Positions 1 to 64,000 are shown, counted from the stretch's first letter. The stretch: DNA of 64,000 nucleotides from Chara braunii (GCA_003427395.1 BFEA01000010.1:2105578-2169577), one strand, 5' to 3'. Program-made: numbers and translations. The notes: a model not told the origin generated them from the letters alone.

Positions 1-64
1 CGTGTGCTTCACGCGCTCGCATCATCTCTAACATGGCATTTATTGCTTCGACACATAATGCAGG

Positions 65-994
65 ATGAACTCCAACCAGACTTCAACTATTTACACTCAC
101 CCAAGCGAGTCGAGTAACCGTTCCTCTCCATGCGACGTCCCACCGTTTCTCGAAGAGGGTCTCATTATTTTGAACAAAAATATATGGGAGAACCATCTCG
201 TGAGCATTGACCCTCAATATTTGCACATTGAAAGCGGTGTTGCACCGGACGGGGAAATCTCTATGCGTTTAACCTATGACAATGACAGACAAATTGTGGT
301 CGTTTCGGATAACGGGTCAAACTTCTGGTACCTGTACTCGCTGCAGAAATAGGTTGAGGTTGAGGTAGATCCTGACGGTGGCGAGGAGGATGATAAGGAG
401 CCTGAGGACGATGTTGCTCCAACGGAGATGATTGACACTTGGAACACCCTTTGTACCATCTAACGATGGCCAACCCAAGACAGAAGCCACGTAAAGCTAT
501 GTGCATGGTTTCGCCTTGGAAAACCGGAGTTGCGGACCCCAGTTATTGTTGACTACTATGGTCGAATTCGGGTGTTGAATCACAACACTACCATTACTAC
601 GGTTTTTACGACCGTCAAGGTCGATGGTCGAAAAATGAAAGCTTATTTTCTTGTAAGGGAGGAGTACCGAGGTGTCACCCTCAGTTGCGAGGAAGCGTTT
701 CTCAGCCTGACACTTGCCGGTGCTCTAGGGGGATTCAGAACTCGGCTATCCTTAGATGCGGTTCTTAGGAAGGAGCTCAAGTTAAGGGTCGACTGTTTGG
801 TACACAGTCAGTTGCACTACCTTTTTGATAATTGCGATGACATATCATGGACAGTTGAATATAGGGATCACAACACGGAGGTTGTTTTCCACAAAGATGA
901 TTACCACCGGTCGGGTACCAAGAAGGTGGAACTCCTCCCCTGTACTTTGACAAAAGTATATGATTTCCTTACTGTGAAGATGGCATCCCTGGTA
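65..994 (+). pseudogene. Cargo paralogue A of an uncharacterised family (FWYLYSL / IxDYYGR / HSQLHYLF / C-terminal CxxC-GH motifs), disrupted
   Basis: ORFs 65-352 and 530-1060 share motifs with 36805-37593. In-frame stops near 350 and 461 and a tail frameshift. ATG preceded by TGCAG|G. Confidence 0.75.
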
Positions 995-1437
995 GGCGTT
1001 TCCACTGTTCCTTTCAGTAGGTGTGTCCTTGCACAATTGGGAGTGGTAGTATACTCCTAGTTGCCATTCCTGCTAGACTACGTGGATGTCATCGCTAACA
1101 TGCCACCTCGTGCTTCCTCACGCAATGCAGGATGAACTCCAACCAGACCTCCCTCCCTGGTAGGCCCTCCCACTGTTCCATTAAGAATGTGTGTTCGTTT
1201 TCACTTCTCTTGAACCTTACATAATTGGGAATATGGCCACCTTGTCACGAAGTCCGAATCTATTCTCAGTTATCAAACCTCGAGTAGGTCGTTCCGTTGC
1301 TCCTTTCAATAGATGTGTGTGACTTCACTTCATTATGAGCTAGCATAAGTGGGAGTATACTCGCAGTTGCCATTCCTGCCAGACTTCGTGGACGTCATCA
1401 CTAATATGCTACCTCGTGCTTCCTCACGTAATGCAGG

Positions 1438-2352
1438 ATGAACTCCAACCAGACCTCGGCCCGCACAAGCGCATCCAGCTCGTCTTACATCGGCGTCTCG
1501 CCCGACCGGATTCCCGATCTCGATCTCTTCATTTTGGACAATAATATATGAGAGTATGAGCGAGTGAACTCTTCACGCCGATATCTGAACATCGAATCGG
1601 ATATTGAACCGGATGGGCAAGTTCCCATAATATTGAGAATGGGCGCCACCGCGGATGACCTTGTTGTCGATAGAGATATGGGTTGGAAATTCTGGTACCT
1701 GTACTCCTTGGAAGACGAAATTGATGTAGAGTCCGTCGGCGAGGAGGGAGATCCAGAACCTGCCACTCCTGAAGAGATGATGGACGAGTGGCGCGTCCTG
1801 TGTGCAAAGCAGAGATGGTCAGACCCTGATAGGAGGCACGTGAAACTTTATGCCTGGTTTTACCCGGGACAATCGGTTTTGCCTGCACTGGTCATCATAG
1901 ATTATTACGGTCGCATTCGGGTATTGAACCGTAACACGACGGTTGTGACGCTATTCACAGCCGTGAAGGTTGACGGTCGAAACATGAAAGCGCTTTTCAT
2001 TGCAAGGAAGGAGTTTTGAGGAGTCACCCTCAGTTCCGTGCAAACGTTTTGCAGCCCCACGGTCGAGGGTGCGCTCGGACGCCTTAGAGATCGGTTATGA
2101 CACGATGCGGCATTAACGAAAGAGCTCAACTTAGGAGTCGACTGTTTGGTACACTCTCAGTTGCATTACGTTTTCGATAACTGTGACGAGATTTCCTAGA
2201 GAGTAGAACATAGGGACCACAACTTACAGGCTGTTTTTTGAGAGGAGGAGCACCGTCTGTTGGCTATGAAAGTAGTTACGTTTGTCGAGGGCTGACAGTG
2301 TGATGTGTACGACTGTCCGTACTATCGAAACGGATATCCTAAATATCTATAA
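1438..2352 (+). pseudogene. Cargo paralogue B, copy 1 (premature stops)
   Basis: Near-identical to the open frame at 36709-37593. TGA stops near 1549, 2017 and 2098. The 3' end is locally duplicated at ~2545-2760. Confidence 0.8.
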
Positions 2353-2951
2353 GGAAAGTGGTCCTCACCAGGAGAGTAGTCTGACCGTTCCAAATGAATG
2401 GCGTGTTGGAAATGAGTCGAGATTAAGCGGCGGTTACAAAACTTGCGCTCTCTTGCGAAGTGCGAATTTATTCCCATTTATTGAATCACATGAATGTGGT
2501 GTGGAAAATAAGTCGAGATTAAGCAGGGGTTACGCCCGACAACGTGATGTATATGAAAGTGCGTACTGTCGCAACGGGCATCCTGAATATCTGCAAGGAA
2601 AGTGATCCTCACTAGGAGAGTAGTCTGACCGTTCCACATGAATGACATATTGACAATGAGTCGAGATTAAGAGGCGGTTGCAGAAGTTGTGCTCTCTTGT
2701 GAAGTGCGAATCTGTTCTCACTTATCGAACCATATGAATGACGTGTGAAAAATAAGTCGAGATTAAACGGCGGTTATAGAACTTGTGCTCTCTTGGGAAG
2801 TGTGAATCTATTCTCAATTATCGAACCCTTTCGTGCATCCGACAAGATTCTGTATTTGTTTTTTAATAAATTTTAATGCACTCGGTTATTTTTTTATGCA
2901 CTTGGAGAATCGCAACTGACGCGCTTCCTTGTGTTTCTTCGCTGATGCAGA

Positions 2952-3849
2952 ATGGATGTCGATACTTCGTTGCAAAGTAGGAACTCCTCAACGCCAGACA
3001 CATATCTGATCATTTTGTCAAAGAATATTTGGAAAAACATTGGGCGTTCTGGTGTGGACCGTGAGTACCTGCACCTCGAAAATGATGTTGCCCCCGATGG
3101 GGAAATCCCTTCATGGCAAAGTACGGAAGACGGACCCCTTCAGATTTGTTGTGATACAGGGTCGAACTTTTGGTACCTCTACACACTGATGAAGGATGTA
3201 CAGGCATGCCCTATCGGGTTGGAGTCACTTCTGAAGAGGGAACCCGTCGAAGAGGAACCCGTCCAAACTTGTGAGATTGTGGAAGCATGACACATTTTAT
3301 GTGAAAAACTAAACTGGACGTCGCAGGACAAGTTGCATCAAACACTTTGTGCCTGGTTTTGCCTCGGGAGACCGACGAAGTCGGTGCCGGTAATCATAGA
3401 CTACTTTGGTCGAGTGAGGGTGTGTAATTGTGGCACCACCGTGGTAACACTCTTTACTGCAGTGAAGGTGGACGGTCGAAGAATAAGAGTTATTTTCCTC
3501 GCAAGGGAGGAATTTCACGATGTCAAACTCACTTCTTTTCAAGCGTTTCACACATCCGGCCTTACTGGTTCCCTTGTGCGGTTCAAAAGCAGGCTCGCCA
3601 TAGATCCTGCACTCAAAGATGAGCTGGATTTGAGGGTTGACTTCTTGGTGTACCAACAACTTCACTACCTCTTTCATCGCTGTGATGAAATAAATTTCAC
3701 AGTCGAACATAGGGACAACGAATTGCGATTTCTACCGTCGTCTGGATTATTCAGCGTCCGGACCTCAGGAAGTGACACTGCGCAACGGGAAGACGAAATA
3801 TGTGTGCAACTGCCCTTACTGCGATGCTGGACATGTGCATCTTCACTAG
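2952..3849 (+). pseudogene. Cargo paralogue C, copy 1
   Basis: ORFs 2952-3290 and 3333-3860 carry NIW, YLHLENDV, FWYLYTL, IIDYFGR and QLHYLF motifs. TGG>TGA stop at 3288 and a late frameshift. Confidence 0.8.
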
Positions 3850-4134
3850 TGGCGTTCTGAATTTGTAGCTTCGTGTTTTCTTTAGCTTGAATAGACTCTT
3901 ACTATGCGTACATCCCATTGAATTTCATGTTTGCCCCGCTGCTTATCTCTCGTTCATCATACCCCATCCCGTTCGGTATACCCGTTGCATGACAAATGCT
4001 TTATCTAAGTACGAGTTCATTCACACTTTGCCAATATCAGTCGATCTCAACTTCGCCGTTTACCCACCTCTCTGTGCATGACAAGGTGGAATGTTTGATA
4101 CCTGCAAGGGTGTTGTTCTCTCTTCTGATGCAGG

Positions 4135-4893
4135 ATGTCGTCTGAAAGTGTCAGTGAGACGGTCATTGTTAGAGACCTCGACTACTGCGAAAGTCTGCGA
4201 AGTGAAATTGTTGCCACAACTGATAACATTTATGGTTATTCGTGGTTTGGCAACATTGGGCTTCCAAGATACCGCTACCTTCCGCTCCCCGAAGACGTTC
4301 GCGCTCGTGCCCAGGCATTTGTTTCGCCCCCGCTTACTACAACTTTTCAATACATTGTGAAGGTCACGCTATGCGACAGGCCCGTCTTCAGAATTGATTT
4401 CTACATTGCCTCCGAAGGGGAGTTGAGAAGTTGTTTGTATTATTCGTACGTAACCAGCATATCTTTCGATAAAATGCCAGATTGTTGTGAGCCTGCCATT
4501 ATGTTTTTTTTAACGATCTTCATCATGCATATCGCCTCGTGCTTGGATAAAGAACTATTCCTTGTATCCGGCGTGAGAGAAGATGATGACAGTCCCCCGT
4601 TCTGGGGAGACCGTTATCCGTTCCAAATCCGTAACCGGAGCAATTTAAATCGAATTTTAAGAGATATACTTATGCGCGACTTGCCGAAATCGAACCAGAT
4701 CTTCAGTCCCGAATTCCCGAACCAAGTTTTTTTAGTCGAGTTCAACATAGACGAGTGCAACGGCGACGATCGGAGGAGGTTACTCGAAGACTGCATATGC
4801 TGCTACCATGGAGATCGTACTAACCCAATGCCACGCGACATTGATACGAAGATAGTCATCGTCTCAGGATATTCGGATTCCATATGCGAATAG
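4135..4893 (+). CDS. Intact 252-aa cargo ORF E, unknown function, probable distant member of the same array family
   Basis: Uninterrupted ORF after the acceptor TTCTCTCTTCTGATGCAG|G-ATG. Weak similarity to the family at the N-terminus (DNIYG..RYL.LPEDV vs KNIW..RYLNIESDV) and C-terminus (EDCICCYHGD vs YDCPYCRNGH). A degraded copy lies at 38880-39310. Confidence 0.65.
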   Translation: MSSESVSETVIVRDLDYCESLRSEIVATTDNIYGYSWFGNIGLPRYRYLPLPEDVRARAQAFVSPPLTTTFQYIVKVTLCDRPVFRIDFYIASEGELRSCLYYSYVTSISFDKMPDCCEPAIMFFLTIFIMHIASCLDKELFLVSGVREDDDSPPFWGDRYPFQIRNRSNLNRILRDILMRDLPKSNQIFSPEFPNQVFLVEFNIDECNGDDRRRLLEDCICCYHGDRTNPMPRDIDTKIVIVSGYSDSICE

Positions 4894-5419
4894 ACTCGCA
4901 TTTATTACCTCATGCCTTCGGCAATGGGTATGACCCTATCATGCTGTGGACATCAGGTTGTCGGGCTTGGATGAGCTCTTGTGTGGGACTTGTGTAGGCA
5001 GGTGAACATCGTGTCGGGCTTGGATGAGCTTTTGTGTAATGTACGACTTTCGTTTGAATCAACTTTTGTTGGGACTTCGGTCGAACTTGTGATCGACATG
5101 TTCTATTTGAGATAGGGCTTGTTTTTTGTGTAATGTAGGACTTTTCGGCTTGAATCAGCTTTTGTGTCCGATTTCGGTTGAGCTTATCTTCGACATGTTC
5201 GTCTTTGAGGTAGGGCTTTTGTTTTTGTGGCTTTGGCGATGAGAGCGTGCCATGTAGACTGTACGGGAGCATCTTGTGTAGATGAGGGCGTGTCATGTAG
5301 ACTGTACGACGTCAGAGTACTGCTTGATTTTTTTGAAGATATCCACATTTGAGTGTTGCATTGACGAGGGCGTAGGTCATTCGTCGTTTCCTCGTGGCTC
5401 CATGAACTTTACGACGTGG

Positions 5420-6330
5420 GCTTGAATGATTTTTGGAAAGCCTACATGTACCTTAAAACGTGTCCTTCAATGATTTTTGGAAAGGCTCCATATACTTTGT
5501 GATCTTTGCAAAGCCTCTGTGTACTTTGCAAAGTGGGATTGGATGATTTTTTGCATTAAATGATTTTTGGAAACACCTCTGTATACTTTGCAATGTGCGA
5601 TTGAATGATTTTTTGCATTTAATGATTTCTGGAAACTCTCCGTGTGTTGTACAACTTGACCTTTAGAAAAACACTATGCAACTTGCAAGTGTTTCCATGT
5701 TGATGTTCGCAATGACAAGAGTTGATGTTATGAATAAATGTTATGTATCTTGTCCATGCAAAAATTTGTTGACATTTTCACCCGGGAATATACAAATGAC
5801 AAGCCAGCGTCCATATTAAATCACCACGTTGATGGTGTGCGAACCCAGCTCTCCATCTAAGTGCGAGTTCACTTGCACTAAGCATTATCCGATTCGATAT
5901 TACAATGGAAACACTCCGTGTGGTGTACAACTTGACCTTTAGAAAAGGACCAGGCAACTTGCAAGTGTTTTATTCTCTCCATCTTTCCAACTTTAATAAT
6001 AGTCATTTTGCAAGTGTTTCGATATCTCATCTTTGTATCATGGGGATGCATGAATGTTTTCGATGAAAAGATGCTCATGTGAAGGAGGGGATTGATGTTT
6101 GCGATGATAAGAAAGTGAATGTTATAAATGGATGTTATGGATCTTATCCATACAAAAATTTGATGACGTTATCACCCGGGAATTTACAAATGACAAGCCA
6201 ACATCCATATTAAATAACCACACTTATGGTGTGCGCACCTAGCTCTCCATCTAAGTGCGAGTTCACTCGCACTTGTGGTGTGAACCCCGAGCAATCCACT
6301 TAAGTGAGAGTCCACTCGCACTTTGCTTAT
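5420..6330. repeat. Subterminal repeat block of the element (short units with TGAATGATTTTTGGAAA plus longer duplicated units)
   Basis: Internally repetitive. Homologous blocks at 39720-40500 and 42190-43160. Confidence 0.7.
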
Positions 6331-6349
6331 ATCCCATTTAGCAGAAATG

Positions 6350-7725
6350 ACCACCAACCCAGCCCCAGTTGCGATTGAGCATCAAAGTCTGCCCAACAAC
6401 TGATAACCTGCGGGACCTGGAGTTCAATTCTGTTTGTGGAGTGCGAAACTCCGCTCGAAAGAGATCCAAGTCCAACATGATGGCCCACCACAGACCCATC
6501 AACCTAGCCCCAATTGCGATTGAGCATCAAATACTGACCAACAACTGATAACTTGAAGGACGTGGAGTTCAATTCTGTTTGAGGAGTGCGAAACTCTGCT
6601 CAAAACAGATCCAGGTCCAACAAGGAGGCCCACCATAGACCCACCAACCTAGCCCTAGTTGCGATTGAGCATCAAAGACTGCCCAACAACTGATAACCTG
6701 CGGGACGTGGAGTTTAATTCTGTTTGTGGAGTGCGAAACTTTGCTCGAAACAGATCCAAGTCCAACAGGAAGGCCCACCACAGACCCATCAACCCAGCCC
6801 TAATTGCGATTGAGCATCAAAGTCTGCCCAACAACTGATAACCTGCGGGACCTGCAGTTCAATTCTGTTTGTGGAGTGCGAAACTCTGCTCGAAACAGAT
6901 GTAGGTCCAGCAGAAAGGCCCACCATAGACCCACCAACCTAGCCCCAGTTGCGATTGAGCATCAAAGACTGCCCAACAACTGATAACCTGCGGGACCTGG
7001 AGTTCAATTCTGTTTGTGGAGTGCGGAACTCTTCTCAAAACAGATCCAGGTCCAACAAGAAGGTCCACCACAGACCCACCAACCTAGCCCTAGTTACGAT
7101 TGAGCATCAAAGACTGCCTAACAACGGATAACCTGCGGGACCTAGAGTTCAATTCTGTTTGTGGAGTGCAAAACTCTGCTCGAAACAGATCCAGGTCCAA
7201 TAGGAAGGTCAAACACAAACCCACCAACCTAGCCCCAGTTGCAATTGAGCATCAAAGACTGCCCAACAACTGATAACCTGCGGGATCTAAAGTTCAATTA
7301 TGTTTGTGGAGTGCGAAATTCTGTTCGAAACAGATCCCAGGTCCTACAGGAAGGTCAACCACAGACCCACCAACCTAGCCCCAGTTACGATTGAGCATGA
7401 AAGACTGCCCAACAACTAATAACCTGCGGGACGTGGAGTTCAATTCTGTTTGTGGAGTGCGAAACTCTGCTCGAAACAAATCCAGGTCTAACAAGAAGGT
7501 TAACCACAGACCCACCAACCTAGCCGCAATTGCGATTGAGCATTAAGGACTTCCCAACAACTGCTAACCTGCGGGACCTGAAGTTCAATTCTATTTGTGG
7601 AGTGCAAAACTCTGCTCGAAACAGATCCAGGTCCAACAGGAAGGCCAACCGCAGACCCACCAAACTAGCCCAGTGGCGGACTTTAGCATCAAAGATTGCC
7701 CAGCAACTGATAACCTGCGGGAAAC
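6350..7725. repeat. 145-bp tandem satellite, about 9 units
   Basis: GCGATTGAGCATCAAAG-like anchor at 6371, 6516, 6661, 6806, 6951, 7096, 7241, 7387 and 7532. About one unit remains at 40522-40666. Confidence 0.92.
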
Positions 7726-8018
7726 AAATCCACACCAATCATCAAGGTCCCCTAAGAGTGCTAATGGCAATCCGCACAGACAACCAACGACTGTTTGACA
7801 CTTCTTGAAGGTGCTCAGTTACCAAACAGATCACGACCTAACATCAACCTGGCATCAAGGTTCCCTACGAGTGCTAATGGCAATCCACACAGAGAGCCAA
7901 TGATTGTTTGACACTTCCTTAAGGTGCTCTGTCGAACACCGATAAATGCGAATTGATTCGTTGTTCAACTAGTATTTGTCAATGCCTTTCCGGGTTAAAG
8001 CAAGAAGCTCGGGCCCTC
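7527..8018 (+). repeat. Right terminal inverted repeat (~490 bp, ends ...GGGCCCTC)
   Basis: Reverse complement of 14888-15367, including diagnostic variants of the last satellite unit (CTTCCCA, CTGCTAAC). Confidence 0.75.
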
Positions 8019-8046
8019 TTTCTTTCTCTCTCTGTCTCTCTTTCTT

Positions 8047-8084
<38 letters not shown>

Positions 8085-8085
8085 C

Positions 8086-8443
8086 AAACTAGCCCCAGTG
8101 GTGGACTTCAGCATCAAAGACTGCCCAATAACTGATAACTTGCGGGAAGCACATCCACACCCATCATCAAGGTTCCCTAAGAGTGCTATTGGCAATCCGC
8201 ACAGACGACCAACGATTGTTTGACACTTCTTGAAGGTGTTCAGTCACCATTGTGATCACGACCTAACATCAACCTGACATCAAGGTTCCCTAAGAGTGCT
8301 AATGGCAATCTGCACAGTGAGCGAATGACTGTTTGACACTTCCGTAAGGTGCTCTGTCGAACATCGATAACTGCGAATTGATTCATTGTTCAACTAGTAT
8401 CAGTTAATGCCTTTCCGGGTTAAAGCAAGGAGTTCGGGCCCTC
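8086..8443 (+). repeat. Tandem second copy of the outer ~360 bp of the right TIR
   Basis: Direct repeat of 7662-8018, separated from it by a (CT)n(CA)n microsatellite. Also ends GGGCCCTC and is followed by (CT)n. Confidence 0.85.
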
Positions 8444-8453
8444 CCCCCTCCTC

Positions 8454-8515
<62 letters not shown>
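8444..8515. repeat. (CT)n microsatellite
   Basis: Direct observation. A similar (CT)n(CA)n tract lies at 8019-8082. Confidence 0.95.
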
Positions 8516-8519
<4 letters not shown>

Positions 8520-9100
8520 CAGGGGTACTGACGGGTTGCGGGTTGGTCAGTGCAGCAGGCTGGGTATTCCACCCGACCACAGTTGACGGTTTCAGTCCAT
8601 CAACTTGCAAGGTGTTGGGCGCCGGACCCCTGACCTTTTATGGAACATAGGGACCACATACTCAGCAAATTGTCTTACAGATAGCCCCTGCTCTTTTATA
8701 TCGTGTAGTGTGACTGTCACAGTCGTTCCTTACACCTAGCCAAGACAACAAGATGTCGTACAAAGAGCCTCTGCCCTTTTATGTTGTGTAGAGTCGTTCC
8801 TTGTACCTAGCCAGGAGGACGGGAACCAATTTTATACACTCAGTCTGTTAATTCGCATTTAATAACGACTATTCATGTACGAAGGGCTCAAAACGCCCCA
8901 CCACAACATTCACCCCATCAACACCACATATACTAACCATTTATCCTCACTTAAAGTGTCGCATAATGCCCTATTGGTCCATGTACAGTGTACGCATTCA
9001 CATTCGAAATAGTTCACTTTTTGGAAAAAAGTTCAGTTTTAACGAAATGTGTATTCATATGCAGCTGACAGTAGAACACATGCACAAAGCATAAGCGACG

Positions 9101-9631
9101 ATGATCGAATTTGAGAACAAGCCCCGCCGCCCATCTATGTTTCAGGTAGGGGACAGGGTCTGGATCAAGGCTTCAGAACTGGGACAAGAGCACCGGATTT
9201 CCCGTAAGCTCATGCCACAGTACTTTGGACCATGGGAGGTTTTGGATGTAGTTGGGGATGAACCAAACGGGCCTTCATATGTCATACGGATCCCTGGACA
9301 CCTTCACACTTATCCTGTTTTTCACGCCTCAAAGCTTGCACCATTCCAGGAAACTGACCAGTTCCCTTCACGACGCTCAATGCTGCCCCCAACCATGGAT
9401 GAAGAGGTCGACATTGATGAAATTGTGGATCACAGAGAGATGCCAGTTCCAAGTCCTACGGGCAGGGGACGTCCTCCGAAACCGAAGCTGCAGTATCGCG
9501 TTCGGTTCAGACATCACACTGATCCTAAGGAGCACAGATGTTTCACAGGGGAAAAATTGATGCAGACCGCTCCACAGGTTGTCGCCCACTATGAGAAGTT
9601 ACTGCAGAAAGGAAAGCGCCAGATTGATTAA
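9101..9631 (+). pseudogene. Ty3/gypsy chromovirus pol C-terminus: integrase GPF/Y (SH3-like) region plus chromodomain, 5'-truncated
   Basis: FQVGDRVW..KLMPQYFGPWEV..YVIRIP..PVFHASKLAPF, then DIDEIVDHR..QYRVRF chromodomain-like motif. Followed by the purine tract GGAGAGGGAA. Confidence 0.88.
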
Positions 9632-9667
9632 ACTTCTCAGAGGACTAGCGAAGTATGGAGGAGGGAA

Positions 9668-10646
9668 TGGGAGGCATAAGGCCTCGATAAGCCCTACCGG
9701 GCCCTTATTTGCAACAGGTCGGTCGCCCTAAGTGAAGGCAGGCTCGACAAACGACAAGAGGTCTATTTTGGACTACTTCGCAACTGGGGTAAAATTTAGG
9801 CAGTTGCACAACGCCAGTTGGTTGAAGGCGCCCAGGCCCTGGCCTCCTTTATCAAATGTATCTCAGTCAGGCCCTGGGCCTCCTTTATCAAATGTATCTC
9901 AGTCAGGCACTGGGCGAGATACCCAGTATGGACCCAACTCAGACTGTGGGCAGTTGGGCACTGGTAATTGTCGGTGGCCTGGGTCTGATCCGTTTGGACT
10001 GAGGCTCAGCCTCCCTGGGCCTACCGGAAGCTTCTGGGTCGGGGCCCAGTATCGCAGCACAGCACGCAGCAACAGGCCACTTCGATATAGGGAAGGGTCT
10101 GCCCACGAATTGGACAATTGGGCATTGGTTGCATGCTGCGCTAACGCTGGCCAGGCTCACGCGCTCACGGGCGAGCTGGAAGGAGCAGGCAGCCATAGCC
10201 GAGTTGTGTTGCTGTATGCTGGATGGGGCACATGGTGGTCCTTGGGTGCAAGTGGCGTCTGCTAGTTGGGGAACGAGGTTGTGAGTGATACGAGAGACAT
10301 ACCTGGTGCTCGAGGCGTGCGGCATTGGCCAAGATCTGCTCGTACTTGGGAAGTTGTTGACGTCATCAGCGGCATTGTAGTCTAGGCTAAATAGGATCTG
10401 CCATTCGTAGTCTGGGCACCGAGCGCCAGATAGGATATCAACAATAGTTCTTTGTTGATGATTATGGGACTATTCCAGCATTGTCAATTGTGAGTTTTTG
10501 GTGTGCTCTTATTTGGTGAAACTCGTTATGCAATTCTGCAGTTGGTTCGAGGTCACAACTATTTGGTCTCATGTGTATGATGCTGTTTGATTTCTGAAGT
10601 TCGCTATTGCTCATCTTCCTTGCATCTTTATCAGATAATGCCTCAC
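9668..10646 (+). mobile_element. Probable LTR (~980 bp) of the chromovirus
   Basis: Starts right after the PPT with TGGGAGGCAT and ends ATGCCTCAC (short inverted termini), followed by a PBS-like TGGCA. Its 3' part is homologous to 44290-44600. Confidence 0.6.
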
Positions 10647-10949
10647 TGGCACACGATTAANNNNNNNNNNNNNNNNNNNNNNNNNNNNNNNNNNNNNNNN
10701 NNNNNNNNNNNNNNNNNNNNNNNNNNNNNNNNNNNNNNNNNNNNNNNNNNNNNNNNNNNAAAAAAGGCGATTTTTTTTTTTTTTTTTTTTTTTCTATTGA
10801 TTAGTGATCAGCATACGAATTGGAGCTTGCAATCAGGTCTGCTTGCCTGCCTACATTGTTTCCCCTCCTTCTACCTTCTTGTTTTCTTTCGATAAGTGCC
10901 ACATCAGCAAGTGTCACGTCAGCAAGTGTCACGCCTGCAAGTGCCACGT

Positions 10950-12350
10950 CAGCAAGTCCCACGTCAGCATTCTGAATGCTCAGGCGCAGCGCCCGACTAG
11001 CCACTCAACAGCAGGTTGCAGTTCCAGCACCCATCGAACCCCAACCAGCCCTCCGTACACCGCAGACGACACCGACCTCAACCATGGTCACGCCAGCCGC
11101 CGCTAGAGGTGCAGCCGTTTCTCAAGTTGGTAGTTCCGGTGCGGAATAGGGACTCGGAAGTCCCGTACTCAACGGCATGCGAGGCAAACAGCCCCGCGAG
11201 TCCATCTACCATCTATGACTTTGCCGCCCGCGTCCTCACCTTAAGTAACTGGTGGCTAAAGAGGAACAGCGGCAAGCCGAGGCAGCAGCCGCATTACGAC
11301 GGTGGCAGCAAAAAGCCGTGGAGGCTCAACGTCGCAGCAGGAGACAACAACAAAGGCAGTCCAGCGCCTCTAACAAGAATCCGCAACAAGCTTGCTGTAG
11401 CAAGAGCTGGAGTATACAGCCATGCTGCGAGCTTGGCATTTTACCCCGACGGATGGCCACAACCAACAGTCGGTCGACGAAAAGACAAAGGAAGAAGTGT
11501 CCAAGCTCCTCATGCGACTGATGTTAACCTGACATTGGCAACAACAAGAGTTATAGCGACTCGAGCGCGTCATCGACGAACTTCGGGATTTGCAAGGACA
11601 AGCAAACCGAAGTTTCTATGCGCGCCTCGACCGCTTGGTGCAGGACGCCGCCGCTTCAGCCAGCGCCGCACCAAGTAACAACCATCCATCCACGAGTCAA
11701 CAGGAGCAGCGGATCGACCATGTGGTCGCCACCATCGGCGATCTTGGCACGTTCATGGAACCAACAACGATTAGTCACCAGATTTCTTCATTGACCTGCA
11801 GTCTCCGTACGCTACAGTATCGACCTTCGGGTAGCGGCGAACAACGTTTGTGAAAGATGACAAACTTCAACATTGAGAAGTTTGACGACTACACCAAGCA
11901 GGATCCTCTCACATGGTGGGAAGGCTTTACCACGGAACTAAGCTTTTGTGAAGTCCCCGATCACCTCAAGATCGTGACCCTCTTACCTCAACACCACTGG
12001 TGCGTGCCAAGTCTTGCTCAACCACCTAGCGGTCAAGGAGGGCGTCAATATGGACCGCCTGCACACCAAGATGGACTGGGACACCGTTGAAGCTCTGTGG
12101 AAAGCACGCTTTATCGGCCAAGACGAGGTCACCCAGGGCATCAACAAAGTTTTCCAAATGTAGCAAGGGAGCCAGCCGACGCGCGAATGGTCGACCGATT
12201 GGCAATAGATTGTTCCCATGCCGGATCCAAACTTACCATTCACACACATTCGTCGCGAGTTTTTCAAACGATAGATTGACTCCTTGACACAAGCATTAGG
12301 ACGAGTGGAGGACTACAATGACTTTGACACAATCGTCACTCAAACATGCT
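10950..12350 (+). pseudogene. Degenerate retrotransposon gag
   Basis: Fragments IEKFDDYTKQDPLTWWEGFTTEL and LWKARFI..GINKVFQM.QGSQPTREW resemble Retrotrans_gag. Multiple stops and frameshifts. Confidence 0.6.
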
Positions 12351-13499
12351 TCCTCATCCAACAATACACATTTCGTTAAAAGTGAACCTTTTGATTGTTC
12401 AGTTTTTATAACAAAGCCGGAATTCACGTTGGAGCGACATAAGTAAAAGAAATTAATGTTGGCAATATGAACTGAGGAGCGACATAAATAATAATAAATC
12501 GAAACAATCATTGCTAAGTGTTGCTAAGTGGGCAGTGATATGGGTCAACCACCATCGCTTGAGAACTCGACCCATCAACCTCCAACTTGTTACTGAGCCT
12601 ATGACATTTACTTAGTCGACCGTTAGTCCCCCACCCCCACCCAACCCCAACCACCCCAGCACACCAACGGTGACCAACCCCCTTAAAATCACTGTGATAT
12701 CGAATTTCTCCCTTGTTAGCTATTTTCGAGGTAGCCTTTTGGAGCGGCCTCTCTGCGACTAAGAATAAACTCCAGGTTTGTTTGAGTGCTTCGGGCCCAT
12801 CAACGTGCAACTTGTATGCTTCTTAAAATATTTCTTAGTCGGACGTTGGTCCTGGGCCTGGATTCGAGGTCGTAGTCCAGGACATCCCAGGTCTTAGACT
12901 CTGCGTGGAAGGGATTACCCCCCGCACAGAGCCTACTTGCCCTGCCCACCGAGACACACGACCTAAAGGCCTGAGGTGTCGCAGGGGCCGCACGGCTGTT
13001 TCTTCAGCCGTGCAATATCGTGAAGGGGTTGACCCTCACGATACTTCGAGATTGACACTTGAGTGTCATGAGCGGTACTCGGATCCATGAGGGGCCGCTT
13101 GATTATGGGCACTACATAGTACGCCATCATTGTGACTGCTTGCGTGCACATGCATTGCGAGTCGATATGAGATAGCCCTGCCCGCGCGGGTTTATACTAA
13201 GTCTCACGAGCGTCGCCTATCCGATTTCCACGTCGGAAAGTTATGGGATGGCTACTGAAGGGACTAGGAATGTTGTCGCGTTGATGTTATGTTGTGTTGT
13301 GTCGTTTCGTGTGTGTGTGTGTGTGTGTTTTATTTTTATGTTCGTAGTGTGGTGTACGCGTAGTGAGCAGGATACGTCCTAGGCGACCGACGTCGAATCG
13401 CGCCTCGGACTTCAGCCCCCCGAGTGCGCCGGTTCGCGTGCGGGTCCGATAAAGGCGTGGGACCACGAGTACCTACAGCGAACGAGAAACGCCCTCGGC

Positions 13500-13870
13500 T
13501 GGTCCACCTCTGCGATTGCAACTGATTAACTTCCGTACTGTCGACTGGTAGCTCAGCGGGGATACGCCCACCGAAGGGAGGTGACAGCTCTCGTAAGGTG
13601 GAGGTAAGTCGCGCCTTGCGTAGGCCCTATCCTGTCCTAGGGGGTCGCGAGATGTATGGCTGGTGCACTCGGCCGGAGCGGCTTGCGGAAGGTCCATATG
13701 TATCTGTGACGAGGATTAAGATCAACTCCTGCATGACGTGGCCGGAAGGGTCCCGCTCTACTTCGTACGGTGCCGGACCGATTTGCTCGATAGCGTCACT
13801 GACCCCAAAAATTGGACGCTCTAAGCAGGTCATTAATTTCTGCGAGCAATGGTAGAGGACGAAATCTTAA
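13500..13870 (+). mobile_element. Remnant of the 5' internal region of a gypsy family related to the element at 46635-63300
   Basis: CTGGTAGCTCAG..ATACGCC.ACC.AAGGG.GGTGACA..GAGGTAAGT is homologous to 50810-50875. Confidence 0.55.
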
Positions 13871-14887
13871 ACTACGAATTAATTTCCAAATGCTTTCGTA
13901 CACTTAGTCGTTGGAAGAGGTGAGTAAGGGTTGTAAGCGGGATAGAAATGCCACACACAGAGTCGTTGGAAGAGGTCAGGAAGCGCTGTAAGCGGGATAC
14001 TAATGACTGCCAGCAAAGTTGAAGGAGGACGGAATTCCAAACTCAGAAAAATTCCTTGTATAAGACTCTGAGGACCTTGCCCGCACTGAGCCTGGCAAAT
14101 GTGATGCATCGTACAGTTCCCACTCGCAAAGATTTTAATCTTAGCAATTCTGGTGCATCTTTATCCGTCAACACGTCAGTTGAGCGTGAGATGAAATCAA
14201 TGCGCAGGGGTACGGTGCTACATATTTTCAAGGTCTAGCATCCGACGCAACATAAAGGCGAGTGAAAACTCACGCTAAAGGTGCCAACGGTTATTAACTC
14301 TCATCACCACATTATACGAGATTGCCACTGGATTCGCTCACCCATGGCATACCCGTTGTCGACCCCTTTTAGCAAAAAGGTTTGGGCATCGGGAATCCTA
14401 ACAGCGACGATGATGACTACACATTAAAAGTGTTTGCAACCCTTATAGCGATACGTTAAGGTGTCGTGCACCCCTGTTACCGATATGTTAAGGCGTCGGA
14501 AATCGCAAAAGACTAAAAGCGACCACGTCTACTGATGCTTTGATGGTCCGATAATGGATGTGAAGGTAACGCCACCGTTATTGTGAAGGTGCGACAAAGG
14601 TTGCTTCTGAATTTAGAACGGTAGTCGTAAGAGGTGAGGAGACGTTCTAAGCGAGTCAGAAATTCCCTTCAGTTAAGGTAGAGGAGGGAATCTTAAACTA
14701 CGAATTAATTCGCAATCATCGTTTCGCACAGTGAGGTGTCAGAAAAGGTGAGGAGGCGCTTTAAACCACCACTCCCTCCGACAACAGGAAATAACCCCCC
14801 CTGTGAGTTCTGGCGGGTTCTTCGGGATGGCGACGACCGGAGGCGGAAACACGGGGGGGGAGGGGGAGAGAGAGAGGGAGAGAGAAA

Positions 14888-15367
14888 GAGGGTCCGAGGT
14901 CCTTGCTTTAACCCGGAAAGTCATTGACAGATACTAGTTGAACAACGAATCAATTCGCAGTTATCGGTGTTTGACAGAGCACCTTAAGGAAGTGCCAAAC
15001 AGTCATTGGCTCTCTGTGCGGATTGCCAGAAGCACTCTCAGGGAACCTTGATGCCTGGTTGAAGTTATGTCGTGATCTGTTTGGTGACTGAGCACCTTCA
15101 AGAAATATCAAACAGTCGTTGGTTGTCTGCGCGGATTGCCATTAGTACTCTTAGGGAACGTTGATGATGGCTGTGGATTTGTTCCATGCAGGTTATCAGT
15201 TTTTGGGCAGTCTTCCGCCACTGGGCTAGTTTGGTGGGTCTGTGGTTGGTCTTCCTGTTGGACCTAGATCTGTTTCGAGCAGAGTTTTGCACTCCATAAA
15301 TAGAATTGAACTTCAGGTCCCGCAAGTTAGCAGTTCTTGGGAAGTCTTTGATGCTTAATCGCAGTTG
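14888..15367 (+). repeat. Left terminal inverted repeat (~480 bp, starts GAGGGTCCGAG)
   Basis: Reverse complement of 7527-8018. The ORF track shows nearly the same peptide at 15098-15325(-) and 7530-7808(+). Confidence 0.78.
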
Positions 15368-16955
15368 TTGGAAAGTCGGGCCTAGTCTCGCAATTTGACA
15401 ACGACAACGCGCTGAGAAAAACTCACAAAAAATTCCGAAAATTGTAGGCTTCGTAGATTTGCTCGTGATCGTTCAAGGAAAAATATCAAAAATTTGAAGG
15501 AAGCACTTGTGGCATGCCGACCTTGCCAAGAGGGAGGAACCAATTTCCCATTCGACAAGACATGGCTCAAATGACAACCTTTTTCACGATTTATCCATTT
15601 TTTCGATAAGAAAGAAGACCTTTAAATAAAATATCATTTTTTGCGAACTTGCATAAATGATCAGTCTTCCAGTTACAATACAGAAGGTAACAATTTTGGC
15701 CAATCATCCATTTTGTTGAACGCCTCATATCGATCCTTCAGCGACAAACAATGTCGAAGCTCATGGGTCAAGCACACATACATTCTGGCGATAGCACAAT
15801 TGATGATCATTTTGTCGAACTTGCAGTTATGAACAAATTCTTGTTGACAATACAAAAGGTAATCATTTTGGCAAATTTGTAAACATAAACGGTCTTATCA
15901 CAAATGTATGGCATCCAAAGTGCGAATATGTTCGCATTTGTCATACGGAAACAACAGTCAGCATTCAGTGGAGAGTACGAGATGTATTCTGGCGATAACA
16001 AAATTGGTCATCATTTAGTGCACCGCTGAATTTTCTGAAGTCCGTAAAACAACTTCAAGCACACATACATTATGGTGATAATCGGTTTCCGAATTGAGAA
16101 TAAGTTCGCAGTTGTCATATGGAACCAACAGTCAGCATTCAGTGGAGACAAGAAGGATGGTGGTTGCGGGGAGGAGGGTACAGCAGAGGGGGTGAACCAT
16201 AAAACGGGGCGGCAAGCGCAGAACAGGGGCGAACCAAAATATGTGAAAGCTGGGCGATCGGGGTGGGGGGGGGGGAGGGGGGCTTTCACACCACAAAGTC
16301 TCGCGTAAGAAAGAGATAAGCACGAAACAATTTGGCGACCAAGAAGAAATCATCGATATCGTTCACCAACATCTTGCTAAATGAACCAGAGTATCGAGTC
16401 GTACGAGCATGAGTGTAAAGAATGTCCACAAGAGGACAAAGATGTCCCACGAGTAATACAGGAGCACAACCTGGAAACGAATAAAGGCAGCACGGCGCTG
16501 TCGCGGTCGTAGAGGACATAAGGAGAACAACCCGAAAACAAACAAAGGCAGCACAAAGCTAGGATATTTACATCCGATATTAAAGCATCCACTCAAAAGA
16601 TACTGCACCACGTGGCTAGTATATTTACATCGACATCTAAGCTTCTACTTCACCTAAGCGTCCTCTGCAACCCTCTAGCTGATGTTGCTCGGCAAGGAAT
16701 GAGAATAACCTGAAAACAAAGTTGACAGGTTCCTCGAAATGAAGAACCCTTAAAAAAACACTACATCACGAGGCTGGGATATTCACATCGACACCTAAGC
16801 GTTTACTTGATCAAAACATCCACTGCAACCCGCTATCTCATCAAAACAACAGCACAGCTCGAACCAGCCGACTGTTAGACTAAGTGGGAATAAATTCGCA
16901 ATTCTGCTTATGGCTTTGCGAATAAAAAACTTCGAGTATTTTTAAAATATGGGTA

Positions 16956-17600
16956 TTATTCTAAGCCTTGGAGTATGTCTACCGCAATCCTCAGCCTGAT
17001 GTTTGGAATGTCGCTTTGGGCTATCGGAAATGGTGGTGGATGGCCGCGTGCAATAAAAGAAGCGAAGGCAAGCATGAAAACACTGCAGCTCGACCCGTCC
17101 GACTATTGAGGGACACCATGAACAACCACCTCGGGCTCCGGGAGATTCAGTTTCGCGTTTTGACCATATTGACTAACTGCTTCGTCACGGAGGTATTTCG
17201 TGAAGTTCGCAAGCACATCGGAAGAAAAACCGCCATCGTCTTGTAGGAGGGAGTCGTACTACTCCAGTCGTCCTTCGCGGACACATAATAGGGTCCAGTG
17301 CACTCGATTTTTATGAACAGGAATCAATACCATGTTGTACAAGAAAATATTCACATCTTTTGTCCATCTCGCAACCCTATCATGTCGACATCCACCACCG
17401 ACGAGCTTGGTACAGAAAAACAGACTGAAAATGTAAACAGAGGGACACCCAGGCAACGTAGCGTTGCCAAGCAAGGCCAAGTACGACTCCACCACCTCGT
17501 CGGAAAGCCACCTCCCCTGGACAAGAGTTTGAAGATTTTTTCTGCTCAACAGAGTAGAACTGGCCCTTTGCGAATCAAGGAAACCACCACGTGGCCGTTG
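16956..17600 (-). pseudogene. Ulp1/SENP-like cysteine protease domain (peptidase C48)
   Basis: RWLSDEVVESYL, YIFSLFFCTKL, VARWTKDVNIF, LIPVHKNRVHWTLL. Reading past the stop gives YDSL and VPQ*SDGSSCSVFML, so the His-Asp-Cys triad is visible. Two premature stops. Confidence 0.9.
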
Positions 17601-18749
17601 CTGAAATCTCCGCAGACATCCTGCAACATTCTCAACTCTGTAGCGCTAATCTTCTCTGTAGGCAGGGAAACACGAAAAGATGATGTAGTCCCAGCTGCAC
17701 AAACACCCACGAACAAGTGTGAGGAGCGACCAAAATTACGGGGGCGAATTGGCTAAGAACTGTGTGCCCTTTTTCTAGAAAAGTTATATCCCTGACTGTT
17801 GAATGTATCCTTGGCGATGTACTTAGGATACGGGTCTTTGGAGATACCCCATTTGGCATCGTCATCAGACCCGTCAGACAAAGCAGTAATGCTTTCAATA
17901 GACGCAACCACATATTTCTGCAGAATTTCCTCCTTATCTATTTCACAAGCCTTCAGAACCCTGACAGCTCTCTGGGAAAGGCAAGGCATCTGGACCCTTT
18001 TAAACAACCCTACACTTGATGACGACGTCTTCGGTAAAGCGGCCAATAACCTCCCTGAAAAATATTTCCCGCGCATGGCTTTTGAAGTCTTCATGGCCAC
18101 GGACATTGACAACCTCACATCTGTAAAACATAGAAAACAACCCACAACCCACAAGTTGTTTTTTAACAAGTGGTAATAGCTACATGAGCCCATCACATCA
18201 ATTTGGATGAACACAGAGTTGAATGGTGACAGATATGTGAGTGCTACTATTCACAAATCTTACCGTGCTCAGGAGTCCTTCGAGGTAAATCGCCCACCTG
18301 TCGCGCCACTGTGCCAACGTCCACGGAGGATTCGACGTTCTGCACCTAGACCACGGTTGAGTCGCTAACCAGCTCGGTGGCAGCTGGGTCGCTGTCCAAC
18401 TCGATGGCTTCATGAAGTACCATTTCCCGACCAGTACCGAGGACAGACGCTCGATCACCTTGTTCTTCACCGCAATAGGTGGACTGAGAATCATGATCTT
18501 TCCCCTCTGGATCCATATGGATGTCGACCACCACCTCACCGCCTTCCACCACGGGTTCTTCGCCTTTCTCATCGCCTTAAAACCCGAGCTTCCACCAGGG
18601 GTTCTTCTTCGCCTTCCTCATCGCCAAGATGCCGAGTTTCCACAAATGTCCACGTACGTCCTTCCTCCCTACGGTCATTGCCTTCCACAAACGTCCATTG
18701 ACCTCCCTTAACATCACCCTCTTGCGTCGCCCCCACAACCGACCGACTG

Positions 18750-19550
18750 TGCAGAACCTCTTTGGACGTCCCGATCACCAGCACTCCTGCGTCAAGCCCC
18801 TTCAGCACTTTGCGAGCCGGCCAGTGTTGAGTCTCCTCTTCCCCCTACAGAGCATGCGCTTCTTATGAGAGCTCCTCTTCCCCCAGAGCCGTTGTACTCT
18901 TGCTCTCCGAGTCGACGAACGTACCCTCTGAACCTTGACGTTCATGCTCGCCAACCCCGGTCTCCAAAACTCTTGTATCGACCCCCTTCAGCACGTTGAG
19001 AGCCGGCCAATGTTGAGTCTCCTCTTCCCGCTGCAGAGCATGCACCTCTTGTGAGAGCTCCTCTACCCCCGGAGCTGCTGTACTCTTGCTCTCCGAATCG
19101 ACGGACGGACCCTCCGAAACTTGAGCGTTCATGCTAGCCCCGGTCTCCAACACTCCTGCATCGAGCCCCTTCCGCACTTCGCGAGCTGGCCAGTGTTGAG
19201 TCTCCTCTTTCCGCTGCAGAGCATGAGCTTCCTGTGAGAGTTCCTCTTCCCCCGGAGCTGATGTACTCTTGCTCTCAGAGTCGACGAACGCAACCTCCGA
19301 AGCATGGCGTTCATACTCGCTAGCCCCACTCTCCAACACTCTACGAGACTGGCAGTGTTGAGTCTCCTCTTCCCGCTGTACAGCATGCACTCCCGGTGAG
19401 AGCTCCTCTTCCCCAGGAGTTTCTGTACTCTTGGTCTCAAAGTCAACGGATACACCCTCCGAAGCACGACGTTCATACTCGTTACCCCCGGTCTCCAACA
19501 CTCCTGCAGCCGGCCCCTCCAGCACTTTGCGAGACTACCAATCTTGAGTC
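18750..19550 (-). repeat. Coding tandem repeat of ~160-186 bp (~60-aa acidic unit), 4-5 copies
   Basis: Repeated VLETG..E.ER..SE...VDSESKST.APGEEELSQE.HALQREEETQHW in ORF 18863-19525. Confidence 0.85.
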
Positions 19551-21379
19551 TCAACATATGAAAACGGCGGTGAGCAGGGGAACACTGTGCCCAACTGAAG
19601 ATGCGGGGGGTTGGACCTCACATTTCCTTGGCCTCGTGGAACTGTAGCGTGAGGAGCACTGCTGGCGGAAGGCCTGCAGGACGACGTTAATAATTCCGAA
19701 TGTATTCGGACTTTGCGGCGAGCACTGCTGGCGAAAGGCTCACAGGGCGACATCGGTAACTCCGAATCTATTCGGAGTTTGCGGCGCTCGCCAGAGCTGA
19801 GGGAATTGACGGTCGCACTTTCGCTCCTTCGCAATGCAGGCATCCCGGCCTCCAGGCAAAACGAAGACGCAGTTCCTGCCAAGGAATGGTTTTGCCGCTC
19901 AGGAGATGCTGCCGTATGCTGCAGACGTTCGCCCTCTTCCAAGAGGGGCAGGAGCAAGGTGTTGTGCACAGGAGGCGTCGGCTGCGTACTGTTGGACGGA
20001 CTCTCCTCAACATCGGGAAAGAAAGTCCTCGCAGACAAGTGCGAATCTACTCGCACTTGATAAGACTTCAGGGCGGCCTCGTCTCGCATGTCGGAATCTC
20101 GACTCCCTACGCAGTGGTTATAAGTTTCTCTAGACTCGCGACTCCCGAACACTCTACGCTTTTCGCCCGACCCCTTTCCGCCCGACCCCTTCCAGCCCGA
20201 CCCCTTTCCGCCCGACCCCTTTCCACCCGACCCCTTTCCGCCGACCCCTTTCCACCTGACCCCTTTCCGGCAGATCGTGAGTCGTCTCCTCCCTCACCTC
20301 CTCCAACAGATCCTGAGCCGTCTCCTCCGTCACCTCCTCCATGAGATCCTGAGCCGTCTCCTCCGTCACCTCTGCCGTCTCCTTCGTCTCCTCCTCCACC
20401 GCCTCTCGGATGTTCACCATCCGACGGAGGTTGCGGCATGCGTCAGTCAATGCCACGAGATGGTGTCGTTTCGAGTTTGTAGAAAGGCGCTCGAAACTCC
20501 CACATTTTGTTGTCGTACAGCTCGTCGAGCTTCTAGCCTGCATATGCATTGACGTCTGGCGGGGGCTCCTTTCGGGGTTCATCACACTCAAATGCTCCTC
20601 CAGAGTTTCTCTCGTCTTTTTCTTAAATGGACCCGCTCCCTGTCTGTTCAGGCCACTCCACTTGTCATCGGCTTCCTTCATTGCCACGACCCACTTTCCA
20701 TTCTTTACAGCAGGTTGGAATTTCTTGGGGTGTCGGATGACGTTGTGGCCCCAGACATCCTCCGTTGTGAACCGGTGGTGCTTCCCGTAGAAGACGAGTC
20801 TGTCATTCTCCTAGGTTTCATGGTCCTTAGGGAGCTTGTCACCAGGTTCGTACTCATAGTCTCTCTCTTCTTCCCCGTCATCAGACGATTGGTCCTCGAC
20901 TGTTTCGCGCTCAAACACACGCTTCAAACCGGCAGGGGACGCGCTATATCTCCGAGGAACACCTTCCCCTTCATCATCAACCTGTGCAACCACCCGAGGA
21001 AGTGTCATGGACTCGAAATCGAAGGTTTTGGAGTCGCTCAGCTCCTCCATGTCTTCAGCGTCGAAACGGTCCTCCTCGTCAAACTGCGCCTTGTAGTTTT
21101 CGAGGGTCAGCGGTTCGGCCATCAAGAAGAAAATGTGCTCCAGCCTTTTCAGGAAATTTGAGACAGACTCCCTGCGTGCATTGTGGTAACCATTCAGCAC
21201 ACCGAACACCAGGTTTCTCCGTCGATTGTATTCCAAGTCGGTCTGAGTAGGCGGTCCTGGTTGGAAAAGGAAGTCCCAAACCTCCGTCCTTTTGTTCCTC
21301 GACAATTTCCAATACATGTCACGTTTGGGATCCCAGTTTCGTTCGTCGGTGGTCTGGACAAAAGAGCAATGGTGGTGAG

Positions 21380-22230
21380 GGTCCCCCACGCGTGTTTTAA
21401 TGAACTCATTAAGGTAATCGATCATCCTCGCCTCATTCTCTAACGCAACGACGTTCCGACCGCTGCGCAGGAGCTCCCACACGACAGACGCATGCGCCTT
21501 CCGAAAAAAAAAAAACAGTTTGCCCAACTTTGGAAAAGTTTTCGAGCAGACCAATTAGATGAGTCGGGTTGTGTTCCCTGTCCCCGTAAGTAGCTCCACG
21601 AACACTTGTCATGCCGCCGTCCTCCCACTGGCTACGAGGGAACTTGTCCTCGTCTGCCACATCGAAACAGGCCACAACCTGTCCTGATGGGTCGGATGAA
21701 CAGGCAGCTTTCGAGAGGGCCGCCGCCGCGGGTTTGGCCGAACTAGGAGCATGAGCACGGCGAGGCTTCGTTGGACTACTGTCCGGGAAGACTGCGACCG
21801 TGTTGTCTGCCAAGTTCTCGCCATTAAAAACCACGTACAGACGATCATACTCCTCGACCAGCATATTGCCTTCTTGGATAGTGGCCTGCTTTTATGCCTG
21901 GCGCACCCACTTCCCTGCCCTGACGGGATGGACGCTAAGCTTGGCCATGCCTTTCAAGAAACTTAGCTCCCAACGAGAGGGGAAGAAGACCACAAGTGCC
22001 CAGTACCTTGGCGATAGGGTTTCGAGAACGCCTTGCAAGGAGGCGAAATCGTCTTCTTGCCAGTCTGAGAGGAATGTGGGATCACACAAATCGAGGACGT
22101 ACAAGTTGCATACGTAATGTCGCACAATCTCACGGATCTTAGTGAGACAACTGTGAGCTTGGGAAGGCGGACAACCGAAAGGAATAAGGCTGGTCACCCG
22201 GTTGAGCTTGTGCCATTTGATGTGCTTCAC
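21380..22230 (-). pseudogene. Beta-class N6-adenine/N4-cytosine DNA methyltransferase-like fold with degenerate catalytic motifs
   Basis: Motif order matches the N6_N4_Mtase topology: LYVLDLCDP, VLETLSP..ALVVF, GKWVR, EEYDRLYVVF, NPTHLIGLLENFSKVGQTVFFF, ELLRSGRNVVALENE. Canonical DPPY and FxGxG are absent. Confidence 0.55.
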
Positions 22231-23179
22231 ATCCCCGCTGACCCTGATCGTGTCGTGGACTTCCTCCTCCATTCATCGCAAGATGGAACGGACGGACTTC
22301 TCGAAAGATTTAGGGAACCTGTCATCATCGTACATTCTCTTCGTTTGCAAGTGTTCATGTACTCCACCACGCCTTGGAAATGCTTCCACAGTTCGACCCA
22401 CACCTACTTCGTGGGGCCTTGCGGCCCGAACTCCACCAGAAGTAGCCCTTGGTCCGAAAAAAAGGGCTCCCGCAGCGCCAAACCTCTGCGTCCTCCTCCG
22501 ATACAAGGAACAAGATGTAGTGAAACATGCGGAGCATCATGCGGTCCACTTTCCTCATCGCGACCATGTCTTTAATTCCAGGCTTATGTTGACGTTTCAG
22601 ATGCCCGCCCACCGATTGCACAAACACTCCCCTCAATGCGAGAATGTCGTCGAGGATCGACAGTTTTTCGGCATCGGTCATGTCAGTGAGAGACTGCCAA
22701 CAGAACATGTATGGTTCCTTCACGACGACGAAGAACTTGTCTTCCGCTTGCGTTTGCTTTTTGGTCGGAGGCGGCGGGACCGGACCAGCCACCCCATCTT
22801 CGTTTCACGAGCCGCCCCTTTGGCGCCCATTTCCGGAATCGCTTGAAGACCCGGAGATTTGTCTGCCATGTATTTGCCCGGCTTCAACAAGGGCGTCTTC
22901 CCGTCTCCGCCCAACAACTTTCCCTCGGCCCATTTGTCGTAAAACTTCATGCCTTTCCGAAAAACCTCATCACCGGCCGTCACAATCGGCATCCATTGCC
23001 TCAATGCACTGCCAATGGCAGCGACGTGGTCCTTGTCGGCGAGCGTTGTCGTTTTACTTGCCATCGTCCAGTGAGCCCCGTTCGGACTCTTTCCCAAAAA
23101 CAGCTTTTGGAACTCGAAAAACGCTTGTTTTTCGGCCTCCTTACCGGAAGGGTTCCCTTGAATGGCCACTGACCTTCCT

Positions 23180-23690
23180 TAATTCTCCCATGCCTCCCGC
23201 ATGTCATTGAAAGCGGCCTTCTGCGCACGCTGCTTAAACATTTTGTGTCTTGTGTTCTCTGTGAGACTGACCTGCAAATACCCTCCAAAGTCTTCGTCGG
23301 AGAACCACACGACTCTCGCCGGCCACGAGTGCATCTTCCACAATTTGAATATTTGCTCACCGTCCAACTCCTTCACAACAGCCACGGTGTGTTGTCCGTT
23401 GACAGGGTAATAGAAGTACTTATCCTTGTCCTCTGGCTTGAAGACATCCTTGTGAACCCTCTCAGCTCTCTCCGGCTTATGCCTCACTGACTTGTAGATG
23501 GGTGCCAGAACCAAAGGGTTTTTCATCCAGATCTTCCCCTTTTCATCGTGGAACTGCCTTAGCATCGCACCCTTCATGTCCTCCACACCATCGCGAGTGA
23601 GACTGCGGTGATTGTAATATCTTTCCCAGAGCGGGATGTCGTAGACCTTCCTGGGGTCGATGAGCAGTTGAATGGGAGGCTCCCTCTCCA
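23180..23690 (-). pseudogene. ParB/Srx-like N-terminal domain
   Basis: NHRSLTRDGVEDMKGAM..NPLVLAP..YYPVNGQHTVAVVKEL..WPARVVW..YLQVSLTENTRH parallels the ParB pattern R..l..Pi.v..i.G.hR..A..L..vp..v..l.EN. Confidence 0.6.
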
Positions 23691-25099
23691 CGATTTCACC
23701 GTCATCGTTTTGCTCGTATTCGAGCCAAAACGCTGCCGCTTCGTCGTACTGCCTACCGACAGCCTTTTTGCCAGCACTCGACCCCTCACCAGTCTTCCTC
23801 CGCCGAGGTTTCTTCTCGCCATCGTCTTCTTCAACTGCTAGTTTCCTTTTGGATTTCTCTGACGGTTCTCTCGCGGCGGCAATGCCTAGACGAGTCGAAT
23901 CTCCTTCACCCATAGTTTGTCCTTCGCGGATGGTCAAACTGTCGGGCCTCCTCGCCTTCTTACTTGTTGTTGCACTCACTTCCTTCGATTGCCTCTTTTT
24001 GACTCCTTGTTCTTGTCCGCCACGCATCCTTGGAGTCCTCTTTCCCGAGGCACGTTCTCCGATGTCACCTTCATCCCCGCCAATCATCGGCTCCGAGTGT
24101 CCTTTCATCCTCTTCATGTGTCGGGTTTGTTCCGCCACCTCTTCTCGCACCGTCTTTTGTCACTCGCGCTTATTTTCCGAAGAAGTCGGCTCCCCACCGG
24201 AGCTGTCGCGCACAGCGCCCATCCCTTCATCCTCATTCCCTCCAACCTCTTGCCCTGATCTGTCGGATTCTCTTCTCGTCCCATCTCGAAGCGAATACGT
24301 GTCGCCCTGGCAGACGACCTTGAGGATTTTCGGAGTACCGACCCTGTGAGTCCCTGCATCTGAAGAATGCAAGCCAGACGGGTTCTCAAGAGCATCCGGG
24401 CCGACCTGCGTCTGAATGTTGCGCGCGTGCCCCTTGCCCTGACCCCCAGCGCCGTGAATCACACTCTCGTGCCCCACTGGCGTAACAGGGGTTTCTTGAG
24501 CCAAGCTGGATGACCCCTCATGGGCTGGCAGAAGCGGGAAAACATATTCTCGTGGAAGAACTGAACGGTCTTTCGGCATCTTCAACGCAAGATCGAGATA
24601 TTCCACTGGCGGTGGAAGACGCCTGCTGTTGTCATCATAAAGCCCTTTGAAGTGACGGCAAAGTAGCATGTTCGAGTCATACCCCGCGAAACTCTTGATC
24701 GGCACTATCACACCCTTAACACCTTTGTAAGGCAGTCTGCAGTGGTCGTATAAGATGTTAGTGTGGAGCTTGAGCAAGCCTCCAGACCGTTTGTCGAACG
24801 AGACGATGGTACCGAGAGGAAGAACGTCGGCTGCTCCCTCAGCGTCTGGAAAGCAAGTGGGTCGCATGAAAACAGCTGGCCCAATAAGGTTCCCCTCAAC
24901 AACGAAGCTCAAAAACCATTGTGCATCCCTCGTATGGAAGTACGGAGGACTAGATTGTTGAAGAGGTCGTCCCTCCCCGGGGTAGACGCCCCAACGCTTG
25001 TCGATGTGTTCTTCGCGAACGCCATTTTACGCCCAACCCTAGACCAAATCGGATGACCGGGAGGAAAGCCACGAGGTTTTCCTAAGAGAACAGAAGCAA

Positions 25100-26000
25100 A
25101 GTGCGAACTACCTGAGTTGACGAAATAGAGGACCAAAATGACGTAAGAGATGGGTGTTTGAAATGCACATGAAGTCACAACAATTGGGTAAAGGAGAGGA
25201 AAGACAACACTCTTCTGGCAGAGTCAGTTCGGAGGAAAGATAACAACTCCTTGGAAAGAGTGTGAACCAACTCGCTGTTCTAGAAACGAGGAAGAGGCGG
25301 TTTATCTTTGGGAAAGTGCGAACTAACTCGGAGTTATGGGAATGAAGACCTCTACAACAAGTACCGCATGGGTATCGACAAGTGAGAACCAACTCGCAGT
25401 TTTGGAAACAAGACAAAACAACGTACGAGATGGGTGTTTGAAATGCACACGAAGTCACAACAATTGGGTAAACGAGAGGAAAGACAACACTCCTCTGGCA
25501 GACTGAGTTCGGAGGAAAGATAACAACTCCTCCGAAAGAGTGCGAACCAACTCGCAGTCCTCGAAACGAGGAAGAGGCGGTTTATCTTCGGGAAAGTGTG
25601 AACTAACTCGGAGTTCTGGGAATGAAGACGTCTACAACAAGTACCACATGGGTATCGACAAGTGCGAACCAACTCGCAGTTCTGGAGACAAGACAACAAT
25701 TCCAACTCGCAGTTCAGGAAACGAGAAAGTCACGTTTGAGAAAGAGGCGGCTTATCTTGGGGAAAGTGCGAACTATCTCGGAATTGTTGAAATGAAGATC
25801 TGAAACATGTACGACATGGGTGTTACAAGTGCGAACTAACTCCGAGTTTTGGATACGGAGGGCAACAACTCCTCCAGCAGTGTAGGTCATAAAGTGCGAA
25901 CTAACTCGCAGTTGTGGAAATAAAGAACGGACTTTCAAGAAAAAGGCGTCTTATCTTGGGGAAACTGCGAATTAACTCGCAGTTGTGACTCCTCCAGCAG
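25100..26000. repeat. ~280-bp tandem duplication rich in the 22-bp palindrome, upstream of the giant minus-strand gene
   Basis: ACGTA.GAGATGGGTGTTTGAAATGCAC at 25141 and 25421, with about 10 AAGTGCGAAC.AACTCG.AGTT motifs. Confidence 0.85.
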
Positions 26001-26114
26001 TATAGGTCTCAGTTGTGGATCAGTTCCGACCTCGCTGGGATGAATGAAGAAAAACTGCGAATTAATTCGGTCTTCTTGAAGCGGCACGAACGAACATCAA
26101 TATATATATCTATA

Positions 26115-26357
26115 TCTTTGTTTCGTGGATGTTTTGCTGGCTTGTGATGGGGTGTGAACTGACAGTCTGTAGAGTTTTCCATCTGGTGTGGGTGAGTGAT
26201 AGTCTACTTTGATTTTGGTCAGTGATTACACTGTAAATTATAATCTACCTTAACCAAAATAAAAGTAGACTATCACTCTCCCACACCAGATGGAAAAATC
26301 TACAGAGTGTCGGTTCACACCCCATCACAAGCCAACAAAACATCCACGAAACAAAGA
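26115..26357. repeat. Foldback inverted repeat (~105-bp arms, ~30-bp loop)
   Basis: TCTTTGTTTCGTGGATG...TTTTGGT is mirrored by ACCAAAA...CATCCACGAAACAAAGA. A third arm copy lies at ~27075-27200. Confidence 0.85.
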
Positions 26358-27839
26358 AAGGTCTGTCACAGCCAAAAAATACACTCCAGACACTTGTTTG
26401 TTGTCCTCTTCTCTCTCTCTGCCTACGGTTTATCGGGAAGTTCTGTTTGTGATGATATATGCTACGACTTCGCTAGCTTCCTACTATGGTTTTTTNNNNN
26501 NNNNNNNNNNNNNNNNNNNNNNNNNNNNNNNNNNNNNNNNNNNNNNNNNNNNNNNNNNNNNNNNNNNNNNNNNNNNNNNNNNNNNNNNNNNNNNNNNNNN
26601 NNNNNNNNNNNNNNNNNNNNNNNNNNNNNNNNNNNNNNNNNNNNNNNNNNNNNNNNNNNNNNNNNNNNNNNNNNNNNNNNNNNNNNNNNNNNNNNNNNNN
26701 NNNNNNNNNNNNNNNNNNNNNNNNNNNNNNNNNNNNNNNNNNNNNNNNNNNNNNNNNNNNNNNNNNNNNNNNNNNNNNNNNNNNNNNNNNNNNNNNNNNN
26801 NNNNNNNNNNNNNNNNNNNNNNNNNNNNNNNNNNNNNNNNNNNNNNNNNNNNNNNNNNNNNNNNNNNNNNNNNNNNNNNNNNNNNNNNNNNNNNNNNNNN
26901 NNNNNNNNNNNNNNNAGTTTTGTTTGTGACGATATATGCTACGACTTCGCTAGCTTCCTGCTACGTTTTTTTCCGGTCAGGTCGAGCGGCAGTGGTCGGG
27001 GCCGTTACTAGGCGGCCATGCTGTGCCTCTGGTGCCAACGGCCTGTCTGGAGTGTATTTTTTGGCTGTGACAGACCTTTGCTTCTTTCGTGGATGTTTTG
27101 CTGGCTTGTGATGGGGTGTGAACCGACAGTCTGTAGAGTTTTCCATGTGCCATGGGCTGTGGGTGAGTGATAATCTACTTTGATTTTGGTTAAGGTAGAT
27201 TATCATTTACAGTGTCATCAGTGAGGGGATTCTGCAGACTGTTGAGGGTTCAGCCTTCTGATGAGTCGGTGAAACTCCGACGAAACAGTTTGTCACAACC
27301 CCTCATTTGTTATCCTCTTCTCTCTCTCTGCCTACGATTTACCGGGCAGTTCTGTTTGTGACGATATCTATATATATATATATATATATATAGATATAGA
27401 TATATATATATCAGGTCGGCGATCTCACAAGGGACAGGTGAACGAAAACCGGGAATTGATTCGGTGTTCAACAAAAACTGGGTATTGATTCGGGGTTCAC
27501 CATGGGCACTGACGATTATAAGTTGTGAAGGGAATCGAGCAACTTTATACAAAAAATATCATGGCAGCTTCATAGCGTGTATGATATTGGTTCAGCTATT
27601 GCAAAAGGTAATCAAGCTACGAAGCGCGGATTGGCTATGGTGGACAGAGGTGGAGGGTGAAGAAAAGATATCAGAACATGTGCGGCGGCGATAGCACGAC
27701 CGGACCTCTGGAGCTGCGAAACAACAAAACTGGGAATTGATTTGGGGTTCAACATGCGGCAACTGCGGCGTTATAGCGCGCACATAGAGATCGTTGTGCA
27801 TTGCACGAACGACCAACGTCGGACGGATATGGATGTACG

Positions 27840-28050
27840 ACGACCGAACCAGCTATGGTGGAGGGAAATCGAGCTACGAAGAGCGAAGCCACTATGGCGA
27901 ATGGAAATCCAGCTACGAAGAGCGAACCGGCTATGGGGAATGGAAATCGAGCTACGAAGAGCGAACCGAACACCATGCAGCAACTGCGGCGTTGGCGGAA
28001 GGAGGTGGCGGAAGGAGCGAATCGAGCTAGGAAGAGCAAACTGGCTGTGG
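27840..28050. repeat. 39-bp minisatellite
   Basis: GAGCGAACC.GCTATGG.GAATGGAAATCGAGCTACGAA repeated about 4 times, seen as a 13-aa period in the ORF track. Confidence 0.8.
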
Positions 28051-28235
28051 CGGAAGGAGGTGGCGGGTGAAGACAAGATATCAAAACGTGCGCGGAAGCT
28101 ATAGTGCGACTTGACCTGTGGAGCTGCCAAACAACAAAAGGGATAACACGAGGGCGGCAACACCTTTTATACTTTCCGGCAGCAGGCCTAGCGTCGGGAT
28201 TAAGGAGGGGCCGTATCGATTCGCATATCGTACGC

Positions 28236-28286
28236 CAGGGCCTATAAGACGTCAGGGCCTATAAGACGTCAGGGCCTATAAGACGC
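28236..28286. promoter_or_regulatory. Triple 17-bp repeat CAGGGCCTATAAGACGT, candidate promoter core between divergent genes
   Basis: The repeat is seen directly and contains TATAA and GACGTCA. It lies midway between the two divergent transcription units. Function is inferred. Confidence 0.35.
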
Positions 28287-28749
28287 CATGGCCTGTAAAA
28301 CGGTAAGGGCAGGTTGGGCCTCGAAAGTTCAGAAGTACCGGAAATTGTCGGCCGTCGATCAACAATTTTCAATGGCACAGATTAACGAAGCCACTAACAT
28401 GCCAGAGGCCCTAAGATCTCCGCCAACTCCGGCGTGCATTGATATGACACTTCCAGAAAATAAGAGACATGCAAGGTCATTTTCGTTGTTCTAATCTGGA
28501 CCGTCGATCGGCATGATCCGACGTACAAAGTGGAGCTTCGTTACCCCCCCGAGGTCAGGCGCAAAAATCCGGTGCGACGGTTCGTTGCGTGCCGAGGCAA
28601 GGCAACGGTCCATTGCGCACCGAGTCGCGACGATTCGTTGCGCGCCGAGGTCAACACTGTAAATCTATAAGTTCTGGTCTCGCAGTCATTGGGACATTTT
28701 GCAAATGTCAACGGCGTTGGATATTGAAAGTCCGCAATCCATTCCAACA

Positions 28750-30420
28750 CTCGCCATGTGCCATCGCCATCGATGCTCTTAGCTCATCGTCATCGGGGCG
28801 CAAAGCTATATCCTTCATCGCAGCCATCACGCTCGCCTGACCATCGCAGCGCTGACAATCGTTATCGCTCCCATTGCAGCGCTGGCCATCATTATCATTG
28901 TCATCGCAGCGCTGGCCATTGTTATCCCTTCCATCGCTGCGCCATTTTTCTCATCGTTGCGCCATCTCTCTCCATAGGTGTTTCATCGCTTTCCATTGGT
29001 GTACCATCAGTGTCCATCTCTCTCCATCGGGGCGCCATCTCTCTTCATCGGTGTGCCATCACTCTCCATCGCTGATTCGTTGGGCCATCTCCTGCGCCAT
29101 CTCTCTCCATCGCTGTGCCATCTATCTTCATTGCTGCACCATCTCTTTCCATCGCTGCGCCATCTTTCTCCATCATGGACTCTCTCCATCGCCGCGCCAT
29201 CTATCTCCATCGCTCCTGCATGATCTCTTCTCCATCGCTGCGGGATCTCCCTCCATTTTCGCGTTTTATCTCTCCATCTTCGCGCCATCTCTCTCCATCG
29301 CTCATCGCGGACTCTCTCCATCGCTGCGCCATATCTCTCCATCGCTCCTTCGTGATCTCTTCTCCATTGCTGTGCGATTTCTCTCCATCGCCGCACGATC
29401 TCTCTCCATCGTTGAGTGATCACTCTCCATCTCTTTCCATCACTGCGCGATCTCTCTCCATCACTGGGCTCCCTCCATCGCCATTGTATTATTGTTTTAG
29501 TCCACCGTCGGTGTAGCCGCCCATCATTGTGGAATCGCACGAAACAAGTGTCAGGTATGCCTAATGAAGGTTTAACGCGATGGATTTCACTTTGATGAAT
29601 ACTTCTGTTTATTAAACTGATCTCTAGATCAACATTAGTTAGGCATTAAATGATGTTGTTCAATAACTAATCTTGGTCATCGCTGCGCCATCTATCTTCA
29701 TCGGTGCGCCATCGCTTACCATCGTTGCGCCTGCTCTCTCCATTGGTGCACCATCTTTCTCCATCGGTGCGCCATCTCTCTCCACTAGTGCGCCATCTCT
29801 CCCGATCTTTCTCCATCTATCTCCATTGCTGCGCCATCTTTCTCCATCTATCTCCATCGCTGTGCCATCTTTCCCTATCTATCTCCATCGCCGCGCCATC
29901 TTTCTCCTTCTATCTCCATCAGTGCGCCATCTTTTTCCATTGGTGTGCCATCGCTAACCATCGCTACGCCTGCTATCTCCATTGATGCGCCATCTTTCTC
30001 CATCGGTGCGCCATCTCTCTCCATCGGTACACGATCTCTCTCAATCAGTTCGCGATCTCTCTCCCTCGCTGCGCCATCTACCTTCTTCCCCGTACGTTCA
30101 TTATAGTTGTCTTTAGACCGAAAGATGCCATCGCTAACCATCGCTTTGTCTCCATCTATCTCTCTCGGTGCGCCATCTCTCTCCATCGGTGCGCGATCTC
30201 TCTCCATCTATCTTCATCGGTGTGCCGTCTCTCCATCGGCGCGCGATCTCTCTCTATCTTTCCATCGCTGCGCCATCTTTCTCCATCTATCTTAAAAAAA
30301 TACTACGTCATCTTTCTCCATCTATCTCCATCGCTGCCTCATCTTTCTCCATCTATCTCCATCGCTGCCTCATCTTTCTCCATCTATCTCCATCGCTGCA
30401 CCATCTTTTTCCATGCCTGC
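28750..30420. repeat. Low-complexity pyrimidine-rich minisatellite (CCATCGCTGCGCCATCTCTCT-like, ~21 bp)
   Basis: Dozens of degenerate copies in two blocks separated by a unique stretch at ~29480-29670. Confidence 0.9.
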
Positions 30421-32569
30421 AGTTTCGAATTTGGACTGAGTGTAGTGAACAAATCCGAGTAAACTAGCGCTTCTTCTCGAACGAAAAAAATGGAGTCATT
30501 TTCTACGTGCGAATGAGTCTGAATCAGCTCGCACTTGTACCCTCAGTTTCGAAATCGAAATATTCATTTCAAGTGCGAATTTATTCACTCTTGAACCAAC
30601 CAGCCCCCTAAATTTCTTATTATATAGTCGATAAGTCAGAATTAACTCGCACTTGTACTCCCAGTCTCGAAATCGAAACACTTGAGCAGTAAAGTTGCGC
30701 CTCTTCTCGGCCTAAAAAAAGAAGAAGTCATTTTCTATTTGCGAACCAGGAAGGTAATTTTTTATTATACGACGAAATTGAAATGCTCGTTTGAAGTGCC
30801 GAGTTTATTCGCACTTGAGCCAACCATGCCCTTAAATTTCTTGTTGTTTGGTGGATAAAACCGAATTAACTTGCACTTGTACTCTCGATCTTGAAATCGG
30901 AAAACTAGAGTAAACTCGCGCTTCTTCTCGGCGAAAAAAAATTGTAGTTTTTTTCTATGTGCGAATATATTCGCTCTTGAACCAACCAGGAACCTAATTT
31001 TTCACTGTATGGTGAATAAGTCCGAATGTACTCGCACTTTTCATGATCTTCGTGCTACGCCTTCAATGTGCGAGTATATATTTTTTTGGACCAACCACGA
31101 ATCTATTTCCAACTGTATAGGGCATAAGTCCAAGTCAGCTCTCAGTTGTGGTCGCCCCTCAATGAGACGCACTTTTCTATGTGCGAATTTATTCTCTCTT
31201 GGACCATCCAGGAACCTTATTTCTTACTGTATGGTGAATAAGTCCGAATCAACTCGCACTGTACTCTCGCCTGCCCCTTATTTATGTGGGATAAAAAGTG
31301 CGAGTTCACTCGGACTTATCCAAACCACTTGCAAATTAAACTAACTATCAAGAAGAGCAGTCCTTCAACCAGCACAAGAGAACGAGTGGGAGAGGAGTCG
31401 GACTTGAGTCTCTTTGACCATCTAGGAACCTTATTTCTAACTGTACGGTGATTAAGTCCGAATCAACTCGCACTTGTACTCTCGCCTGGATACAAGTACG
31501 CCCCTTAGTCTATGTGGGAGAAAAAATGCGAGTTCACTCGTACTTATCCAAACCACGTGCACATTAAACTAACTATCAGGAAGAGCAGTCCTTCAACCAG
31601 CACAAGAGAATGAGTGGGAGAGGAGTCGGACTTGAGATACCACTTGACCTTCAAATCAGGGTCTGGAAGTGCCACAACGTCCTTGGTTGGTAAAAGAGCG
31701 AATAAACTCGCACATACATGGATTACAGGAGCCCGAGAAAACAAAATGGATTCAAATACTCTTGTTCCATTGTTTTGTGATAAATATTAGAAATGCGATT
31801 TTACTCCCTCTTCTTTATTTTCCTGACCTCGTTATACATTGACGTGATTTTCTTGTTGTACAGTTTTCGTGTGAATCGTCTCTTCAAATGGGTGTCCAAA
31901 CCGTCCCCTATGTCACGCCACCACCACTGTCACGACAACGTGGAGAAGACGATGTTCGAGAACGTAGTTCTTATGACAGCAGCCCGGAAGCTCCGTCTGA
32001 ACGGCCTTGCAATTTGAAAGGGAGTTCTCGATGTTGACCCCGACGAATCATTCAGGCTCCTCTACGACGTTCAGTCGGCATTTTGTTCGCTTTACCGACG
32101 TTCCCGGTGGTTAGCGCGTATCTACAGCGCTAATCCCCGATAGTGACAGTAATCAGGATATGGAGACGTTTCCTGGTGGATTGATGTTCGTGGACCCAAT
32201 TTTTTGTGGTGTGTCCGATACGATTGGATCAGATATCGTGCGGACAACGGGTAGACTGTGTGAAAGCATTGAAGTTACCCAACCCTAGCATTTGACTACA
32301 GTCGCTCGTTGGTGGATACAGACTTCTGCGGTATGCCTGATAGAAATGGATCTGATCGGGAACAGTGTGGCACGTCCGATAGAAACACGTATGATCAGGA
32401 ACAGGCAACGGAACGTTCGTGTGAAAGTGCAGAGATAGGTAAGAGAATTGCATGTGAAGCCGGAAAAATTGACTCGTGGAAGAATACAGTCACATGTGCA
32501 ATGGAAAATTGGTAGATTGGTTTTGTAGACACAAATTTCTACAGTTTATCTAAGTTCTCCCAATCTGAT

Positions 32570-35067
32570 TTGCCAAGGACCGCTCCCACAGACAGATCTG
32601 AATTCATAGAAACAGCGCATCGGTCCCCGACAAAAACTCACCCTGGAACTCCCGAAGCAGTCCTTCAGGTTTTGTCTCATCCCCTACCTGGAGAAAGGAG
32701 AAGATATAATCGGAAAACTAGGCCGGTTAGCAGGTCAGAACATTCGAAGAGGGCCAAATGTCGATTGAATGAAACTAACATCGCGCTCGTCCCAACGCAC
32801 AAATGTTGTAAGAAAAAGTGTCTTCGGGTCTTGACCATTGACGATATCAAACTGGTGCACGAAGCTTATTACGAAATGTCCCTCGAAAGGAGGATCGAGT
32901 GGTGGATGCAAACCCTTCACAATTTCACTATCCTCGACGATGGTCTGGAAAGAGTCGAACCAGTGCACTGCAAACGCTGTGTGTGCATCGCTGGTTGGTA
33001 TAAAATAATAGGGATATGCCGAAACACATTTCGTCGTTATAGCAAGTGCAAGTCAGACGGGGTCGCCCGTGGCCGGCATGGTCGATGGGGATTGTTGAAC
33101 CCGAGACCGGAGTATGTGAGCATGCTGGCTTCTGTGACAAGGTTTGTGGAAGAACATGGAGATGCTATGCCTAACGAAATGGTTGTGAGGGGAACCTCAC
33201 AAAGACCTAAAGTTAGGCTCCCTGCTTATTTTACGAAGTTCTTTGTCTACGAGTCCATCAAGGCGGACATGGAAGCGGCGGGTCAGACCGTCGTTTCGGA
33301 ACAAGTCTTTTACTCCATATGGAGGAAGTACTTGTGGCATGCCGACCTTGCCAAATCCAACTCGTTCACAAAGTTTAGCGAGTGCGTCCGCCTTAGACAT
33401 GCCAGAGATAACGCCCGTCGCCTTCGTGACCGTAAGGATTTTGACGAAAGGCACCGTAAACACCAACTAGATCAGGTCGCTTACCGTGCGAATTACGCTG
33501 ATTGGAAACTTCGTTCCATTTTGAACCCCGCAGAATACCTTTGTCTTATAGTGGATGGAATGGATCAGAAAAAAACAACCATTCCTCACATTGGCATGTA
33601 TAATTACTCCGAGGATCATCGACACGACATGATGATGAAAACGAACCTAACCGCAGTTGTAGCTCACGGCAGGAAACCGTCCATTTATGTTTACACGTAT
33701 TTGCCTTTCTATGCGCACGGTTCTGATGGTACCATGACGTGCATTGTGCGGACTCTATGTGAGTTGCAGGCGTCGGGACAGAAATGGCCACGCCACTTCC
33801 GAATCCAGACGGACAATTGCTGGAGGGAAAACAAAAACCAATACCTTATGTGTTTGGCCTCTCTTCTGGTGACATTCGGGATTTTCGAAGATGTTGAAGT
33901 GCAGTTCATGCTCGTTGGCCACATTCATACCGACATAGACGCGACTTTTAGTGTTTTCTCGAAAAAGTTGAAGGACAACGATACTTACACCATGAAGCAG
34001 TTGTTCTCGCTTATCGAGTCGTCGCCCAAGATACCACCGAAGTTCACCGAGCTCGATCACATTGCCGATTGGCGCCGGGTAGTGGATCGATACGTCGACA
34101 AAAGCATCATCGGCGTGTTGAAACCGCATCTCTTCAAATTCTTCATATTCTCGTCATAGTGTACAAAAAGTACTGCACCAATGCGGAATGGATGCCGGAA
34201 GGCAGACCAGTTCACTGGTTCCTGGTTGTCGATGGAGAGTATGCAGGCCCTACCTCCCCTCCACAACCATGTGTTATTCCCTATGTCGTTAAAGAGGATT
34301 TTCGGATAGCTCGTGACAGTGTCCAAAAATTCCTGGACGTCCTCGAACAGCATAGACACATGTGGCAAACATATAGGAAGCAGGAGGTCGACAAGTGGAA
34401 GGATGCTTTGTCTTACTGGAAAGCCATCTTCGTCGAGGTGGACGATATGATCCAAGAGCAAAAGAAGAAGGAGACGGGAGAGGGTGAGGAAGAGGATGTC
34501 ATCGGGGCGGACGAGCCCGAGATCTACCCTAACGTCTTCTGGCCACAATCAGTCCGAACTGTGGAGGATGTTCAAGAAACCGACCCTCCTTCGCCAGAGG
34601 TTTCGCTTATATATGTAGGACCGAGGGCGGGCCGTCCAAAAGTGGACTTCGACCCTCGGCGTCATATAAACAAAGATGATTTTGTGATTGTTAGGCCACC
34701 CGATGAGGAATTGTCTCAAGGTGTCCCATTTTGGGTTGGTAGAGCACAGTCTAAGGTTGTGGACGACCGCTCCTCTCCTCATTTCGGTTGTTTATGTATA
34801 CAGTGGTGGGTGCCTACAGGTCGCTCGTCCGATCTTCGCGAGAGGTACTCTGGCGCTTGGACGAAGAGGTGGAAACTTTCCACTTCAGACGAGGAACAAT
34901 GGCAACGTGCCGAAACCGTGGCTTATTCCTGGAGAAGACCCTTCCGCAAAGGAACGGATGAAAGCAAATTTGTGAGAGGCCTTACGATACCGACATCCGT
35001 CTGCGAGAAAGCACTTGTGGCCTTGGGGGATGGCTGTCTTTCTGGTCCGTCCGACGTGCCCATTTAG
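32570..35067 (+). pseudogene. Sola-like DDD transposase with C-terminal extension; one frameshift near 34150
   Basis: HKCCKKKC, VCIAGWYKIIGI, CLIVDGMDQKK, IQTDNCWRENKN and FMLVGHIHTDIDATFS match the Sola-type D..DNC..NKN..GH.H..D pattern. The protein continues in ORF 34069-35067 (YKKY..EWMP; FVIVRP..PFWVGR..IQWW). The true start is probably in an upstream exon (donor G|GTAAGA near 32438). Confidence 0.8.
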
Positions 35068-35164
35068 TGAAATGCGAACTGATTCGGATTTGTTAGCTAC
35101 GAACTCCGCAAAGATAATGACGAGACGTTAACTGCGAACTGATTCTTATTTCTTGTCTTGTAGG

Positions 35165-36032
35165 ATGGATGACGACAGCGCATCATCGTCCTACGAAACC
35201 TTGTCGTACGTGAGCAAGTATTCCTTTTCGATCGAGAATGTGGACAGGGATCTTATCATCGTGAACAAAATATTTGGGCACGAGGAACGGTCAGTCTTGA
35301 CAACAATTATCTGCATGTCGAAGCTGGAGTCGTCCTCGACGGTTATATTGAACCCGAAACTCGTGTTGTTGATAGACAAACTTCAATAATTCTCGATAGG
35401 GTCAAATATGTGGTACCTCTACTGGAGTTCAGAAGAAGTCCAACTTTGGGAAGTGCTATCAAGTAAGGAAGAAAACCTCGATGTCGAAGATATGGTAGAT
35501 TTGTGGGACTCACTGCGCTTAGAACAAGACTGGGATTGAATGGACGACCAACATGCTAAACTTTGCGCTTGGTACTGCATCGGGAAGCCACTGTTGCGTT
35601 CCCCTGTGATCATAGACTACCATGGCCGAGCTCGTTTGTTCAACCGTGGCACCCCTGTACTAACTCTTTTCACGGCGGCCAAGCTTGATGGTAAGCGAAT
35701 GAGAGTTTTCTTCCTTGTGAGGGAAGACTTTCGCGAGCTCACGTCCGAGGGTGCTCTGAAGCGCTTCCGTGATCGATTCGAAATTAGATCCTTCGCTCGC
35801 AAAAGAATTGAATCTAAGGGTTGACTGTTTGGTGCATGCCCAACTTCACTTCCTTTTCGGATTGTGTGAGGAGATATTATTCACGTTGGAACACAATGAC
35901 AACTACAATGACTACACTCTACGAAAAGTTTCGCATCACCATTCGGGTGTCCAAACATTGGAATTCGTAGGTGGTAGGCGGAGACAAATCTACGACTGTC
36001 CTTACTGTAACGATGGACACCAGTCGCCCTGA
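35165..36032 (+). pseudogene. Cargo paralogue D, first of the array, directly after the transposase
   Basis: Acceptor TTCTTGTCTTGTAG|G-ATG. Motifs WYLY, KLCAWYC, IIDYHGR, RVDCLVHAQLHFLF, IYDCPYCNDGH. Several frameshifts. Confidence 0.8.
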
Positions 36033-36708
36033 CCTGCTATGTGAGCCTTCGTATTTTGAGATTTCCACAACTCCGAGTTAGTTCGCACTTTGTTGCTGTA
36101 CTCATAGGAAAACCTCGTTGTTCATCGACTTCCGTGCTGTTCACATTAGTCTTAGTTAACTCGTCATTGTTGTCACTGTTTCCACCCTGCGGCTCTGCTA
36201 TTTTCGCTTCTCCTGTCCGTCGCACAATTGGAAGTACGGACACCCTGTAACGAAGTGCGAATCTATTCCCAGTTATCGGATCCCCAGTAGGCCGTTTCTC
36301 CAAACCGGATTCCCGACCTCGCAATCACGTCGTTATTGTCATGTGCAGTGCTCACCCTCATTTCCTATACTTTATATGTCCCTTTCGACATAGTCCCCCC
36401 TGCATGTGTCGCGTGCTTCACGCACTCGCATCATCCTTGCACAATTGGGAGTGGGAGTATACTCGCAGTTTTCACTTCTCTTGTACCTTCCACAATAGGA
36501 AATATGGGCACCCTGTCACGAAGTGTGAATACATTCTCAGTTATCAGACCCCGAGTAGGCCGTTCCGTTGCTCCTTTCAATACATGTGTGTGACTTCGCT
36601 TCATTATGAACTGGCGTAAGTGGGCGTATACTCGCAGTTGCCATTCCTGCCAGACTCCGTGGACGTCATCGCTAACATGCTAACTCGTGCTTCCGCACGT
36701 AATGCAGG

Positions 36709-37593
36709 TCGAACTCCAACCAGACCTCGGCCCTCGCAAGCGCTTCTAGCTCGTCTCACGACGGCGTCTCGCCAGACCGGATTCCCAATCTCGGTCTCTT
36801 CATTTTGGACAAGAATATATGGGAGTATGAGCGAGTGAACTGTTCACGACGATATTTGAACATCGAGTCGGATGTTGCGTCGGATGGGCAAGTTCCCGTG
36901 ATATCGAGGATGGGCGCCACCGCCGATGACCTTGTGGTCGATGGAGATATGGGTTGGAACTTCTGGTACCTGTACTCCTTGGAAGACGAAATTGATGTAG
37001 AGCCCCTCGGCGAGGAGGGAGATCCAGAACCTGTCACTCCTGAAGAGATGACGGACGCGTGGCGCGTCGTCTGTGCAAAGCAGAGTTGGTCAGACGCAGA
37101 TAGGAGGCAAGTAAAGCTTTGTGCCTGGTTTTGCCTGGGACAACTGGTTGTGCCTGCGCCGGTCATCATAGATTATTACAGTCGTCTTCGGGTATTCAAC
37201 CGTTATACGACGGTTGTGACGCTGTTCACGGCCGTGAAGGTTGACGGTCGAAACATAAGAGCGCTTTTCATTGCAAGGGAGGAGTTCCGAGGAGTCACCC
37301 TCAATTCTGTGCAAGCGTTTCGCAACCCCACGGTCGAGGGTGCGCTCAGACGCTTCAGAGATCGGTTATCGTACAATGCGGCATTAAGGAAGGAGATCAA
37401 CTTCAGAGTCGACTGTTTGGTGCACTCTCAGTTGCACTACCTTTTCGATAACTGTGACGAGATTTCATGGAAAGTGGAAGATAGGGACCGCAACTTAGAG
37501 GCTGTTTTTCAAGAGGAGGAATACCGTCTCTCGACGACCCATGATGTGTACGACTGTCCGTACTGTCGCAACGGACATCCTGAATATGTGTAA
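36709..37593 (+). CDS. Cargo paralogue B, copy 2: open for 294 codons from the splice acceptor, but the family ATG reads TCG
   Basis: The frame is open from GCAG|G-TCG AAC TCC AAC through ORF 36805-37593. This is the best-preserved family member. Confidence 0.65.
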   Translation, partial: SNSNQTSALASASSSSHDGVSPDRIPNLGLFILDKNIWEYERVNCSRRYLNIESDVASDGQVPVISRMGATADDLVVDGDMGWNFWYLYSLEDEIDVEPLGEEGDPEPVTPEEMTDAWRVVCAKQSWSDADRRQVKLCAWFCLGQLVVPAPVIIDYYSRLRVFNRYTTVVTLFTAVKVDGRNIRALFIAREEFRGVTLNSVQAFRNPTVEGALRRFRDRLSYNAALRKEINFRVDCLVHSQLHYLFDNCDEISWKVEDRDRNLEAVFQEEEYRLSTTHDVYDCPYCRNGHPEYV

Positions 37594-37935
37594 GGAAAGT
37601 GATCCTCAATAGGAGAGTAGTCTGACCGTTCCACATGAATGACGTGTTGGAAATAAGTCAAGATTAAGCGGCGGTTGCAGGACTTGCGCTCGCTTGCGAA
37701 GTGCGAATTTATTCTCACTTATCAAACCACATGAATGACGTGTAGAAAATAAGTCGAGATTAAAAGGCGGTTATAGAACTTCCGCTCTCTTGCGAAGAGC
37801 GAACAAATTCTCAGTTATCGAACCATTTCGTGCACATCAAGATCCTGTATTTGTTGCTTATGCACTCGGTTATTTTTTATGCACTCGGGAGAATTGCAAC
37901 TGGCGCGCTTCCTTGCATTTCTCCGCTGATGTAGA

Positions 37936-38836
37936 ATGGATATCGGTACTTCGTCGCAGAGTACGAACTCCTCAGCGCCGGACACCGATTTGATCATTTT
38001 GTCAAAGAACATTTTGGAAGACATTGGGCGTTGTGTTGTGGACCGTGACTACCTGCACCTCGAAAATGATGTTGCCCCAGATGGGGAAATCCCTTCATGG
38101 CAAAGTACGGAAGACGGACCCCTTCAGATTTGTTGTGATACACGGTCGAACTTTTGGTACCTCTACACACTGATGAAGGATGTACAGGCATGCCCTATCG
38201 GGTTGGAGTAACTTCTGAAGAGGGAACCATTCGAAGAGGAACCCGTCCAAACTTCTGAGATGGTGGAAGCATGGCACATTCTATGTGAGAAACTAAAGTG
38301 GACGTCGTTGGACAAGTTGCATCAAAAATTTTGTGCCTGGTTTTGCCTCGGGAGACCGACGAAGTCGGCGCTGGTAATCATAGACTACTTCGGTCGAGTG
38401 AGGGTGTGTAATCGTGGCACCACCGTGGTGACGCTCTTCACTGCCATGAAGGTGGGCGGTCGAAGAATAAGACCTCTTTTCCTAGCAAGGGAGGAATTTC
38501 ACGGTGTCAAACTCTCTTCTTTTCAAGTGTTTCACACATCCGGCCCTAGTGGTTCCTTTGCGCGGTTCAAAAAAAGGTTAGCCATAGATCATGCACTCAA
38601 AGATGAGCTAGATTTGAGGGTTGACTGCTAAATGCACCAACAACTTAACTATCTCTTTGGATAGCTGCGACGAAATAAATTTCACAGTCGAACATAGGGA
38701 CAACGAATTGCGATTTGTTTACTGTCGTCTGGATTATTCAACCTCCGGACCTCAGGATGTGATACTGCGCAACGGGAAGACGAGATATGTGTGCGACTTC
38801 CCTTACTTCAATGCTGGACATCTACATCTTCACTAA
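37936..38836 (+). pseudogene. Cargo paralogue C, copy 2
   Basis: Near-identical to 2952-3849, with different stops (38209, 38629). Confidence 0.8.
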
Positions 38837-38879
38837 CGGCGTTAGACTCGCACTATGCTTACATCCCTTTGAATTTCTT

Positions 38880-39310
38880 TGAATGTTACCACATCGGAGA
38901 ACATTTGTGGTTTAGAGTGGTTTGGCAACACTTGGATTCCCAGATACCGCTACCTTCTGGTTGCCGATGATGATGACAGTCCGCTGTTCTACGGAGAGAA
39001 GATGGTGACAGTCCGCCGTTCTGGGAGACCGTTACGCGTTCCAAATCCATAACTCGAGCAATTTGAATGAAATTTTAAGAGATATACTCGTGCGCGCCTT
39101 GCCAAATATCGAAGCATATCTTCAGGCCCGAATTCGAACCAAATCCTTTTAGTCGACTTCGACATTAATGAGCGTGACGACGACGATCGTGGCAGGCTTC
39201 TCGAAGACTGTACATGCTGCTACCATGGAGATCGTACTAACTCTTTTCACGCGACGCATGATACGAAGATAGTCATCGTCTCAGGATATCCGGATTCCAT
39301 ATGCGAATAG
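38880..39310 (+). pseudogene. Deleted remnant of cargo ORF E, copy 2
   Basis: Matches parts of 4210-4280 and 4580-4893. Confidence 0.75.
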
Positions 39311-41072
39311 ACTCGCATTTACCATCTTGCAATAGGTCTGGCTATATCCAAGCGCTTCTGTGTGGGACTTGTGTAGGCAGGTGAACATCGTGTCGGGCTT
39401 GGATGAGCTTTTGTCTAATGTAGGACTTCAACACGAATCAGCATTTGTGTAGGTCTTCGACTTGAATCAACTTTTGTGTAGGACTTCCGTTGAACTTGTG
39501 TTCGACATGTTTGTATTAAATTTTGAGGTAGGGTTTGTTTCAAGTGTAATGTAGGACTTTTCGGCTTGTGTTGGACTTCGGTTGAGCTTGTGTTCGACAT
39601 GACCGTAGTATGTAGAGCCTGTGTTCGACGGCTCGTGGTTTTGGCGACGAGGGTGTGTCATATAGACTTTTCGGAAGCGTCTTGTGTAGATGAGGGCATG
39701 TCATGTAGACTGTTCGACGTGGGCTTGAATGATTTTTGGAAAGCCTACATGTACCTTAGAACGTATCCTTCAATGATTTTTGGAAAGGCTTCATGTACTT
39801 TGTGATTTTTGGAAAGCCTCTGTGTACTTTGCAATGTGGGATTGAATGTTCTCTTGCATTGAATGATTTCTGGAAACGCCTCTGTGTACTTTGCAATTTG
39901 CGATTGAATGATTTTCTTGCATTGAATGATTTATGAAAATTCTCCATGTGGTGTACAACTTGACCTTTAGAAAAACACTAGGCAACTTGCAGGTGTCTCC
40001 ATCTCGATGTTTGCGATGACAAGAGTTAATTATATGAATGGATGTTATGTATCTTGTCCATGCAAAGATTTGATGACTCGCACTTGTGGTGTGCGCACTT
40101 GTGGTATGAACCCCGAGCAATCTACTTAAGTAAGAGTTCACTCGCACTTTGCTTCAACTTAACCTTTGAAAAAACAACAGGCAACTTGCAAGTGTTGCCC
40201 TCTCTCCATCCCTCTGACTTTCATAATAGTGATGTTGCAAGTGTTTCGATCTCTAATCTTCATGTCATGGCATGCATTTCGATGAAAAGATGATTATGTC
40301 AAGGAGGGGATCTTTGTTTGCGATGACAAGACTGAATGATATAAATCGATGTTATGGATTTGTCCATGCAAACGTCCACATTAAATCACCACGCCTATGG
40401 TGTGCGCACCTAACTCTCCATCTAAGTGCGAGTTCACTCGCACTTGTTGTGTGAACCCCAAGTAATCCACTTAAGTGAGAGTTCACTCGCACTTCGCTTA
40501 TATGCCATTCAACAGAAACGACCACCAACCTAGCCCCAGTTGCGACTGAGCAACAAAGACTGTCCAAAAACTGATAACATGGGGGGCCTGGAGTTCAATT
40601 CTGTTTGTGGAATGCGAAACTCTGCTCGAAACAGATCCTGGTCCAACAGGAACGCCACCACAGACCTCGAACGATTTGTTTTTGCACTGACTCCAAACAA
40701 TTCGACTAAAAAGATTGCACATTTTTATGTAATCATTTGTTGGATATTCACAAATCCCGATGTTAAACGTGTTGTAGCTAGTTTAGCTTAGATAGGCATG
40801 TACCATCAGTGGGAGTTAGGAATGGAGAAAATGTCATTTGATTAGGAGGAAAAAAGGCAGTTACACGAACACATCGCGCAGAGCTGCATGCTCGTGTGGT
40901 TGTGCAGTGTGTGTACTTGAAAGCATGTACAAACCTTGTGAATATTCAGTTAGGGACGTGACGAATGGGTGTAGGCTTCACCAGGGGAGTTATCATTTGC
41001 CAACTTTATTTATGAGTGTCTACATGTCTGTATGTATCGTTTAATATATGTGTGTGATGTGTAGGGTGCATA

Positions 41073-41992
41073 ATGTTGTCTAGAACATCGACAAGCATGA
41101 GCACGAGTCTCGAGACGCACATGCGTTTAGTAGAACCGTTTCCTCCTTGCGCGAAATCGGTGCGACATTATAACGGTCATACTAGGATCCACGAAGTAAC
41201 CAAAGAGGACTTCGAAGAGGACCCATGGATGACTGTCGTCCCGTACATGAACCGGCATCTTGACGATTGGAGCGATGCTACTTGGAACGCGATGGAAAGT
41301 GGTTGCCCTTGGGCAAGCCATTACAAGTTTGCCAATATGTTAGAGTTCGGGAACCTCATTACACTGCCTGATGGTGTCCTCGAGCACAAGTTCCTGAACC
41401 ATATGCGCAAAACACTACGCTGCATTAGCCGCTATAGTAGTCGCTTCGACTGCGACGACATTCGCCACGAACTTGGGGAAGTTCGCGGAAACAAAAGTTG
41501 GTGGACTGCGCTCGTCATTGTTCATTCTTGGAGCAGTACCCACTCCGTTGCCTCTGGATTTCTCCACAAGTTGTGTCATACTGTGGTGTGCGGTTGACTG
41601 TTGTCGGATGTGATTTCGCCAGAGTGCTATGTGTCGCTACTTCGAACAAAAGAAGGAAACTCGTCGATGAACTTGTGCGTGTATCACGAAACGAGGTGGT
41701 ACTTGAGGGAAGGCGGGGAAGTTCGCGGAACAAGTTCGTGTCGTTGCGGTACCTCGGTGCAGATGGGTGGTCAGATTTAGTGATAGCAGGCCAATTCGAA
41801 GATTTTTCATTGTGGCGTGAGGTGGAAGAGAAAGTGTCCGACATACGAGACTTTATAGGAAATTCCTTAGCACGACCGGGAGGGTTTGTTAGGATGAAAT
41901 ACATGTCCGTATTTTCGGAGAATGCAACAGTCGAGGAACCGCAGATCCACATATATGGATCATCAATGAATGCTATGTATGGCTTTAGTTAA
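41073..41992 (+). pseudogene. Unknown ORF pair (174 aa and 164 aa, overlapping frames) inserted among the subterminal repeats
   Basis: Coding-like composition, upstream GTGTAG acceptor, and an internal repeat GGGAAGTTCGCGGAA. No recognisable domain. Confidence 0.35.
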
Positions 41993-44239
41993 CGACCTCG
42001 TCCGCGGAAAACCCCGTATGTCACTAGATCTTGACGGGTTGTCAGACCTTGTGTTTAAGGGAAAAGGGAGCAAGAGGTGTGAGAGGCATGTGTGTAGCCG
42101 AAAATGGTAGACATGAAGCAGTAGAGAGAGGTGTGAGAGGCAGTAGTTGCAAGTAGACGCTATACCGAGTATGTTCGTAGTTCTGTAATTTACGATTTTT
42201 GGAAAACCTCTGTGTACTGTGCAATGTGTGATTGAATAATTTTTTGCAGTGAATGGTTTTTGAAAACACCGTTGCGTACTTCGCAATGTGCGGTTGAATG
42301 TTTTTTTTGCATTGAACGATTTTTTGAAACTCTCCCTCCGGTGTACAACTTGACCTTCAGGAAAACAAAAGCTCAAGTTGCAAGTGTTTTCATCTCGATG
42401 TTGCGATGACAAAAGTTAATGTTATGAACGGATGTGATATTTATTATCCATGCAAAGATTTGATGATATTTTCACCTTGGAATATACAAGTGACAAGCCA
42501 ACGTCCATATTAAATAATCATGCTGATGGTGTGCGCACCTTGCTCTCCATCTAAGTGCGAGTTCACGCACACTAGTGGTGTGAACCCCGAGCAATCCACT
42601 TAAGTGAGAGTTCACTCGCACTTTGCTTCAATTGGACCTTTGCAAAAACAACAGGCAATTTGCAAGTGTTTCCCTCCGTCCATCCCTCCCACTTATATAA
42701 TAGTGATCTTGCAAGTGTTTCGATCTCTCATCTTCATGTCAAGGGATGCATGGATGTTTTCGATGAAAAGATGCTTATGTCAAGGAGGGGATCGATGTTT
42801 GTAGTGACAAGAATGACTGTTATGAATCTATGTTATGGATTTGTCCATGCAAAGATTTGATGACATTTTCAGCCGGGAATATACAATTGACAAGCCACCA
42901 TCTATATTAAATCACCACGCTAATGGAGTGCGCACCTAATTCTCCATCTAAGTGCGAGTTCATTCGCACTTGTGGTGTGAAGCCCGAACAATTCCCTCGC
43001 ACTATGCTTCAACTTGACCTTTAGAAAAACAACAGGCAACCTGCAAATGTTTCCCTCTCTCCATCTCTCCCGACTTTCACAATAGTGACCTTGCAAATGT
43101 TTCAATCTCTCATCTTCATGTCATGGGATGCATGAATGTTTTCGATAAAAAGATGCTCATGTCAAGGAGCGGATCGAACGCACCGCCGGTAAGCACCTGT
43201 ACATCTCGAAGCAAGAGCACGTCCAAATTGGAATATTGTCGGGTCCTTGCGTTGTTGACTCCCACATGATGACTACACTAAACCGCGGCAGGATGACCGG
43301 TCTGCCTCTCCGATGTGGATCTAACGGTGGATTGCGTCAAATCTGCTCTCAAAGATCAACATCGGGGATGGGGGCCTGCATCCGACCACTGTTTGCTTGT
43401 AAGGCATCATATGATGTGTCGATATAACCGACATCCAGAACTGTTTGGTGAGCATCTAGTGCTACGCCAATAAGTTAAAAACACAAGTGCCGACTGACAA
43501 ACAAATAGATGGACAGACGTAAACAAAAATGCAAGATAGACTGTCTGCCCAGGGATCATTTATCAGATGGATAAGGGCTCATCACCTCGCGCATGGGCAT
43601 GTGCATGTGTGTGTGTGTGTATGAAAAGAATTAAGAGAATGAGAAACGAAAACAGCCAAGGCATGGCAAACCAGACACGGACAGAAAACGGACGAACAGG
43701 TAGGCAAGACACACTCACACACACGCATAGAGGAAGAGAGAAAAAATAAAGGAGGTAAAATTAAAGATAACGTATCTTTCCATGATGAAATGGAAGAATC
43801 ACTTACCTTCTGTGCGGTCCGAGCGTAGTACAGCGGGGACCATTACATTCAAAAAAGAAACCGTAAGCGAGATTGTTAACTGCTTACGAGAACGAGCATT
43901 TCACAGATTGCTTCCTACTGGAGGTTGTATGATAAGAAGATCACAAAAGTTGTGTAACTCACGGATCATCTGTTATTGGTACACAGACCCTCGTCCATAA
44001 AGCGTTTGCAAGCATACATGGCTAGAAGAGGGAAAGACAGACATACAGACACAAACAAAAAACAGACCGAATCAGACAGACAGTAAACGGAACAAGCACG
44101 GATACAAACAAACATACAGTCAAAAAAGCAGACACAGACAGTTGGAAACAGACAATCAGACAGATAGGCAATCAAGAGAAAGGGGAAGCAGGGTGAAGGG
44201 CGCACAGTCATAGCCAAGTTGCATTGCCACGGCTGGATA

Positions 44240-44620
44240 GGTACGCAGTGGCGTCTATGTATTGGGGGATGAGGTTGCGAGTAAGGCGAAAGGCATACCT
44301 AGTGCTGGAGGTGTGCGACATTGGTCGCTATATGCTCGTACTTCGGGAAAGTTGTTGTCGTCATCATTCGGCATTGTAATCTAGGCTGGATAGGAACTGC
44401 CATCTGTAGTCTGGGCGCCGAGCGCCAGATAAGGATATCAGCATTGGTTCCTCATTGACAATGATGATGAGACCTTACCGACATTGTAAGTTTTGAGCTT
44501 TTGGTGTCTTTGTGCTTGACGAAACTAGTGATGCAATTCTGCTGTTGGTTTGAGGCCACGATTATCTGGTCTTATGTACATGATACTGTCTGATTGTTGA
44601 AGCTTGGTATTGATTGATTG
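44240..44620 (+). mobile_element. Partial LTR related to 9668-10646
   Basis: CATACCT.GTGCT.GAGG.GTGCG.CATTGG..GTAGTCTGGGC.CCGAGCGCCAGATA is shared with 10298-10440. Confidence 0.7.
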
Positions 44621-44629
44621 ATTGGTATA

Positions 44630-44711
44630 ATCATTATTATTATTATTATTGTTATTTTTAGCATTATTACTATTATTATTATTATTATTATTACTATTAT
44701 TATTATTATTA
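44630..44711. repeat. (ATT)n microsatellite
   Basis: Direct observation. A second tract lies at 46587-46632. Confidence 0.95.
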
Positions 44712-46586
44712 GTGTAATCAGACTCGCCCTTATTCATGCATGCGAACATGTGCGCAGTAAACTGGCAATAGGCAGATCTCAGACGAAAAACGCAGTTCAG
44801 ATTCAAGTTCATTTCACTATGGTGATTCAACGCCCACACAATTCTTTCTGTTCAGGATGATCCTGGGTATTCCCCGAGCCAGCACACTGACTCTCACACA
44901 CTCACGTACACGCTGACTCGGCCATGGTCGCAACCCTGCTGGTTGTGGTTGCACAACCTCTTTTTGCCCACTTCGTATTCGGGCTCGCTACAGACCACCT
45001 TGTACAAGTCGATTATGGCAGCGCTTTTCGCTCTGCTCACACAGGAAAGGATGAATGGCTGAGCGCTACCTCTTGAAGTTATATCTCTACAACTCGTTGG
45101 CTGAACCTTTTCCCATGCCCGTAGTGCACACAGTCCCATGCGGTACTTGCTTGACTGAACAAGGACTGACTGGGACGGGGACTGCTGACTCATCACGAGT
45201 AGAGTCCACCATTGCCCTCTTGCCTCGAAGATGCTGTGAGCAAAGGTAGGAGGGCCGCTTGCGGACCTTCTGGAAGTTTGTGGATTTGGCCCTTCGGTTC
45301 TGTAGCTGCCACGACCTTGACCTTTCGGAGCTTTAGCAGCTACGACCTTGACCTCTCGGGACAGACCTACGGCTCGAAGACACGATGGCTACACTAGTTT
45401 GCGACAGACACAAGGGCAGACACACACAGAAAAATGCGAACAGGCAGTCATAATGACTTAGACAAATAGTCAGATCAACTTGCACAAACCGAAACAAACA
45501 AGCAAAAAGGACAGATGGACGATGAACAGACAAAAGGCGGTCTGAGACAGAATCAAACAGACAGCCTGGTACACACAAACAAACAATCGGACAAACGGTC
45601 TGACACAGACAAACAAACGGTCTGACACTGACAAATACAGGCAAGTAACAGGCAGACATAGATGCAGACAGACAAGTCAGACAAGACAAACAGCCAGGAC
45701 TGGTAGATATCAGTGGACAGACGAACGCATACGCTGAGGCGGAGAGAGAAAGAGATAGGCTGGCGACAGTCAGACACATATTTGGAAACACAGCTAGACA
45801 CAAACAATCAGCTAAAACACACGAAGATGGTCAGACAAGACCGATTCAAACATACAGATACATACATACATATATTAAGACAGACAGGCCCAACTAATGT
45901 GGAGAGCCGCCTACCTTTGATGCAGATATTGGGTTTGAGTTGCTGTGATCAACATTGTTGAGCACTTAGTGACTGATCACGAAAACTATGGTAACCTGTT
46001 GAGACCAAGCATATCCGGACCCTGCATCTCTGGTCTCCAGTGTGGGCTTAGTCTGATTTCTCAGTCGGTGGCTGTGTGCATAGGTGTGTGAAAGAAGGAG
46101 AAGAGAAGGAGAGAGAGAAAGAGAAGAGAAGGGAGGGGGGAAGAGACAGGCAGACAGACTGACACGAGCAGTCAGACAAGCAAGCAAACAGACAGACGCA
46201 CCTACCTAGGGGAAAAGAGAGAAAAATGAAGGTGGTGACGAACGAGTACATACCTGATCTTGGCGATGGTCTGTAAAAGGTCGACAACTTCTTGTACTTC
46301 GACTCTACTCGAGACATCGACAGTTGCATTGTCAATTCGTAGACGTGTAATAGCTGCATGGAGGAAATCTGAGCACTGAGCTCTAAGTAGGAGCAAGAAT
46401 TCTGAATACTTATGAAGTAACGGTGAGAGTATGTGCTCCTAGACGATCGAGTTCAGCGTTTTTTCTCCATTGGAAAAGGGTTGGTTCAATTTTGCCTTAC
46501 TAGACAGTGACGGACTACCTGGTTTTCAATGTGACCTTGCGATCTGGAATCTGTCATGTCGCCTTTTGATAATTGTATTACGTTCC

Positions 46587-46632
<46 letters not shown>

Positions 46633-48152
46633 GATGTTACTGGCAATCCCAACACACCTCGTGTCTGCCCTAAGTGAAGGCAGGCTTGAATACCCGCGAG
46701 ATGCCCCTACATCAGCCTTGTTCAATGAAGGCCTTGGACAACTGCAGCAAGCGGCTGAGCCAGGACATGGGTTATTACACCCTAAGCATGCGCAACATGA
46801 AGGCCGTAGGCCCTTGAGAAACACAACATTGTCACCAAGTCGTAGAGCGGGCGTGAAGTGGCGTGGGTCGCGGCCAAACAGCGTGACACTAGCAGACTAT
46901 GGTCAGGTAGGGCGTCAGACACACATGGTTATAGAAACGCGTATGCGGAACAATGAGCAAGTTGCTATGCCCCGGGGTGTGTGGCAGGTACAAGGAGAAT
47001 GAATGAGGGTGAAAAAGAAGAAATGTTAGAAAATGAGGAAAGAAAAAGGGATGAAAGAGGGAGAATAGAGAGGAAGAAGGAGGAAAATGAAATGAGAAGG
47101 GGAGCAATGACGAAGAGGGCGAACGGACAATTTTTGTGGCTCCTACGTTTTCTTTTTCTTTTAATTTATGAAAAGATAAATCATTTTCTGTAATGCAAAT
47201 ATTCGTATTAATATTGCTCTCCAAATTTATTATTTATATTATTTATTGGTTCATTGATTGGCATCATGGGTAAGGAGGCGAATCAGATGTGGAGGGAAGG
47301 AGTGAGATACCAGAGAGAGAAATCGTTACCATGTGACGATGCCTACCTCCATCCTCCTCAGTTCTTTCCTTGATCTAATCCCCCCCCCCCATTTTCCTTT
47401 TTGCTGTCATATCAGTCTAGGAATTTATTATAATCATCATCATTGTTATCATATTTCTATTGAACGCAGTGGGGAGGGGCAGATACGAAGAAGTACAGGG
47501 CTCTGGGAAGGAAGGGGACATCGTCACAGTATGACGGTGCCTACCTCTTCCATCCTTCTCCGTTCTTCCGTGTTCTAATCCCCTAATTTCTCTATATTTT
47601 CACAACCATCTGAAATAGTATGCTCTCTCTGAATTAAAAAATCTACTCTATGGAAAAGGATGACCAAACAAAGAAAGACAACAAGGCAATTGTGGGAGCT
47701 CTGCCGGAGTTCAGGAGGAACTCTGGAGGCAGGGAGCCATGAGGTACGTGGTGCTTATTCCTTTCCCATATACCCTTATTGGTTAAAACCATCTATTGGA
47801 CTGCGTGTATGGCTATATGACCTATTGTTTGTGTTTTCTTCAGGATTAAGCGTATCAAAAAGGGAAAGAACTATATGATTGAAGTAAAAACCTTATATGA
47901 AGTCAGGAAGAAACCTAGGAGAACCGAGAAGAAACCTAGTTTGCTTGGTTCTGAAACTTAAGGTCGTGTGATGGAGACTCTCGTTGGGTCGTCACACTGC
48001 TTGCGTGAGCTGACTAAGATGGAGGAGGGGGTACTTGTCGTGCAACGTTACACTGCCATTCATCTGACTAAAGTAACAATTGATTGATTTCAACATTAGT
48101 GACGAGAAGCTGCCGTGCAGTTTTCTTGATAAGATACATCTAGGGGCAAGGG

Positions 48153-48525
48153 TAATCCGATACTCCCGTGGGGTACATATCTTCAACGATTAACAAAAAC
48201 AAAGTTAATCCGGTACTCCCGTGGGGTACATGTCTTTAACGATTAACAAAAGCAAAGTTAATCCGGTACTCTCGTGGGGTACATGTCTTCAACAATCAAC
48301 AAAAGCAAAGTTAATCTAGTACTCACGTGGGGTATATGTCTTCAACGATTGACAAAAGCAAAGTTAATCAGGTACTCCCGTGGGGTGCATGTCTTCAACG
48401 ATTAACAAAAACAAATATAATTTGGTACTCCCGTGGGGTACATGTCTTCAACAACTAACAAGAGCAAGAGTAATCCGGTACTCCTGTGGGGTACATGTAT
48501 TTAACGACTAACAAAAGCAAAGGTA
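48153..48525. repeat. 53-bp tandem repeat, 7 units, each with the hairpin GTACTCCCGTGGGGTAC
   Basis: Unit starts at 48153, 48206, 48259, 48312, 48365, 48418 and 48471. Confidence 0.92.
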
Positions 48526-49122
48526 GTAGGAGGCTCCTGTAGGGGCTCTCCTATCGCAGATCTGACCAAACTTGGCAAGGAACTGGGTACTCACCGTGCG
48601 AGTACACAAACCCCTAAGTCTGGGTCGATCTGTCCGACTTCCCTTGGGAGTCAACATACCTTTTGCTCATTTACGATGCATAGGCCAGGTAGGTGAACTG
48701 TCAGGATGACTCAACCTAGAGTTGTTTGACTTATTTCCTACGCATCGGACTGGTAGTAGAATAACTCCCGGGAGGGTTATCCTAATACTTGTTTGATCTG
48801 GGGATCAACTAACGGGGGAAGGAAATGAGGTGATTGTGTTTGGATAGTAGAGGGATACTCCCGGGTGAGTAACCCTACTACTTGTTTGGATATGACTGAT
48901 GAATGGTATGAATAAATGCTAACGATCTATCTATTTAACATTAAGCTAGGATATGGGATGCTCCCGTGGGATCATCCCATTATTTGCTTGACCTCATCTT
49001 AACAAGCCAGGTAAAAATACTCCCGCAAAAAGAGGATCTGGTGTTCGCCTGAATCTGCTAACGTAATCCTAGCTCGTATGACTTTGAGGAAGAAGTAGGG
49101 TGACTTCCGTGAGGTCATGCTA

Positions 49123-49140
49123 CTGTCTCTTATACACATC
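49123..49140 (+). other. Nextera/Tn5 mosaic-end adapter contamination (assembly artefact)
   Basis: CTGTCTCTTATACACATC sits between two perfect 57-bp direct copies (49066-49122 and 49141-49197). Confidence 0.95.
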
Positions 49141-52100
49141 ATCCTAGCTCGTATGACTTTGAGGAAGAAGTAGGGTGACTTCCGTGAGGTCATGCTATTA
49201 CAGTCTTTTGAGGATAGGCTGGAGTCTGATCAAGGTGTAATAGGAGGCTTGCGTGAAGACCACCTATTACTAACTTGAATTCTGTATTGACACCTGGATC
49301 TGGAATGTTTTCTAAATGTTAGGTCAAATGTTGAGACGGTTCAACATAGGTCTCCTAACTACTTGTTGTAACTAATGAAGGGATACTTCCGGGTGAGTTA
49401 TCCGGTCGCTTGCACTAGATTGCTTGAACTGCTTGATTGCATGAGAACTACATGGACATTGAAGGGTGGCTGAGTGCTCCCGTAGAGCTACTCGAGTACT
49501 CCTTTGACTAACCATTTTGCTTGGAATTGATCAAGTAGTGGAAGATTCCTCGTTGAATCAACCTATTACTTGCGTATGTGAGAACAAGAAGAAGAGAAAG
49601 GAAAAAGGAAGCGCTCCAACGGGAGTGACTCCAGGTGTCTTGAAAGAAGCCGAATAAAAGGGCAAGTACCGCGGGGACAAAGAATTAGAAAAGAAGAATC
49701 CCCGCGTAGACTCAGTTCATTGATAAACGCGTAAGGGAGAAACCGCCTTTAGCATGAGTTGATCTGAGCTAGACCACCGCGTAAGCACAAAAGGGTGTGC
49801 TTATCCGCAAGAGAGAAACTACAAGTACTAAGGGAAAATATGAGTTCCCTAAGACAACTTAGAACATAGGCAGGAGACTCCTTGAACAAAAGGAGGAAGA
49901 GTGACAGACGTCGCAGGGTAGGTAAAAGCTAAAAGGGTTAGACTTTGGGATGTTGATCCCAAAGTTCACAGACCAGATTTAAAGGTTTAACCCTTAGATA
50001 TCAATAAGTGGGAAATCGAGTGGGGTGTTGAATCTTTGTTGACATGTGTGTGTGCATGTCCATGTTTTGATCTACTGCAATTAAAGGAGAAGTCCTACAA
50101 AGAGGACTCAATTTTTTTGTTATCTCTCGATAACAGGTCGTTCGTTGTCGATTCAAATTTTCCCCTTGACTTGATACCCACATCTAAAGTCAAACCCTGT
50201 GATCAACAAAACTGTCACCTGTTGTCATTGTCCAAATGGTCCTAGTCACTCTCAAGGGTCCTTTGAAGAAATGTGAGGAGGATGGGCTTACGTCTCAGGA
50301 AAGATAGAGTTGTCATACATGGTTTGGGGAGTGAGGGACAATGTCAATGGTTGATGGTTGACGTTGTTAGTGCATGACATGTGGATTCTCTTTGCATTAT
50401 TCTGTGCAGGTCTGTTTTGCTCGTGAGTTTGGGATTGAACTGGACCTGATCTGTTGACGAGTCTTGGACATACAACACTTGTGAAAGTGAGAAGGGTTCC
50501 CAGCGGTAATACCTCCATAATCACTATCAGTCTTACACAACTTTTATACTATCTGATGTTCCGTCATATGTTAAGTAGAATAAAACGCTCTTGGTAGTGA
50601 CAAGGTTTGTTTGATACTTTGATCATAGTGGTCAGAAGGTGAATGTGTTTTGGGAGCAGAAGCGGAAATAGACAACCGTCTCAAAGTTCGACCTGAATAT
50701 CTAATGGGTCAATCCTACCGCGCGTACCTCGTGTTATGCTACAGCGATCGAGAAAACGCCCTCGACCGACCTACCTCTACAAAGGCATGTAAAAGCCTTC
50801 GTATGTGGGCTGGTAGCTCAGGAGGAATACGCCTACCTAAGGGTGGTGACAACCCCTTGGGTAGAGGTAAGTTGTACCTCGCGACGTCCCGACCTGTCGC
50901 AGGGCGTCGTGGGAGGTATAGCACGCGCGCACGGTCGGAGTGGTGACCAGTTCTTTTTCAGACGAAACATCCTGCGTGACACGACCGTGAGGTTCAGCGC
51001 TCCCCCTCAGGGCGAGGGAGCGCCACGCGCGACAGGTGGCGCCGTTGCCGGGGACCTTCGGTTGCTTGTCGGGGTCCTATGTGAACGGACCTGAGTTCGA
51101 TTAATTGAAGCCCTAGCAAAACGATAAGTGAAAGGGTAGAGTAGTATATAAGCTTTCGCTAGGTAGTAGGAATAAGAATTAGAGTAATTGTTGATACCAG
51201 CCTTGTGTTGAAAAGAAGTGTCTTGAGATACGACGAGTGCAAGTTGAAGTACCCTGCATAGCATCACGACGAGTTTTGATTCATACTTCTGTAGCTGGAA
51301 GATACTTGTTCCTTTTGTCTGCTGAAGAGGGAGCATACAAAAACGTTCATAGCGGAAAACCCGATCTACATAATAAAAATTGACGAGACCGCTAAGAAGG
51401 TTATTCCCTACGATAGTCCCTTCTGGTTGTGACACTTCCTTCTCGACAGACTTATTTGAGGTTCATTAGGCAGATAGTCTATATTACATAGTCATTTTAA
51501 TACTCCCTCGCAACCATACGTGTCCTAAGTCTTAAGGCATTGCCTTAATCTGACGCTTGGAGCACTCATTTAGATAGAACTCTTTAGCCATGCCTCACAG
51601 AAGGGGAAGAGGTGGACGACAGGGAAAAGCGACGGAAATACCGATTGACTTAACAAAGGAAAGAGAAGACCGATTGACTTAACGAAGGAAAGAGAAGAGC
51701 GACGGAAATAGCTCTTTAGCCATGCCTCTTCTATGGCACGCCGTCTTCAACAGCTGGCAGTTGTTCCCCAACCACCTCAGCCTGCCCTTCCACCTCCACC
51801 GCCATATGTACCTGATCCTCCCATGGTATCTCAAAACGCGTCGACGAATCATAGGTTATGCGTCATTTTAGCGCTATTCTTCCTATGCCAAGTTGAGATG
51901 TGTGGATTGATCTCATACCTGATATATAAAGGGATTATCTGAGGACCGCCTCGAAAGAAGGAGAGTAGGGTACGATAAGGCCAAGGCTTTCTCTTGATGC
52001 TAAGAGCGGTGATTGAGGAATATCCATCTGAGTTGGGAAAGAGAAAGGTATCCAGACTGGGGAGATGTAATTTGGATTTTCATGATCCTTACTTAGATAG

Positions 52101-54414
52101 TGCTAAGCTTAACCAGTCAAACGAGCAATAGATATCAACGAGGAACTAAGGAATCAAAAGATGTACCTGGGAATACAGGAGGCAGTCCAGTTTTAATGAA
52201 GATTTTTTGATTCATAATAGAGAGTCGAGTGACTCCGTACTAAGGGCACCAGAAGCTAACGAGTGAGACAATAATTAAAAGATTGTTCTTGTCTTGCCTT
52301 TTATGTAAACAGGTCATTAAAGAGATCTCCCGAATTCAATCAAAGATGCCTTACGCGGAGCAAATTTTGAGGGTCGAGGCATCAATTAGGAACAATGATA
52401 GGTTATAAATGACACTGCCGAAAGAGAAGGGCAGAGTGGAACTTTGCGAGACATGGTGGGGCAGCTTGTTGAGAAATGAGCCGTTTATGTGGATAGAGAC
52501 AAGTTGGGATACGGTAGAAGAATGTCGTAGAATAAGAGTCATCCTCTACCTGTCCAATTGTCTCTGGCATGGTCATGAAATGAATGTCAGTCAAGGAGGA
52601 GAAGAATATTTATTACAACTTACAGGAATAGCAGAAGCGACACTCAACGTCTGGAACAGAGATGGTCAATGGCAAGAAGCAGAAGGTGTTATAAAGGAAA
52701 TCAAAATGCGTCCGACCGAATAATTTGTTCTTCCGATCCGTTACATTAGAACCACACTCCCTGACTTCATTATCAATGAGGTGTTTAATGGTCAAGCAAG
52801 AGTGGAATTGNNNNNNNNNNNNNNNNNNNNNNNNNNNNNNNNNNNNNNNNNNNNNNNNNNNNNNNNNNNNNNNNNNNNNNNNNNNNNNNNNNNNNNNNNN
52901 NNNNNNNNNNNNNNNNNNNNNNNNNNNNNNNNNNNNNNNNNNNNNNNNNNNNNNNNNNNNNNNNNNNNNNNNNNNNNNNNNNNNNNNNNNNNNNNNNNNN
53001 NNNNNNNNNNNNNNNNNNNNNNNNNNNNNNNNNNNNNNNNNNNNNNNNNNNNNNNNNNNNNNNNNNNNNNNNNNNNNNNNNNNNNNNNNNNNNNNNNNNN
53101 NNNNNNNNNNNNNNNNNNNNNNNNNNNNNNNNNNNNNNNNNNNNNNNNNNNNNNNNNNNNNNNNNNNNNNNNNNNNNNNNNNNNNNNNNNNNNNNNNNNN
53201 NNNNNNNNNNNNNNNNNNNNNNNNNNNNNNNNNNNNNNNNNNNNNNNNNNNNNNNNNNNNNNNNNNNNNNNNNNNNNNNNNNNNNNNNNNNNNNNNNNNN
53301 NNNNNNNNNNNNNNNNNNNNNNNNNNNNNNAGGATATGACTTCTCCACCTCTCATATGATCTGCTGCTTATACCTGGAGATGGGTCCCGAACTAGCGGAA
53401 AGTGATTTTAGCAACATTCTATCCACCATTGACGCATATGCACGAACTTACTTTATGGAGGAAAGATTCGGGTATTGGGAAGAGCTGAAGGAGGAAGTAC
53501 GTTCGGGGGTCTGCGTGGATGGTATTCCCGCCATGTTTGGCTTGGTCTATAACTTCTGGTCTGGGGACTGGGTAACGACAAGTGAAATGGAAGAAGAAGA
53601 GAGAGGGTTTGTATTCTAAGAATAACAGGGAAGGACGCAGAGAAGATAGAAGAGCATGAGGGATGATAAGGGGAAAAGAGGAAACTAAAAGGAAGCAAAT
53701 TGCTTGTCTAAAGTTGATTGAGGAGGGAGAAGTGATGAGTGTACTGAGAGGAGACAAGGGTAGGACATGAAAAGATAGGGAGCCTTAGGCTAAAAACGTT
53801 CATATCTTAGATAAGCTTAAGAAAAAAAATAGAGAAAGGATATGCCAGTAAAATTAGAATTTATGTATAAGTATTACGTGTTTTTTGTCTCTTCTTTTGC
53901 ATCGCTCAGGATACTGGAGATCGCCCAAGATGTTGTATGTCAATCAGGGATTCGGGGTTGAGCACCCCGTTCGTACGCCACAAGGGTTGAGAATGTCACT
54001 ACCTAGCGGCCTGAGTGAAAGAGAAGAGGAGATCACCGCATGGTGGGGCACCTCGATCAGGCCATAAGCATTTGTATAGGTTGAAATTGGACACACTCTA
54101 GTACGGACAACATTGTATCTTTCATCACATTTATGGAGGATGCATGGAGTGGATCTGGCGGTAGGGCATAGTTAGCCCCTATCACGATACATCTTAATCA
54201 CCGGAACAATTCTTGAGGATAAAATTCGAGAGACAAGCTGGGGGGAATTCCGATCGGTCATACCAATGATAGAAACAAGGTGAGCATCATATTTTGTATA
54301 TCCCACCGACTATATAATAGTCACTCTTCCGGACTTCATCATTGATGAAGTTTTCAAAGGACACGTAAACGTGGAGCAAGCGGCCTTGGCAGCCCGAGCG
54401 GCTCCTCAAGAAGG

Positions 54415-56940
54415 ATGTTACTAAAAACTGCAAGGAAAATGGGGGACGCTAATGGGACAGGAGGACAGGGGTCCATAACCACTGCTGAGATCGCGCGATT
54501 ACTGGATAATAGAAATGTCAAGCGGTCTCAGCTGCCCCGGATAGAAATTTTTCCCTTCAAAGGAGAACGAGTGTCGCATTGGTTTGAGCTGCTGGAACAA
54601 GTCTTCAATCGACTAATGTCGGCGAAAAAATTCGCCCAACTGTTTGAATACGTGTGGTGGGAATTTCGCCCCGACATTGAAAAGATTGTGGATGATGCCC
54701 AAGGTTATTGAAACAATTTTAAGAAGGAAATGCAGAGAAAGTACAAACTCGGAGATGGGCTATTGACAATCGATCAGCTTTATAACGTCAACATAAATGA
54801 CTTCACTACAATAGTAGCATTTGCAACGGCCTTCGAGAAAATGGCGGAACGAGTTTCAAGACTTTCCGAGGAAATGCAATGTGTGATCTTTCTGGGAAAG
54901 TTTTTAGGCTATGAGACCATGAAACTAACCCGAGGAGGTGCACAAGGACGAAAGACATCATGGGAAACAATAAAAAGAAACTTGGCATCTGGGGATCTGG
55001 ACCAGGTATTCCACCATCAAGTAAAGATGGAAAGGAAGAAAAGAAAGGAGATAGGTGTCATCCAAGGGCCAGACTCTGCCCTAGGAGAGGTATTGAGTAG
55101 TATGGTAACTCAACTGAAAGAGTTGAAAGATAAAGTGGAGTCAGGAAAAGTGATGGCGGTCGGACAAGCAATGAATAAAAGGAAGTATGAAGGAGAAGAT
55201 GAAGGGAATAATGAAGAGAAGAAACCTGAACCGGTAGTACAATCTAAAAAGACCCAAAAGCAGAACCAGAACCAGGCGTCGAGGAAGCAAGGAGTAGGAA
55301 AAGGTCACAGCTCACAGCAAACTGTGACACCAAATATCCCAGGGGCACCAGCCCCGGCACCTCAGTTTGCACCTTGACCAGTGGTAGCTCCTATGGGAGC
55401 TTGGTCTGGTTACTACTCCGGGAATCGGTGGCTGGGTTTCGATCAAATGGGGATGTATCCAAATGTGCCCCAAATACAGGAAGTTGGGGCAAGACCATCA
55501 CAAGGTCGAGGAGCAGATGGGAGTCAACCGCAACATGCTCTACCGCCACAAGGCAGTTAAGGTCAAAATCAATTTCAGGGGCAGGGACATGGACAATGAC
55601 ATGGTAAGGGTAGAAATGAAGGACGAGGAAATGACCATGGAGGAAGAGGATTTGGAGGACGAGGAAATGATGGACAAGGATAAAGTTGGGGACCTCAGGG
55701 AGGTGCTCATTCCGGGAATTACAATATAGTGAGCTTTAACCAGATTGAACAAGGATACAATCAAGGTTACGGTCAAGGGTATGGTCAAGGCTATAACCAG
55801 AATTACTGTAGAGGGTTTGGAAGAAATGATGGGCAATGGAGTGATTAAGGGGTCGGAAGAGGTTGGATAGATTACAGTGAGTGCATATGTACTCATTGCA
55901 CGATAAAAGGGCATACCGTGAAAAAATGTCATGTTAGGAAGATGGATGAGCAAGACGACATAATCACATCCAGCATAGATGGAGATGTATTCGATAAGCA
56001 GGGAAGACGGATCGACCCGAATATCCCTGGAGGTACAAGGAAGGAAGCACTCAGGGTTGCGGGGCTTGGACCAAGTGCCCCAACCATGTTTCGTATTAAG
56101 CACGAGAAAAAATACCCTTTTGTTTGGGTAGAAGAAGTTGATGAGCTGAGTGACCAATTAAAGAAAGGAGTGAAGATAAGTGAGGAAGAAAAGGATGTGC
56201 CACTGGTTGGGATTGGGCCAGATGAAGACAATGTAAGTAGAGAATCAGCAAGAGAAACCTTGGGAAGAATGGAAGACATGATAGATAAGATGAGTAGATT
56301 AAATACAAGGATGACTGATATTTGCAAAGAGGTGAGGAATCTAGAAATGAGGATGCCACATGTATTCACCATGGGTCAGGGGAAGGAGGATGATGAGTTA
56401 AGAGCCCCTAACCCCAGAGCATTGAGAGTCACTCTGGCCGCAAGGTCAGAAGCAGCTTACCAAGCTCTCAGAAACTTTATCCCTCATACGGCATGGAAAC
56501 CTAAAGGAGGAAATGCACCCAAGGAACCAACCCAGGCTCCTATACAGCCTCAAGGGGGAACTTCTATTGATACAGAGGAAGAGGAGGAAGAACAGGATGA
56601 GTTACCCAGGGGATAAGAGGACAAACACTCTGAACAAAAGACTAGAAAGTGAAGGCATGATATTAAGGAAGGAAAGGGGAAGGCTGGGGAGAAATCAAAG
56701 GAACAATGGACGTACCAGATATCGATTGAAGAAGGCGTGGATCTAGAGAATCTGGTAAACAAGCTCCTTGATGGACATAATGAGTTACTGAATCTGAAAG
56801 AGATTTTGACAACTGCACCGAAACTCAGGGAGTTAGTAAAGGCAAAGTTGGCACGAAAGAGAGTAGCGACAGTGAGATTCGAAGATCTTATTCCCAAAGA
56901 AGCGAACTGGACAGTAGCTGGAAGCAAAATGAACTGAAAA
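54415..56940 (+). pseudogene. gag: gag with CCHC zinc knuckle (disrupted)
   Basis: IFPFKGERVSHWFE capsid-like start and CTHCTIKGHTVKKC (CX2CX4HX4C) at 55888-55929. Confidence 0.8.
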
Positions 56941-59492
56941 TTTGTAGGGACCGGGTCCATCGATGTCAATATTAGAGGGAAAGGATCTAATGGGATGGTG
57001 GATATAAGAGCGGAGATGAATATTATGAACTCAGAAACAGCTGAGAGGCTAGGGTTGGAAATCGACAGGAGAGATTGTGGATACCTTAATGGGGCTAGTG
57101 GAAAGTCAGGGTACACGAGGATTGCATCAAATGTAATCGTAAAAATAGGAAGTGTCAGAGTTCGCTCCTGCTTCTACATCATGCCTAGCCTGGATCTTCC
57201 CATATTGCTAGGAAGGTCCCTCTTATCACGGTCAGAAACCCTCATCATGAACAAGCATGATAAAACTATGTTCGTGATCCTATGTGACCCTGCTTGTGGT
57301 AACTTCGAGGTCATTACCTGTAAAAATACACGTCCTCATAGCTCGACGAACTGGCTCAGTGCTGGGTCATATACTTTTGAGAAGTCTGAAAATAGGAGAA
57401 AAGAAATAGAATGGGGGTCTGATGAGGAAGATGAGGAAGAAGAAAGTGAAGGATTATCATTAAGTCTGACCAACGTAGACCACGCGATTTCATGGTATCA
57501 GCATATGATATGGCGGAGCGTGAGGCCATTCGGACTTTAGCTGATAAGTTGTACGATTACCCTGAAGGAGGAAGGATGAAATTGGTATACAGACCGCCTC
57601 CTCGAGAAGAAAAAGTGCAGGGACCGTATGCCCAAGCCTGCGGTCAGCATTTTTTAGGGGTGGGCTCAAGCAAGGGGGGAAAATGAGGTACAAGACGGTA
57701 GACAAAAAAAGCCACCCAGTTCCAGTTCTAGTAACACATGAAGAAGGAGTGTACTATGAGCAAGAAAGAGAATTGATAAGACAAATGAGAGAGAAATGGG
57801 AAGCAGAATCCTGCCGTATTAACAAAGAGACTGAGAGAGATTTGATCATTGGGGAACCTGAGTTCTTGACCCAGCAGGAAAAAGCATTAATAATTGACTT
57901 AATGAAAGAGAAGCACTGCGCCTATGTTTTCAACGATGAGCAGAGGGGAAGGTTGAATGTGGACAAGATAGGGATGATCCGGATCCACACTGTCCCACAT
58001 CAACCTTAGAATATTAGAGGAGTCAGGTACCCAAATCCCGATGATCAGAGAAGGGTAGTAGAATACCTTGATGGAAAGATCGACTCTCACATAGCAGGGT
58101 TTTCTAGCGGACCTTATGCCTCATCTTGGTTATGCTTCATTAAGCCAAACAGAGTACTCAGGTGGGTGCGAGACTTGCAAAGGTTGAATGTTGTAATGGT
58201 TAGAGATGCTGGAGGGCTTCCCAACGCTGATCAACTCTTTGAAGTCTGTGCTGGAAGGTCTATTATCTCGCTCATAGAGTTGTACTCTGGTTACGACCAG
58301 TTTCCAGTGTACCCGACCGATAGACCAATAACTGCTATGCATATTCCTAGAGGACTGATCCACATGAACGTGGCACCCCAAGGATGGACAAATGTGGTAG
58401 CCATAATGCAAAGAAGTATGGTGAGAGTTATGCAACCAATCAGTCCACAAATTACTGAGCCCTACATTGATGATCTTGCTGTAAAAGGCCCGATGGTGAA
58501 AAATGAGCAAAAGGTTGCACCTGGCATAAGGAAGTTTGTCTGGGATTATGTCAATGATCTCATAAAGGTGCTTGATTTATTACAAGAATATAACCTCACG
58601 ACAAGCAGAACTAGGTCTCGACACTGCATGAGAGAGACCAATATTTTGGTTTTTGTATGCAATGAGCAAGATCGTCGTCCAGATACCAGGAAAACGAATA
58701 AGATCCTTGAACGACTTACGTCGTTCAGGAACGTCAGTGAAGTAAGATGTTTTCTTGGAACGTGCGGGTTCTGGAGAATCTTCATCGAAAGGTTTGCTGC
58801 TAAGACGGAACATGTGAGGAAGTTGGTAAGAAAGAATTAGGAATGAGAATGGGTAGAGAAGCAGGAACAAGTAGTGAAAAGTTTGAAGAAAGAATTTGAG
58901 GAAGGAGGTCTTGTGCTGGGGGTCCCTGATTATGAGGTCGTTGTAGAGCGACCGTTTATCATAGAGAGTGATGCCGGACCTACTGCACTGGAAGGAGTTC
59001 TGATACAGGCAGACCTTGAAGGAAAGGAAAGACCTTTGCGTTTTGAGAGCCAAACCCTCAATACTGCTGAGCGGAACTACTCTCAATTCAAAAAGGAGAC
59101 TTTGGCCGTATTGCACTGTCTGCATATCTTTAGGCACTACCTCTATGGGAGAAGGTTTATCCTGAGAATAGATCCAACTGCCCTTACGTATTCCCTCAAG
59201 AATTTTTCACCCACAGATCCTACAATCGCTAGATGGCTCACGTACATCTGGATATTCGATTTTCAGTTGGAACATATCCAGGGAACAAGACTGGATGAGG
59301 ATGATATGCAACTCCATGTGAACTCGTGGGAACTGAGTATCAGTGATAAGGAAGCAAGAAGAGGAAAACCCATATGGTTGCACCTGCAGCTTTTGTGAAA
59401 ATCGAAGGGTTGGTGTTGAAACCTTTCGTTGAAGAAGAACCATGGGGAGAAAGGAATGACGAGTGGATGAAAGAACTGGCTTTGGCAGAAAG
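56941..59492 (+). pseudogene. pol: pol: aspartic protease, reverse transcriptase, RNase H (disrupted)
   Basis: MVDIRAEMNIM..ILLGRS (degenerate protease); DLQRLN, LYSGYDQ, PQGWTN, YIDDLAV, FLGTCGFWRIFI (RT); ESDAG, ERNYSQFKKE, ARW (RNase H). Confidence 0.92.
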
Positions 59493-59742
59493 CTGTGTAG
59501 CACACCGAACATGTTTGGCGCCCCACCGAGCAGTCGAACGTGTTCGGATGCTCGGCCGAGTGCGAACCGAACATGTTCGACCGAGCGCAAATTAGGGGGC
59601 TGCCGAGCGCGTCCTCATGTATATGTGGTGTGTGGGGTGTGTGTGGGGTGTCTATGGGGTGTATGGGGGTGCGTGTGCATGATGTGTGTGTGTGTATGTT
59701 TAGGATGATGAGTGATGCTCCCCAGGGCCCCCAACACCTATA

Positions 59743-59776
<34 letters not shown>

Positions 59777-59926
59777 NNNNNNNNNNNNNNNNNNNNNNNN
59801 NNNNNNNNNNNNNNNNNNNNNNNNNNAAAAAAAAAAATGTTCGGGCTCGGTCTATTTTGGGTCACGTTCGGGCTCGGTATCGAGTGTTCGGGTTCGGTCA
59901 CCGAGCCCGAGTGTGATGCTACACAG
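59493..59926. mobile_element. Non-autonomous TIR element (MITE-like) nested in pol; contains an N-gap
   Basis: TIR CTGTGTAGCA...TGCTACACAG, flanking direct repeat GCAGAAAG (59485-59492 and 59927-59934), and subterminal CCGAAC/GTTCGG motifs. Confidence 0.88.
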
Positions 59927-61440
59927 GCAGAAAGCTACAGATTGACCGACGATCCAGTAACAATTGAAGCAGAAACAAGGCAAGTAGATCATCACCTGCT
60001 GACGATGGGGAGAATACACTATCTTGTCAACTCACTCCTACAAGTTAAGACTGAGAATGAAGGAGAGATAGTAAAGGCTGACGAGATAGTGTTGGGGGAT
60101 GATCTTGAGTTTGATGAGGAGATGAAAGAAGAAGAGTTTGAACATGGTGAAGTCTCGGAAGATTTTCGGGAAGAAGAATATGACGGATTTCACCTAGAAA
60201 TGAGACTCCTCTCCGGTGATAAGCGAGAAAGGGATGTTAGTGAAAAAACTCTCCGCATGAGAGATCACTACATAGTAAGGGGAGACCATCTCTTTATCAT
60301 AGATAAAATGGGACCTCCCAAGAGAGTCATTTGTGGCAGAAATCGGCAGATCGATGTCATAGTACCCCTTCACGACGGACCCGTAGGCGGTCACAGGAGT
60401 TTTGCCACTACCATAAAAAAGGTGACCGAGTTATATTTTTGGGAAGGTATGTACGGAATGATTCGAAAATACTGCGAGTCGTGCGTCCCTTGCCAAGTCA
60501 GGTCTCCAATCAGATACAAGGAACCTCTACATCCAACGTATATCAAGGATGTGGGGGCAGTAATCCACCTGGATTTCCTGGCAATGCCGTTGGGAATCGG
60601 AGACTATAATTACATCTTTGATGCCCGAGATAATCTTACGGGATTTGTCGATGGGAAAGTCATCCGAACCAAGACTGAGGCGGTCTTGGCAGAATGCATC
60701 AAGGAGTATTACTTCGATACCCCTTCGTGGTGGAATTTACAATGGACAGGGGATCTGAGTTTACGTGTGGAGAAGTGAAGGAGCTACTGGACGATCTTGG
60801 AGTTATTGCCAAATATACGATCAGGGCGCACCCTCAGGCAAATGCACCTGTTGAGAGAGGACATAGTACCATCACTAACTTACGGGCAAAGTGGACAGCC
60901 GAAAAACCAGACCTGTGGCCAAAGTTCCTGCGAACAGTGTTCTTTGTTAAGAACATCACAGTCAAAAGAACCACAGGTTATGCCCCTGCAACCTTGTGGT
61001 ATGGAAGACATGCCACTTTTCTTATAGAAAATTTCATGAAGACTTAGCGAAGACAGGATCTCGAGAATGACTTGCCTCTTGAAGAGTTACTTGACATCAC
61101 AAATCACTGTTCGCAGGTCAATATCACTGAAGAAAGGATTCAGGAAGCGGTGGAGAAAGTGGCTGACAGTCGTGGGAAGAACAAAAAGAGATGGGATAGA
61201 CTTTCGTGTGTACGAGAAGAACTATTGGAAATCGGGGACATAGTGTTGTTGTATGACTCGTCACTAGAAAAGCAATGGTCAAGGAAAATAGACAAAAGAT
61301 GGTTGGGACCCTTCAGAGTCAGACGCTGAGGGAACCATGGAGCACGTGAACTTGAAGGAATGGATGAAACACCGAGGAAAGATTGGATTTCAGGATCAAG
61401 GTTGAAAAAATTTAAGATAAGACAAGAGGTGAGTTGATAA
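59927..61440 (+). pseudogene. pol: pol: integrase (HHCC, DDE core, GPF), disrupted
   Basis: LHDGPVGGH..CESCVPCQ; HLDFLAM; MDRGSEF; PQANAPVERGH; RWLGPFRV. Confidence 0.92.
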
Positions 61441-61570
61441 AAGCTGGAAGGAAAAACCAGATAATCTTGTAGAACCCTTGTCATAGCATCTCCTTTGTGA
61501 ATATTCTATTGTTAACCAACTGTTGACTCATCCTGTTATCTGTCACTCCCTTTTCTTTTTCTGTGTGCAG

Positions 61571-63301
61571 GCGTGACCTGTGAAGCAGGAAGCCATGTCA
61601 CAGAAGGGAGGGGTGGTGGGTCCTTCCAGGACAATTCCTGGGAGAGAAGGACGAAAGAGGATGCAGGGGGTAACAAAGGATTTACAAGGGATGACAATCC
61701 ACAAAAAATGGGACAATTTGAGGATATTCCTGAGGGAGTTTGAAGAGTATGCCTTCAGAAGGGAGTGGGACACTCAGACCATGTTGCAGAAGGTGACAGG
61801 ATTGGGGGAGTGCAAAGAGGTGATGGATGAGATTGCCTCAGATTGTCTGGGATGTATGACCTTCAAAGGCGAGATGTGGGCTAGGTATGGGGATTTGACA
61901 AGGGATGAGATCTTGGAAGAATTTGAGGACAGTATCAATCTTTGTGGAGAGAAAAGAAGGTGGGGTGAAAAGAAGAAGTTGGAACAACACCAAGGGAATA
62001 TGAGGCAGTGAAAAAGGTCAGGGAAAAGTCGGATACGTGGGGAGGTTTTTTTGTCAAGATGAGAAAGGCCTATCCCTAGGAGATACAGCAGCAGAAGAAG
62101 AAACAACTACTTCAGGAACACGGATTGTGGATTGACAAGAGAGGAGAAAGGATGGGAAGAAGAGCTCAAAAGGAGAATAAAGGAGGTGACACATCCCCTT
62201 GACGAGAGAGTGACGAGGCTAAGGCTCCAGGTGGAAGCGACTCAATGAAGGAAGATAAAACACAAAGAAGGAAGGAACGCGTCGAGAAGGAAGTGGAAGG
62301 CAGTGGACATGTATCGAAAGGTAAAGAAGGGAGGTGAGAAGATGAAAGAAGGAAAAGGAAAGGGAAAGGGTGAAGAGAAAGTTGAGGAGGCTGTACCGTC
62401 GGAAGATGCTGAAACAGCTACCTCAGGGGAACCTCCAAAGGAACAAGGCTCAATGAGATTGACAGAGGAAGAAAGACAGAAGAGAGAGGAAAACAACAAA
62501 GAGTGGAGGAACCAAGCCGTTACCCTGCTACGAGAAAAGGAGTTGCCTTCAGATGCGCCTTGGAGCCTGAAACTGGAGAAAATACTGCTCTCTGAGATCA
62601 TGGTCAGCTCTAAATTGGCCTCCGATGTAAACAGATTAATCCGATTGCATGAAATGCTCAGGGAAGATTGTGAATGGCTCCTTAAAGGAGAGGCTGAAGT
62701 GACCGATAAGTTGGAAAAAGTGGAGGAAGAAAGAAAAAGGGAATTGAAAATCCCTGTTCAGGAACTCCAAGACAGGATAAGGGAGACTACAGAGTTACTC
62801 ACGCAGGGGGTGACAAGCTACGTCCCCGAAATTCTGAAGGAGATTCAGAGATTAAGAGCAAGGGAAGAGAAAAGGGATATGCAGTGGACAAGGATGAAGA
62901 AGGAAATGAAAAGTTTAAAAACTGAGGTAGAGAAGGCAAAAATTGAATAGGGGAAGTTGAAAGTGAAGGTGGAGGCACTAAGCACAACCCTTGCCAGCAA
63001 AAATAAGGAGGCGGAGATAGAAAAAATGGAAAAAGAAAGGTTGGACAGAGAAGTTGGTAAGTTGGAGGTAAAAGTCAGTGAGCAAGGTAAGGCGACTGAG
63101 TCGGAGACGAGTGAGAGAAAACAGGAAAATAAGAAATGGGAAAAGAGATGGAAAGAGGTGGAAGAGACATTAAAAAGATCCAAGATGGACATTCAGGCAA
63201 AGGTCGAAACAAGAGACATTAAGAAGACAGAGGACAAGGAGAAGGATCCAAGGGTAGAAGGAGAAGAGAGAAAACTTGATGATAAACAAGTGAACCGTTA
63301 A
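61571..63301 (+). pseudogene. Extra ORF 3' of pol: charged coiled-coil protein (disrupted)
   Basis: ORFs 61580-62011, 62303-62950 and 62957-63301 are E/K/R-rich. Preceded by the strong acceptor TTTTCTTTTTCTGTGTGCAG| at 61570. Confidence 0.6.
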
Positions 63302-63816
63302 ATATACGCCGCGTCGATTTGGTGCATTTTCGCACCGGTGGGTCTAATCCCGCCATTTTCAAGCGGCAAATTTGCCGATTTTTTATGCTCAGAAAAATCC
63401 ATCAAAAGGTCTGCAAATTTGAGGGTCCGTAGATCAGGTCATAATCGTTCAGGGAAAAATAACTTAAAAAAAAAAAAAAAGGGAAAATTTGTGTGGCGCC
63501 CCTGGGCCAAAAAATATTTTTCGGATGCCCTTCCCAGTAGTGACCAAACTTTCGGGGACGCCCTCCTCGTACTGGCGGTCCCATTTCCATCAGGGCCTAT
63601 GCCATATGCCCTCATAAGGGGCAGCCATCTTTATCAATGCCCCCGCCACATTGAGGGGCCGTGAGGCGGCATAAATTCGAGTTTGATTTCGAACTGCAGT
63701 GCTCGTCACGCTGCCGCTGCGTTGTTGTAGACGCGCAGCCGGGAAGCTGCTAGAGTGAAGTTCGCGCCCACGGTGAGTGCCACTTACCTTCGCACTTCAT
63801 CTTCTTCTTCGATGCC

Positions 63817-63906
63817 TGTGTGTGTGTGTGTGAGAGAGAGAGAGCGAGAGAGAGAAAGCCGCATATGAAATGCTGATGAGTCGTGATAACAGAGATCAGC
63901 AGTGAC

Positions 63907-64000
<94 letters not shown>
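63817..64000. repeat. (TG)n(AG)n and (CT)n(CA)n microsatellites
   Basis: Direct observation. Confidence 0.95.

Follow-up and report, generated by a model that had tools for sequence, protein, structure and literature searches.

Does a 64,000-nucleotide stretch of the Chara braunii genome (the window; GCA_003427395.1 BFEA01000010.1:2105578-2169577) hold a single giant mobile unit, and what do its accessory genes do for it? A sequence-only reading had reconstructed, from two adjacent copies, a Sola-like transposon of about 27–28 kb with a divergent ParB/methyltransferase-like/Ulp1 gene and a parallel to VANDAL elements. This core stands, while its boundaries, its size and its paralog count had to be revised. 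A giant cut-and-paste DNA transposon of 31–38 kb is present in many copies in Chara braunii, and no paper on this family was found in a literature search.

The two similarities underlying the reconstruction are recovered. The inverted pair 14888–15367/7527–8018 corresponds to 14866–15367 as the reverse complement of 7527–8040 (89% over 514 bp), and the duplication of 1–6500 at 36408–40666 to a match of 1197–6496 with 36468–40666 in five blocks of 75–89% identity. The repeat that had been taken as the terminus (14866–15367, minus strand) is, however, a variable inner subterminal one, with its counterpart in copy 1 at 7527–8495 (plus strand) as a tandem duplicate carrying a CT microsatellite after each copy. 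It is missing from the intact left arm of the family copy L013, and homology to other copies passes it on both sides, reaching 12363 on the left (2.5 kb further) and 9055 on the right (about 1 kb further), before stopping at a different, 30-bp inverted repeat starting with AATACAC. These repeats are the true ends: the left one lies at 12363–12392 (plus strand; same end in L001, L005 and L013), the right one of copy 1 at 9026–9055 (minus strand; identical to the left repeat at 28/30 bp; same end in L002 and L007), and among the family copies compared the same terminal sequence occurs at seven ends in unrelated flanks. Sola2 and Sola3 elements have GRG/GAG...CYC/CTC termini, and Sola3 targets TTAA; the Chara termini, by contrast, are AAT...ATT in the family of the window and AAC...GTT in sister families. 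Since the inner repeat is not terminal, GAG...CTC belongs to an internal repeat beside a CT/GA microsatellite, and the argument for Sola2/Sola3 fails because those sequences are not the true ends. AAT/ATT was also considered as part of the target site and rejected, because it is absent from homologs of the L001 insertion site that carry no insertion.

Copy 2 does not end at 43160 but extends from its true left end to the stop of homology (12363–43482), with about 2–3 kb of its right end missing; no right end was found for it within the window at up to five mismatches. The right third of copy 1 (1–9055) holds cargo genes A0, A2, A3 and C, repeat modules, a 145-bp satellite (6351–7722, plus strand, 9.4 units; one unit in copy 2 at 40522–40666), the inner repeat and the right end. 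The remainder of copy 1 lies upstream of the window, and no listed protein falls inside this copy. An assembly gap at 26496–26915, crossed by no gene, lies within a private 1.25-kb insertion (26117–27363) in an (AT)n microsatellite, outside the family structure; at this site, L003, L004, L008 and L013 show nothing but (AT)n and continue straight through it, and the flanking sides are therefore collinear parts of one element.

Six other family loci back the gene order, which is collinear at seven loci in all and includes the co-occurrence of the transposase with the minus-strand gene; L013 is uninterrupted from the left end through the transposase, and L008 together with L007 is collinear from the ParB gene to the right end. 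The sister element L012 has both ends, surrounded by the 4-bp target duplication CATC, a single case with a chance of 1/256 in an element whose readable sequence showed no transposase. The 4-bp duplication is seen in the sister family only; none was seen for the window's own family, whose copies were each read with one end at most. The tetramers at ten flanks vary in composition (e.g., CAAC, GGGG, ACCC, CTGA, CATC), with no AT-rich preference. On contig 461, the left arm of a family copy is interrupted, and walking yielded no target-site duplication. Carriage of the polyprotein by a hAT (DUF659) element was considered and rejected: in L012, the DUF659 gene is enclosed by the Sola-like ends and runs against the orientation expected for the transposase, and is therefore probably a nested insertion, although a search for its own ends found none.

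The sole mobility gene detected in the element encodes a protein of about 1,060 aa (31888–35067, plus strand; start codon inferred) that matches PF25273 in Pfam (E 3e-49) and, judged by its sequence, is a Sola-like DDD transposase (DUF7869). Its candidate catalytic Asp codons (33554, 33812, 33932/33938) lie in DGMDQ, DNC and HTDID motifs, which are common to a 34%-identical outside homolog and presumably resemble those of Sola. In copy 2, the gene carries a frameshift near 34150 and stops in its 5' part. A metagenome scan with the transposase returned one small contig, 83% identical; a viral scan with the outside homolog gave no match.

The cargo consists of up to four family A paralogs and two unrelated genes, C and B. 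Copy 2 holds, all on the plus strand, A1 (35165–36050; about 290 aa), A2 (36709–37593; start codon lost), A3 (37936–38830), a remnant of C (38876–39310) and a frameshifted B (41073–41992; about 290 aa), which sister families carry too. The array of copy 1 (65–4893, plus strand) comprises A0 (65), a stub (1132), A2 (1438), A3 (2952) and C (4135), the last intact as a 252-aa frame (4135–4893), and each ATG lies one base past a YAG acceptor. The five paralogs originally proposed thus shrink to three in copy 2, as neither C nor B matches family A. Cargo A, B and C had no significant sequence matches in PDB, Pfam, NCBIfam or PHROGs.

The minus-strand gene, the largest of the element and found in all three families, encodes a polyprotein of ~2,700 aa that combines two DNA-handling domains of bacterial type, a ParB/sulfiredoxin (Srx) fold and a beta-class amino-methyltransferase fold, with Ulp1. 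Exon 1 (18264–25025) is a single, nearly stop-free frame over 6.9 kb in L013, is disrupted by frameshifts and stops in copy 2, and comprises an N-terminal domain without known match, a charged linker, the ParB-like domain, a helical region, the methyltransferase-fold domain and a long low-complexity region. A predicted GT-AG intron of 143 nt (18121–18263), whose splice sites are retained in both L001 and L005, separates it from exon 2 (16962–18120), an Ulp1/C48 SUMO-type protease (PF02902) with His-Asp-Cys present and in-frame stops in copy 2. For the ParB-like domain with the helices that follow (22780–23760, minus strand), the fold assignment draws on a VIA Z of 8.2 to PadC, the top 8 of 48,161 chains being ParB/Srx over a background under 5; every structure-atlas row is ParB. 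GQH-T or GQH-N stands at the GxxR position in 46/47 members, which replaces the ParB CTPase arginine. The GQHT variant also occurs in viral ParB-like ORFs; these were rejected as relatives, with only the motif in common and no significance at database scale. No helix-turn-helix for DNA binding was identified.

The methyltransferase fold (21150–22150, minus strand) of a family member superimposes on CcrM with Z 15.9 over 209 residues (rmsd 3.8) and agreeing motif order, and reaches TM 0.61–0.64 to PF01555 in the structure atlas. From its motifs, the domain is best described as a methyltransferase fold without catalytic and SAM motifs: (D/N/S)PP(Y/F/W) of motif IV is found in 0/30 aligned members, with D-L-C-E/D/P and similar at a position inferred from strand order, and F/L-L-G-K-A-H-A replaces FxGxG, the SAM-binding motif I, in 47/47. 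Sequence searches with pieces of the polyprotein and database gene models gave no significant match in PDB, Pfam, NCBIfam or PHROGs for the ParB, methyltransferase-fold and N-terminal domains, and no sequence-level match of the folds to any prokaryotic protein in the databases searched.

The non-coding parts of the element are rich in a 22-bp palindrome, with 58 matches in 40 kb inside the element versus 1 in 24 kb outside, and 0–3 in shuffled sequence. Because the pattern was derived from the window's own element, its enrichment there is by itself a partly circular argument, for which shuffled sequence and other family copies served as controls. In copy 2, 43/47 matches are non-coding, and they cluster upstream of genes, with 10 in a repeat block before the polyprotein (25134–26116) and 12 before the transposase (30518–31712); a central array of degenerate 21-bp repeats occupies 28837–30421. 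The sister family L009 has its own version (39 matches), which keeps the 8-nt spacing and differs by one base pair in each arm; the patterns of the two families scarcely match each other's sites. Such a palindrome before each of its own genes suggests self-recognition by the element and self-protection against silencing.

Across the element genes, dN/dS is mostly 0.2–0.5 (transposase 0.34–0.36, ParB 0.36, helical region 0.22–0.24, methyltransferase fold 0.27–0.44, cargo A and B 0.42–0.51), against 0.85–1.01 in shifted-frame controls; constraint on Ulp1 is weak, at 0.73–0.86 in one comparison and about 1 in others. Base changes and CpG content speak for host pressure on the element. Private C-to-T changes amount to 4.8% at CG, 4.1% at CHG and 2.1% at CHH, with A/T transitions at 1.2%. 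CpG observed/expected is 0.98 in the element versus 0.66 in the flank, for which youth alone may be the cause. RNA reads over the element are sparse, lie on both strands and cover spacers as well, with no clear expression and no splice joints among them, including any for a conceivable shared-leader splicing of the cargo genes.

In the reading to which we give an even chance, the giant transposon carries a selected accessory set, and, by analogy with VANDAL, its polyprotein would bind the element's own palindrome and counter silencing. The transposase would move the element via its 30-bp terminal repeats with a 4-bp duplication, and a polyprotein dimer would recognise, through its ParB-like part, the palindrome before each gene. 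The methyltransferase fold, catalytically dead, would serve as a DNA-gripping or shielding module, the Ulp1 domain would strip SUMO from nearby silencing factors, and the element's promoters would stay out of CG/CHG silencing, as VANC/KIU achieves for VANDAL. A broader version, which we hold only tentatively, extends to the whole clade of giant Chara DDD transposons: a prokaryote-derived ParB/parS-like pair would be an address system, in which the ParB-fold protein loads on family-specific palindromes, delivers the dead methyltransferase and the SUMO protease and keeps the element active, an anti-silencing independent of VANC. If so, protein and site would co-evolve across many families, and ParB-like proteins, those of the Starship DUF3723 type included, would meet a need common to giant eukaryotic elements.

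It is unlikely, though conceivable, that the polyprotein is instead a transposition helper, loading at the palindromes, then spreading or bridging so that the two ends, over 30 kb from each other, are brought together or the element is compacted, like TnpA on En/Spm subterminal motifs. Synapsis is hard at large element size, the ParB/Srx fold retains an invariant Y and Q and a near-invariant G, H and N, and ParB is known to bind palindromic parS; yet the palindromes cluster before genes and leave the outermost 1 kb at both true ends free, another residue stands in for the GxxR arginine, and Ulp1 would be left unexplained. Language-model features of the ParB-like region resemble those of DUF3723 clusters (score 0.96, 196 shared features), a conserved accessory gene of the fungal Starship giant elements (10.1101/2021.12.13.472469), a link that has no HMM support (0/47 members with a Pfam match) and is a lead only.

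Somewhat less probable is that the palindromes are sites for the transposase, for one of the cargo A proteins or for a transcription factor of the host, with the polyprotein acting elsewhere, e.g., in target-site tethering or protein turnover. The Cys-rich N-terminal motifs of the transposase, the four cargo A paralogs under selection and without known fold, and the quite different central palindrome of L012 would fit this; a related palindrome is nevertheless present in L009, where cargo A was not detected within the 28 kb examined, and the polyprotein accompanies all three families. We consider it improbable that the methyltransferase fold is active despite its unusual motifs and marks self by 6mA or 4mC at or near the palindromes. 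The fold is clearly beta-class, resembles PvuII and the N4CMT of rotifers (Z 14.3–14.6), keeps the motif IV Asp in 28/30 members together with strongly conserved Y-x-x-x-E-R-N-P and G-K, and is under constraint; against activity stand the missing motifs and the precedent of DIRS1 retrotransposons carrying inactive methyltransferase domains (PMC4738411). That there is no single mobile unit, but a segmental duplication or several small elements nested in one another that only look giant, is largely refuted, for although copies are often nested, truncated or retrotransposon-interrupted, the sharp identical ends in unrelated flanks, the collinear loci, the selected genes and a sister of the same layout bounded by a target-site duplication speak against it.

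The giant transposon has several implications. It places a clade of giant multi-gene DDD transposons in an alga closely related to land plants; more than 100 Chara gene models (hypothetical or Ulp1-like) are element parts, which affects gene-family counts; and the polyprotein with its family-specific palindrome is a testable protein-site pair for the escape of large transposons from DNA methylation.

Among known systems, Sola elements (Bao et al. 2009, via PMC10741241, PMC3627910 and PMC3845634) measure 2–9 kb, some over 15 kb, occur in moss, and have AWWT or AT-rich targets in Sola1/Sola2. The Chara family shares the DDD transposase, terminal inverted repeats and 4-bp duplication (in Chara from the sister family only), but differs in its length, with which the size range reported for Sola-type elements grows about twofold, its six or more genes, its AA...TT termini and ten flanks without such a target preference. 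Starships are likewise giant cargo-bearing eukaryotic elements, but with a tyrosine recombinase at the 5' end, a captain type not found in the Chara element, and variable host cargo in place of a DDD transposase and fixed element-specific genes. Haptophyte and chlorophyte methyltransferases derive from phage ParB-terminase loci (PMC4738411); these and the DIRS1 domains are, similarly, eukaryotic, partly transposon-borne amino-methyltransferase folds of prokaryotic origin, some inactive, though of other groups and hosts, and the passages on them describe no ParB-N, pseudo-methyltransferase and Ulp1 fusion. The nearest atlas structures include ParB_N + N6_N4_Mtase fusions of phages and bacteria, which have the same two folds in the same order; the Chara version, in contrast, has ~370 extra residues between them, has lost the catalytic and SAM motifs and is fused to a eukaryotic Ulp1 inside a eukaryotic transposon. 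The VANDAL elements of Arabidopsis are non-TIR Mutator transposons with a non-palindromic 9-bp motif, whereas the Chara element has TIRs, a 22-bp palindrome, an unrelated transposase (no MULE transposase match in Pfam) and ParB and methyltransferase folds as Ulp1 partner; anti-silencing is demonstrated for VANC, which binds family-specific motifs in non-coding VANDAL DNA (PMC5735166), and inferred for Chara. Both are, nonetheless, multi-gene DNA transposons with an Ulp1 domain, coupled to VANC-type motif binding in KIU (PMC13317346), and both have amplified a short motif of their own family in non-coding tandem repeats; the Chara system may offer sequence-specific control of the epigenome by a second route, independent of VANC.

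Homology to other copies passes the inverted repeat that the sequence-only reading had taken for the terminus (14888-15367 versus 7527-8018), reaching down to 12363 with locus L001 and up to 9055 with L002. These two positions carry a 30-bp inverted repeat with AATACACATTTCGTTAAAA as its first bases, beyond which flanks are unrelated in four cases at the left end (the window, L001, L005 and L013) and in three at the right end (the window, L002 and L007); comparison with empty-site homologs assigns the terminal AAT to the element. The inverted duplication itself is real (15367-14866 pairs with 7527-8040, 89% identity), but L013, whose left end is intact, lacks it in the left arm; it is, therefore, a variable subterminal module, and the argument from its GAG/CTC termini falls. 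Sister families have ends of the types AACATGTTATTCGTTAAAA (L001 12269, L009 21388) and AACTGACATTTCGTTAAAA (L012). Both L012 ends, 5144 and 40908, are bordered by a CATC duplication—a single case, from a sister element in which no transposase was seen and much of the middle consists of gaps. An AT-rich target preference was not found in 10 flanking tetramers.

The cargo-region duplication also holds (36468-40666 pairs with 1197-6496, in blocks of 75-89%); hence, the window, which is itself locus L006 on contig BFEA01000010.1, contains the right part of one copy (copy 1) and most of a second (copy 2). The latter runs from 12363 to about 43482, lacks its right end and has accumulated frameshifts and stops. 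Both are separated by Ty3 retrotransposon pieces (9056-12362, SH3_Tf2 match). This Ty3/gypsy DNA is the insertion site of both element ends (9055, 12363) and comprises an integrase tail with SH3 and a chromodomain-like ORF (9095-9628) and an LTR-like stretch (10251-10609, second occurrence at 44247-44612), followed by a gag start. Flanking DNA contains a 53-bp tandem repeat in seven copies (48146-48522) and, at 54700-63300, more degraded retrotransposon-like ORFs, with a poly-A run that adjoins a gap (59746-59826) and a terminal CA microsatellite. The run of Ns at 26496-26915 lies inside a 1.25-kb insertion (26117-27363) flanked by two (AT)n tracts; in four other copies, the site is an (AT)n tract alone and both sides still align. 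The sides of the gap are collinear, and it touches no gene. The insertion, with internal direct and inverted repeats, is private to copy 2 and possibly a microsatellite-targeting non-autonomous element. The left-arm stretch 13055-13682 has counterparts in an inverted repeat of 370 bp that lies outside the element in L012 (2466-3589) and at window 50739-50943; capture or nesting of a repeat may account for it.

That the transposase and the minus-strand polyprotein gene belong to one mobile unit, as had been proposed, is supported by several loci. L013 runs continuously from the left end through Ulp1, methyltransferase (MTase) fold, ParB and central repeats into the transposase, and L008 together with L007 leads from the ParB gene via the transposase, four cargo A genes, C, two B genes and the inner repeat to the right end; L003, L004 and L002 show matching order. 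Summing pieces from several copies, the full length is 31-38 kb, exceeding the suggested ~27-28 kb. The N-terminal part of the polyprotein has matches in at least 52 annotated Chara proteins, the ParB-MTase region in 174 clusters at 50% identity. Name look-ups of 30 proteins gave 29 from C. braunii and one JGI metagenome ORF (L010, 3300064063, 7.7-kb contig; 29% identity). This ORF covers ParB-MTase in 1,419 stop-free amino acids, with a Ulp1 ORF beyond an intron-like spacer, and is the best candidate for biochemistry. Summed contig depth over the transposase (2,500-4,400 versus 6-10 for single contigs), though no measure of copy number, hints at copies in the hundreds. On many contigs, several copies lie close together, and elements nest: the central palindrome cluster of one family member harbours another (L001 8242), and cargo A1 a member of a sister family (L001 12269). 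The sister element L012 contains a hAT-like DUF659 gene (11092-16337), which annotation fuses into a 3,245-aa model, CBR_g28053.

The transposase (31888-35067, about 1,060 codons, start inferred) has a DUF7869 core; its ORF 32570-34159 is 82-87% identical to Chara braunii proteins, and Asp residues in the motifs DGMDQ, DNC and HTDID are common to it and an outside homolog. The cargo does not comprise five paralogs, as was first thought: family A has up to four (36-49% identity; three in copy 2), and C and B are related neither to A nor to each other. No database family was found for A, B or C. In several copies, the A and C start codons lie one base after a YAG acceptor. Cargo B is present in both sister families, and cargo A in L012. 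The helical region has the lowest dN/dS between copies (0.22-0.24); values are 0.27-0.44 in the MTase fold (a single comparison), 0.34-0.36 in the transposase, 0.36 in ParB and 0.42-0.51 in cargo A and B. Cargo C (0.68), the N-terminal domain (0.80) and Ulp1 (0.73-1.1) score higher. Compared with shifted-frame controls (0.85-1.01), most cargo is thus kept by selection during element replication; Ulp1, which retains its His, Asp and Cys, is only weakly constrained here.

In L013, one reading frame of the polyprotein, interrupted by few stops, extends over 6.9 kb; the Ulp1 exon follows a conserved 143-nt intron, giving a predicted total of about 2,700 aa (the exons were searched as separate pieces). 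For the predicted ParB structure (pLDDT 80), the top eight of 48,161 chains are all ParB/Srx, led by PadC (Z 8.2), with others below 5; its motif is GQH-T/N and the GxxR arginine is absent. In language-model features, fungal DUF3723, a Starship accessory gene (10.1101/2021.12.13.472469), is closest, while the DUF3723 Pfam model matches no polyprotein family member. IMG/VR contigs of up to 524 kb (L014-L020) encode 430-aa viral ORFs with the same arginine-less variant (QRP...YYYIIDGQHT), the likeness being at motif level alone. One family gene model, P0153, includes a protein kinase domain (PF00069, residues 575-837), either acquired as cargo or joined on by the annotation.

The family-specific palindrome, AAGTGCGA(A/G)T-NN-A(T/C)TCGCACTT, scored over a 16-bp core with two mismatches allowed, has 58 matches across 40 kb of element sequence and one across 24 kb of flank; shuffled sequence gives 0-3. 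Of the 47 in copy 2, 43 lie outside coding sequence: 10 precede the polyprotein, 12 the transposase, 2-5 each A gene and three B. Other copies are alike, with none in their foreign flanks. The sister L009 has 39 copies of a related motif differing by one base pair per arm; when one mismatch is allowed, the window holds 19 of its own type and none of the L009 type, and L009 holds 29 and two of the window type. The central palindrome of L012 is a different one (22 matches). In copy 2, no palindrome lies within 1 kb of a true end. By analogy with VANC and KIU, the polyprotein would bind the palindromes as a dimer and counter silencing; we consider this as likely as not. A role as an end-bridging helper is improbable. 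Somewhat less probable still, another protein might bind the palindromes.

The second domain of the polyprotein (predicted, pLDDT 80) resembles beta-class amino-methyltransferases (CcrM, Z 15.9; RsrI, PvuII and rotifer N4CMT, Z 14.3-14.6). Since motif IV keeps its Asp but never has PPY, and motif I reads FLGKAHA, the fold would be a pseudo-enzyme, and an active methyltransferase is quite unlikely. In a phage ParB-like protein, the NTP residues are dispensable for activating a DNA-modifying enzyme (PMC13229309); pairing of ParB with such an enzyme, thus, need not use CTP.

Private C-to-T changes (CG 4.8%, CHG 4.1%, CHH 2.1%) exceed A/T transitions (1.2%); resident copies were, therefore, probably methylated. 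CpG o/e is 0.98 in the family versus 0.66 in flanking DNA. From three oligo-dT RNA runs, 4, 289 and 19 reads mapped to 32700-38650, from both strands and including spacers, mostly from other copies; they contained no splice joints, and proper expression over this region was not seen in these samples.

In the literature covered (the Chara genome paper and Repbase being outside this scope), no account of these elements or of the polyprotein fusion was found, and the regulatory module has a genuine chance of being a new system. We call the transposase Sola-like, with no subgroup label. DDD chemistry and terminal inverted repeats fit Sola elements as summarised in PMC10741241, and so would a 4-bp duplication, for which L012 provides the single case; Sola elements usually measure 2-9 kb and rarely >15 kb (PMC10741241). 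AWWT targets (PMC3627910, PMC3845634) are not seen here. The proposed regulatory side has its parallel in VANDAL elements, whose non-coding repeats contain family-specific motifs bound by VANC (PMC5735166); KIU brings Ulp1 into such a system (PMC13317346).
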